A stretch of 40,009 nt of DNA, the filler included, from an uncultured virus (IMG/VR IMGVR_UViG_2502082094_000001) (taxonomy: Duplodnaviria > Heunggongvirae > Uroviricota > Caudoviricetes). It is 6 parts of one record of this genome, joined end to end, with 100 filler letters (N's around TTAATTAATTAA, not from the genome) between each part and the next. Parts side by side here need not be neighbours in the genome. Positions count along the whole stretch, not along the records: positions 10,751 to 18,231 come from IMGVR_UViG_2502082094_000001; positions 18,332 to 24,859 come from IMGVR_UViG_2502082094_000001; positions 24,960 to 32,836 come from IMGVR_UViG_2502082094_000001; positions 32,937 to 40,009 come from IMGVR_UViG_2502082094_000001; 2 more parts are not named here. The stretch is one strand, 5' to 3'. Position numbers and translations under genes: made by a program. This document shows positions 1-40,009 of the stretch, piece by piece. Numbering within the stretch: position 1 is the first letter of the stretch; every line of letters begins with the position of its first letter. Below the pieces are notes generated by a model that searched no databases, was not told where the DNA came from, and saw only the letters and a list, made by a program, of their open reading frames with translations.

Positions 1-1569
1 TGCTTTTGCCCTGAAGTAATTCATATCATCAGTGACAAACTCTCTAGTCCACCGTCTTAGTGCGTGCTGATCTGTGGGCCTGTTGTATCTGGTAGCTTTG
101 ATTACGTGATTGGTTGCTACTTCGCTCTCTGCGGCAAACCTATCAACAAGCTTGCTTTTTGGAAGGCTGTCTTGAATGGCCGCTTTGGGTAATTCTTCAA
201 TCACCCGAGCGGCCTGAGATCCTGTCATTAGCCGCTTGTCGTTCTTGAGTGCTGCTAGCCCATCTCTAAGATTGAGTACCTCCTTCTTCCACGTTTTGAA
301 CCTGTCCTTGTATGGTATCCCTGCTTTGATCAGACTTTTACCGAACTCGCTCATCTGATACTTAGCACGGAACAGTATCATAGTATCGTCAGGGTTAATC
401 AGATTGATGACTTCTTGAGGAGTTGGGTTCTTGAGTGGAACGAACTCACCGCCTTCATGGTGAGGTTTGATCTGCTTTTCCTGCCGCTCGTCTACCTTAT
501 CAATCACCATCTTAGCCAGCTCAAGTATGTCGTTAGGCATACGCCATGACTGGTCTAAGATGTATACACCCTCATCTTCCCAATAACCAGTCTTATCGTC
601 CCACAGCTCAGGGATCTTGTTGTTGACGTTTCCTTCCATGTTAAGGAAGTATTCAGGCTTTGCTCCAGCCCACTCGTAGATGGTCTGGTCGTCGTCCCCG
701 GCTAGGAATATACGGTCTACGTGACCGAATTGGTTGTCTAGGAATGCTTGCTGTAGTGGGTAAAGGTCCTGAACCTCGTCCACGAACAAGAACCTTGTAT
801 CTACTGTGTCTTCGTTGTTGACACACTCCAAGATAGCATCATCAAACTCCCAGATGCCCTTGTCGGATTTGTACTCGTCCCACTCCTCAGCCAACTCAAC
901 AAAGCGCTCGTCACTATGCTGCCATGCGCTACCGAGCGGGCATTTCTCGTAGTCTTCTGGGGGTTCGAGCTTTGACTTGAGCCAGCTAAGCACTTTGAAG
1001 AACACATGGCCTTGGTCGTCTGGCTCAGACAACATCTCACCATCATCATCGTCTCCGTTGTCGAACTGATACTCAAGCCCAACATCATTACAGAAGTTGT
1101 ACTTGTCGTTAGCGTAGCGAATTTCTACAATATCTTTCGGCTTGAGGTTGTTAAATCTCATAGCCATCGAGTGGATTGTAGTAACCCGCTCATCAGCCTT
1201 ACTTTTGGAAACGTCAGTAAGACTTACAAGCCTACGTTTGGCCTCGTCAGCAGCCGCCCGTGTGTAAGCGATGAGTAACATCTCCTCGGGATTACGCTGT
1301 TCAAACATACGCTGGAGTATGCCCGAGAAGTCATCTATGTTAGTGTTACCCACCATAGTAGTCGTTTTGCCAGTACCCGGTCCACCGAATATCTTTACTA
1401 CTTCAGTGTCTTTGTTTGTGGCTTCTGTTGATGGTATGCTGTACCCGCCCGATACTTCTATCTGCTCATCACTATCAGACAAGAAATCGTTGACTCCATC
1501 AGAGCTGGGACTACCAGATTGATTTGGAGACGACGTTTTCTCCTCTTTTTGGAATTCTTCTAGACCCAT
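1..1569 (-). CDS. SF1 UvrD/Rep-like DNA helicase, 3' truncated by the window edge
   Basis: Manual translation from ATG 1569 (MGLEEFQ...): Walker A KIFGGPGTGKTT, motif Ia IAYTRAAADEAKRRL, Walker B FVDEVQD, motif III AGDDDQTIYEWAGA, motif IV LDQSWR. Absent from the ORF track because it has no stop in the window. Confidence 0.9.
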   Translation of the reverse strand, partial: MGLEEFQKEEKTSSPNQSGSPSSDGVNDFLSDSDEQIEVSGGYSIPSTEATNKDTEVVKIFGGPGTGKTTTMVGNTNIDDFSGILQRMFEQRNPEEMLLIAYTRAAADEAKRRLVSLTDVSKSKADERVTTIHSMAMRFNNLKPKDIVEIRYANDKYNFCNDVGLEYQFDNGDDDDGEMLSEPDDQGHVFFKVLSWLKSKLEPPEDYEKCPLGSAWQHSDERFVELAEEWDEYKSDKGIWEFDDAILECVNNEDTVDTRFLFVDEVQDLYPLQQAFLDNQFGHVDRIFLAGDDDQTIYEWAGAKPEYFLNMEGNVNNKIPELWDDKTGYWEDEGVYILDQSWRMPNDILELAKMVIDKVDERQEKQIKPHHEGGEFVPLKNPTPQEVINLINPDDTMILFRAKYQMSEFGKSLIKAGIPYKDRFKTWKKEVLNLRDGLAALKNDKRLMTGSQAARVIEELPKAAIQDSLPKSKLVDRFAAESEVATNHVIKATRYNRPTDQHALRRWTREFVTDDMNYFRAKA

Positions 1570-1573
1570 GTTT

Positions 1574-2005
1574 CTAATTGTCCTCCATGAACGGCTCGAT
1601 ACAGTCTCTCCATTTTTGCTCAAACGTGCTTGTTCTGGTCATACTTGCTTGTACCTGTCCAACTACCCACCTGAAGTACTTGTCGTGTCCATGATTTGGA
1701 TAGCCCATCTGGTAAAAGTAGATGTGTACCATCTCATGTACCACAGTAAGTTCTATAATGTATAGTGATTCACGTTGTACGAACTCTTCTGACACTCTTA
1801 TGTAGTACGTACCACCTTCTCTTTTGTATGCTTTAGCTCGGTGCTTAGTCATCCTCGTGGACACTTCTATGAAAGCTATGTCCAGATCTATTGGGAACTT
1901 GCTTTTGTTGTCTTCTACCATTTGCTCTAGCTTTTCATTAAATTCGTGCTCACCATAGATTTTATCACTATGATGATTGTCTGTTTTGAAGTCTTCTAGT
2001 GACAT
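1574..2005 (-). CDS. SprT-like zinc metalloprotease
   Basis: HEMVH...GHDKYF (HExxH plus downstream GH); likely start MSLEDFK at 2005. Confidence 0.8.
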   Translation of the reverse strand: MSLEDFKTDNHHSDKIYGEHEFNEKLEQMVEDNKSKFPIDLDIAFIEVSTRMTKHRAKAYKREGGTYYIRVSEEFVQRESLYIIELTVVHEMVHIYFYQMGYPNHGHDKYFRWVVGQVQASMTRTSTFEQKWRDCIEPFMEDN

Positions 2006-2035
2006 AACACACATCTGGGCAACTATTGCCCGGAG

Positions 2036-2076
2036 TGACAGCTAGAGAATCGAACTCTAGAAATGCCAACCTGCCA
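2036..2076 (-). ncRNA. mini-tRNA (t-element) 1
   Basis: TGGCAG..CTAGAG-TTCGATT-CTCTAG-CTGTCA: T-loop plus about 12 bp coaxial stem, no D or anticodon arm. Confidence 0.65.
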
Positions 2077-2191
2077 GTCCCGACAGCACATTACTACAGA
2101 CTAGTAATGTTTACGGGATTGTAACGGTTAAAACTTTGTATGTGTAAGTAATCAAAGATGTTCGCATAGGGGGCTTGCTGCTCTTGAGACA

Positions 2192-2644
2192 TTAGAACGA
2201 TTCACTTTCACAGAAATTATTTATATACGCTAGATCTTCGTTGCTCCATGTGCCGAATAGTTCTGCCATTTCTTGGTCGTATACGTAGAGCCACACGCTC
2301 ACTGCGTTGTACTCATAGTCGTCTCTCGTCGGTTTTTTAGGGTAGCTTCCATAATATTTCTGTAGCTCGCTGCTCACTATTACATACATTGCTACCCCCA
2401 TTATACTGCGAGCGAACGTAACGCTAGTCTTTATTGAGCTATACAGTTCTCCGTCTGACATTGTTATTTCTATGTCTTGCTTATCTACTAAGTGTGACAA
2501 CCGCTCAGTTCTACGCTTCCATGCTTCAGTCTTATTGTATGCTGATAACTCTCTTGGCCAGTGGCTCTTAGTTACATCTTCATCTGCGTTGATGAAGTTA
2601 GCATTTTTAATATAAGGCGGACTGTTCTCTTTGTGCTTCATCAT
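2192..2644 (-). CDS. hypothetical protein
   Basis: ORF track 2192..2677; likely start MMKHKE. Confidence 0.6.
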   Translation of the reverse strand: MMKHKENSPPYIKNANFINADEDVTKSHWPRELSAYNKTEAWKRRTERLSHLVDKQDIEITMSDGELYSSIKTSVTFARSIMGVAMYVIVSSELQKYYGSYPKKPTRDDYEYNAVSVWLYVYDQEMAELFGTWSNEDLAYINNFCESESF

Positions 2645-2657
2645 GTTGGTTTCTTGT

Positions 2658-2978
2658 TTACAATTTTTCTGCTTCAATATCGAATTCTTCTAGCAATACT
2701 CTCTGGCACAATTCTACTACTTCATCGGCTTCTTCAATGATAACACCATCAGATTCTACAAGCCTCTGTTTCATTCTCATCGTAGCAATAACGGAAGCTA
2801 TTGCTTGGTCTTTGCTTACTGTGCCAATACTGTCAGTTATATCTGGTTCGGCTTGGATAATGGAGTCGTATGCTTCAGAAAACCGCTGTGCTTCCTCTAG
2901 ATTCGTGAGACCGAGTGAGTCTAGAGGGCAACTAACTCCATCTACTTTCCAATCTCCGTATGCGTATTTCTTGCTCAT
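2658..2978 (-). CDS. hypothetical protein
   Basis: acidic ORF, likely start MSKKYAY. Confidence 0.6.
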   Translation of the reverse strand: MSKKYAYGDWKVDGVSCPLDSLGLTNLEEAQRFSEAYDSIIQAEPDITDSIGTVSKDQAIASVIATMRMKQRLVESDGVIIEEADEVVELCQRVLLEEFDIEAEKL

Positions 2979-3122
2979 TCTTGCATAGTGTTGAATTCTT
3001 CTCCACAATGCTCACACAATGGAGTGGAGGAACGCTTGACTCTTGTTTTTGTATATTGTCTGTTCACCTGTGGACAGTTGTGAATGTAGTACTCGTGCCA
3101 AGGCATTGTTCTGTCTATAAGT

Positions 3123-3187
3123 TAACTTCCGGCTCCCAATATGAGCCTCTCTGAATGAGTCAGGCTTGGCGGTAGGCCACCAAGTTT
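3123..3187 (-). ncRNA. three-hairpin element copy 1
   Basis: AAA-CTTGGTGG/CCGCCAAG-C-CTGA/TCAG-AGA-GGCTC/GAGCC-GGAAGTTA. Confidence 0.8.
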
Positions 3188-3211
3188 GAGAAGATAGAAC
3201 ATCGTTCTATA

Positions 3212-3544
3212 CTATTCGTTATCCTCCTCGATTACTTCTTCAATGCCTTCTAGTTCTACAGCGAAGGGGCCGTCAGTTTCTACTTTGTAGTCTTTACCTC
3301 GGAAAGTGATAAAGAAATACGACGCAGTGAACCAGACTCCGTTTGCGTATTGCTGTAGTACAAACCTTTCTTCGGTCTTTGCGAAGTGGGCTTCAAGCTC
3401 TTCCTCCTCAGAGCTCAGCTCACAACCGTACTCTGTGACTTTAAACGTTGGATCTTTGGCTTTAATCTCAGCCAACATCGACTGTGCTTCTTCGGCAGAG
3501 ATCTGAGACGATCCCTGATATTGACTTATTATATCTTTAACCAT
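3212..3544 (-). CDS. hypothetical protein
   Basis: acidic 110-aa ORF between elements 1 and 2. Confidence 0.65.
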   Translation of the reverse strand: MVKDIISQYQGSSQISAEEAQSMLAEIKAKDPTFKVTEYGCELSSEEEELEAHFAKTEERFVLQQYANGVWFTASYFFITFRGKDYKVETDGPFAVELEGIEEVIEEDNE

Positions 3545-3584
3545 AGGTCTTAACTCTTTTTTGTTATTGTACTAAGTTGTCTAC

Positions 3585-3649
3585 TAACTTCCAGCTCCCG
3601 TTATGAGCTTCTCTGCTGTTAACAGGCTTAGCAGTAGGCTGCCAAGTTT
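3585..3649 (-). ncRNA. three-hairpin element copy 2
   Basis: AAA-CTTGGCAG/CTGCTAAG-C-CTG/CAG-AGA-AGCTC/GAGCT-GGAAGTTA. Confidence 0.8.
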
Positions 3650-3675
3650 AAAAAGTTTGTGATGCTTGTGAAACT

Positions 3676-5087
3676 TTACTTGTAATACCCGTCTAGTATT
3701 CTACGCTGTACGGTAGCATAGTCAGCTTCCGCACTAAAGTTAGTGCCACCGATTGTCTTGTAGAAGGCACGGCGCAAAGATATATCTTCGTTGAAGTTAG
3801 TCATGGTTTCTCCACCGTGGGAAGCAACTATAACCACTCGTTGAATCAGAGACGTAGCTAGCTCGGATTTCCTACAATTGAGCCTGTCCTTATGGATATA
3901 TAAGTTGTCTTCTTTATCTTTCCACACGTCCTTGTGATTGGAGTAACCAGCCTTTACTGTTACCCGAACTCCAAGGTCATCTAGAGCCGATTCAATTATC
4001 TCAAGATGCTTGAGACGCCGCTTGCTGAGGTTATCACGAGCAATCTCACTCATCTCGAATTGTAGATCTTTTTGGATTATATCCTCAAAGTCTCGGATTG
4101 AGGAGCTATCGGTGTTAGAAGCATGACCCGAAGCAAGCGTTTTGAACGATTCTTGCTGGTTTGAGTCTAGAATTACGGCATCTCCACGGTCCATAGCCGC
4201 TTCAGCAGATTTGTTGTTTGCTTCAGCAAAGCCCACGTCGCGGCCTTCTACTTCTGATATTGTACGCATATCCCCTGAAACGTCTTTTAGCAAGGGTTTG
4301 TTCTTGACTGCTTCAAACACCTTAGGGGAGTCGGCGGCTCGCTCCACGAGCCATTCACGTTTTCTGCTGTTCAATTCGTCTTGTTCTTTTAGGTACTGAG
4401 TTGCTACTGCTTTGTATTCCTTTTTGATCTCGCTCCAATATGGGTCAGAATCTAGAATGTCGGTCCGATCTAGAGTTACATCCAAGTCAGCCTTACTGAT
4501 AATACCGATGCTTACAGGCCCAAGGTTGAACCTGTTAACTAAAGCACCTTTGTTATACACTTCACTGGTTGATAGCACACCTGAACCAGGCTCGATGTAA
4601 TATGCTAGCTCTGTGTCCTCGGCCACATCCGGCTCTTCTCCGACTGTGGAGCCGTTCACGTACACATCTACGTTGTGGAACCAAGTAACGTAGCGTGCCA
4701 GCTTTTTGAATTCTGCTATGGTTCTGTTTACATCATCTATTGGTTCGTANNNNNNNNNNNNNNNNNNNNNNNNNNNNNNNNNNNNNNNNNNNNTTAATTA
4801 ATTAANNNNNNNNNNNNNNNNNNNNNNNNNNNNNNNNNNNNNNNNNNNNATGTCTGAGTCTTTAGCCCGAACTGGCTGAAGTACTTTTGTACTTCTTGTT
4901 CGGTCATGCTATCTCCATTATCGCTGATGGTACTACGATCTTCGGTCACATCAAGATGGAACTCAGTAGCGTTTGCGTCTACCGAGTTCATAAGCGCTTC
5001 GAGCCACGCTTTCTCGATTACACCGCTCTGTTTCCTCATCACATCATGTAGCAAGCCTTCAGTGGCTTGGAAGTTTTGTTTTGGCAT
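3676..5087 (-). CDS. GHKL (HSP90/MORC-like) ATPase protein, interrupted by an assembly gap
   Basis: N-box EALMNSVDANA and G1-like ISDNGDSM in 4850..5087; the long ORF 3676..4749 is assumed to be its C-terminal part across gap 4750-4849. Confidence 0.75.
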
Positions 5088-5200
5088 TAGTAGCTTCTAC
5101 AAAGGGTACAGTTATTGTGCTCTCCGTCCAGTTCTTCACAAAGCGGGACACCGCACGTCTCGCATGACTCTCCCGTAAGCGTGTATGGTCCTATGCTCAT
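5087..5200 (-). CDS. 37-aa zinc-finger microprotein
   Basis: MSIGPYTLTGESCETCGVPLCEELDGEHNNCTLCRSY; two CxxC; TAATG overlap with the next gene. Confidence 0.6.
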   Translation of the reverse strand: MSIGPYTLTGESCETCGVPLCEELDGEHNNCTLCRSY

Positions 5201-5214
5201 TTCTTTTTGCCTTA

Positions 5215-5280
5215 TAACTTCCGCGCCCTTCCGGGGCTCTCTGGTGGCTAACCAGGCTTGCTCGGAATATGAGCAAGATT
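5215..5280 (-). ncRNA. three-hairpin element copy 3
   Basis: AAT-CTTGCTC/GAGCAAG-C-CTGG/CCAG-AGA-GCCC/GGGC-GC-GGAAGTTA. Confidence 0.8.
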
Positions 5281-5307
5281 AAATAATGTACGTGCTCAGA
5301 TAAGTGC

Positions 5308-5838
5308 TTAGAAACTAGCGTCGAACCCGTCTGGGAATGGTTGATCTACGTGCTTCATAGCCGACTTAATTCTGCTCTTTTTGACTTCTAAGTCTGCCAG
5401 TTCTTTTTGTATGCTTTCCCACTCAGCATAGATAGAACTTTGAGACGAGCTAAGATCTAGTGCTGTGTCAGGCACGTTCCGTGGGTCTTGCTCCATATTG
5501 GATAAGGTATCACCGACTTCTCTTTGCCTTTCCATTAGGGTTGTCTTCGTTTCACAGTAATCCTGATACTCTTTGTGTATTACGTCTATTAAGTGTATCT
5601 CACAGAAGCTAGTTGACCTGAAACTCCCAGTCACAGCATTTGGACAGTTATCTGCTGAACATAACCATCCAGACCCCATGCTCATTAGACAATCTAAGCA
5701 CATCACTTCAGATACTCCTGGATTTATCGGGTTATCACAGCAATTCACACACAGACCTAGATCATCTGCGTGGTCCCAGTCACCGAATTCTTTTGTCGGC
5801 TCTCTCTCAATTGGGTTGTAATCTCTTGAGTGTTTCAT
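5308..5838 (-). CDS. Cys-rich zinc-finger and coiled-coil protein
   Basis: CVNCC, CLDC, C-x4-C, CEIH then a heptad-rich C-terminus. Confidence 0.65.
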   Translation of the reverse strand: MKHSRDYNPIEREPTKEFGDWDHADDLGLCVNCCDNPINPGVSEVMCLDCLMSMGSGWLCSADNCPNAVTGSFRSTSFCEIHLIDVIHKEYQDYCETKTTLMERQREVGDTLSNMEQDPRNVPDTALDLSSSQSSIYAEWESIQKELADLEVKKSRIKSAMKHVDQPFPDGFDASF

Positions 5839-6212
5839 TCTTGTGGCTTCACGTTATCCGCAAGATTTTGTATCTCTTGAAGCATGTACTGTACATTTTC
5901 CATCTTCTGCTTCAAGTCCTCTTCCATCACTTCTCGTTCTTCATCTGGCAGATCTCCATCTTCAAGCTCATTTACTATCCGTTGAGCATCTAAGACTACA
6001 CCACGCGCGTTATGTGCTTCGCTTTCTAGTCCCCCTAGACTGGCGTTAAGCTTCATTAAGTTAACTTCATCTGGGTCATCTGTATTTAGATTTATCCCTC
6101 TATTCTTTTCTGATGATGCTTCAGCGACTATTTCTCCGCCAAGGTCAACAATGGTCTCTCGGAAATGAGAATGCTCGTACTGATCTGCTTCAAGTTTGAT
6201 TGTGTATATCAT
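5835..6212 (-). CDS. hypothetical coiled-coil protein
   Basis: acidic ORF, ATGA overlap with the next gene. Confidence 0.65.
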   Translation of the reverse strand: MIYTIKLEADQYEHSHFRETIVDLGGEIVAEASSEKNRGINLNTDDPDEVNLMKLNASLGGLESEAHNARGVVLDAQRIVNELEDGDLPDEEREVMEEDLKQKMENVQYMLQEIQNLADNVKPQE

Positions 6213-6252
6213 TGCTTTTTTGAGGCAGTTTTATAACTTGCTTAGGTTAAGT

Positions 6253-6297
6253 CCCACGGTGTGGACTCGAACCACACTCTAGCAGTACCTACGCGGG
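6253..6297 (-). ncRNA. mini-tRNA (t-element) 2
   Basis: CCCGCG..GTGTGG-TTCGAGT-CCACAC-CGTGGG. Confidence 0.7.
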
Positions 6298-6340
6298 GCT
6301 CAGCGCTTATAAAAGATGGTGGTTACTTTTTTACGCTACG

Positions 6341-6607
6341 CTATTCTTGGAGATCCATGAGGAACTCCCTGACTGCCTCGGACTCCTCGTTGTGTAGCTC
6401 CCGCTCGACCGCTACCAAGAAGTCTCCCACGATCTGACGCCGGTTGACCTGAGAGTCTTGGACAGCGTTAGCTGCTTGGAAGTGGTTTCGCATCACTTCT
6501 TCACTTGCGTAGGTTGGCTCATTATCAGGATGGTCCGGGTTAGCCATCGTGATATGAGTCTGCTTCTGTACTGACTGGCTACTGTCTCTGTATTCTTCAA
6601 GTCCCAT
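6341..6607 (-). CDS. hypothetical protein with MGLEEY tag
   Basis: ORF track; weak similarity to the 14169 protein (T..DHP..DF). Confidence 0.65.
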   Translation of the reverse strand: MGLEEYRDSSQSVQKQTHITMANPDHPDNEPTYASEEVMRNHFQAANAVQDSQVNRRQIVGDFLVAVERELHNEESEAVREFLMDLQE

Positions 6608-6621
6608 GTTTATGGCTCCAT

Positions 6622-6693
6622 TGACTTCCGCCCTCGGTCACAGGGCTCTGTGACCCGCTGTGGAGCCACGCTTGCTGGTAAGCCAGCAAGATT
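6622..6693 (-). ncRNA. three-hairpin element copy 4
   Basis: AAT-CTTGCTGG/CCAGCAAG-C-GTGG/TCAC-AGA-GCCCT/AGGGC-GGAAGTCA. Confidence 0.8.
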
Positions 6694-6741
6694 GAAATAT
6701 TTTGAGTATTCATCTTTTTACCGCTCTATTCTCTGTGTGTT

Positions 6742-7036
6742 TTACAGATGCTCTTCTATGTATTCGTCTCGGAATTGACGTATATCTTCTTTGGTCTCTT
6801 CTGATATTCTGATTCCATCAGCACCATCTTGTTCAATAGCTCTGTTCATCCGTTGTAGAATAGCCTTGTCTCCATTTCCCTCCGAGTGTATGGCGGCTTG
6901 ATAAGCCCACTCTGGAGAAGTACAGATTAAATTATCCCAGAAGAAGGCTTCCATCTGTACGTTTTCTATCTTCTTCCCTGGTTTTGATAGATCTGCTTTG
7001 TCCAGTGCTATCCTGTTTAAAGTCTTCTAGTCCCAT
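6742..7036 (-). CDS. hypothetical protein with MGLEDF tag, probable frameshift error near 6976
   Basis: ATG 7036 MGLEDFKQDSTG joins ORF 6742..6954 if one base is removed near the GGG run. Confidence 0.55.
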
Positions 7037-7077
7037 TATTCGTTACTGTATGAAATATTCGTTTGGCTTTGGTCTTT

Positions 7078-7413
7078 TTACTCCCAGTGCTGGTTGTATT
7101 TCAGGGTCTCGAAGTCTAAGTCCGTGAGTTCGGACGAACCATCTTCTCTTGTGTTGTAGTCCCAAGCACGGAGTGCCATGAACCACACACTCAAGAACTG
7201 CTGAGCTGTTGGAAGGTCAGCAGGAGCATGGTACTGGTAATCTGCCAGCTGGTTCTCCATGACTCCCATGATCTTCTCTAGTTGCTCCGGCTCGCACGAG
7301 AAGATGGTCTCGTGGAGCACCTGTGGGTCGGCGTCTAGCAACAAGTGTAGCTCGCCGTAATCAGTGAACAGTCTGTCTACTGCTTCTTCGGATTGGTCAG
7401 TATTGTCTGACAT
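7078..7413 (-). CDS. hypothetical protein
   Basis: acidic ORF directly downstream of element 5. Confidence 0.65.
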   Translation of the reverse strand: MSDNTDQSEEAVDRLFTDYGELHLLLDADPQVLHETIFSCEPEQLEKIMGVMENQLADYQYHAPADLPTAQQFLSVWFMALRAWDYNTREDGSSELTDLDFETLKYNQHWE

Positions 7414-7429
7414 AATTTTAGTCCACTAC

Positions 7430-7500
7430 TAACTTCCGGTCTCCAATATAGACCTCGCTGTTGGGTATCTCAACAGGCTCGCTGGTGGGCCAGCGAGTTT
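7430..7500 (-). ncRNA. three-hairpin element copy 5
   Basis: AAA-CTCGCTGG/CCAGCGAG-C-CTGTTG/CAACAG-CGA-GGTCT/AGACC-GGAAGTTA. Confidence 0.8.
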
Positions 7501-7620
7501 CTCGGTTTCTACAGTGTATGTAGACGCCACTCGTGTTGAGAGGTACGGTCGGCATACATATAAACGTTGCGTCTCGGTTTTTTCAGTCAAATATGTGTAT
7601 AGATCTGTGTATTCTATATG

Positions 7621-7905
7621 CTATTCTCCATCGTTAATCAGTGTATCAAAGTAAGAATCGGGAATGTCCATAGTCATAAGGGCAAAAAGCATGGCTATGT
7701 CGTTTATATCCCCCTCAATTCTACCGTCTTCAAGATCTATGTCCATATCCTGTTGTCTCACCCGGTGTCTGATGTTCGAGGCTATGTGCTCCTTTGTAGA
7801 TTCTTCTTGTTTTTGTTTTACCTCGTTATCAGTTGTTTCTTCTTCCGTTTCTTGATCTTTTTCCTCTTCGTCATCGTCGTCTAATTGAAAGTCTTTGAGT
7901 CCCAT
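7621..7905 (-). CDS. hypothetical protein with MGLKDF tag
   Basis: ORF track; acidic linker after the tag. Confidence 0.65.
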   Translation of the reverse strand: MGLKDFQLDDDDEEEKDQETEEETTDNEVKQKQEESTKEHIASNIRHRVRQQDMDIDLEDGRIEGDINDIAMLFALMTMDIPDSYFDTLINDGE

Positions 7906-7910
7906 GTTTG

Positions 7911-8306
7911 CTACAACCCTATTATTTCAAGCAACTCTGAGTAGTGGCGCTGGATAGTACGCGGATTTACGTTTAGTTCGTATGCTATTACTGCTTGTCT
8001 ATCAGGCTCAGTAAACATTAACGAAGCAGCATATAATGCTGCTGCGGCAACGGATCTTGCTCTTACTTTAGGATTAGGGTCACAGTAATATGCGTCTACC
8101 ATAGCCAAAGCAGCGTCTGTTGGAGAACTGTAACCTGCTTGTTTGTCTACCACATGATCTGACTTTTTAACCTTTTTGGAAATCTTTCTGTACTTTGTTC
8201 TTCTTCGAGTCGATCTGAAATCGGTTGAATACGACTTCGGCTCTCCAAAGTCGTAATCCTGTACTTCTTGTCGGGCTTGCTTATGCTTGCTCTTCAGCGA
8301 GGTCAT
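7911..8306 (-). CDS. TFB (TFIIB) single cyclin-repeat-like protein
   Basis: RSVAAAALYAASLM...QAVIAYELNVNPRTIQRHYSEL matches the TFB repeat pattern; no Zn ribbon. Confidence 0.7.
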   Translation of the reverse strand: MTSLKSKHKQARQEVQDYDFGEPKSYSTDFRSTRRRTKYRKISKKVKKSDHVVDKQAGYSSPTDAALAMVDAYYCDPNPKVRARSVAAAALYAASLMFTEPDRQAVIAYELNVNPRTIQRHYSELLEIIGL

Positions 8307-8520
8307 CGAACACTCCATCATGGAGAAAGTCGTCGTCTAGTATTACGCGCTCGACTTCTATGACTTCGTAGTGCCATTCTAATATCTGTTCATCTGTCAG
8401 TGCCTGTCTAACGGCTTCTTCCGGCGTCTCACAGAACACTTCTTTGGGTATCCACACATCCCGTGGTTCTTCCTCTTCTACTGGTAATTCTTCAGTGAGC
8501 AACACCATGTAGCGTGTCAT
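8281..8520 (-). CDS. hypothetical protein
   Basis: ORF track. Confidence 0.55.
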   Translation of the reverse strand: MTRYMVLLTEELPVEEEEPRDVWIPKEVFCETPEEAVRQALTDEQILEWHYEVIEVERVILDDDFLHDGVFDDLAEEQA

Positions 8521-8557
8521 AGTTTGTAGTTTCTAGTTTTAAGCCATCTCGGGCTAA

Positions 8558-8596
8558 GCCCTGTTCTGGAGTCGAACCAGAAAAAGCCGTCAGGGT
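8558..8596 (-). ncRNA. mini-tRNA (t-element) 3
   Basis: CCCTG..TTCTGG-TTCGACT-CCAGAA-CAGGG. Confidence 0.65.
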
Positions 8597-8600
8597 GAGT

Positions 8601-8861
8601 TTAGATTGGAGGTCTTATACTGCTTTCTTTTTGTTCTTCATCAGAGCAATTACACACGTAATTAGTGAAGTCCTGATCTTCATCTTCGTCTTCGATGTAA
8701 CATAGACAGTATCCGCATACCTTTGAGGCGGCAAATTCCCAGCCTTCCATCTCGACCATTTCTACTACTTTGTCGGCAAAGTAGCCTCGGACTCTGATTT
8801 GTCTTTCGACAACTATCGGTTCTCCGTCAGATCCAGCTGCGACAGTATAATGGTTAGTCAT
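8601..8861 (-). CDS. small protein with CxxC...CxC
   Basis: CGYC and CNC. Confidence 0.55.
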   Translation of the reverse strand: MTNHYTVAAGSDGEPIVVERQIRVRGYFADKVVEMVEMEGWEFAASKVCGYCLCYIEDEDEDQDFTNYVCNCSDEEQKESSIRPPI

Positions 8862-8863
8862 TC

Positions 8864-9136
8864 TTATCCTCGGAATACCTCGTGCTCGTCTTCAGGCCCA
8901 TACACTTCTACGTTATCGAACTGGTAACTCTGGATCGTAAATGCTTCGAGTTGAGCCTCTACAACGTTAACTGCTAGTCTGTATGCCTGTGAGCTTGTTT
9001 CTGCTTGGACTCCTAGACCTATCTGATATTGGTTATCTCCAATCCGCTCTTTGTGTATTCCTCCTTGTATTACTTCTAGTATATTCTTACGGGAGTTTGT
9101 GCTGAAGTCTACTAAGACGTTGTAAGTGCTTGTCAT
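8864..9136 (-). CDS. hypothetical protein
   Basis: ORF track, tightly packed. Confidence 0.6.
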   Translation of the reverse strand: MTSTYNVLVDFSTNSRKNILEVIQGGIHKERIGDNQYQIGLGVQAETSSQAYRLAVNVVEAQLEAFTIQSYQFDNVEVYGPEDEHEVFRG

Positions 9137-9137
9137 G

Positions 9138-9428
9138 TTAGTCGTTAAGTTCGTTGTAGTACTGCCGCGCTTCTTCTCGTGCTTCTTGACGGACTGCGAA
9201 TCGGTTCTCGTATGGTAGCACCTTGAATTTCTCCACTGTTTCTATGTCTTCTGGCCCTGTGAGTTCTCCCCACGGGGGCTCGTGTACCACAAGAAAGTAC
9301 ACAGCATCCTCATCGCTTACATTCTTGATCAACTTTACAGTATCTGTAATGTCATCTCCACTGCCGAACGTCTCAATTACTTTCAGTGCCTCTACGGTGT
9401 ATGAAGTGGTATCAGGTTGTACTTTCAT
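9138..9428 (-). CDS. hypothetical protein
   Basis: likely start MKVQPD; the track's TTG start lies inside element 6. Confidence 0.6.
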   Translation of the reverse strand: MKVQPDTTSYTVEALKVIETFGSGDDITDTVKLIKNVSDEDAVYFLVVHEPPWGELTGPEDIETVEKFKVLPYENRFAVRQEAREEARQYYNELND

Positions 9429-9445
9429 GTATGTTTTCTTTCTTT

Positions 9446-9510
9446 TAACTTCCAAGCATCAATATGCTTTCGCTGGGTTTAACAGGCTATAGGCTAGGAA
9501 GCCCATGATA
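9446..9510 (-). ncRNA. three-hairpin element copy 6
   Basis: ATGGGCT/AGCCTAT-AG-C-CTG/CAG-CGA-AAGCAT/ATGCTT-GGAAGTTA. Confidence 0.75.
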
Positions 9511-9534
9511 AATGTCTAAGTTTTGGTTTAGCTA

Positions 9535-9873
9535 TTAGCTCACAGGCATAATATCACCTTCCTCAAACTCCCAAGTAGAAGAAGACATTACACCTGTTCT
9601 GCTCAACTCACGGCACTTTTCTATTGCTTTCTCATATGCCTCCTTGAACGTTCCGGTAAAATAAAAAGATACTGTACCCATAGTCACGCTTTCTGGGATA
9701 AGATTGTGTTCGCCTAGATCATCATTCCAAGTAGCCAGATTAGCCGCTTTCATTCTTTGCTCAATACGAGGTGGATCTCTGGCATGTAGGAATATATTCC
9801 ACTCGTGTTCTTCGGTACGCTCTTCTTCAAGAAAATCTTCTCGTGGCTCTCCTTTGACGTATTTGCTTGACAT
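9535..9873 (-). CDS. hypothetical protein
   Basis: ORF track. Confidence 0.6.
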   Translation of the reverse strand: MSSKYVKGEPREDFLEEERTEEHEWNIFLHARDPPRIEQRMKAANLATWNDDLGEHNLIPESVTMGTVSFYFTGTFKEAYEKAIEKCRELSRTGVMSSSTWEFEEGDIMPVS

Positions 9874-9880
9874 CTGTTGC

Positions 9881-9994
9881 TTAGCACCTGTGTAAGTCGA
9901 TGGTTACTGCGCTCATTACTTCTCCGCAATCTGTACAGCGTACTTTTGAAGCGTCTCGTTGCTCCCACACGAAAGGGTCTGGTGGACTATTCAT
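9881..9994 (-). CDS. 37-aa zinc-finger microprotein
   Basis: MNSPPDPFVWEQRDASKVRCTDCGEVMSAVTIDLHRC; CxxC...HxC. Confidence 0.55.
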   Translation of the reverse strand: MNSPPDPFVWEQRDASKVRCTDCGEVMSAVTIDLHRC

Positions 9995-10170
9995 TTGGGT
10001 GCCTTTGAGAAGACAAGAGTTATACCGGCCTCGTGCTCATATGAACTTGTCGGCTCAACTCCCACGGCTTCAAGTTCTTGTCTAATTTCTGCTTCTTCAC
10101 CTTCTTCGATAGTCACTTTCATCTGGTCGATACTGTTCTCGCCAAGTTGGTCTATAATTTCTTGGTACAT
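9991..10170 (-). CDS. 59-aa hypothetical protein
   Basis: MYQEIIDQLGENSIDQMKVTIEEGEE...; ATGA overlap with the next ORF. Confidence 0.55.
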   Translation of the reverse strand: MYQEIIDQLGENSIDQMKVTIEEGEEAEIRQELEAVGVEPTSSYEHEAGITLVFSKAPK

Positions 10171-10180
10171 TTTACTGGTC

Positions 10181-10246
10181 TAACTTCCGAACCTTAGCGG
10201 GTTCTCGGTGGGTGGACTCCACGCCTGAGCCAAGTAGCTCAGGTTT
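10181..10246 (-). ncRNA. three-hairpin element copy 7
   Basis: AAA-CCTGAGC/GCTCAGG-C-GTGG/CCAC-CGA-GAACC/GGTTC-GGAAGTTA. Confidence 0.8.
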
Positions 10247-10292
10247 AATAAATAGTAGTGAGTGTGTTCGATGTGTTTACTTACTTACTCCA

Positions 10293-10514
10293 TCAGGGAA
10301 CGTATTCTTGTTGGTCGGTCTGCTCAACACCATCAATACTTTCGAGCCCCCTGATTGATAGGCTCAACTGTTCGGCTAGGTATAGTGCCAGTTGTTCCTC
10401 GGTGAAACCTTTGTCGTCTTCGACAAGTAAAGTAGCGTCGAAAACATCAACTTCTGGGTTCGATTCTGCGTTCGGTACGTTAAAGTTCAAGTCGACTTGA
10501 ATCTCTTGTGACAT
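10293..10514 (-). CDS. hypothetical protein
   Basis: ORF track. Confidence 0.55.
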   Translation of the reverse strand: MSQEIQVDLNFNVPNAESNPEVDVFDATLLVEDDKGFTEEQLALYLAEQLSLSIRGLESIDGVEQTDQQEYVP

Positions 10515-10750
10515 TGTAGTGCTAGTCTTCTGCTGGAGTTATGTGTACTGGCTTGTCCTCACCATCTTGGTTATCTATGCCTACCAGTGCTCCACCAGCG
10601 TTACACTCTGGGTCTTGTGCTGGGTAAATGAGAGATCCATTCTCAAGAACNNNNNNNNNNNNNNNNNNNNNNNNNNNNNNNNNNNNNNNNNNNNTTAATT
10701 AATTAANNNNNNNNNNNNNNNNNNNNNNNNNNNNNNNNNNNNNNNNNNNN

Positions 10751-10802
10751 CTTCTGGTTCTGTGCCACACTTCGGACAACGTGCTCTGACATCTTTACCC
10801 AT
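10751..10802 (-). CDS. CPxCG zinc-finger protein, partial (runs into gap)
   Basis: MGKDVRARCPKCGTEPE. Confidence 0.5.
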
Positions 10803-10813
10803 GTTAGTCTTTT

Positions 10814-10847
10814 GTTGGCTCCCTAAATCAGCGGAGCCGTACTGAAA
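10814..10847 (-). repeat. type-2 intergenic hairpin repeat copy A
   Basis: TTTCAGTAC-GGCTC-CGCTGATTTAGG-GAGCC-AAC. Confidence 0.65.
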
Positions 10848-10865
10848 TAATAGTCTGGGTGCGTG

Positions 10866-11270
10866 TTACTCTTCTGGCTGTTCTACCTCGCCGTACTCGT
10901 ATGTCACCTCTCCGATGCTGTCTCTGGCGAGAAAGATAAAGTCTATGCTGAGATGTTCTGTCTCTTCCATTCTGTAAACAGGGAAGCCCATAGACTTTCC
11001 GCTGAGGAGCAGATCTTTATCACTCGGCCTGAATGTCAGGACAAGCGTGTTGTCTTCCACCTTGGCAGATTTATCTCCTCCGTACTTCACCTGTATCTTG
11101 TCGTACTCTTCTCCTACTCTTCCGTCGTCTCTCAGATGGAAGCTGAAACCCTTGTTTCTTTTGGCTCCCATAGCGAGCCTGAAGGGTACTTGAACGTCGA
11201 TAACGTCTCGACCTATCAGCGTGTCGCCTCCGAATACGACAGCGTCTAAGACTGTTTGTGGTTCTGTCAT
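10866..11270 (-). CDS. hypothetical beta-rich protein
   Basis: ORF track. Confidence 0.6.
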   Translation of the reverse strand: MTEPQTVLDAVVFGGDTLIGRDVIDVQVPFRLAMGAKRNKGFSFHLRDDGRVGEEYDKIQVKYGGDKSAKVEDNTLVLTFRPSDKDLLLSGKSMGFPVYRMEETEHLSIDFIFLARDSIGEVTYEYGEVEQPEE

Positions 11271-11273
11271 AGT

Positions 11274-11309
11274 GTTGACTCGCCTAAAATTGCGCGAGCC
11301 GTACTGAAA
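11274..11309 (-). repeat. type-2 intergenic hairpin repeat copy B
   Basis: TTTCAGTAC-GGCTCG-CGCAATTTTAGG-CGAGTC-AAC. Confidence 0.65.
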
Positions 11310-11323
11310 GAGCGGTTGTCCAT

Positions 11324-11674
11324 CTATTCTATCTCATGCTCACTGAGCAGGCGTATCATGTTCTCGTAGTTGTTGCTTACCACTTGCCTAGAGTTGCCGA
11401 ACACATCCTTTACATCCTCGTGAGTTCTCTTGACGTTGAACATCAGAGAGGCTGCGTAGTACGCTGATGCTGCGATGGTTTTGGGAGCTTTTCCTCCCAC
11501 GTACCCAGTAAGGTACGCCGCATCTATCAGTGCGTGTCCGTAGTTCTCCGGCGTGGAGTAGAAGTCCACACTCGTTGGCCGAGGATCACCTAACGGGTTT
11601 TCCTCGACCCCTTGCCTGAACTGTCTGTGCGCCTTCTGTCTCGGGCTCCGGTTGATCTGTATTCTGTTTGTCAT
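11324..11674 (-). CDS. TFB (TFIIB) single cyclin-repeat-like protein
   Basis: GGKAPKTIAASAYYAASLMFNVKRTHEDVKDVFGNSRQVVSNNYENM. Confidence 0.75.
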   Translation of the reverse strand: MTNRIQINRSPRQKAHRQFRQGVEENPLGDPRPTSVDFYSTPENYGHALIDAAYLTGYVGGKAPKTIAASAYYAASLMFNVKRTHEDVKDVFGNSRQVVSNNYENMIRLLSEHEIE

Positions 11675-11790
11675 CTACAACTGTTTGCTATCTGTTATTC
11701 CGCCTACTATACAATCTTCGCGCACGCGCGCGTTACGCGCGAGGCACTATCTGCGTGTAGGTTTTTCATTCTATCAGTCGAACATCACAT

Positions 11791-12147
11791 CTATCTCAGC
11801 GTACCCAGATTCTGGCTTGTTTTGTTTGACTGAGAAGCCAAAATGACTCCCAAAGGTTCAGTAAAATACAACACCTCGTTTCTGGTGAGAAAGCCCTCAA
11901 GCCGCACCAACTTGATAAGAAATACAGATGGCTCATCATCAGACTCGAATGTTCTAAGAGTCCCAACTACAGATACGTTAGCGTTATCGACTAAGCAGTC
12001 CATTACATCGTGCTTCGTAGAGTCATCCTGGCTTTTGACTACAATATCCAGATCTCCAACCTGCTCCCGCACATCGCCTATGTTGGATGTTTCTACTCTT
12101 ATGTCTTCTTTTACTGTCTTGTCGTTGTTGAGTGTACTGAATGTCAT
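11791..12147 (-). CDS. hypothetical protein
   Basis: likely start MTFSTLNN; the track start overlaps element 8. Confidence 0.55.
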   Translation of the reverse strand: MTFSTLNNDKTVKEDIRVETSNIGDVREQVGDLDIVVKSQDDSTKHDVMDCLVDNANVSVVGTLRTFESDDEPSVFLIKLVRLEGFLTRNEVLYFTEPLGVILASQSNKTSQNLGTLR

Positions 12148-12168
12148 GCTATTGTCTTGTACTACTTC

Positions 12169-12235
12169 TGACTTCCACCCCTCTGTGGGGGCTCGCTGGG
12201 AGTAGTAACCAGGCATAGGGCTTGACCCCATGATA
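12169..12235 (-). ncRNA. three-hairpin element copy 8
   Basis: CATGGGG/CCCTATG-C-CTGG/CCAG-CGA-GCCCC/GGGGT-GGAAGTCA. Confidence 0.75.
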
Positions 12236-12417
12236 AATAATATCTCGTTTCGGTTCTAACCCTACTGTCTTTCCTCGTACAGTTGTTTCACGGCTTGCTC
12301 GGCTTCTTCAGCCAGTTTGATGGTGTCTCTACTGGCATCAGCATCTTGTAGAGCGTCTATTAGTTGAGCCGCATGGTGCTCAGCATCATCTAAAGCCTCG
12401 CGTTGTGTTCTCATTAG

Positions 12418-12651
12418 TTACCACTCGTGATCTGGATGATTGATACTGCCCCGCTTGTGTTCTTCTACTGAAACAACCTCTGTATGTCTTCGGCAATCTA
12501 GGGCCAGTTGTTCGGCTTGAGCAGTTGAGGTAGCCTCCACGGTGACGTGGCCAGGCATGTCTGACATAGTGCGGGTGTATACTCGGTACTTCTGTTCTTC
12601 ATTATCATCCTCGCTACTAGGGCCTTCGAGGAACGTGTCTAGGTTTGCCAT
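12418..12651 (-). CDS. hypothetical protein
   Basis: likely start MANLDTFLEG. Confidence 0.55.
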   Translation of the reverse strand: MANLDTFLEGPSSEDDNEEQKYRVYTRTMSDMPGHVTVEATSTAQAEQLALDCRRHTEVVSVEEHKRGSINHPDHEW

Positions 12652-12761
12652 AGTGCTTGTGTTTCCTCGTTTAGTGTTAACCGGCTCCACCTCGGGGAGG
12701 TATGAGGTACTAGGAGCCATGTATAAATATATGTACTACAAATGTATTAGTTGTCTAGAAT

Positions 12762-12965
12762 CTACTCTTCCAAATCCGACCTAAGATCTCTGTATGTGGT
12801 CTGAACTTCTATGTCGCTAAACTCCGTTAGGTCATCAACATCAAGATCAGCTCCATCTGTCTCATCGTATGCCTGAAGCATAACAGATAGGTGCTCGTTC
12901 ATCTCTTCTGCGTCAACACGACCTAACGCTGCGACTGCTGCGAGTTGTTCTCGGGAGTTCATCAT
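12762..12965 (-). CDS. hypothetical protein
   Basis: likely start MMNSREQ just after element 9. Confidence 0.55.
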   Translation of the reverse strand: MMNSREQLAAVAALGRVDAEEMNEHLSVMLQAYDETDGADLDVDDLTEFSDIEVQTTYRDLRSDLEE

Positions 12966-12977
12966 GTGTTCTCCTAA

Positions 12978-13049
12978 TAACTCTCGCGGTCTACAATAGC
13001 CGCTCGGTGGAAGGAGTATGCCACGCCTAATGCTAAGCAGCACAGGCTT
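12978..13049 (-). ncRNA. three-hairpin element copy 9
   Basis: AAG-CCTGTGCT/AGCATTAGG-C-GTGG/CCAC-CGA-GCGG/CCGC-GAGAGTTA. Confidence 0.7.
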
Positions 13050-13243
13050 ATAAATATGTTGAAGACGTTATAAGTCTTCTACCCGGTTATTCTCCGGTGA
13101 AGACAAGTTAGTCTTCGTCTCGGTAGTCCCAATACCCTCGCTTGCCGTGCCCGTCTAGTTCAGGGTCTTGCTCGTTGTTATCAACACTGTCGTCGTCTGA
13201 GTGATAGTAGTCCTCCGACCAGGTAGCGTTGTGTCTAGTCATC

Positions 13244-13408
13244 CTAGTTCTGTGGGTGCTCAACGTCTAGATTGTATGCCAGTTCGTCATTAACAGTGAA
13301 GTCTGGGCTCGGCTCGTCCCTATCATCTAATGGGGACTGGTTAAGCCGCTCTCCGGTATGCTTGTCGAACTCAGTCTCGTACTCGTTTGAATCCCTAAAG
13401 TCGTTCAT
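13244..13408 (-). CDS. small acidic protein
   Basis: likely start MNDFRDS after element 10. Confidence 0.5.
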   Translation of the reverse strand: MNDFRDSNEYETEFDKHTGERLNQSPLDDRDEPSPDFTVNDELAYNLDVEHPQN

Positions 13409-13423
13409 GGTAGTATGTGTCAC

Positions 13424-13487
13424 TAACTCCCGCCTCGGTGGCTCGCTGGAGACACGACCAGGCCTGCGGCTCACAGCCGCTAGGTTT
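13424..13487 (-). ncRNA. three-hairpin element copy 10
   Basis: AAA-CCTAGCGGCT/AGCCGCAGG-C-CTGG/CCAG-CGA-GCC/GGC-GGGAGTTA. Confidence 0.75.
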
Positions 13488-13506
13488 AGTATAAAGGGGA
13501 AATGGG

Positions 13507-14064
13507 TTATTCGAGAAGCCCCTCGTGCGCTAAGTCCTCGATGGTATGAGAACTACACACAGGAACCTGCCGGTGCTTCTGTAGATCTATCTCCATCATA
13601 GCTACCTCGTTGCTATCAGACTCAGTCCCGCATACCCTACACGTCCGGGTAGAACTAGGCTTACTACCCGGAGGGAAGTATGTCCGCTCTCGTAGCTGTT
13701 CTAACTGCTGGGGCTGGTCCTCAAGCACTTCACGAGGGTCCGTATCTAGCTGGTCCTGGGCTCTGTTACAGAACCGTAGCCACGCCCGCTTAGTGGCACA
13801 GCGATATAGGATACGGAACTCTTTACTGGGGTGCTCGTCTAGCCTACGGAAGTCCTCTCGGTCCTCCAAGACGGCAGCATCGCCTACGTGAGTGTAGACA
13901 TCTCCAACTTGGTCCTTCGCTACGAGCACATAGGGAGCACCGAAGTCTAGTTTAGTGTGCCAGTTGTAGCGGCCTCGGTTGAGGCTCTCCGTAGATGTCT
14001 GGCTGCCTGTGCCGCTGTTCGAGGAGGAACCCGAGGTGCCTCCCTGGAACTCTTCTAATCCCAT
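13507..14064 (-). CDS. protein with MGLEEF tag and C-terminal zinc finger
   Basis: MGLEEFQ, Ser/Gly linker, CRVC...CSSH. Confidence 0.7.
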   Translation of the reverse strand: MGLEEFQGGTSGSSSNSGTGSQTSTESLNRGRYNWHTKLDFGAPYVLVAKDQVGDVYTHVGDAAVLEDREDFRRLDEHPSKEFRILYRCATKRAWLRFCNRAQDQLDTDPREVLEDQPQQLEQLRERTYFPPGSKPSSTRTCRVCGTESDSNEVAMMEIDLQKHRQVPVCSSHTIEDLAHEGLLE

Positions 14065-14144
14065 GCTCGGCTCTCCGTGTCTATGGTAGTCATCTGTGGT
14101 CTATGAAGTTGCCTACCACCCTAGATATCAGTGATACTACTGAC

Positions 14145-14167
14145 AAAAAAGGGGGTAGCCGGGCTAC
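14145..14167 (-). terminator. hairpin plus T6 terminator
   Basis: GTAGC-CCG-GCTAC-CCCC-TTTTTT immediately after the stop of the 14169 gene. Confidence 0.55.
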
Positions 14168-14168
14168 G

Positions 14169-14487
14169 TCACTCGTCGCTATCGTCGTCGTCGGCTAACT
14201 CCTCCGACAGTTCAGCGGCGCGCTCCTCGCTGAAGCCCAGCAACTCCAGCATAGGGGCCTCGTTGTTAGCGACGTAGGCCGTGAGGGCGGGAGTGGCGAC
14301 AGCGAAGAAGTCGTGAATATCGCTACCGAGAGCGTCTCGGAGGTCGCCTCCCGAGCGCGCCAGTTCGTAGGCCGTAGGGTGGTCTCGGCTATTGAACTCC
14401 ACGTAGGTAGTGCTCGGCTCGTCGGAGTCCGTCTCGTTGCTATCGTCCTGTGCGTCTGTGGCTTTGTAGGCGGCGAAGTCGGTCATG
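14169..14487 (-). CDS. first gene of the left arm, GC-rich, hypothetical
   Basis: MTDFAAYK...; consensus promoter upstream; near-identical second copy at 35797-36099. Confidence 0.7.
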
Positions 14488-14537
14488 GTAGTCACGAGTG
14501 CTGTCTGTCAACACTCAATTCGTTATACGACCGTCGA

Positions 14538-14553
14538 ATTAATAAGTCTTTCG
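14538..14553 (-). promoter_or_regulatory. archaeal BRE-TATA promoter
   Basis: CGAAAGA-CTTATTAA on the minus strand. Confidence 0.65.
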
Positions 14554-14574
14554 CTCTAGGATGCTTTTACACCT

Positions 14575-14720
14575 TAAATTGTTAATACCGCAAAACGTAA
14601 AATATTTTTGTTGCTCGCAAAAATTTTTTGCTTTTTTCGCAAAACGCGAATTTTACGAACTGGATAGCCGACCGGCTAACGGGTGGCCCCGGCAAATTTT
14701 GCCGGTAAATTTTATTTAAT
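14575..14720. other. A-tract and palindrome-rich non-coding block at the transcription divergence point
   Basis: three CGCAAAA copies, GCAAAAATTTTTTGC and CCGGCAAATTTTGCCGG near-palindromes. Confidence 0.55.
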
Positions 14721-14814
14721 CCGGGGTCCGAGCCGGAGGAATTTAAGGGTATAGTGTGGGTAAAACCCGGAGAATACCCCTAACTATTTATTCTTCAGGC
14801 CCGTTAGCCAGAAC

Positions 14815-14949
14815 ATGAAGTACTTGGAAGTCCCAGATGAGCTTTATGAGCAAGCAAAAGACGTAATGGAGGAGCACGGCTACCAAACATTCACGGAGTT
14901 TGTCAGAGAATCAATTAGATTCAGGATCAGAGAATTGAATGATGAATGA
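14815..14949 (+). CDS. ribbon-helix-helix (CopG-like) regulator, 44 aa
   Basis: MKYLEVPDELYEQAKDVMEEHGYQTFTEFVRESIRFRIRELNDE. Confidence 0.8.
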   Translation: MKYLEVPDELYEQAKDVMEEHGYQTFTEFVRESIRFRIRELNDE

Positions 14950-15022
14950 GCACAGCAGAAACCTAGTCACGGTCATCACCCGTCCGTGGGCTGGCATATA
15001 AAAACACAAACACAGATCTAAA

Positions 15023-15271
15023 ATGAGCGAAACTACAAAAGTCATCGGGGTACACACAGAAGCAAAGCGTAAAGATGTATTCCATACAGACAAACAATGT
15101 TCATTTCTTACTGGAGAAGTTAGACCTTTGACAGATCACGAGATTGAATACCATGATCTAGATGAATGTAGTCAGTGTTCAGATGATGGAGAGTGGAGAG
15201 GTGACAACGAGCAAGATAAATCATATTACAATGCTTTAGTTGAACAGGCAGCAATTAATGAAAGAGAATAA
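15023..15271 (+). CDS. small zinc-binding protein
   Basis: FHTDKQC...CSQC. Confidence 0.6.
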   Translation: MSETTKVIGVHTEAKRKDVFHTDKQCSFLTGEVRPLTDHEIEYHDLDECSQCSDDGEWRGDNEQDKSYYNALVEQAAINERE

Positions 15272-15320
15272 GACATAAGTCATACCAATGTTTAAATGAT
15301 TGGAAATATAAGTATTAACT

Positions 15321-15391
15321 GTCCCGAAAGGGACCTCTGGGCATGGGCACACCTGCTATTGGAGCAATCCCCTGTTGCTCCATCATTTTTT
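15321..15391 (+). ncRNA. candidate small RNA
   Basis: TTTAAA at 15291, GTCCC-GAAA-GGGAC, middle hairpin, TGGAGCAA/TTGCTCCA, T6. Confidence 0.5.
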
Positions 15392-15431
15392 GCTAAACAC
15401 TAGCCCAATGGTATAAATGTAAACACAACTA

Positions 15432-15979
15432 TGAGCAGCTAGAAGAAGTAGAGATATGAACGTAGTAAAACATAACATACGGAAGAAAGCACCAAAGTTT
15501 ACAGACAAACAACTTGATGAGGAGGAGTATTACTTCACTCTCAAAGGTAGCGACATTGATGTAAGATTACCTATGCTTCTTGAACGGTGGGGTTACAGAT
15601 ACCAAATGATCTCATCGAGAAAGCTTCACCCTTTAACAGCGGAGCCAGACTTTGGCTCGTGGAGACGAGTACCAGATGAGCACCCTGACATAAAAATAAA
15701 TTAACTAAAGAATGGAAGCCAAAGCAATGTCAGTACCACATACACTACTGGAAAATAGATGGTAATGTGGAGTTCTTCATACATTACGAGCTTAGGCCGG
15801 ATATATTCAAGCCTTCAGTAAGCCCACGGAGACTGAAGGAACACCTCGACCCCGTGTGGGATACTAAAGACAAGAAAAATGCTACATATTTGCTAGGGAA
15901 GGGAGACCCAGCAGTCAGCAATAGCATAAAGAGTAATCTCTCTATGAACAAGATCAAGTATCGCCAAACATTTTTATAA
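15432..15979 (+). CDS. hypothetical protein, probably one gene broken by frameshift errors
   Basis: ORFs 15456..15704 and 15767..15979 read as a continuous protein (QYHIHYW..FIHYELRP). Confidence 0.4.
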
Positions 15980-15999
15980 TATAAGAGCAATATACAAAT

Positions 16000-16329
16000 A
16001 TGGAACGACCGATTGCTGATATGAGACCTGTAGGACCGTTCTTTGATCTCCCAATGTCAGGGAGCAAAAGTATGCACGTAAGGTCTCATCTAGACCAATC
16101 CGAAGCCCCTAGCGATGAAGTACTCTCTGATATTGTAGAAGGTCTAGAAAGTACTGACTACGACATTAGTGAAGAAGATGTATTTAGTGAGACTAGAGAT
16201 GAAAATGGTGTAGTACACGTAGTTACTGGTGAAAATGATATTCCAGTAGCTGATGTGCAAGAGATCAGGAATGTGGTAGCAACGAATGTAGACTCTTCGG
16301 TCAACGAAGCATTCGTTAACTACCATTAA
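16000..16329 (+). CDS. RP-leader protein
   Basis: MERPIADMRPVGPFF; TATA about 25 nt upstream. Confidence 0.7.
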   Translation: MERPIADMRPVGPFFDLPMSGSKSMHVRSHLDQSEAPSDEVLSDIVEGLESTDYDISEEDVFSETRDENGVVHVVTGENDIPVADVQEIRNVVATNVDSSVNEAFVNYH

Positions 16330-16349
16330 GAACGCAACTCAGTTTTATA

Positions 16350-17012
16350 ATGCGTAGACCACTAGCAGATAAGAGACCTATAGGTCCATTTTTAGCTAGC
16401 AATAATGACAGTGTAGATTACATTGATACTAATGAAGTAGATTTTGATAATCGAGACTGGGAAAAACTAGAAGAGAATGATGTATCTGATCCATGTGTTC
16501 CTTATGTTCATATGTCACCTCCAATTGAGATTATTATACCTATGGAGCAGGCAAACCCAGTAGCACTGATAGATTATCCCGTATCTGATAAAGAGATATT
16601 TGAAATAGTATCAAATATAAACAGCAGAAATCAAGATCTGTTCATAGGAATACACGAGGCAGATAGCACCGACGCACAAAGGATAATGGAAGATGGTTAT
16701 TCAAAAAGCAAACTAGGTGAAAATACAATCTCTAACAATATTGACTTCAGAGAAAATGGCATATATACATGGCATACTATCTGGGATCTACACAATACAT
16801 ATGGTGATATGGCAGGTGTAGTGACCACATCTACCAGAGACAATCTTGTGGCCTCAGACATGGCTGCTTCTGTTACTATGTCCCCGGAAACATACAAGAA
16901 TAAATATAGTATGCCCTATAAACAATACATACAGTGCTTAAGAAAGTATGGGGCAACAGTCCCTATAGGCTTTGAAGAAGACATTATACAAGACATACCC
17001 CAGTCTATCTGA
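16350..17012 (+). CDS. RP-leader protein, possible ADP-ribosyltransferase-like fold
   Basis: MRRPLADKRPIGPFL; IHEA..AQRIMEDGY..NGIYTW. Confidence 0.6.
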   Translation: MRRPLADKRPIGPFLASNNDSVDYIDTNEVDFDNRDWEKLEENDVSDPCVPYVHMSPPIEIIIPMEQANPVALIDYPVSDKEIFEIVSNINSRNQDLFIGIHEADSTDAQRIMEDGYSKSKLGENTISNNIDFRENGIYTWHTIWDLHNTYGDMAGVVTTSTRDNLVASDMAASVTMSPETYKNKYSMPYKQYIQCLRKYGATVPIGFEEDIIQDIPQSI

Positions 17013-17124
17013 GTGGTTGCTACTCTCGCAGCGCATACTCAAGAGAAACGATTATAAGTGTTGGTTCTAGATTATACCTATGAGACGCCCACTTGCTGGA
17101 GAAAGAGGTTAAACGCCAAAGCAA

Positions 17125-17529
17125 ATGAACATAACACAAATAGAAGAACGAGCTGGTTTGCTTACTGAAGTTGTAGAAATACTTCCAGTGAGTGAAACAC
17201 AAGATCTGTACGGAGAACGTGGTAAACTAGTTTACATAAGACTCTCAGGCTCAGAGAAGATACCAAGAGCATTTAAGAGAACCAGAGCATTACAAAAGGC
17301 CGTAAGAACAGTTGGAACTATTAACATAGCTGTAGATTCAGTAAGCGATCTGTTTGATTTGGACAGAGAATCAATGCAGAGAGCATTTGATGTAGCAGAC
17401 GTGAAAAACCAAAGAAAGGTTGAAGAAGAGCAATATTTTAATAGAATAATTCCAGATGCTATACAAGAAAGAACGGATATAGGTAGCGTAGAAGTAATAC
17501 AATACGAGATACTAGTCAAAGTAGATTAA
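17125..17529 (+). CDS. hypothetical protein
   Basis: ORF track. Confidence 0.6.
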   Translation: MNITQIEERAGLLTEVVEILPVSETQDLYGERGKLVYIRLSGSEKIPRAFKRTRALQKAVRTVGTINIAVDSVSDLFDLDRESMQRAFDVADVKNQRKVEEEQYFNRIIPDAIQERTDIGSVEVIQYEILVKVD

Positions 17530-17561
17530 CATAAAAAGACCATTCGCAACCAGCAACTACC

Positions 17562-18221
17562 ATGTCAGACATTAGACCAAACGTAGAAGAAGTATTGGAG
17601 GTTAACGTAAAGTTAGAAACATCAGCAAGTACTGATGCCAGAGAAAGACTCACAGAAGCATTAGTGGACCAGATGCAGATTACCGTAGGTATAGTAACTA
17701 TAGGTGGTGAAGTCACATCTGACACCAACGTACAGGTCTTAGTTAGAAACTCTCAAGCATTCATTAATGTCTCGTCAATAGAGGAAGCAGTTAATGAGGC
17801 GTTTGGCTCAGCATATAGCACCAGAGGGGTTAATCTATCTCTTAGTAAACGAAGAATAATGCGTGGGCGAAGCGGTGGGCCAATCATTAGTAGAAGTGAG
17901 GAGACATTCAATATAAAGGCTCCGCTAGACAGAAATATAATAGTTGATGAAGGCAGTACGTTAGCGGATATAAGAGATGACATAAATGAGCTGCAAAAGC
18001 GGTTAGACAGAATGCTCCCACTGTCTATAACCGACTCTTTGTCTCTTGCACACGAGAACAACGACGGCGAAATAGAGATGTTTGCTGTAGAGTTCAGAAC
18101 TGACATGACTGATACCACTTTAAGAATACTAAATCTCTTGAAAGATGAGCTTAGACAAACTGACACTTTCAACTTCAACACTAATGCTATGACAGTCAGC
18201 GCAATGGAGGCAGAGCTATGA
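17562..18221 (+). CDS. hypothetical protein, apparently two small alpha/beta domains
   Basis: ORF track. Confidence 0.6.
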   Translation: MSDIRPNVEEVLEVNVKLETSASTDARERLTEALVDQMQITVGIVTIGGEVTSDTNVQVLVRNSQAFINVSSIEEAVNEAFGSAYSTRGVNLSLSKRRIMRGRSGGPIISRSEETFNIKAPLDRNIIVDEGSTLADIRDDINELQKRLDRMLPLSITDSLSLAHENNDGEIEMFAVEFRTDMTDTTLRILNLLKDELRQTDTFNFNTNAMTVSAMEAEL

Positions 18222-18811
18222 GAAGACCATTNNNNNNNNNNNNNNNNNNNNNNNNNNNNNNNNNNNNNNNNNNNNTTAATTAATTAANNNNNNNNNNNNN
18301 NNNNNNNNNNNNNNNNNNNNNNNNNNNNNNNGTATCCAAATTCAGACATAGATATAGATCTTTCAGACCACCCCACGCATGATGTCCAGTCAAACTCATA
18401 ACTATAGATACACGGCAGCGGAGACTGAATATACAAAATTCAGTCCTACAGTTTCAACCAATAGCTGAAGTAGATATAGAGTTTAAATGGCCAAAGGATA
18501 CAGCGTTAACTAATACTGGTGGTAGCATGTACTGGTCATATGAAATGTCTGAACCTATTAGCGAAGAGAAATTCGAGGAGTTTCTTGATAACGATACAGT
18601 AAGTAGCTTCTTTCCATCTAACTTTCAATTATCCGCCCGTGGAGACTCAATCTACACCCAGATAAAAAATAAAATTGATGTAAGACGTAGTAAGATGGGT
18701 CTTACTAGACAACGAGACTTTGCGTATGACGCATTGCTAGATAGTAACACTCCATCTCTTCCACTACGTAGCGGAAGGAGTTCAGATATAATTACTACTA
18801 TTGAGCCATGA
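18218..18811 (+). CDS. RP-leader protein start plus downstream coding fragment, interrupted by a gap
   Basis: ATG AGA AGA CCA TT (MRRP) at 18218 runs into N; coding resumes after 18332; they may not be the same gene. Confidence 0.45.
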
Positions 18812-19581
18812 TAAGACCATTTAAGAACAAAAGGCCGTTTGGCCCGTTTATAACAGGAAAAAGACTGCCATTCAGCTCTAGCAGTGTGAGCAGAGACTGG
18901 CAGTCAATGAGTAAAGACGAGCTTGACGCTCCATCAAGCTGGGACTGGCAAATTGATGATGAGTTAGCCCATTATGTCTGGCAGTCAACTATTGACTCTC
19001 GGTTTGTAGGCTTTGGCCCAGAACCTCCAATACTGCTTGAAGCATCTATGGGCTTCTTTGGGAACAAGAGTCTTTCTGATAATATCAATAACTGGTACTT
19101 TACTAGGAAAGAAGGCCAGTCTTTTGATGACCCTACTACATGGTGGCAAATAGGAAGGAAATTTGACACTGCTGAAGGAGATCCTGGTAGAAGCGATATA
19201 CTATATTCTACTGATACAAACCCACATCCATTAAGATCAAAGCTTCATGGTCAGCAATATACGTCTAACGGTGGTATGTTTACTTATGACTTTGAGCAGT
19301 GGCAAGGAGAAGAGCCCACGGGGATGATGCGGATTCCAGTGACTCGTGGATTGCTTGATGAGCTTAGAGATGACATAGATTCTACGCCATTTGAACAGTT
19401 CCAGATGCAATTTAGAACATACAGGGGTCAGTTTGCTGACGGGCCTGCCCCCACAGGAGACTTTGCTCATCCACACTTCAGACCATACCAAGATACTACC
19501 CAAGAAGATTATAAAGAATTATTCGACATAGCATTTGATTATATGAAGAGATCAGTTAGAATGGAAAATAGCAATATGTGA
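18808..19581 (+). CDS. RP-leader protein
   Basis: MIRPFKNKRPFGPFI. Confidence 0.7.
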   Translation: MIRPFKNKRPFGPFITGKRLPFSSSSVSRDWQSMSKDELDAPSSWDWQIDDELAHYVWQSTIDSRFVGFGPEPPILLEASMGFFGNKSLSDNINNWYFTRKEGQSFDDPTTWWQIGRKFDTAEGDPGRSDILYSTDTNPHPLRSKLHGQQYTSNGGMFTYDFEQWQGEEPTGMMRIPVTRGLLDELRDDIDSTPFEQFQMQFRTYRGQFADGPAPTGDFAHPHFRPYQDTTQEDYKELFDIAFDYMKRSVRMENSNM

Positions 19582-19613
19582 CCTTTATATATGAGGAAAA
19601 TCAAGTAAGTTAC

Positions 19614-19961
19614 ATGGAGCGACCACTTGCTGAACTCAGACCGTTCGGGCCAGTGATGTTTAGTCAGAATACTATGCCAAGACCAGAGCCCCCTGAGGCT
19701 GGGAGGCGTGAAAGAAGGAGTAAAGAAGAGATAATGGAGTTTATGGATATGGCATATGACCACCCTTGGACAGAGGAATATGCTAGAGAATACTTTAGAG
19801 GTATAGCTAATATGGATCCAGATAGTAACCCAGAGCACGTTAACTTTATGAAAGTATCAGCTGCTGCTGGTATTATAGGAAGCGACAATCTTGAGTCCCG
19901 GCGTAGTCCAAGCGAAATAGCAGAAATGTACATAGAAGAAAGAAATATAAACGTTCCCTAA
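19614..19961 (+). CDS. RP-leader protein
   Basis: MERPLAELRPFGPVMF; TATA (TTTATATA) about 25 nt upstream places the start at 19614. Confidence 0.75.
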   Translation: MERPLAELRPFGPVMFSQNTMPRPEPPEAGRRERRSKEEIMEFMDMAYDHPWTEEYAREYFRGIANMDPDSNPEHVNFMKVSAAAGIIGSDNLESRRSPSEIAEMYIEERNINVP

Positions 19962-20208
19962 TACAGAGCACTAAAACATGTCGTTCCTAAACATGGGGTA
20001 GCGTGCCGTGATATGGTTCTGCGTATTAACCGCATTCTGCCCATTCAAATCGGCAGCCTCAGGCCCTGTACCGCCGGTTTTCAACACCCAAACACCCGCG
20101 CCGTGTGGTATCCTGTATCTCAATTTCACCCAAGACAGTACTAAATTACAGATCTAATTTACATTCTGTTCCCACAATTTTATACCACGATACTGCGTAC
20201 AGGTATAT

Positions 20209-20541
20209 ATGGATACTCAAGAGTTTAAAGAAGTAATGGGTAGATTGAGACAGGGTGGAAATGATATATTATTTACTCCAGAACTTATCCGTCAAACTTC
20301 TTCTAGTGCTAGAATGGATATGAATATTCAGACATGGGTGTATGAAGTAGATGCTGTTAATGAGATTGTAGCGAGAAACCGCGTTCGTTCATATGCTAGA
20401 CGCAATAACCCTAGAGTCAAAAACATACTAGAACCTAAAATAGACTCAGTTGAAGACACTGAACAAGGCACACTAAGACAATACTTTCCGAACACATTTA
20501 AGCTAAGTAGGTACGAGGTTAAAGTAGTTGTTTCGGTATAG
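20209..20541 (+). CDS. hypothetical protein (family with 28725 and 30695)
   Basis: ORF track; start conserved in the second variant at 39945. Confidence 0.7.
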   Translation: MDTQEFKEVMGRLRQGGNDILFTPELIRQTSSSARMDMNIQTWVYEVDAVNEIVARNRVRSYARRNNPRVKNILEPKIDSVEDTEQGTLRQYFPNTFKLSRYEVKVVVSV

Positions 20542-20573
20542 AGTGTATCAACAGAGCACTCGACCGATACCGT

Positions 20574-20589
20574 GAAAACCTTTTTATTG
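20574..20589 (+). promoter_or_regulatory. BRE-TATA promoter
   Basis: GAAAACC-TTTTTATT. Confidence 0.5.
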
Positions 20590-20635
20590 TAAGCCGACAT
20601 ACTTATCGTGAGAGCAACAAAAGGAGACAGATACA

Positions 20636-21004
20636 ATGTCAATATTTGAAACTCAAGTAAAAGACGTAGCAGAGAGAAGTGACTCGAACCCCCTTGAACT
20701 CGTAAGCAGATTCACTTACGTAAATAGCGATGACGTGGAGAGCAACACGGCAACAGTTACAGCTAGTGCTGGAGAAGTAGTAATTATTGAAGGAGGCGAC
20801 CTAGCAGATGCAGATACCATCAACGTTGAGCTTGCAGAGGAAGCTCCGCCTAACTCAAAGGTTATAGTCAACGGAGTAGGTGGAGGAAGCCATACAATTA
20901 GTGTCTCTTCTCCCGGAGATCCAGGTATAGAGGGGACTACTGACCCAGGCACTGAGGCTTCGATTACGTATCTGTCTGACGGCAGCGATTACTACGAAAT
21001 TTAA
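20636..21004 (+). CDS. beta-rich candidate virion or fibre protein
   Basis: ends ITYLSDGSDYYEI, a pattern reminiscent of small phage fibre domains. Confidence 0.5.
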   Translation: MSIFETQVKDVAERSDSNPLELVSRFTYVNSDDVESNTATVTASAGEVVIIEGGDLADADTINVELAEEAPPNSKVIVNGVGGGSHTISVSSPGDPGIEGTTDPGTEASITYLSDGSDYYEI

Positions 21005-21065
21005 GCCAGCAGTCTTTTGCGGTAATTTTTTAACCCCCGAGCAGGTATATATAAATGTAAACAGT

Positions 21066-21556
21066 ATGCTAGACCAGCTTCCACCTCAGACAATTCCGGT
21101 TGTACTAGGACTGATAGCTATATTGGCGTCTTACTTTGGAGGTAAGTATAAAAAAGGCAAGCTAGAAACGAATCTGAGAGATTTACTTAGAGAAAATGAC
21201 GTATTCCCTAGCCCAGAAGTAGTAAAGCATGATAGCTCGTTCATTGAGAAATCATTAAAGGATAATATAGATAACTACGACGAGAGTCCAGTACCATTTA
21301 AGCTACACACTTCAGATTCAACTTATTACGTGCCTACCTCTAAGGCAACAATGGAAGAGGCGAAGACATTCAATATATTCGAGTATCTTCCATACAGACC
21401 AGATAGGTTTGACTGCGAAGACTACGCCGCAGCCTATATGACATTTGTTTCATTCTTCTTCGGCAGTAATGCAGTTGGAACTGTATATGACTTTGGTGCT
21501 GGACATGCTTATAACATCATTCTCTACTCTGACGGCTCGATGGAGCTCTATGAGCC
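21066..21556 (+). CDS. membrane-anchored transglutaminase/papain-like Cys protease candidate, truncated by a gap
   Basis: N-terminal hydrophobic helix; FDCEDYA, HAYN, LYE. Confidence 0.65.
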
Positions 21557-21679
21557 NNNNNNNNNNNNNNNNNNNNAAGTTATCTAGAGAATGTAGTAAA
21601 CTAGGTTATAAATCTATGGCAGATAGCAAGTTCTGGATGGCTAGTTTTATACCGTGTGAGTCCATATAAACAACTAAGA

Positions 21680-22597
21680 ATGGCAGAATCCCCCACGGTA
21701 ACGGATACTGTAATAGATAACCTGATAAGAGCTAAAGACTTTCGTATGGCTACAATAGATAGATTTAAGGCTCAGAGTAAGATCGAGCCACTTGGGTTTA
21801 GACAAAGAATGTTAAACAAAATGGGTACATTGAATAATAAGGCACCCGTTACTAAACGCATTATACAAAGCGAATTAAGCCAAGAAGACTTTCCAAGCCA
21901 TGTATCACTTACCCCAGATGGCAACAGACGCTGGGCTAGCGCAAGAGGTCTATCTGTAGGAGAGGGATACGCACAAGGAGCTGAAGTGATTAAAGACTTC
22001 CGCAGATGGGCAATAGTAGATAACTCTGTAGATACTATATCAACGTTTTTAATGTCCACAGAGAATATAGAACGTCGTCCAGAAGATGAATTAGCACAGT
22101 TGTATACTGTATTCACTGAGTTCTTCAACGGTATTGCTGAAAACGATCTAGTACATAATGAAGGTATAAGACATGAAGTACGTGGGAACGAGGATGTGAT
22201 ACAGCGATTGCCAGAGAAAGTACAAAATAGTATTGATGTGATGGAAGACGCTACAGATTCATACGTGGATAAGAAAATGGTGTTTCTGTTAGGGTATGGT
22301 GGCAGAGACGAGATTGTAAACGCTGCCAGACAGACACCCCGTGGAGGATCACAGATACAAGTTAGTGGTGAGGGAGAAGATGACAGTCAATTTAGACAAA
22401 ATCTGTTAGTTGGAGATCTGCCTGATGTTGACTTATTCATACGTACTAGCGAAAGACGGCTTTCCAACTTTATGCTATATGAGAATGCTTACGCAGAGTT
22501 TATATTTAAAGATATTATGTGGCCAAGCTATACAGAGAGCGACTTTTATCAAGACATATATGCTTACAGCAATAGAGACCGGCGCTACGGTGTATGA
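21680..22597 (+). CDS. uppS: cis-prenyltransferase (UppS family)
   Basis: PSHVSLTPDGNRRWA, STENIERRP, DLFIRTSERRLSNFMLY, YAEF, WPSY, RDRRYG. Confidence 0.93.
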   Translation: MAESPTVTDTVIDNLIRAKDFRMATIDRFKAQSKIEPLGFRQRMLNKMGTLNNKAPVTKRIIQSELSQEDFPSHVSLTPDGNRRWASARGLSVGEGYAQGAEVIKDFRRWAIVDNSVDTISTFLMSTENIERRPEDELAQLYTVFTEFFNGIAENDLVHNEGIRHEVRGNEDVIQRLPEKVQNSIDVMEDATDSYVDKKMVFLLGYGGRDEIVNAARQTPRGGSQIQVSGEGEDDSQFRQNLLVGDLPDVDLFIRTSERRLSNFMLYENAYAEFIFKDIMWPSYTESDFYQDIYAYSNRDRRYGV

Positions 22598-22838
22598 TCT
22601 TACGTGAAGACCCACGGAACGGAGGGTCAAGCGATTGCTGCGACAATTAATGTTAAGAGCCTCTACCTCTACTAAGAACGTATTACTTCTACAGCTATAG
22701 TATATACATGTATACGTATAAAGGTTACTGTTTTAACCTTCTTAACGCTCTAACATTAATGTTTCGCAGCACGCAGCGACACACCAATGGAGCAAACAAT
22801 AGTTTTATATGGTAGCGTGCCGATGCACTAAGCAACCA

Positions 22839-23162
22839 ATGGATAGAGTGTTCAGATCCAATAAAGATTGTACACTTAGAGTTAAATATAGATACAGAAC
22901 AAGAACTGGACCAGTAGAAAGTATCCCATCACTCAAAGAGTCCGTCCGTGTGGAAGCATCTAAAGATGTGCCAGTATCAAATGTAAGTATAAACGTAGGC
23001 AGCGAAGACTTTGTAACCGAAGTGGCTTTAGATATAGATCAAAAGAACTTCACTGATGAAGATGAAGATAAAGTAAAGGGTGCTGTTGGAAGAGCGTTAA
23101 TAGCAGGTGGCACAGAGAGACTTAACTTCGAGAGTTATGAGTACACTGTTGTCTCTAGATAG
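22839..23162 (+). CDS. hypothetical protein
   Basis: ORF track, start uncertain. Confidence 0.5.
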   Translation: MDRVFRSNKDCTLRVKYRYRTRTGPVESIPSLKESVRVEASKDVPVSNVSINVGSEDFVTEVALDIDQKNFTDEDEDKVKGAVGRALIAGGTERLNFESYEYTVVSR

Positions 23163-23224
23163 TCTGTCTCCCCCAAACATTATAACCTAGGGCAGTTTAT
23201 ATAAATCCAAGGTAAGTAGATAGT

Positions 23225-24603
23225 ATGCCAGCAAACTCACTAAGTGTTGAAAGCAGAGAATTTACCAAGTTCAATGCTTCAAGACGCCAAGGTAGAATAG
23301 ACATAACAGGTAAATATACTGTATCTGTCTCTAATGGTGGCTTCTTTCCTGTATTCGGTGCTACACTAAATGTAACTTCACTAAAATCACCAGAGAATGA
23401 AATAGAGCTAATAGCCCAAGAGACAGCATCTCTTGGGACTATATCAGGAGCCAAACTTCAGAAGCAAGCATCAAATTCAATGTAAGCGCTCCTGAAGGAG
23501 ACATTAGCTCATTTGCGTCTGAGGCATGTAATAATTCTAGTGTATCAGTCTTAGCTCAAGAGAATGTAGCTGGCCCCCTTCTTGCTATTGCTTTTGACGA
23601 GTCCTTTCAAGTAGCATCTAGCTCATCCTCATGTGATCTGGGGAGTGGCGGAGGCTCTAGACCCAGTCCAGAGCCACCAGACCAAGATCCACAACCTCCT
23701 GGAGATCAACCTCCTGAGCAGGGAGCACCAGAAGCCGGTACTATATCTGGCCCAGATGAAATACAAGCAGGGACTCAAGCGAACTTCACATATCAAGGAG
23801 GCCCTGATGACATTGCGGCTTACAACTGGAACGTTAGTCCAAGCAACATAGCTCAAACTAACCAGCGTGGAAGCACACTCGAAGTAGAGTTTGACTCCGG
23901 TGGAAGGGATGCAGTAATAAGTGCATCTGCTACTACGTATGACGACAGAACTACTCCAACTAGCCAAAAGACAGTAACCATTCTAGGCAGTGGCAGTGGA
24001 GGTACTGGTGGAGGAGAAACTCCGCCTAGCGATATATCCATATCAGGGCCTGAAAATACGTTTGTCAACAGTCTTGAGAGGTGGCAAGCAGAAGCTCCAT
24101 CAGGCGTAAACACGGCAGAGTTAGAGTGGGATATGGATGATGGGACAACCTTCTCCGGAGTGTCTGTAACTCACTCATACAGTGAAGAAAGACCATATCT
24201 GATTACCCTGAGCTACCAAGGCCAAGAAGTAGATGATCTAATGGTTGATGTTGCTGAAGAGCCTGTAGCGTCAGGTGGGATTGAAGGTCTAGATGCACTT
24301 AACGAAGGCCAACGATACACCTTCACCTATGAGGATCAGGGTGACTACGGCGTATCAACTCAAGTGTACTGGACATTTGGAGATGGAGAAAATGATGTAG
24401 GACAAGAAGTACAGCATACATACGATGATACTGGTGACTATGAAATGAGAGCAGAAGTCAGAGAGCTTGGAGGAGCAGGAACAGTCACCCTTGAAGAAGA
24501 TGTGATGTACGTTACTGTACAAGAACCAGTACGTGGAGGGCTAAGTGCAGGTGGCGTCCCATCAATGTCAGAAGCCGCACAACAACAGAAGAGAGAATAC
24601 TAA
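23225..24603 (+). CDS. Ig/PKD-domain protein 1, fragmented by probable frameshift errors
   Basis: N-domain VSNGGFFP, Pro-rich linker, PKD motifs WDMDDG..VTHSY and WTFGDG..HTYDDTGDY. Confidence 0.7.
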
Positions 24604-24604
24604 G

Positions 24605-25481
24605 ATGCCAGGTTACAACTTGGAAATTAAAGAACAGTCTGTCTCCGGCATGAAGGCAACAGAGCCTTCAGACAAAATGAATGTAACCGGGACGCTTGAA
24701 ATTAAAGTAGCAAATAATGGGTTAGTTCCTACATTCACATTACTACAGATCTCAGAGTTTAAAATAGAGAACATGTAGTAATTGAAAACAAGTATATAAC
24801 AGTTGGAGTACTATTTGGCGAAAGCAAGTCCAAGTAGAGTTTGACACCAGTTCATCAGANNNNNNNNNNNNNNNNNNNNNNNNNNNNNNNNNNNNNNNNN
24901 NNNTTAATTAATTAANNNNNNNNNNNNNNNNNNNNNNNNNNNNNNNNNNNNNNNNNNNNTCAGTGGACGTTGAAAATGTACAGGAACCCAACTTTGGAAG
25001 AGTAGACTATGAATGGTACTATGGAGATGGAGAGTCTCAGATAGTACATGCAGCTGAAGGGGGTCAAACAACATCTCACTCATACGCTAATGCTGGAACT
25101 TACACAATACTAGCCCAGGCTGTAAGTCTTGGCAGCGGGTTAGAGAGAAATGTAATAGGTGAGGATACTTTAAACGTGGAAGTAGAAAGAGGGGAGATTG
25201 ACCTTGAGACTGGACAGATTGAGGGACCAGCTGAACCAGTGCTTGGGCAAGAAGAAGAGTACTCATACGAGGATGAGGGCACTTACGGCGTATCTGTACA
25301 GAGATACTGGAGCTTTAGTGATACTGACGAGAATGAAGTTGGACAGACTATAACCCACACATTTGAGGAAAGCGGAGAGCAAACAATAACTTGTGAAATT
25401 AGAGAAATAAACCGTGGAGGGACAATCACGCTTGAGGAAGACACCATGACAGTGGACGTACAAGATAACAGTTGGTTCTAA
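24605..25481 (+). CDS. Ig/PKD-domain protein 2, interrupted by frameshift and gap
   Basis: VANNGLVP N-domain; WYYGDG..HSYANAGTY; last domain similar to that of protein 1. Confidence 0.6.
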
Positions 25482-26134
25482 TGAGAATTACTACTCAGTC
25501 AGCTATCGATATTTCAGAGTCACTAGCATCGTACATGCTTGCTTCTTATATATCTCACGAAAATGATCAAGACGTAAGCTTTGAAAAGCGCATGGGGTAT
25601 GTAGATACAGGGAAATTCTCAAGAGCAGACATATACTACTCTGGCAAAGACATGGGTATAGAGGTGAAAAGTCTTGCTCACGGCAGCGGAGCACTAAAGG
25701 GAGTTATTCAAGCATCCATGTACAAAGAACAAGTAGACAATGGTGTGTTCTGTATCCAAAAACCGCGCCGGAAGTCTCTAAGAGACACCCTAGAGGGCAT
25801 GTGTACTTCATACGGGGTGGGCCTAGTTTACATACAAGGGATACCATCTATCTGCTCAAAAGATACAATTGAGAAAGCTACCGGAGGCTGTACTAAACCA
25901 TTTGAACTCTGGAAATCAGGCACATATAGAAATACAAGACTTAATATAATATCGAACAGTCAGACTGAATGGATAGAAGAATATATAGTTACGTTAGATC
26001 GGGTTATAGAAGAGTATAGTGACGATATATTCAATTTCAAGATAGAACCTGATCCAAGCACTCCAGGATTAAACGAGCTACATACGGAAGAGCAATCAAG
26101 TACCCAACACCCGTCCGTGTTGGAGTACAACTAG
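25481..26134 (+). CDS. PD-(D/E)xK nuclease-like protein
   Basis: RADI..GIEVKS..GVIQASMY. Confidence 0.7.
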   Translation: MRITTQSAIDISESLASYMLASYISHENDQDVSFEKRMGYVDTGKFSRADIYYSGKDMGIEVKSLAHGSGALKGVIQASMYKEQVDNGVFCIQKPRRKSLRDTLEGMCTSYGVGLVYIQGIPSICSKDTIEKATGGCTKPFELWKSGTYRNTRLNIISNSQTEWIEEYIVTLDRVIEEYSDDIFNFKIEPDPSTPGLNELHTEEQSSTQHPSVLEYN

Positions 26135-27354
26135 AGTACGAACTGTTCTGCGGTTATGCTCTTGCTAGCTGATGACACAACTTCCCCGCTTATAATTGCC
26201 TCTACGATTACCTCATATTCACCTGATGTAGCATATCTATGAGTTACTTCTCTACCGTTCAGAGTTATACCGTCACCCATATCCCATCTCAAAGTACTTG
26301 CTTCAGATAAATTGCTCCCCTGCACACTAGCATTGAAGTCTTGTTGGTTACTAACAGAGTCTGGTGAGCTTATTCTATCTACTATTACATTAGGGAAGCT
26401 GACCTGTACTTCTAGGTTATCATCGTACCCAGTATCAGATACAGCAGTTAGAGTGTAATTACCCTCTTCATCATATGCGTAAGAAACACTATTTGATTGA
26501 GTTGTTCTAGATTCCCCATCTCCAAAGTTCCATGTTATATTACTTACTTGGCTTAAATTCTCACCAGTAGCATTCCATGTAGCTTCATTACCTACGTTAA
26601 GCTCTACAGGGCCAACTAGCCCAAACGGAACCAAACTTACATCTATCTCCTTCGACGCCGAGTACCCTCTCTCTGTATCAACTGTTATAGTATAGTCTCC
26701 AGTCTGATTATATGAGTGTGTTACTGCTCTTCCTGTGTATGTGCTTCCGTCTCCCATGTCCCACGAAACACTCCCTATGGAACCTTCTCCAACTGTGCTT
26801 ATTTCCCACCTGTATTCTTCATTTATATTTACTTCTGACTGCCCGCTTACGTTTACTGTAAGCGTTTTACAATCAGATCTGTTTACAGGTACTTCTAACT
26901 CATTGCTGTATGTAGCTGCCAGTAGTATTTCAGACATTGTAAAATTGATTTTTGCTCTTACTTTACCATCCTGGCACACTTCTTGTACCACGTTTCTAAG
27001 AAAGTCACCATCCCGTTCAAACTTAATGTTAATTGTTTCTGTGGACCCACCACTTATTGAGCCTATAGACTGTGGTTCTTCTATTGTACCTACGGTTAAC
27101 GATGATTGGTTCTTTATAAGCTCTACTTTAGCCCCTGTAATCCTAGTACTTCTTGTTGGCAACAACCCTGTGTTAGTAACGTCTATAGCAAATGTTCCAT
27201 CTATTGTAGGGACAGTACCTGATGTATCTATGTTTGCTTGCTCAAACCTAGGATTATCTATTACTGTAGTAAGAACTATAGACGGTCTGGGTTGTATCTC
27301 ATTCTCAGTAGTCACCCCTGTAAGTTTTTTCCTTGCTCCTGATATTAGATCCAT
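26131..27354 (-). CDS. Ig/PKD-domain protein 3 (three PKD repeats)
   Basis: WDMGDG, WNFGDG, WDMGDG repeats; N-domain VTNTGLLP. Confidence 0.85.
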   Translation of the reverse strand: MDLISGARKKLTGVTTENEIQPRPSIVLTTVIDNPRFEQANIDTSGTVPTIDGTFAIDVTNTGLLPTRSTRITGAKVELIKNQSSLTVGTIEEPQSIGSISGGSTETINIKFERDGDFLRNVVQEVCQDGKVRAKINFTMSEILLAATYSNELEVPVNRSDCKTLTVNVSGQSEVNINEEYRWEISTVGEGSIGSVSWDMGDGSTYTGRAVTHSYNQTGDYTITVDTERGYSASKEIDVSLVPFGLVGPVELNVGNEATWNATGENLSQVSNITWNFGDGESRTTQSNSVSYAYDEEGNYTLTAVSDTGYDDNLEVQVSFPNVIVDRISSPDSVSNQQDFNASVQGSNLSEASTLRWDMGDGITLNGREVTHRYATSGEYEVIVEAIISGEVVSSASKSITAEQFVL

Positions 27355-27465
27355 AATGCTTTACTCGTTTTGAGGTTATAAAAGACAACGGAAGCCAGAT
27401 TTAAATACGTTTGTGTCATATTATGATTAACAGCAGAGTGAAGGTAACAACTCATCAGACTGAAC

Positions 27466-27690
27466 ATGACAAACAGAGATACAACTGAAGAAGAATTGAA
27501 AAGTAAGCCTGATGAATACGACAGCTGGTCTCACCAAGAGCCGGGTTTACCAGACTGGGAAAAGTATATGGGGTTAATTAAGGAAAAGACAGAAGATGGT
27601 GATGTTGAAAGGCTTACTATATCTATCAATATGGTAGACTCAGCATATATATCATCTACTGTTTCAGTTCCTTTAGAAAATTGGGAATAA
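27466..27690 (+). CDS. hypothetical protein
   Basis: ORF track. Confidence 0.5.
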   Translation: MTNRDTTEEELKSKPDEYDSWSHQEPGLPDWEKYMGLIKEKTEDGDVERLTISINMVDSAYISSTVSVPLENWE

Positions 27691-27866
27691 TGGGTTCGTG
27701 TTACCGGAGCCCACCATACGTACTTTATTTCGTAGATGTACGAGTAGCTGAAAATCAGTTACAGGCGCTAATACGCCGGTTTTGATATTGAGAATTGGCC
27801 AGATCCGCCAGTACCGCATATATACATACATGGTATGGGGTACAACGTAGCCCACACGTCACTCCC
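27683..27866 (-). ncRNA. candidate multibranched RNA, about 185 nt
   Basis: closing stem GGGAGTGA/TTATTCCC, inner stem TACCATGT/GTATGGTG, several hairpins; TTATAAAG about 25 nt upstream. Confidence 0.45.
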
Positions 27867-27921
27867 ATAAAGTGTATGTCAAACTTTATAATTCAGGGAC
27901 GCATAGCCCATGTAAGGCAGT

Positions 27922-28719
27922 ATGACAGCACTTAATCTTAGTGTTTCACAGCGCAGGGTGAACAGTTTTAGCGCTACATTAGAGAATGGGACCATGAGTG
28001 TTGGTGGAGAGTATGAATTTAAAGTGAGCAATGACGGGCTAATCCCTATAGGCAAGATAAATATAAGAATAGATGATGTTAGCATATCTGAGCCTGAGGC
28101 ACTGTTAATATCTGATGAGAATAAATCCATAGGCAGGCTTTCTCCACTATCCACTCAAACCGTCACCGTGGAGTTTAACGAAGAATTTGAAGACTCAGAA
28201 GTTATTGAACAGGCCAGATCAATATGTGAAAACAAAACTATACCACTTTCTACTAGCTCACTATTAAGAGGCAGAGTGTTTAATGTAAATGCTTCTAGCA
28301 GTGGAGAGTATAATGTGCTTAGTCTAGACTGTGATCTAACGCCAACAAGCCCGTCTTTACCTGAACCCGAGCCAAGCCCTGGACAGCCTTCTCAACCACC
28401 CGATAGCGGCCAAGGGCAACAAGAAAATGACCGCTTGTCTGGGCCAAGTGTTATAACTGTAAATACTACAGAGCAATATGTCTGGTCTGACTTTGATGAT
28501 TCTACGGTAACATTCAACTGGGCATTGTTAAGTGAAAGATCAGACCCAAACCCAGATGCTACTGAACTTGCGTTAGCTGATGAAGAAATATCTAATGAGC
28601 TAACTTTAAGTCTCACTTCACAGGTACAGGGTGACTTCTTAATTGTAATTGAGGCATACAACGCTAACCAAGAGCTAGCAGACAGCGTACAAAAAGTAGT
28701 TTCAGTTGTAGCTCAATGA
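27922..28719 (+). CDS. Ig-like protein 4 (same N-domain, Pro-rich linker)
   Basis: VSNDGLIP N-domain, PEPEPSP linker, Ig-like C-terminus. Confidence 0.7.
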   Translation: MTALNLSVSQRRVNSFSATLENGTMSVGGEYEFKVSNDGLIPIGKINIRIDDVSISEPEALLISDENKSIGRLSPLSTQTVTVEFNEEFEDSEVIEQARSICENKTIPLSTSSLLRGRVFNVNASSSGEYNVLSLDCDLTPTSPSLPEPEPSPGQPSQPPDSGQGQQENDRLSGPSVITVNTTEQYVWSDFDDSTVTFNWALLSERSDPNPDATELALADEEISNELTLSLTSQVQGDFLIVIEAYNANQELADSVQKVVSVVAQ

Positions 28720-28724
28720 TAAAT

Positions 28725-29204
28725 CTAGTTGAAGCGTCTTTCTGGATCCTCGTCTTGGACTAGTACTTCAAACTGCCATGTGTCTCTAGCGGGGCGCGTT
28801 TTAAGTACTTCTTCAGTTTGTACGTCAAAGTCATCTACCAGTATAGAAGTAAAACCGCTGCCGGACTCCATTAGCGACTTAAACCTAGCTTGGTTCTTGA
28901 ACGAGGAGTTTACGTTAACTGTGTATAGTACTCCGTCGTCTCTCACTTCGCTATCTACAATTTCGGTTTCTGATCCGAGCGGTAAAGCGTAGTCATCGAG
29001 TAATGTTGAAGTAGCAGCAAGTATCGCTCCTGCGAGCGTGCCACCTTTCAGTCTATCAGTTTCCCACGTAGGCGTTACAGTAACTACTGCGCTTTCAGTT
29101 TTTAACCGTAACTTTCTTCCGAGTCTTGTTCTAGCATTAATGAAGTTACTGAGTCTATCCCCTATCTGAAGTCGGCTTCCAATACTGTAACTTGGTAGCT
29201 CCAT
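28725..29204 (-). CDS. hypothetical protein
   Basis: ORF track. Confidence 0.65.
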   Translation of the reverse strand: MELPSYSIGSRLQIGDRLSNFINARTRLGRKLRLKTESAVVTVTPTWETDRLKGGTLAGAILAATSTLLDDYALPLGSETEIVDSEVRDDGVLYTVNVNSSFKNQARFKSLMESGSGFTSILVDDFDVQTEEVLKTRPARDTWQFEVLVQDEDPERRFN

Positions 29205-29245
29205 GTTCGTATCTTACACCCCGGATGTATAAATTTACCCCAAAG

Positions 29246-30493
29246 CTATAGTTCTTCGGTTTCTTCTTTATCGAAACTGTACAAGAAATTATTGCTTTCG
29301 TTTCTAGTTACATGTCTTCTCAATTGTGCTCTGTACTGTGAGCTGTAGCTAGACTTAATCTTATATCCGGGGAATGTGTCAGGGAATGGGTTATCCGAAG
29401 TAAGCATCTCGCTAAGTATTTCATCTATTGATCCAGGCAGAAATCCAGGATTTAATGAACTGGATGTGTTTACTATTTCAATATATAGACTTAGTCTAGT
29501 TACACCTGGAGTTGCGTTTGATGCTGCCCACGGGCCGGTGACTGCTACTCTGCCCATTTCTATATCTACTGGTCTTGGTTCGTCTATTGGCACTGGAGAT
29601 CTGTCAAACGCTTGTTCAACAGCATCAGGGAACCGAGCGTTTACTGCACTAGGTATATCCTCAAACTGGTTGAAGTCTGTAATGCCTGCTTTTTCTTGTG
29701 ATTGTATACCAGTATCACCCTCAGATCCAACATCACCAGACTCATCTATGTCACCTTGAAACTCATCCATTTCACTACTCCCACCCGAAGACTCAGTACT
29801 GTCTATATCAGTGTCATCTGGTATTACGTCATCTAGAGTTTGAGGTAAGTCATCAGGCTCATCTGTATCATCCACACTATCATCTGTATCTTCATCACTT
29901 TCGGTTGTAGATGCTTCGTCCGGATCTCCAGGCCCATAGACAATACCTATTGGATTGTTCCAGAGGTTCTCATTGCCCTCGTATGAAGCAGTAATTCTCA
30001 GAAATGTTCTTGTTCTAAACTCCTCTGGAACGTTAAACTCGTACTCATCTGCATCTACTTCCTCTGTTCTATACCGTTCTACAAGCCCTAGATCTTCAAG
30101 TACTAGTAAGTAGCGGTACATAGAGTCGTATGTTCCAGGAGATCTGCTATATGTGCTTACATTCTCGAAGTCACTTGTTACCGACTCTAAATACTTTAAA
30201 AAGTACTGATAGCCATGCCATGTATTGTTTATGTAATCATCTCCTTTCTGGTTAAGCCACCCATGTATCCATCTACCTTTTATTGGCACAGCTGCTCCTC
30301 GTATGTCTGAGTTTAATGAGGAGTCTATTATGTCGTCAGCTAAGTCTCTCTCAAACGAATATATCGGTCTTGGGTCTACTGTTCGTCGTTTTCCGTCTAT
30401 GTCTACTTCTATTCTTTGCTCTTCACCTGAATTTACTACAAACTGCGACAGCTGTACTATGGCATCTTCTTCATTAAACTCCTCACCAGCCAT
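29246..30493 (-). CDS. two-domain protein with acidic linker, possible winged helix
   Basis: MYRYLLVLEDLGLVER wHTH-like segment; Asp-rich linker. Confidence 0.65.
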   Translation of the reverse strand: MAGEEFNEEDAIVQLSQFVVNSGEEQRIEVDIDGKRRTVDPRPIYSFERDLADDIIDSSLNSDIRGAAVPIKGRWIHGWLNQKGDDYINNTWHGYQYFLKYLESVTSDFENVSTYSRSPGTYDSMYRYLLVLEDLGLVERYRTEEVDADEYEFNVPEEFRTRTFLRITASYEGNENLWNNPIGIVYGPGDPDEASTTESDEDTDDSVDDTDEPDDLPQTLDDVIPDDTDIDSTESSGGSSEMDEFQGDIDESGDVGSEGDTGIQSQEKAGITDFNQFEDIPSAVNARFPDAVEQAFDRSPVPIDEPRPVDIEMGRVAVTGPWAASNATPGVTRLSLYIEIVNTSSSLNPGFLPGSIDEILSEMLTSDNPFPDTFPGYKIKSSYSSQYRAQLRRHVTRNESNNFLYSFDKEETEEL

Positions 30494-30693
30494 TATATTG
30501 GCGTTGTTCCTACTACTGTAAGAGCATCATTCTTTTTCTTCTCGTTTGCGTGCTCAATACAGAACGGTATGACCTCTTTCTCTAAACCACGAAGGGGGAG
30601 CTTTTTGAACTTTACGTTTCTATCAGCTTCTCTGTTACAGAAAAGCTGGCTACAATCTTTCTGTTTAACTCTTTTGGGATCTTTTGATTTCAT
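30493..30693 (-). CDS. small basic zinc-finger protein
   Basis: CSQLFC...FCIEH. Confidence 0.5.
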   Translation of the reverse strand: MKSKDPKRVKQKDCSQLFCNREADRNVKFKKLPLRGLEKEVIPFCIEHANEKKKNDALTVVGTTPI

Positions 30694-30694
30694 A

Positions 30695-31156
30695 CTATTT
30701 TTGTCCTCTATCAGCAACGTCCACAACTACCTCCCATGTGCTAAATGTGGCTCTTTGCTTTAACTCCTCTATCGAAACTATAGGCGTATCTGAAGCTAGG
30801 AAGTCAACATTACTAGGAGCGGAGACCTCATACTTAGCAACGAACTCAGCTACGTTCTTGCTTGCCGCGTTTATTCTCACAGTATGCCTTTCAAACTGGT
30901 CCCTCACATCCACCCCGTGGGATATAACGCTGTAACCTGGTTGCTTTATCCCTGGAATGGGGAGTACAGCAAGTTGGCCAGTTGATATGGCATAGTATCC
31001 AGCTACACCTGCTGCAGTCCCTCCTCCCACATTACCTAATGGCCCACTTGGTATTTTGTCTAGACCATTTTCAACTACATCTCTTACTGGCCTAGATCTT
31101 TCTTCATCCTGAATCTGTTCCTCTATTGTGTCTAGCGGACCCTCGCTTTCTGCCAT
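30695..31156 (-). CDS. hypothetical protein with Gly/Ala hydrophobic segment
   Basis: GGGTAAGVAGYYAI; C-domain resembles 28725. Confidence 0.65.
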   Translation of the reverse strand: MAESEGPLDTIEEQIQDEERSRPVRDVVENGLDKIPSGPLGNVGGGTAAGVAGYYAISTGQLAVLPIPGIKQPGYSVISHGVDVRDQFERHTVRINAASKNVAEFVAKYEVSAPSNVDFLASDTPIVSIEELKQRATFSTWEVVVDVADRGQK

Positions 31157-31221
31157 AATCTATATACTCACTACGCAGTACAACGCCAAGCTATATAAAT
31201 TCACGTATCATACTACATTGT

Positions 31222-31887
31222 ATGACACTATCACGAAGGTTCGTAGACAAAGTAGCAATATGTAGCAGCAGGCTATCATCAAATAACTACTTCAGTGTAT
31301 CTGCAAAAGACGTAGAAGCCACAGATATAGAGGCTGGAGATCAAGTTAGGGTGGTACTGATACGTACTGATCTTGATGGAGACATTAAACCACGGGATAG
31401 AGCTGTATACCAGAATACGCTTCAAAAGTCAAATCAGATATATGTGCCTAAGGATGCTAGGGATAAGCTTGACTTACAAGATGGAGACATAATCAAGTAT
31501 ATAGTTATACCTAAGAAAGCTTTCCCAGGTGTGATGGACGGACCTCTTAGGGAAAGATTTGGCGACATTCTTGAAGGCAGTGTAGGTAGTGATGATGAAA
31601 CCGAATCTCAAGAGCAAACCCGCCCGAGCAGAGATACCACAAGTGCAGAGTTCTCAGCCTCAATGCAAAAGACAGGACAGATCACCGTACCCAAAAGCGT
31701 AAGAGAAGATATGGGCCTTATACAAGGTGATACTGTACTTGCTACAATCAAGTGGCAGGGGGACGATATATCTGCTAATAAGGACATTGGTAGCGGCAAC
31801 AGAATTATAATTACAAAAGACCAGCGTGACGAACTAGGGCTTGAACCAGGTGACGAGCCTACTATAAGACTAGCGGTGTTTGGATAA
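31222..31887 (+). CDS. multi-AbrB/SpoVT-domain DNA-binding protein
   Basis: QIYVPKDARDKLDLQDGD, GQITVPKSVREDMGLIQGD, RIIITKDQRDELGLEPGD. Confidence 0.85.
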   Translation: MTLSRRFVDKVAICSSRLSSNNYFSVSAKDVEATDIEAGDQVRVVLIRTDLDGDIKPRDRAVYQNTLQKSNQIYVPKDARDKLDLQDGDIIKYIVIPKKAFPGVMDGPLRERFGDILEGSVGSDDETESQEQTRPSRDTTSAEFSASMQKTGQITVPKSVREDMGLIQGDTVLATIKWQGDDISANKDIGSGNRIIITKDQRDELGLEPGDEPTIRLAVFG

Positions 31888-32201
31888 TGCCTGAAGGGCC
31901 AGGAGGAGGTCCAAGACCGCTTGCTTCATCATCACTTAATATTGAAATAGAAATAAATGCTCCAGATGAAGATCCAGACGAAATGCTAATCCAAGGTCTA
32001 ACATCTAGGTTTAGATACGTTGATAGTATAAGCATAAGTGAAGAAGTAGAAACAGTTGGCGGTGAAGCATTTGATAAAGTAGTAATTGAAGTGCTGTTTG
32101 AAAGCAATGAGGTAGAACTTGTATCAGTCAACGATGTAGTTAGTGATGTAGAGTACGCACTTGGAGAAGAACGCATTGGAGTAACAATAGAGGCAATATA
32201 A
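31887..32201 (+). CDS. hypothetical protein
   Basis: ORF track, TAATG coupling. Confidence 0.6.
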   Translation: MPEGPGGGPRPLASSSLNIEIEINAPDEDPDEMLIQGLTSRFRYVDSISISEEVETVGGEAFDKVVIEVLFESNEVELVSVNDVVSDVEYALGEERIGVTIEAI

Positions 32202-32836
32202 TGGCTGAAGGGCCACTTGGCTTTCCGAGGCTTACTGATATAGGGCCATTTGCTACAGTAGGATCAGATGATATTAATGACGACAGAATCAAAAGAGCCG
32301 CTGATAAGTTCAAACCTAGGTTTAATATTGAAGACTCAAAAGGCAATGACCCATATCCAAAATGGGATAGAGCAGATACAAAAGAAAGTGGCGTTACTGG
32401 CTTGTGGATAAAGAACAAAGAAATTATGGTAATAGAACCAAGAAGTGGGAGGTTATCAAAGGTTCATACAGAGATAGCACAGGAGCTGTATGAAAGACTT
32501 GATTATAATGAACTTGAAGTTATGCCTTGGTCTACTGTGAAGACTAGAAGATCTATACGAGTAGACGAAGGTTGGCACGCAGATATAAATTCTGTAGGAG
32601 AAAGCATGAATAATGATTATGTGAGAGACATACTAAACATATCTACTACGACAGCTACTCCAAGCGATCTGTGGCCTGTAGTCTATACCCTGTGGCTCAC
32701 TAATCACCCATATAGCACTACAACAAGATATAATTATCTAGATGGTGAAGGAGAGGTGTTCCAGCTAGCAAGTGCGTATAGAGAGTTGTCATTCAGTCTT
32801 GGAGGACTGCCTGAACCTAAAATACGGAGGACAGAC
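32201..32836 (+). CDS. hypothetical protein, truncated by a gap
   Basis: N-terminus GPLGFPRLTDIGPF resembles a degenerate leader. Confidence 0.6.
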
Positions 32837-32995
32837 NNNNNNNNNNNNNNNNNNNNNNNNNNNNNNNNNNNNNNNNNNNNTTAATTAATTAANNNNNNNN
32901 NNNNNNNNNNNNNNNNNNNNNNNNNNNNNNNNNNNNAATCTATCAGATGTAAAATTAAAGCACTACAAGCAAGCCCACGGGATGTTGGAGTAAGT

Positions 32996-33301
32996 TTAGT
33001 CTGTGATAGCCTCTGCGTACCGTTGAGATATTTCTTCATCAAAGTCTACTTCAGCCATCCCAATCACATAATCTTCAGCGTTGAGAGAATCTGCCCATTT
33101 ACTCTCCACACCAAAGAATGCTCTCATAGGGATGTTAAACTTTTCAGATAAACCTCTAGCATACTCACTAGATCTTATAGATGCGTTCAGGCCCTGTACA
33201 TACTTTCTTTGTGTTTCAGGGTCTACTGATGCTGCCGCATACTCTCTGCCAACCTCGTAAAATGCTTGCCGTGCTTGAGGGGGAAGATCTTCAAATTCCA
33301 T
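32996..33301 (-). CDS. helical protein, paralog of 33341 (capsid candidate)
   Basis: MEFEDLP..KYVQGL..GLSEKFN..KW. Confidence 0.65.
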   Translation of the reverse strand: MEFEDLPPQARQAFYEVGREYAAASVDPETQRKYVQGLNASIRSSEYARGLSEKFNIPMRAFFGVESKWADSLNAEDYVIGMAEVDFDEEISQRYAEAITD

Positions 33302-33340
33302 TATCTAACCTTTCGTTAGGCAGAAAGTGGGTATGAACCT

Positions 33341-33661
33341 CTAACCCTCGGTCTCGGTCAGACCGATGACGAGGTTCTCCTTGAACTTCTGGGGGACGCC
33401 CGCTGCAGTGAGGGCTTCCTCCCAGTCGTCTGCGTCTGCGTTCTGTACATTGCTCTCCCACTTGTCGGAGAGACCAGAGAAGTCAGACGCATCCATGTTG
33501 AATTTACGAGCCAGACCCTCAGCGAACGTGTTATTGTCAACAGCCCGCTGGAGTCCGTCTACGTACTTTTGTCTGACAGCATCATCTACGCTGCCCTCGA
33601 AGTCACTTTCTGCTTGATCGAATACCTCCTGTGCGTCAGATGGAAGATCTTCGTATTCCAT
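33341..33661 (-). CDS. helical protein, major capsid candidate
   Basis: MEYEDLP..KYVDGL..GLARKFN..KW; GC-richer codons; own promoter CAAACCTTTATAAT near 33687-33700. Confidence 0.65.
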   Translation of the reverse strand: MEYEDLPSDAQEVFDQAESDFEGSVDDAVRQKYVDGLQRAVDNNTFAEGLARKFNMDASDFSGLSDKWESNVQNADADDWEEALTAAGVPQKFKENLVIGLTETEG

Positions 33662-33714
33662 TGCGGATATAGATATGTTCGTATGTATTATAAAGGTTTG
33701 TACTACATCTGTAA

Positions 33715-33963
33715 CTATGGATTAAAGATCCGCTTTACAGCCTCTCTGCCTGTAGTTGTAGAATCTTCATCTCGTACAAGGTCTTGAGGTTCTACATTTA
33801 CATCTCCAAAACTAACCCCATCAGAGTAAAGAAATCTTGAGTCATACAATACTATTCTTATTGCTTCACTTTTTGATACACCAAACTCATCTGCAAGCTT
33901 CTCAAGATACTCATTCTCCCTATCATTCAATCTAGCCTGTACGACATTATCTCTGCTAGACAT
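33715..33963 (-). CDS. ribbon-helix-helix regulator
   Basis: VVQARLNDRENEYLEKLADEFGVSKSEAIR. Confidence 0.8.
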   Translation of the reverse strand: MSSRDNVVQARLNDRENEYLEKLADEFGVSKSEAIRIVLYDSRFLYSDGVSFGDVNVEPQDLVRDEDSTTTGREAVKRIFNP

Positions 33964-34262
33964 TAAAGACCAGCCTCATCAAGCTTTTCCTGTATTTCTT
34001 CATTTGATAAGTTTGTAGCGGATCTGAAATAGTTTCTCATCATCTTCCGCTTATTTTCCTCTTTTGCTATGTTTTCGTACCAAGTCTCAGCTGTTTCGAG
34101 TATTGGATTATCTTCAGTATCTGTCTGTTCAGGTTCAGAGTCAACCTGCTCCGGTGATGTGTCTGTATTGTTTGGGTCTTCATCAAGCGTTTCATTATCC
34201 TCAGTTTCAGTATCGCTAAAATCTAATACCGGACCAAACGGTCTTTTGTCTTTTAACGGTCT
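33963..34262 (-). CDS. RP-leader protein, start lost in a gap
   Basis: manual translation RPLKDKRPFGPVLDFSDTE...EKLDEAGL*; not in the ORF track. Confidence 0.65.
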   Translation of the reverse strand, partial: RPLKDKRPFGPVLDFSDTETEDNETLDEDPNNTDTSPEQVDSEPEQTDTEDNPILETAETWYENIAKEENKRKMMRNYFRSATNLSNEEIQEKLDEAGL

Positions 34263-34339
34263 NNNNNNNNNNNNNNNNNNNNGCTAGGTATAAATGGTAA
34301 TGTGTTGAGCAGACTGACAGAAGTGAACTCGAAGACACA

Positions 34340-34615
34340 GTGTCAAAAGAAGTTATGGAAAAAGCGGCTAAAGGTGGTAATACAATAATAAAAGAAGTAA
34401 ACCTGTCAGTAAATACTGATCCAACTGCAGACGAAAGGAGAAGCGTGGTAGAGATGGGTACTTTAAATAAGGCCCAATATTTACAGCAATATGAAGTACA
34501 AACTAAGCTAGAGGAAATACCCCAAGGGCTAATAAACGCAATACATAACACCGTGGTAGAAATAGTAGGTGATCTAGAATACGATATAACAGGGACAAAG
34601 ACTACCGTAATCTAG
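34340..34615 (+). CDS. hypothetical protein, start uncertain
   Basis: ORF track. Confidence 0.45.
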   Translation: MSKEVMEKAAKGGNTIIKEVNLSVNTDPTADERRSVVEMGTLNKAQYLQQYEVQTKLEEIPQGLINAIHNTVVEIVGDLEYDITGTKTTVI

Positions 34616-35304
34616 TTGCTGAACGGGTTTATATTTGATCTTGAAGATACCTGAGTAACATATGTTATGTCAAAGTCAGACAACCCTAACTCGCTAGAAG
34701 CAATAACATGGAACGGTTTGCTTTTTATTCCGTTGCTGTACATCATTGTAGCTCGATTATTGCTTGCTTCTAGAACATATGCGTCATCTTGTGAAACTAC
34801 ATCAGGAGAACCTATACGGCGTACTTGATCTATTGTTGGGTCTAGTTCTTTAAAAGTAAACGCATCTTTTATTGTTGCTGTACCATACGAGCCTCTGCTT
34901 GGCATTTCGATTGCTAATGTCCCCCTTACTCTCTTTGATCTCACAGGAGGCTCGACACCTATAGCCTTGCTTTTAACGGTTACGTCAGACTTGATGTAGC
35001 ATACGTTATCAAGTATTTCGTCTTCAGTATTTCTTAACTTATCAAGCTCAGAAATAAATTCTTGAACTTGGGCAAGAGTTACTCTGTCCGAATTGAATAC
35101 TGTTTCTGTAGATACACCCATTTCTTTAAACTCAAAAACATCTAAGCCTACTACGTCGTTAGCCGCCATTACAGCGTAGTCTGATCTAACTTTAGTCCTT
35201 GTTCTAAATGACACTCTGGCACGAGAAGTAAGCAGTGGGGTAGTAGGCCCAGTGTTATCTACAGAGTATTGTTCTGGCATAGCTAGTGATTGAGCCCCGG
35301 ACAT
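34612..35304 (-). CDS. hypothetical protein
   Basis: 230-aa ORF. Confidence 0.65.
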   Translation of the reverse strand: MSGAQSLAMPEQYSVDNTGPTTPLLTSRARVSFRTRTKVRSDYAVMAANDVVGLDVFEFKEMGVSTETVFNSDRVTLAQVQEFISELDKLRNTEDEILDNVCYIKSDVTVKSKAIGVEPPVRSKRVRGTLAIEMPSRGSYGTATIKDAFTFKELDPTIDQVRRIGSPDVVSQDDAYVLEASNNRATMMYSNGIKSKPFHVIASSELGLSDFDITYVTQVSSRSNINPFSN

Positions 35305-35320
35305 ATAAATATATGTAATT

Positions 35321-35776
35321 CTAGGTCATATCGTCTATCGCTTCTATTACCTGCTTTGGGCTATCTACCCCTAACTTCTCCATAAGCATCTCCATGTCTG
35401 GGTCAGCCGTATTGTTTTCTGGCAGTATATCGCGTTGCTCTTCCGTAGCTAAGTGTCTATATTGGTCTGTAGTCTCTGGGCTCGCATGATCCACGTATTG
35501 GCCAGCTTCTTCAAGACTCGAATTGTTTGCCAGATCTGTTATCCTGCCATGTCTAAACTTATGTGGAGTAAGTTTATCCATATGCTCAAAGCCTCCAAAG
35601 GCGTGTTTGTAGGCTTTGTCTATATCTTTAATTCTGTTTTGAGCTGTCCGTGTGGTAAAGGGGAATATCTGACCGCTACTAATGTCTTTTGCTTTCATGT
35701 ACTCGTTAAGTATATCAATTAGCTCTTGTGGAACAGCGATCATATCCCGCTTATAGCCTTTACCTCCCTTCTTTAG
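35321..35776 (-). CDS. tyrosine recombinase (Xer/integrase family), C-terminal part
   Basis: TPHKFRHG (HxxR), DHASPETTDQY (H...Y); 5' end lost in gap. Confidence 0.9.
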   Translation of the reverse strand, partial: LKKGGKGYKRDMIAVPQELIDILNEYMKAKDISSGQIFPFTTRTAQNRIKDIDKAYKHAFGGFEHMDKLTPHKFRHGRITDLANNSSLEEAGQYVDHASPETTDQYRHLATEEQRDILPENNTADPDMEMLMEKLGVDSPKQVIEAIDDMT

Positions 35777-35796
35777 NNNNNNNNNNNNNNNNNNNN

Positions 35797-36545
35797 GCTA
35801 TCGTCGTCGTCGGCTACTCTCGACAGTCAGCGGCGCGCTCCTCGCTGAAGCCCAGCAACTCCAGCATAGGGGCTCGTTGTAGCGACGTAGGCCGTGAGGG
35901 CGGGAGTGGCGACAGCGTAGAAGTCGTGAATATCGCTGCCGAGAGCGTCTCGGAGGTCGCCTCCCGAGCACGCTAGTTCGTAGGCTCTAGGGTGGTCTCG
36001 GCTATTGAACTCCACGTAGGTAGTGCTCGGCTCGTCGGAGTCCGTCTCGTTGCTATCGTCCTGTGCGTCTGTGGCTTTGTAGGCGGCGAAGTCGGTCATG
36101 GTAGTCACGAGTGCTGTCTGTCAACACTCAATTCGTTATACGACCGTCGAATTAATAAGTCTTTCGCTCTAGGATGCTTTTACACCTTAAATTGTTAATA
36201 CCGCAAAACGTAAAATATTTTTGTTGCTCGCAAAAATTTTTTGCTTTTTTCGCAAAACGCGAATTTTATGAACTGGATAGCCGACCGGCTAACGGACCCC
36301 CCACTAAAATTCGGGTCCATGTTTTTGAAAATAATATCCCCCGTATATCAGGGATCTTACAGGGTCCGTACAGGTATATACACATGGAGATTAGCCGTAA
36401 TATTTATATCATAGAGTCCCAATAGCCAGAACATGAAGTATTTGGAAATCCCAGATGAACTCCACGAGCAGGCAGAAGACGTAATGGAAGAACATGGATA
36501 CAAGACATTCACTGAGTTCGTCAGAGAAGCAATAAGATTCAGAAT
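35797..36545. repeat. variant copy of 14178-14930
   Basis: near-identical to about 36295, diverges, then realigns at the RHH gene. Confidence 0.9.
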
Positions 36546-36576
36546 AATGAGGCTTAAGGAGGATGGTAAAGAATGA
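36433..36576 (+). CDS. RHH regulator, allele of 14815
   Basis: MKYLEIPDELHEQAEDVMEEHGYKTFTEFVREAIRFR. Confidence 0.8.
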   Translation: MKYLEIPDELHEQAEDVMEEHGYKTFTEFVREAIRFRIMRLKEDGKE

Positions 36577-36991
36577 CTGTTATCCAAGGACAACGAGAGT
36601 CAATAGAGCAAGGATTACAAACTTGCTTACTTGAGATCTTAGACAAAATGTATGACAATACAGAGAAAGAACCTGTACGAGAAAAACAAGGCAGAAGCCA
36701 GTTAGAATCTTCAGGATACTATCAGATGGATGTAGCAGTACCAGATGACAATATAGCTATTGAGTGTAAGGGAGTTAAGAATAATATTAAAAGAGGGATA
36801 GGGCAATGTATAGCATATGAGACAGATGGATGGGCAGCATACGTATGCGTCCCAGATGATTATATTAATGAAGATATGCTTAGACGGTGTATGAGGGCTC
36901 AGATAGGGCTTATTGGGGTAACAACAGACTCACTTGACAAAGATCTTACTGAATTTTATGAAATTAATGTGTATCTACAAATAGACACAGA
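36573..36991 (+). CDS. PD-(D/E)xK nuclease-like protein, truncated by a gap
   Basis: MDVAV..IAIECKG..GIGQCIAY. Confidence 0.7.
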
Positions 36992-37011
36992 NNNNNNNNN
37001 NNNNNNNNNNN

Positions 37012-37598
37012 TAAGAATTATAGGACCTATGTTTAGTTCATCTTCAGATACATCAATGAATGAAAGCAGGCTAAAGCAAGACATTATTAATGCTGGAGGA
37101 ATAAACCCTACACACAGTTATCTGGGTAGTAGTATTCTTATTATTGATTTTCTAACTATAGGAGACAACCCACAGAACGAGTTCTCAAGCAGTGTAGAAA
37201 TGAATGAAAACCAACTCATTAAGAGTTGCCTGATCAGATTACCACATATAGACACAAGTAATAAAAGTGTATGGGATGATCTATCTGAAAGCATTGCGAA
37301 AGTAGTTGAGCTTGAAACTGATATAAACCCATATCCTGGGCTGATGAAAACTGAAAGAAGAATGGAAACATTTAATTATGGAGAAGGGGTAATTATAAGA
37401 CCTAATGATGGATACAATAGCTCTGGCGGAGATGTACTGACACCTCATGTTGTGTTTGAGGCTATAGAATCAAACAACGGAACTTTATCTGTGCCTATGA
37501 GTTTTCAAGATCTTCTAAAAATAATTAAGGGGTTAAATATTATGTGGGATTCAAGCTATAGCACTCTTGAAACTGTAAAGAGTTCAGAAGTGATGTGA
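37012..37598 (+). CDS. probable RP-leader protein, start lost in a gap
   Basis: begins RIIGPMFSSS, matching the second half of the leader. Confidence 0.55.
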
Positions 37599-37601
37599 AC
37601 A

Positions 37602-38585
37602 ATGAGAAGACCATTCAAAGACAAGAGACCGATAGGACCGCTGTTTGGTCAAAGCTCTGCTGATACTATACAATCTAGATTAACATCTGGAGTGCGAGAA
37701 GATATAGGTTTTGAAGAGGGTGGGAGCGTTAAAGTGTATTTCCACTCTAGCACCAACATGGATGAGCTAAAGAATGGAGAAATCGCATTGTTTGTCACGT
37801 CTCCGCCATATAATGTAGACTATACTTATGGAAGCATAAACGATGCTAAACCGTATCGAGAGTATATGTCATTACTAGCTAAAGTATTTAGTGAAGCATA
37901 CAATAAGCTAATGCCAGAAGGCCGTCTTTGCGTAAATGTGCCTACTATAGATAAAACAAATGCTGATGCTATGGGAGAGGGTAATATCCCAGTGGCATCT
38001 GACTTGACTAGTATGATGGTAGATGATCCATCGCTGGGAAATAAGTTCAGCACTCCAGAAATAAATGAGCTAAAGCGCACTACCGACTACTCGTTGTTTG
38101 ATCATATAATATGGAATAAGGGCAGATTTGATACCGAAGTAAATCTGGGCAGTCTAGGTATTGGAAGACCATTTAGATTTGAGCATGATATTACTCATGA
38201 GTCTATACTAATCTTCCAAAAGCCAGGTATGCGGAATTTGAGTACTATAGATCAAGATAGACTAAATGCATCTCGCCTGAATAAGGACTGGTGGACTTCA
38301 GGACCTGGATACGAGTTTGACACTAATGCTAAAAGCAATCTTTGGAATATAAGACCATCTAACAAGATAGAAGTCAATGGAGAGAAGGTTCCCACGTTCC
38401 CAGAGGAACTCCCACGGCGACTAATTCAGGGATACTCCTTTGTCGGAGATATAGTAGTTGATCCGTTTGCTGGTGTGGGTACTACGTTGAAAGTGGCTAA
38501 GGACCTTGACCGGCTTTCCGTGGGGTATGAGTTAAGAGAAGATTTGAGACCAGAAATAGAAAAAAGAGTGGGGGAGAGCGTATAG
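37602..38585 (+). CDS. beta-class DNA amino-methyltransferase (N4-C/N6-A) with RP leader
   Basis: MRRPFKDKRPIGPLF; motif IV TSPPY precedes motif I DPFAGVGTT. Confidence 0.92.
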   Translation: MRRPFKDKRPIGPLFGQSSADTIQSRLTSGVREDIGFEEGGSVKVYFHSSTNMDELKNGEIALFVTSPPYNVDYTYGSINDAKPYREYMSLLAKVFSEAYNKLMPEGRLCVNVPTIDKTNADAMGEGNIPVASDLTSMMVDDPSLGNKFSTPEINELKRTTDYSLFDHIIWNKGRFDTEVNLGSLGIGRPFRFEHDITHESILIFQKPGMRNLSTIDQDRLNASRLNKDWWTSGPGYEFDTNAKSNLWNIRPSNKIEVNGEKVPTFPEELPRRLIQGYSFVGDIVVDPFAGVGTTLKVAKDLDRLSVGYELREDLRPEIEKRVGESV

Positions 38586-38699
38586 AGAACACAAAGCNNN
38601 NNNNNNNNNNNNNNNNNGCATTTGATTATATGAAGAGACAGTTAGAATGGAAAATAGCAATATGTGACCTTTATATATGAGGAAAATCAAGTAAGTTAC

Positions 38700-39047
38700 A
38701 TGGAGCGACCACTTGCTGAACTCAGACCGTTCGGGCCAGTGATGTTTAATCAGAATACTATGCCAAGACCAGAGCCTCCTGAGGCTGGAAGGCGTGAAAG
38801 AAGAAGTAAGGAAGAGATAATGGAGTTTATGGATATGGCATATGACCACCCTTGGACAGAGGAATATGCTAGAGAATACTTTAGAGGTTTAGCTAATATG
38901 GATCCAGATAGTAACCCAGAGCACGTTAACTTTATGAAAGTATCAGCTGCTGCTGGTATTATAGGAAGCGACAATCTTGAGTCCCGGCGTAGTCCAAGCG
39001 AAATAGCAGAAATGTACATAGAAGAAAGAAATATAAACGTTCCCTAA
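38700..39047 (+). CDS. RP-leader protein, allele of 19614
   Basis: two amino-acid differences (S/N, I/L). Confidence 0.75.
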   Translation: MERPLAELRPFGPVMFNQNTMPRPEPPEAGRRERRSKEEIMEFMDMAYDHPWTEEYAREYFRGLANMDPDSNPEHVNFMKVSAAAGIIGSDNLESRRSPSEIAEMYIEERNINVP

Positions 39048-39055
39048 TACCTGAC

Positions 39056-39613
39056 TCACATTATCTTTGTAAGGTCAAACTTCTTATGACCTCCAGTTAT
39101 TTCCTCTAGCAACTCATCTGGTATACTGTTAACTAGTATATCATATTTCTGCTTAAACTCTACTCTACTCTCTATATCGTCGTATTCGAGACGCATGTTA
39201 ATCTCATGTCTAGGCTTAACGTCAACATCTTCAGTTATCGACTCAACGCAACCAACATATGTAAGATTGACTCCACCTATAGGGCTATCCATGATACACT
39301 GTTTTACTGTGTTACTCATGTTATATGCCACTAAATATGAGTCGTATCCAAATTTCTGATACGAGATAGCCTGACCTATTCCTTTTAGATGTTGTATTTT
39401 ACCTTTACACTCTATGGCTATATTATGTCTTTCCACTACTACGTCTGCTAAGTATCTTTTCCGGTCTTCACCTACTGGTATCTCGCCAGATTCTATAGCT
39501 TCATCACCATACGTATTACCTAAGATAGATACAATAAACTCTGTAACTTCTTCTTCACCTGTGCCATCTGAATCTGCTACGCTATCCGCTATTTCCGCCG
39601 TCCTAGCTTTCAT
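39056..39613 (-). CDS. PD-(D/E)xK nuclease-like protein
   Basis: LADVVV..IAIECKG..GIGQAISY. Confidence 0.75.
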   Translation of the reverse strand: MKARTAEIADSVADSDGTGEEEVTEFIVSILGNTYGDEAIESGEIPVGEDRKRYLADVVVERHNIAIECKGKIQHLKGIGQAISYQKFGYDSYLVAYNMSNTVKQCIMDSPIGGVNLTYVGCVESITEDVDVKPRHEINMRLEYDDIESRVEFKQKYDILVNSIPDELLEEITGGHKKFDLTKIM

Positions 39614-39737
39614 CTTTAACTCTCTCTACGTGAACCCTAATAGCATCTTTGATGAACTCAGTTTTAGACCCATAGCCCGCTTCTTCGTATATTTCATCAA
39701 TCTCGCCGTCAAGGTACGGTGGTATTTTGGGACGCAT
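39603..39737 (-). CDS. RHH regulator, 44 aa
   Basis: MRPKIPPYLDGEIDEIYEEAGYGSKTEFIKDAIRVHVERVKDES. Confidence 0.7.
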   Translation of the reverse strand: MRPKIPPYLDGEIDEIYEEAGYGSKTEFIKDAIRVHVERVKDES

Positions 39738-39880
39738 ACATGAGCATATATGTGGATTACTATATAAATGTTTCGGTCAAAGTGGCCCCCTATATCGGCA
39801 GCACCCATTCATCGTTACATGACCCCTTGAGGTCGGCGTCGAGAATGCCGCACCTAATATCCAGAACAAGCTCGCCGGAT

Positions 39881-40009
39881 ATTACAGATCTAATTTACAT
39901 TCTGTTCCCACAATTTTATACCACGATACTGCGTACAGGTATATATGGATACTCAAGAGTTTAAAGAAGTAATGGGTAGATTGAGACAGGGTGGAAATGA
40001 TATATTATT
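39881..40009. repeat. copy of 20145-20273
   Basis: same sequence including the MDTQEFK start. Confidence 0.9.

Follow-up and report, generated by a model that had tools for sequence, protein, structure and literature searches.

The three-hairpin element of the early arm

The early gene arm of this uncultured archaeal virus from a salt lake is punctuated by a compact structured element, which raises the question whether the element works on the DNA, for instance as a promoter, or in the transcript, and in what capacity. The window (the whole stretch of 40,009 nucleotides that was analysed) contains exactly ten minus-strand copies, with 3123 and 13484 as the outermost ends, and all are located at the starts listed in the original prediction. 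On the coding strand the layout reads: T-rich box plus AAA, hairpin P1, a single C (J12), hairpin P2 (STG...CAS), CGA or AGA (J23), hairpin P3 and the tail 'GRRAGTYA'; the element is about 61-72 nt long. The predicted anatomy was recovered without exception: J12 is a single C (provided that the closing C-G pair is counted as part of P1 in the copies at 9446 and 12169), J23 is CGA or AGA and the tail is GRRAGTYA, each in 10/10 window copies. P1, of about 8 bp, has a total length of 19-22 nt (sd 0.71, versus 2.8 for P2). At every copy the element heads a block of 1-4 close-packed small ORFs. It is absent from the other intergenic gaps of the same early arm and is thus not needed by every unit. 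The copies are listed below, with scores for R2, a covariance model built from nine copies with the copy at 12978 left out.

Copy 1, 3123..3184, minus strand: 76.1 bits, E 1.9e-16; J23 is AGA; pyrimidine-rich stretch plus AAA upstream, no T-run; ATG at 3106, 16 nt downstream
Copy 2, 3585..3646, minus strand: 74.2 bits; T5+AAA box directly upstream (3647-3655); ATG at 3544, 40 nt downstream, the longest spacer in the window
Copy 3, 5215..5277, minus strand: 49.8 bits; one-base bulge in P3; T-rich box upstream; ATG of a 37-aa Cys-rich ORF 14 nt downstream
Copy 4, 6622..6690, minus strand: 65.5 bits; 14-nt P2 loop; T-rich box upstream; ATG 14 nt downstream
Copy 5, 7430..7497, minus strand: 71.3 bits; no adjacent T-rich box, but a TATA-like box and more inverted repeats in the 123-nt upstream gap; ATG 16 nt downstream
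Copy 6, 9446..9507, minus strand: 50.5 bits, the model match spanning 9446-9497 and the rest parsed manually; bulged A in P1; T-rich box upstream; ATG 17 nt downstream; duplicated in the near-identical genome G001
Copy 7, 10181..10243, minus strand: 52.9 bits; T-rich box upstream; ATG 10 nt downstream
Copy 8, 12169..12232, minus strand: 60.3 bits; T-rich box upstream; ATG at 12147, 21 nt downstream, and an additional in-frame ATG within P1 (12231)
Copy 9, 12978..13046, minus strand: 23.8 bits, E 3e-4, though left out of training; most divergent copy, with tail GAGAGTTA and long loops; T-rich box upstream, preceded by a hairpin; ATG 12 nt downstream
Copy 10, 13424..13484, minus strand: 39.3 bits; P3 of 3 bp only; most upstream copy in the arm; T-rich box upstream; ATG 15 nt downstream

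By eye copy 4 appears atypical, yet it matches the consensus in the model alignment.

Model searches and distribution

The covariance models R1, R2 and R3 recovered all ten copies and no other match in the window, and a model made from 2 copies alone still matched 9/10 at E <= 0.02. Modelling the copies in this way had been proposed at the outset as a check; the tenth copy, left out of R2, was recovered as listed, and the next-best match in the 40 kb reached 9.9 bits. The significance resides in the whole architecture and not in the bare GRRAGTYA 8-mer, which by itself is weakly enriched (24 matches versus 12.8 expected; 24 was reached in 1/100 shuffles). Among the controls, viral contigs chosen beforehand for the tail motif (778,296 bases) gave a best match of 17.5 bits, and 339,204 bases of other loci gave 0 matches at E <= 1.

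Extension of the search to related metagenome DNA, an avenue likewise put forward earlier, yielded 13 more copies in three related contigs: L134 (5), L135 (6) and L138 (2). All are found upstream of a helicase gene and on its strand, the helicase being 61-78% identical. Over the family the tail reads GNNAGUYA; its purine part varies in the relatives, including GCTAGTTA and GTTAGTTA. A search of 151 related genomes gave matches in 1, the near-identical G001; outside the arm locus, neither the remaining 72.8 kb retrieved from the G001 contig nor, in an earlier search, another 20 kb of it (L132) contained a copy, and none was present in 39 viral loci with distant helicases. The element is specific to a single clade of uncultured virus-like replicons of large size, which come from hypersaline lakes and carry PolB, clamp-like and tRNA genes. 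No Rfam family matched it, in line with the first impression, in which it was not recognised as a known family; it is most probably a new, uncatalogued RNA family.

Compensatory change and strand

The original prediction held that the stems covary between near-fixed junctions and that the G-U bias places the fold on the transcript strand, and both claims were borne out. In a manual full-stem parse of the 23 copies from window and relatives, 399 of the 400 pairs were standard (378 Watson-Crick and 21 G-U), with 0 A-C and 1 other. For the 23 distinct copies, 99.2% of the cells were paired, versus 69.4% in shuffles (0/500 reached 99.2%), the covariation score was 0.767 versus 0.214, and 13/16 modelled pairs showed change on both sides; sliding the partners reduced pairing to 31-40%. 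In the 21 model-aligned copies of the window and G001 the corresponding values were 98.2% versus 67.1% (0/500 shuffles equal) and, with partners slid by 1-3 columns, 31-42%. The sense fold was more stable than the antisense fold in 18/23 copies, the folding energy being modest (mean z -1.82; below -2 in 11/23). Compensatory change maintains all three stems, and it is the coding strand that folds; the element is real, strand-specific and conserved in structure.

These data bear directly on the view that we are dealing with a purely DNA-level promoter/terminator cassette, comparable to the HF2 repeats, the T4 PeSLs or the motif of HGTV-1. On that view the T-rich box would serve as terminator or TATA box and P1 as operator or spacer, with the RNA folds arising as by-products. 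We consider this unlikely. Strand-specific mismatches are not expected of a double-stranded palindrome or operator, and since the sequence varies freely in all three stems, one DNA-binding protein could not read them. Moreover, P2, P3 and the tail covary although they lie downstream of any plausible start. Most likely, the element is a signal at the RNA level.

The tertiary-folded RNA that had been envisaged gained no support, as loop-loop and loop-tail pairing were not statistically robust. The same holds for the suggestion of a new self-cleaving ribozyme, which would cut the polycistronic early RNA at each copy. The conserved unpaired junction nucleotides alongside freely varying stems and the repeated, intercistronic placement would suit such an activity, and the LigT-like 2H phosphoesterase gene in the same replicon fits it weakly. 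Nevertheless, no Rfam ribozyme family was matched even at E <= 10, the hairpins stand in series with neither a closing helix nor a three-way junction to form a catalytic core, the tertiary contacts that were considered lack significance and the fixed junction bases are limited to one C, MGA and AGUYA, so that we regard a ribozyme as highly improbable.

Upstream box and distance to the start codon

The T-rich box plus AAA is found directly 5' of P1 in 8/10 window copies and in 18/23 when the relatives are included; the five copies lacking the T-rich box keep P1 and the full fold, and three of these five are orthologues in three replicons. In the host, the sequence before ATGs is T-rich at -31 to -28 and A-rich at -27 to -23. 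If the box acted as a TATA box at host spacing, transcription would start near the P1/P2 junction; the primary transcript of the unit itself would then lack P1, which could act in read-through RNA only. Given that P1 on its own covaries (16 G-U, no A-C) and is kept in the five box-less copies, the pattern implies that RNAs spanning P1 must exist and matter.

Several observations nevertheless fit the DNA cassette. The box abuts P1 in most copies, and the fixed P1 length, which would also fit a DNA spacer, sets an invariant G-C-S-T-G near the start that the host grammar indicates. The element is located at cassette indel joints, and haloarchaeal viruses and T4-type phages are known to possess promoter cassettes in repeated form (PMC8707807, PMC3950731, PMC4122927). 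The retention of the full fold in copies without the box goes against it. With a host-derived upstream position matrix, the box was the top match in ~4/23 flanks, and 2/23 flanks reached the random 95th percentile.

A short distance to the start codon had been claimed as well, and nine of the window spacers measure 10-21 nt, the remaining one 40 nt. Of all 23 copies, 16 have a spacer of 14-18 nt between tail and ATG and 21 have one of 9-21 nt, the two outliers lying 40 and >80 nt from the next ATG. Of the earlier interpretation as a whole, the covarying fold, its coding strand, the lack of an Rfam family and this distance thus stand, and self-cleavage and tertiary pairing are not supported.

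The narrow spacing could point to a translation-initiation enhancer, in which fold and AGUYA tail would recruit or position the small subunit on leadered mRNAs devoid of a Shine-Dalgarno sequence, like an IRES or standby site. Shine-Dalgarno-like words are indeed rare before the led genes (2/10), whereas host genes show a peak of such words near -14. However, arm genes without the element are poor in them too (3/20, two start coordinates being mis-set), the two outlying copies lie far from the next ATG and the tail purines are not conserved in the relatives, which makes this reading rather improbable.

The T-runs invite yet another explanation, namely an anti-termination or anti-polarity RNA that would protect the untranslated gap against termination factors or modify RNA polymerase, as put does. 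Runs resembling archaeal terminators directly precede most copies, and a hairpin plus T6 terminator-like site is found further upstream. Considering that the element follows the T-run rather than preceding it, that ten copies would be superfluous for processive modification and that mere shielding needs no fixed junction bases, we give this very little credence.

A candidate leader module and comparable systems

The explanation that we favour, with about an even chance of being correct, is a protein-recognised leader and intercistronic module that would define and stabilise the early mRNAs, coupled to a T-rich terminator/TATA box and doubling as a cassette joint. The element would act as RNA: each early unit would begin with it as a folded 5' leader, and in read-through transcripts from the unit upstream it would be an intercistronic punctuation mark. 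A dedicated protein, either a nuclease or an RNA-binding factor, would recognise the fixed unpaired AAA, C, MGA and AGUYA as well as the basal pairs that are fixed in P1 and P2, and would thereby determine and protect the early mRNA ends. The stacked hairpins would stop just outside the stretch covered by the initiating ribosome, and the T-rich box would terminate the preceding unit and/or supply the TATA box of its own. No partner protein conserved together with the element was identified, and the arm's two TFIIB-repeat ORFs are without relatives and are missing from the related arms.

In phage T7, RNase III processing signals located between early genes divide up the long early transcript, and protective hairpins remain at the ends so created; each signal is a single irregular hairpin, and the host enzyme that cuts it is known. 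The present element would resemble them as a folded signal repeated between the early genes of a virulent virus, and differs in comprising three hairpins. Processing of long primary transcripts is on record for halovirus phiH1 (as cited in PMC8707807).

The intergenic repeats of HF2 contain promoters whose start site lies within the repeat; the Class I and II repeats (58 and 29 bp) are conserved in sequence and their promoter role was shown experimentally (PMC8707807). Like these and the repeats of other haloferacalesviruses, the element is a repeated intergenic module before gene blocks of an archaeal tailed virus, with an AT-rich TATA-like box, a place conserved among related viruses and conserved sequence around and after the start site (PMC8707807). 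Unlike them, it has three hairpins after the box and stems that vary and covary. Neither the beta nor the gamma motif of HF2 is enriched, and the element copies contain neither of them, which also speaks against a DNA cassette.

In HGTV-1, most ORFs of the left arm are preceded by a TATA-like box joined to an inverted repeat (PMC3950731), and the PeSLs of T4-type phages are promoter/stem-loop cassettes (PMC4122927). Both share with the element a T/A-rich box joined to an inverted repeat, repetition before most small ORFs of one genome arm, and a tie to indels and shuffling of ORFan cassettes (PMC3950731, PMC4122927). Three hairpins, fixed junction bases and a fixed tail set the element apart from either. 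It is further distinguished from the PeSLs, for which the abstract of PMC4122927 claims no RNA role, by pairing that is selected on one strand only, which implies such a role. The R3 search of HGTV-1 returned no member (best 14.2 bits, E 0.11), a further point against the DNA cassette.

Cassette joints and orthologous copies

The copies would, in the favoured explanation, also be joints for the duplication, loss and swapping of cassettes, because they form conserved islands between fast-changing genes. In G001 a duplication terminates at the 9446 copy, and contigs from other samples either break at 9446 and 9475 or match within 7454-7500 only. Duplication and breakpoints at copies, together with a conserved structure on an unconserved sequence and a one-strand G-T wobble that would equally fit folded single-stranded DNA, are also what an attC-like recombination site moving gene cassettes would produce. 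That possibility is nonetheless slight: the breakpoints are scattered (9446, 9475, 7454 or 7459), the arm ORFs scanned include no recombinase, the tail and next bases do not, by inspection, fit a GTTRRRY core, the fixed ATG distance 5' of genes points to expression, and orthologous copies diverge yet remain in place.

The position of the element is conserved in related replicons. Orthologues were found for copy 3 (L135:6757, with a one-base bulge in the P3 3' arm; downstream proteins 73% over 30 aa), copy 4 (L134:4843; downstream proteins 63% identical) and copy 5 (L134:4408 and L135:4440). In five orthologous comparisons, with downstream proteins 31-73% identical, the stems differ and pairing is kept; the element was better conserved than adjacent coding DNA in 3/5 and less so in 2/5. 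The G001 copy, 99% identical, has one P3 pair changed on both sides from A-U to G-C, and the duplicated copy has one P1 pair changed from G-C to C-G; of the remaining differences in G001, four are in loops and one breaks a pair. The P1-P2 part of copy 5 alone was matched by short contigs of three other samples.

Anatomy and distribution of the element

The minus strand of the window carries exactly ten copies of the element between 3123 and 13484, in agreement with the original prediction, and each heads a block of 1-4 close-packed small ORFs, which throughout the arm (the gene arm upstream of the helicase) are almost all ORFans. Read 5' to 3' on that strand, the order is P1 (7-9 bp), a single C, P2 (starting with STG and ending with CAS in the ten window copies), CGA or AGA, P3 (3-6 bp) and a GRRAGTYA tail. 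This anatomy had been proposed before and the same plan is found in all ten copies, but P1 of copies 9446 and 12169 had been drawn one closing C-G pair too short; with this pair included, the P1/P2 junction is a single C in 10/10. Copy 6622 looks odd by eye, yet follows the consensus plan in the covariance-model alignment. The spacers between the tail and the next ATG measure 16, 40, 14, 14, 16, 17, 10, 21, 12 and 15 nt, matching the prediction of nine copies at about 10-22 nt from a start codon and one at about 40 nt.

Covariance modelling, which the original prediction had proposed, separated the element from its surroundings. A model built from two copies (R1) recovered 9/10 window copies at E <= 0.02, and a second one built from those nine (R2) picked up the left-out tenth, 12978, with 23.8 bits and an E-value of 3e-4, the next best score in the 40 kb being 9.9 bits. 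As controls, other loci totalling 339,204 bases contained no match at E <= 1, and R2 reached at best 17.5 bits in viral contigs (778,296 bases) that were picked for the tail pattern; the matches to the DNA pattern used on the viral contigs (CCAGCGA, gap, GGAAGTYA), more than 117 and all single, were set aside as chance.

A near-identical relative of the locus was found in G001, a 1.2-Mb, 82%-complete genome that contains 88% of the window's sampled words and has the same locus on a contig of 111.8 kb, at around 98-99.6% identity. Downstream of the arm, on the same strand, lie genes for a UvrD-type helicase, a DUF3987 protein and a LigT-like phosphoesterase and three tRNA genes, followed by a family B DNA polymerase, deaminase-like genes, a clamp-like protein and an AAA_24 ATPase. 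Neither a capsid nor a terminase gene was found for the replicon. The locus has the appearance of the early (or replication) arm of an archaeal virus-like replicon of large size that comes from hypersaline lakes, and a comparable gene content is described for large tailed viruses of haloarchaea and nanohaloarchaea (bioRxiv 10.1101/2025.02.15.638363).

Of 151 related genomes, G001 alone contains the element, and all of its 11 copies are located in the arm; the element is absent from the other 72.8 kb of the contig fetched outside the arm locus and, in a separate search, from a further 20 kb of the same contig. A search with the helicase yielded seven related metagenome loci. One of these matches the window at 99% identity and contains seven of the same copies, and three represent diverged replicons (L134, L135 and L138), with helicases 78, 66-67 and 61% identical and with 5, 6 and 2 further copies, respectively, all upstream of the helicase, on the helicase strand and scoring 32-71 bits with R2; the remaining loci contain too little upstream DNA to show copies. 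The family thus comprises at least 23 distinct copies in four replicons. A model built from all 23 (R3) gave no additional copies. The helicase, used alone or as an alignment, retrieved from viral contigs just 22-26% identical helicases without the element and from genome contigs nothing, and in single-protein scans of viral contigs a 329-aa ORF gave one weak match and a TFIIB-repeat ORF none. In three other samples, short contigs match copy 7430 over its P1-P2 part alone and have unlike flanks; since their loose ends show a different but paired P3 followed by a tail of the family type, more family members exist.

Fixed bases, covarying stems and strand

In the 23 copies, the stretch before P1 reads AAA, with A at -2 in 22/23. 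The first pair of P1 is C-G in 23/23, and its fourth position is a G, partnered by C or U, in 21/21. The P1/P2 junction is C in all 23 copies, the second pair of P2 is U-A in 23/23 and the third G-C in 21/22, and the P2/P3 junction reads CGA in 16 copies and AGA in seven. The consensus of the tail shrinks to GNNAGTYR in this larger set, and 19 copies have AGTTA. P1 is also nearly constant in total length (19-22 nt, sd 0.71), as compared to P2 (12-23 nt, sd 2.8) and P3 (11-18 nt, sd 1.4), and the spacer between tail and ATG is 14-18 nt in 16/23 copies and 9-21 nt in 21/23.

In the alignment of the 23 distinct copies, which was fitted to the model and therefore is biased towards pairing, 99.2% of the cells of the 16 modelled pairs hold a standard pair, compared with 69.4% after shuffling (none of 500 shuffles reached the observed level) and 31-40% when the partners were slid. 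Both sides change in 13 of the 16 pairs (covariation score 0.767 vs 0.214). The bias is answered by the slid controls together with a manual parse of the full stems, in which 400 pairs comprised 378 Watson-Crick, 21 G-U, no A-C and one other; P1 alone accounted for 165 Watson-Crick and 16 G-U pairs. Since each G-U pair is a C-A mismatch on the opposite strand, the fold belongs to the coding strand. The features first noticed in the sequence, i.e. stems that covary and vary freely between nearly fixed junction bases and G-U pairs that orient the fold to the transcript, are all recovered here in a larger set.

Between orthologous units, whose downstream proteins are 31-73% identical, the fold is kept and the stems are different; in five such comparisons the element was more conserved than the adjacent coding DNA in three and less in two. 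Relative to the window, the 99%-identical G001 shows a P3 pair changed from A-U to G-C on both sides, four changes in loops and one that breaks a pair, and in a duplicated copy of G001 a P1 pair was swapped from G-C to C-G. The sense fold is more stable than the antisense fold in 18/23 copies. By itself the folding energy is modest (mean z -1.82; 11/23 copies below -2), and the minimum-energy fold recovers P1 in 22/23, P2 in 15/23 and P3 in 17/23. Taken together, the interpretation of the element as a structured RNA is supported.

The tertiary fold that had been suggested fared less well. Six tests of loop-loop and loop-tail pairing gave at best p values of around 0.01-0.06 in one of the two controls and are not counted as support: L1-L3 pairing reached p 0.02 in the in-loop shuffle and 0.06 under partner permutation, L3-tail pairing 0.08 and 0.012, respectively, and the other four stayed at chance level.

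Comparison with known RNA families and motifs

Rfam 15, including its hammerhead, twister, pistol, hatchet, HDV-like, tRNA-like and C/D sRNA families, gave no gathering-score match in the whole window, and at E <= 10 over 2900-13700 only two unrelated weak matches, neither of them at a copy, which is in line with the earlier impression that the family is unfamiliar. The same search leaves the proposed self-cleaving ribozyme unsupported, ribozyme families being included, and we consider this reading very improbable.

Several other readings were dropped. ARAGORN reports no tRNA in the window, and by inspection the loops are unlike an anticodon or T-loop. Judged by eye only, the consensus does not fit a kink-turn (tandem sheared G-A after a 3-nt bulge), a bulge-helix-bulge (two 3-nt bulges around a 4-bp helix) or a sarcin-ricin motif (AGUA/GAA strands), given the G/A order of the tail and hairpins that follow one another instead of being nested; a hammerhead core and a tetraloop-receptor were likewise abandoned after inspection by eye. 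A description of the element was not found in the literature, and large catalogues of candidate viral RNAs, such as that of PMC10690425, could hold it unnamed.

The T-rich box and the start of the transcript

In 8/10 window copies a T-rich box followed by AAA (or AAT/AAG; TAT in two) lies directly 5' of P1, and a T-run occurs within 12 nt before P1 in 18/23 copies. The G001 chromosome, of which 200 kb were examined, has a T-rich (-31 to -28) and then an A-rich (-27 to -23) stretch before its ORF starts, which is the grammar of leaderless archaeal promoters, together with a Shine-Dalgarno-like peak near -14. By analogy with this chromosomal grammar, the box would direct a start around 21-24 nt further on, namely at the P1 end, on the single C or within the opening bases of P2. 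A start inside the element is the outcome that the original prediction had listed as arguing against a full-length RNA fold. With a (weak) matrix refined from host regions, the box was the best match in around 4/23 flanks, and 2/23 flanks reached the random 95th percentile. The T-runs also resemble archaeal terminators, and some follow a hairpin (12978; a site near 14100). The box is a putative terminator and/or TATA box.

Two observations weigh on the position of the start. The strand-specific G-U pairs are mostly located in P1, which also covaries, and five copies keep P1 without a T-rich box; three of these are orthologues in three replicons, with a separate TATA-like box and other inverted repeats 40-60 nt further upstream. 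On these grounds we conclude that RNAs containing the whole element probably exist and are under selection, be it as primary leaders or by read-through from the upstream unit. The alternative that the element is purely a DNA-level promoter/terminator cassette is contradicted by the G-U asymmetry and by the free, covarying stems, and is in our opinion unlikely. An anti-termination RNA is given only a slight chance.

Relation to repeated elements of other viruses

One of the closest known cases is phage T7, where RNase III sites separate the early genes and the double-strand-specific RNase of the host cuts at the hairpin. The other closest documented cases are the promoter-bearing intergenic repeats of halovirus HF2, in which transcription starts within the repeat (PMC8707807), and the TATA-like box with inverted repeat that precedes most left-arm ORFs of HGTV-1 and was likened to the promoter-stem-loop (PeSL) cassettes of T4 (PMC3950731). 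The likeness to the HF2-type repeats consists of repetition between genes, an AT-rich TATA-like box (18/23 here) and orthologous positions in related replicons. The HF2 motifs themselves, beta TCTTTAAGTC and gamma CGTCTNNTAGAG, were matched with one mismatch at 5 and 4 places, where chance predicts 4.2 and 3.2, and none of these is at a copy. With the HGTV-1/T4 PeSL cassettes the element shares a promoter-like box followed directly by P1, before ten gene blocks of a variable ORFan arm. R3 found no member in the whole HGTV-1 record (best 14.2 bits, E 0.11, at 102 kb, outside the left arm) nor in HCTV-1, HCTV-2 and HCTV-5, and one motif present in three copies turned up when the first 20 kb of HGTV-1 were searched for repeats. 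New here is a three-hairpin, strand-specific and covarying RNA module with fixed junction bases that is attached to such a cassette. Were it only a promoter cassette, it would still extend the HF2/HGTV-1/PeSL theme to a new virus clade.

Proposed function

The function proposed here is inferred. There is in our estimate an even chance that it is an RNA module recognised by a protein, which would serve as the leader of each early unit and as punctuation within read-through transcripts, would fix and protect the mRNA ends, and would stop just outside the footprint of a ribosome on the start codon. As a side effect, the module might be a joint for the duplication, loss and exchange of cassettes, being a conserved island between fast-changing genes. 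The latter is suggested by G001, where a tandem duplication of around 0.7 kb plus around 0.3 kb of extra sequence ends at copy 9446 (11266-12934 of its arm locus vs 8836-9512 of the window) and has produced a second, diverged 9446 element with a new but paired P1 and P2, and by contig breaks at 9446, 9475 and 7454-7500, the junction of G001 recurring, at 9475, in contigs of two other samples; the events are few and the junction positions vary.

The spacing between tail and ATG would also suit a translation enhancer. Shine-Dalgarno-like words precede 2/10 element-led genes vs 3/20 other arm genes, a rough count in which two start coordinates were mis-set, and so do not discriminate the element-led genes; we regard an enhancer as quite improbable. 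An attC-like single-stranded DNA site, judged by the R''/L''/L'/R' boxes, the GTTRRRY core, a position 3' of the cassettes and an integrase nearby, is hardly to be expected: by inspection the tail and the next bases are unlike GTTRRRY in the 23 copies, the element is located 5' of genes, in contrast to attC, and the scanned ORFs of the arm include no recombinase domain. A doubtful but more far-reaching possibility is that the copies represent a new functional class of viral RNA, either a small RNA that punctuates messages by cleaving itself or guiding a nuclease, or the archaeal equivalent of an internal ribosome entry signal. In the entry-signal variant, leadered mRNAs without a Shine-Dalgarno site would start translation around 15 nt downstream. 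In either variant, the RNA would serve viruses of very small salt-lake archaea to separate their early messages from those of the host.

Few structured RNAs have, to our knowledge, been described from viruses of archaea, and a literature search found none like the element; as far as we know, it is an open question how an archaeal mRNA that has a leader but no Shine-Dalgarno site is kept stable and translated. With 23 natural variants, near-perfect compensatory pairing, a handful of fixed bases that can be mutated and a clear setting at the head of early cassettes, the element offers a test case for RNA processing or leader function in archaeal viruses, for the manner in which terminator, promoter and RNA signals overlap when genomes are compact, and for the way in which repeated regulatory modules drive the shuffling of ORFan cassettes.

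Other features of the window

4750-4849, 10651-10750 and 13 more: N runs, some around a TTAATTAATTAA spacer
6259-6277 and 8566-8580, minus strand: intergenic hairpins resembling the T-arm of a tRNA in loop and stem (GGTTCGAnTCC type)
7911-8321, minus strand: ORF of 136 aa with a single TFIIB cyclin repeat (PF00382, E 5e-5)
11324-11674, minus strand: ORF of 116 aa with a single TFIIB cyclin repeat (PF00382, E 6e-8)
around 11271-11309 and 10802-10850, minus strand: two-copy cassette TTTCAGTAC, then a GC-rich hairpin around 14 nt before an ATG
around 12671-12730, minus strand: T-rich box and nested hairpin, ending in GGTTAACA
14100-14500, minus strand: segment of higher G+C with an acidic ORF, ending in a hairpin, CCCC and six T
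35797-36991: 1.2 kb with 98.8% identity to 17523-18723 of the G001 arm locus

The N runs interrupt genes, including the HATPase_c_3 gene of the arm, and ORF calls across them are incomplete. The two TFIIB-repeat ORFs have a short N-terminal stretch in common and may be virus-made mimics of a transcription factor. The 136-aa ORF retrieved only itself among 5.8 billion protein clusters and neither ORF was found in the related arms; having no homologue but themselves and no counterpart there, they were rejected as the cognate factor of the element. The T-arm-like hairpins, where ARAGORN likewise gives no tRNA, could be remnants of tRNA fragments or cores of attachment sites, comparable to the tRNA-like attP of HF2. 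Given the two-copy cassette and the further box and hairpin at 12671-12730 (of which the hairpin at 12720 may be coding), a T-rich box directly before a hairpin is a general habit of the arm.

The 14100-14500 segment, whose end looks like a terminator, immediately precedes the arm's first MGL-type gene, and near 14 kb, at the point of divergence of the two arms, the GC skew switches sign. The motif MGL[ED][ED][FY] (MGF once) opens at least five small ORFs and the helicase, with ATGs at 6607, 7036, 7905 and 14064 on the minus strand, at 4921 of L134 and, for the helicase, in the region of 3882 of the G001 arm locus; it represents either an N-terminal tag that the proteins share or a nucleotide signal conserved for translation initiation. 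Finally, the 1.2-kb stretch at 35797-36991 adjoins the upstream end of the arm in G001 and is a rearrangement or a repeated segment between near-identical replicons.

Follow-up and report, generated by a model that had tools for sequence, protein, structure and literature searches.

Why should proteins that otherwise have little in common begin with the same fifteen residues? The question is raised by a 40,009-nucleotide stretch of DNA catalogued in IMG/VR as an uncultured virus (IMGVR_UViG_2502082094_000001), hereafter the window, which is a gap-joined scaffold of an element of approximately 100-112 kb. Six ORFs in it start with a complete copy of the consensus M-x-R-P-[FL]-x-[DN]-x-R-P-x-G-P-phi-phi, which we term the RP tag. 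The corresponding DNA pattern, ATG-NNN-MGN-CCN-N12-MGN-CCN-NNN-GGN-CCN, matches the window six times, compared to a mean and a maximum of 0 in 100 dinucleotide-preserving shuffles. Three further copies (18218, 34262 on the minus strand, and 37014) are interrupted by assembly gaps; together, these account for every site that the first-pass annotation had listed.

One N-terminal peptide on unrelated proteins

On the plus strand, ORFs of 109 (16000..16329; MERPIADMRPVGPFF) and 220 amino acids (16350..17012; MRRPLADKRPIGPFL) continue from the tag into cargo parts without known family. At 18218..18231 (+), a tagged ORF reads MRRP and two further bases before it runs into an assembly joint, and its complete form of 127 residues is found in the nearest genome, G001 (C2:86205). 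Next on this strand are an ORF of 257 amino acids (18808..19581; MIRPFKNKRPFGPFI), which is one of the eight members of the largest cargo cluster apart from that of the methylase, and one of 115 amino acids (19614..19961; MERPLAELRPFGPVM). A second copy of the latter lies at 38700..39047 (+; MERPLAELRPFGPVM) on a separate scaffolded contig; since the two are 98% identical in DNA, they were counted as one cargo. On the minus strand, an ORF of about 101 residues (33964..34262; ..RPLKDKRPFGPVL) has its start codon masked by a 20-N joint; its neighbours are an RHH gene and a pair of conserved paralogs of 100 aa. An ORF with Ile at position 10 of the tag, of which 194 residues follow the gap (37014..37598, +; ..RIIGPMF), lies next to a tagged N6/N4 DNA methyltransferase of 327 amino acids (37602..38585, +; MRRPFKDKRPIGPLF; PF01555, E 1.5e-33, residues 61-316). 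Gap-cut copies are whole in G001, at C2:86205 (MRRPFRDKRPIGP..) and C2:111515 on the minus strand (MNRPLKDKRPFGPVL). In an ortholog of a tagged cargo cluster at 22809..23162 (+), the tag has decayed to an internal MDRVFRSN.., lacking the RPxGPFF half and the linker, and some cargo proteins may thus work without it.

The tag consists of two R-P-hydrophobic units with a spacing of six residues, the second of which ends in G-P-phi-phi. Its best conserved residues are Arg, Pro and Gly, ahead of the hydrophobic positions, four of which are conserved along with Asp/Asn at position 7. In all relatives it is strictly N-terminal, at an almost fixed distance from Met1, and is followed by a flexible linker rich in Ser (18%), Asp and Asn. 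The tag carries a net charge of +2.5, the cargo one of -8.5 per 100 aa. Identity between clusters is 62% over residues 1-15, part of which is forced by the search pattern itself, and 9% over residues 16-30; past position 15, no residue is conserved in a way that would point to a cleavage site. One tagged protein has a duplicated RPFKDK unit.

The first-pass annotation had taken synonymous codon variation as a sign that selection acts on the peptide, and a set of 87 distinct leaders bears this out. Pro4 is encoded by CCA50/CCG22/CCT11/CCC4, Pro10 by CCT29/CCA29/CCG23/CCC6 and Gly12 by GGG29/GGA24/GGC19/GGT15; third-position information at Pro4, Pro10, Gly12 and Pro13 amounts to 0.04-0.5 bit. 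The conserved block begins exactly at the ATG, and the 60 nt upstream hold at most 0.4 bit per position. As synonymous sites vary freely and no conservation is seen in the DNA ahead of the ATG, the RP tag is under selection at the protein level rather than at the DNA level.

A motif search, suggested in the same annotation as a way to list the cargo, found the tag on 94 stretches in a scan of salt-lake metagenomes and yielded 144 distinct tagged proteins from the metagenome contigs. Clustering of 129 cargo sequences by BLAST resulted in 54 cargo clusters. Complete tagged proteins have a median length of 148 aa and a median pI of 4.7, and in one array (L029) at least eight tagged genes lie within 5.7 kb. 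In profile-profile comparisons with hhalign among the 27 cargo clusters with at least two members, only 1 of 351 pairs exceeded 50% probability; the cargo parts behind the tag are mutually unrelated, just as had been claimed for the sequence after residue 15. A known domain, the N6/N4 DNA methyltransferase, was recognised in 1 of 37 cluster representatives, and in none of the 34-37 representatives searched did a Pfam-A, NCBIfam or PHROGs model cover residues 1-20. We found no paper describing the motif.

The element and its other leaders

The RP tag is restricted to one element family. G001 contains nine matches, all on contig C2, and a profile search of this genome at E up to 10 returned the same nine only, with no chromosomal protein bearing a similar motif; in 69 other genomes of the class there were 0 matches, compared to 2 for the reversed-pattern control. 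Unbiased clustering of all C2 N-termini also recovered the RP-tag group. The contigs of the window are connected by 20-N or 44N-TTAATTAATTAA-44N joints, and because the pieces beyond 32.8 kb are ordered differently in G001:C2, gene order in that part is unreliable. The tagged region has an A+T content of 58-61%. Beside a PolB and a PCNA of its own, the element carries recombination genes and an integrase; Cas4-like and UvsX/Sak4-like genes and a D5-like helicase are present as well, and no housekeeping genes were detected among the ORFs scanned. Its PCNA family (P0025; E 5e-18 to PDB 1rwz) has 33 homologs on contigs of 76-107 kb, and the host PCNA is located on G001:C7. The element further encodes an S8 subtilase with PKD domains, a SprT-like metalloprotease and an M73-like protein.

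The first-pass annotation had called the element an archaeal virus, a view that we can support in part. AlphaFold models of two proteins from one C2 gene cluster have their best matches in the capsid of Sulfolobus polyhedral virus 1 (SPV1), each in another chain: the first matches 6oj0_Z (Z 11.4, rmsd 2.3, 122 aligned; Foldseek E 1.3e-5), the second 6oj0_T/A (Z 6.5; Foldseek E 3.2e-3), a match that is weak taken alone. The capsid assignment relies on these two jelly-roll models, which are of moderate quality (pLDDT 68 and 81), and a viral nature of the element is moderately supported. Against this, Pfam and PHROG scans of the ORFs examined revealed no terminase, portal, HK97 capsid, scaffold or prohead protease, and a strict pattern scan of the IMG/VR virus collection, from which near-identical records may be missing, found no relatives. 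On C2, about 55 kb separate the capsid-like genes from the tagged array, which is divergent to the replication module; this arrangement would also suit early genes.

The RP tag is not the only leader. A second one, M-G-L-E-E-F, heads 17 genes of the replication module. In the window, the replication/early module (1..14064, minus strand) contains several ORFs that begin with M-G-L-[ED]-[ED]-F and a linker: a helicase (from 1569), the SprT-like protein (from 2005; MSLEDF) and the ORFs from 6607, 7905 and 14064. Motifs of the M-G-L-E-E-F / L-D-D-Y-M type, and no RP tag, are present in the UvrD-like helicase, the LAGLIDADG endonuclease and PolB, the last of which ends in ..RLDDYMEISD. The G-L-x-x-F form of the second leader matches the clamp motifs GLLAFA and GLMSFI of PolD1, as given in PMC10087552. 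In view of this likeness, on genes of the replication module, the RP tag probably docks elsewhere than on the clamp. That the element uses more than one N-terminal label favours the second option of the first-pass annotation, docking on a common partner, as the general principle. A third, related leader is found in two adjacent ORFs (31887..32836, +; MPEGPGGGPRPL.. and MAEGPLGFPRLTDIGPF..), and the homolog of the first immediately precedes the tagged array on a contig of 92.9 kb.

The RP tag was compared with several familiar motif classes. Unlike a PIP-box, it does not occur on the canonical clients of the clamp (polymerase, helicase, nucleases), since the other motif is the one borne by PolB, the UvrD-like helicase and the LAGLIDADG endonuclease. 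It does not fit an AT-hook, as the R-G-R-P core is missing (the eight commonest residues ahead of R3 or R9 do not include Gly) and acidic and hydrophobic positions are conserved. A Sec, Tat or class III signal peptide was rejected because residues 16-27, where S, D, E, G, Q and N abound, form no h-region; for Tat, moreover, most tags have K-R or E-R instead of a twin arginine.

Where tagged proteins might go

The description of the motif as a modular address tag has held up: it is N-terminal throughout, is selected as a peptide and is joined by a flexible linker to unrelated cargo. We infer from this that it might act as a basic, Pro/Gly/Arg-rich short linear motif, through which interchangeable acidic domains would all dock on one common receptor, made or exploited by a virus-like element of small-genome hypersaline archaea. 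The likeliest destination would be the assembling particle or its DNA-containing core, such that fast-changing accessory proteins and an orphan DNA methylase could be carried with the DNA into the next cell, as are the internal proteins of phage T4. We put forward this reading, a portable address peptide with the particle or core as its likeliest end point, as a tentative one that falls somewhat short of an even chance; loading into virions, by analogy with T4, is plausible to a similar, limited degree, and destinations other than the virion are candidates too.

According to PMC9026906 and PMC12373910, the polymorphic internal proteins of T4, which block restriction enzymes, have only a 10-residue N-terminal capsid-targeting leader in common; in IPI-III and Alt this leader, like the RP tag, is the sole common part of unrelated accessory proteins, and it is modular and transferable, with the polymorphic genes clustered in a hotspot. 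The two sequences, however, are unrelated, the T4 leader being about 10 residues long and ending at the gp21 cleavage site. The T4 mechanism requires a scaffolding core and a protease. T4 has these along with an HK97 head, none of which were found in the element ORFs examined; the element instead has jelly-roll capsid-like models, acidic rather than basic cargo and an archaeal host. Jelly-roll viruses with inner membranes are not known to load internal proteins by a T4-type route. Further points against particle loading are the absence, in the scans described above, of scaffold, prohead protease, terminase and portal, the lack of a candidate cleavage residue after position 15, the moderate quality of the models behind the capsid assignment, the distance and divergent orientation of the array on C2, the lack of IMG/VR relatives in the strict pattern scan, and the loss of the tag in the ortholog at 22809. 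Other delivery systems offer partial parallels. The Dar system of phage P1 packages DarB, a methyltransferase/helicase, through ordered protein-protein incorporation without a single common linear leader; it differs in this respect from the RP-tag genes, but the presence of a tagged orphan methylase among many small ORFans would make sense if a DNA-modifying enzyme were delivered with the DNA to shield it from restriction. Encapsulin cargo-loading and microcompartment encapsulation peptides are likewise short terminal peptides on linkers, directing diverse cargo into a protein shell. They are usually C-terminal or helical, and their shells are built of HK97-fold or BMC proteins, for which no gene was seen in the element ORFs scanned.

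Tagged proteins might alternatively be tethered within the cell to a cellular or viral machine rather than to the particle, for which a second site on the PCNA of the element or the host, another replication or transcription factor, or the replication compartment are candidates. We consider this unlikely on balance. The element has its own PCNA beside that of the host, a clamp is an obvious partner for a DNA methylase, as Dnmt1 illustrates, and the sister leader M-G-L-E-E-F points to a general use of N-terminal docking motifs. PIP-box and PIP-like motifs (Q-x-x-psi-x-x-theta-theta; GLLAFA, KRLITDSY) are likewise short terminal motifs on flexible linkers that bring many clients to one hub, and phi11-G-P-phi14-phi15 shares their hydrophobic spacing (psi-x-x-theta-theta) and basic flanks; an N-terminal clamp motif on a short linker has a precedent in KRLITDSY of human p12, as described in PMC10087552. 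Yet the tag has K/I/S/N at position 8 in place of Gln, which some non-canonical PIPs in that paper also lack, and its theta residues are often aliphatic. Conservation, moreover, is strongest at Arg, Pro and Gly instead of at the hydrophobic plug, the polymerase and helicase use the L-[DE]-[DE]-[FY] type, G001 has no chromosomal motif that the tag could mimic, and it is hard to explain why a replisome should need some 50 fast-changing ORFan families. If the tag contacted DNA itself, its two K/R-R-P units could hold very acidic proteins on AT-rich element DNA in the manner of an AT-hook or 'molecular sled', and co-packaging could follow as a side effect. The opposite charges of tag and cargo, the period of six with its one duplicated unit, the base composition of the tagged region and the DNA-directed activity of the only recognisable cargo would fit this idea, which we nevertheless regard as distinctly unlikely: the AT-hook core is missing, with Gly outside the eight commonest residues at positions 2 and 8, Pfam AT_hook gave no match at E up to 0.01, neither the conserved Asp/Asn 7 nor the four conserved hydrophobic positions would be required of a mere DNA anchor, and molar salt weakens simple electrostatic binding.

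That the tag serves as a site for a protease or unfoldase, whereby a propeptide or degron would jointly activate or destroy the accessory set, appears improbable. It would agree with the strictly N-terminal, nearly fixed position, with the clipping of the T4 leaders and with the S8, SprT-like and M73-like proteins of the element, and the strings phi-G-P-phi and, in the third leader (M-P-E-G-P-L-G), G-P-L-G resemble collagenase-type substrates; but the S8 and M73 proteins resemble extracellular or secreted ones, conservation stops at the end of the motif, and 13 conserved residues are more than a degron needs. We attach very little probability to a nascent-peptide device, in which the first 15 codons would tune initiation or programmed pausing and thereby co-regulate the array. 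The start of the conserved block exactly at the ATG would suit it, and R-x-x-G-P loosely recalls the arrest motifs R-A-G-P and R-A-P-P. The spacing, however, is unlike that of known arrest motifs, free synonymous sites leave no conserved RNA element, a chain of 13 residues is hardly long enough to fill the exit tunnel, and two or three leaders per element fit addressing better than pausing.

Returning to the address peptide, its implications would reach beyond a single motif. As an address label, it would offer a direct handle on about 50 protein families without known function, by defining all of them as clients of one receptor; they would probably serve counter-defence or take-over in a virus whose prey are ultra-small symbiotic archaea. 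One leader for many payloads, the principle seen in T4, would then hold in archaea and in another capsid lineage as well, and a 15-residue tag might be used to carry foreign proteins in halophilic systems. Two or three leaders in one genome also make viral protein sorting directly testable. In a bolder version, which we think rather doubtful, a jelly-roll-capsid virus of about 100 kb, infecting ultra-small salt-lake archaea, would sort its proteome by an N-terminal code: M-G-L-E-E-F would direct replication and repair proteins to its own clamp, the RP tag a rapidly evolving arsenal and a methylase to the particle or genome for transfer into the next cell, and M-P-E-G-P-L-G other proteins to a further destination. 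If true, an archaeal virus would possess a means of protein sorting that is both general and reprogrammable.

An N-terminal peptide shared by unrelated proteins

The first-pass annotation had proposed that a series of proteins in the window begin with a common RP leader, and this is indeed the case: the pattern M-x-R-P-[ILF]-x-[DEN]-x-R-P-x-G-P-phi-phi, here called the RP tag, forms the complete N-terminus of six ORFs (starting at 16000, 16350, 18808, 19614, 37602 and 38700), and three further copies, at 18218 (MRRP..), 34262 (minus strand) and 37014, match partially, being interrupted by N runs. Back-translated, the pattern matches six times in the window and never in 100 dinucleotide-preserving shuffles. 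As ORFs 19614 and 38700 are 98% identical in DNA, we counted them as one cargo, i.e. one protein portion following the 15-residue tag.

The N runs are assembly joints, composed either of 20 N or of 44 N, TTAATTAATTAA and another 44 N. On C2, the 111,825-bp contig that carries the element in the nearest related genome, G001 (88% shared words), the pieces past 32.8 kb are ordered differently, which, together with the joints, identifies the window as a scaffold. Cassette order is also unlike between the two. Three joints (N runs 18232-18331, 34263-34282 and 36992-37011) fall exactly on tag-coding DNA, and complete counterparts of the interrupted tags are present in G001. The shared 45-nt tag-coding sequence probably breaks assemblies and may, in addition, be where cassettes are exchanged.

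A repeat or recombination site maintained at the DNA level was ruled out by freely varying synonymous sites and unconserved flanks. In a set of 87 distinct leaders, P4, P10, G12 and P13 hold only 0.04-0.5 bit at their third codon positions, with all four Pro and all four Gly codons in use, and information in the 60 nt upstream of tagged ORFs does not exceed 0.4 bit at any position; the conserved block extends from the ATG to codon 15 and no further. The earlier suggestion that codons vary synonymously and that selection acts on the peptide is thus sustained. Between cargo clusters, identity is 62% over tag residues 1-15, of which some 40% is imposed by the search expression, compared to 9% over residues 16-30. 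Residues 16-27 form a linker enriched in Ser, Asp, Glu, Gly, Gln and Asn. The net charge is +2.5 for the tag and -8.5 per 100 residues for the cargo.

A motif search for the cargo repertoire with a looser expression, run over the retrieved loci, yielded 144 distinct tagged proteins with the core M-x-R-P-[FL]-x3-R-x-phi-G-P-phi; I, L, V or K can stand in for Pro10. The complete proteins are 65-393 aa long (median 148 aa), and their median pI is 4.7. BLAST grouped the 129 cargo sequences that reach 60 aa into 54 clusters, and in a profile-profile comparison of the 27 clusters with at least two members just one of 351 pairs exceeded 50% probability, in agreement with the claim that the sequences behind the leader are unrelated. 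Pfam, PHROGs or NCBIfam recognised one of 37 cluster representatives, an N6/N4 DNA methyltransferase, every member of whose cluster is tagged. ORF 22809, a window ortholog of a tagged cargo, retains MDRVFRSN, but its RPxGPFF half and linker are gone. In Atlas look-alike searches, tag residues 1-24 (score 0.75) and a 257-aa cargo (best score 0.82, a weak NodB lead) both remained under the tool's meaningful level. A word-index protein search with a 40-residue tag profile returned at least 24 proteins, none usefully named among the matches listed; the name "ribosomal protein L24E" on one of them was judged spurious.

Three window proteins (25472-26134 and 36573-36989 on the plus strand, 39056-39613 on the minus strand) have the string ..[AG]IE[CV]K(G/S)..G.GQ.. 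in common, which suggests a PD-(D/E)xK nuclease-like core; none has a Pfam match. One of them is encoded directly upstream of the tagged methylase, with which it could form a restriction-modification-like pair.

The element and its relatives

In G001 (1.2 Mb, 7 contigs, 82% complete), all nine matches to the tag pattern lie on C2, between 83,987 and 111,515; a tag profile search with E up to 10 recovered the same nine sites and no others, and clustering of all C2 N-termini, with no motif supplied, also returned the tagged group. None of the 69 further genomes in the class of G001 contains a match, compared to two for the reversed-pattern control. A stricter pattern gave a single match in the IMG/VR virus collection, dismissed as chance because it sits within an opposite-strand ORF, and 94 stretches in metagenome contigs from several independent brine and hypersaline-lake assemblies; four chance matches (L010, L066, L080 and L089) were removed from these ahead of the protein and cluster counts. 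One of the metagenome loci, L029, packs at least eight tagged genes into 5.7 kb. Megablast of window positions 15000-39900 against phage and plasmid collections found no match; a sequencing-run search found eight DNA holders from five studies and no RNA holders.

C2 encodes a family B DNA polymerase with an adjoining LAGLIDADG endonuclease, dCTP and dCMP deaminases, a Cas4-like exonuclease, a UvsX/Sak4-like protein, D5-like and UvrD-like helicases, SprT-like and MORC-like proteins, two TFB-like proteins, a ParA/Mrp-type ATPase, a tyrosine integrase, and PKD/subtilase, UPP synthase and UbiA genes. The scanned C2 ORFs include no housekeeping genes, and a chromosomal island was rejected on that ground. 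The element has its own divergent PCNA (P0025; C2 34,555-35,322, minus strand, equivalent to L094:14555-15322), which matches PDB 1rwz (E 5e-18) and 3hi8 (E 7.5e-13); a host-type PCNA is located on another G001 contig, C7. Contigs of up to 76-107 kb carry 33 homologs of P0025 (about 272 aa, 46-85% identity), and together these define a family of large elements. The host link of the element on C2 comes from binning only, with an archaeal class of small genomes (0.5-1.7 Mb) that we infer to be Nanohaloarchaeota. In the window, 35321-35743 (minus strand) encodes just the C-terminal 140 aa of a tyrosine integrase beside an assembly joint; the gene could have been split by integration, or this could be a plain assembly break.

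Terminase, portal and HK97 capsid were not detected among the scanned C2 ORFs. A cluster of beta-rich proteins (C2 20,010-28,276, plus strand; L094:10-8276), however, includes two candidate capsid proteins. The model of a 194-aa protein (pLDDT 68, pTM 0.57) best matches the Sulfolobus polyhedral virus 1 capsid, 6oj0 chain Z (Foldseek E 1.3e-5; VIA-align Z 11.4, rmsd 2.3 Å over 122 aligned residues), with the next unrelated row at Z 9.2 and HHIV-2 at Z 8.1. That of a 269-aa protein (pLDDT 81, pTM 0.82), for which the representative library holds 25 homologs, is closest to other 6oj0 chains (Foldseek E 3.2e-3 for chain A; VIA-align Z 6.5 for chain T, weak taken alone). As two neighbouring genes find their best matches in two chains of one archaeal capsid, we favour reading the element as a virus whose capsid proteins are jelly-rolls, though it may be a plasmid. 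A search of IMG/VR for related loci with two proteins of this capsid-like cluster found no relatives. Four window proteins (23225-23485, 24545-24778, 26131-27354 on the minus strand, and 27922-28719) share an N-terminal beta-rich domain (..NVTGTLEIKVxNxGL.P..). In two of them it is fused to PKD repeats, and no signal peptide is apparent; a role in particle decoration or adhesion is conceivable.

Additional leaders

A second leader, M-G-L-[EDK]-[EDQS]-[FY] with a Ser/Asp-rich linker behind it, opens 17 C2 ORFs of the replication module (32,368-81,408, all on the minus strand), among them the UvrD-like helicase, the LAGLIDADG endonuclease, a second methylase and many ORFans; in the window it heads ORFs within 1-14064 (minus strand, with starts at, e.g., 1569, 2005, 6607, 7905 and 14064). 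Its DNA pattern matches nine times on C2, as nine single matches in the 69 other genomes, and twice in the control. The polymerase itself ends in ..RLDDYMEISD and another element protein in ..ELDEFQ. The G-L-x-x-F of this leader has the form of the non-canonical PolD1 clamp motifs GLLAFA and GLMSFI, as given in PMC10087552, which makes it, judging by sequence, a better candidate than the RP tag for docking on the element's own PCNA.

A third leader, M-P-[EQR]-G-P-L-G-x-x-R.., occurs in the window at 31887-32836 (plus strand) and in L030, L035, L064, L079 and L012, and is common to two unrelated conserved families, those of ORFs 31887 and 32201. In the latter it continues into ..R-L-T-D-I-G-P-F, reminiscent of a truncated RP tag. 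The family of the putative 269-aa capsid protein has a conserved start as well, M-[AS]-L-[DE]-I-L-G-[DN]-P-F, resembling both the RP tag and the M-G-L-E-E-F leader.

Where the tag may lead

Purifying selection maintains the RP tag as a portable, basic, Pro/Gly/Arg-rich N-terminal motif. A flexible linker joins it to interchangeable cargo, and it is confined to one element family, a build typical of docking or address peptides. We tentatively place its destination, short of calling this probable, in the particle or genome core, from where cargo would be co-delivered to the next cell; this is based on the hypervariable array of small ORFans with an orphan methylase, on the T4 precedent for particle loading (PMC9026906 and PMC12373910), on the capsid-like genes of the element, and on the different leader borne by its replication proteins. 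Docking on an intracellular hub, for example a second PCNA site, is conceivable though less likely. A DNA tether appears unlikely, and a processing or turnover signal slightly more so; an effect on the nascent chain we consider highly improbable.

No model in NCBIfam (E up to 1), Pfam or PHROGs covers the tag, a full-text literature search found no description of the motif, and the word "motif" is absent from the main text of a nanohaloarchaeal-virus preprint (10.1101/2025.02.15.638363). We assign the tag to a known class, that of terminal address peptides, with a new sequence, in a new type of virus and a new host lineage. Unusually, the genome that carries it uses one or more other leaders as well.
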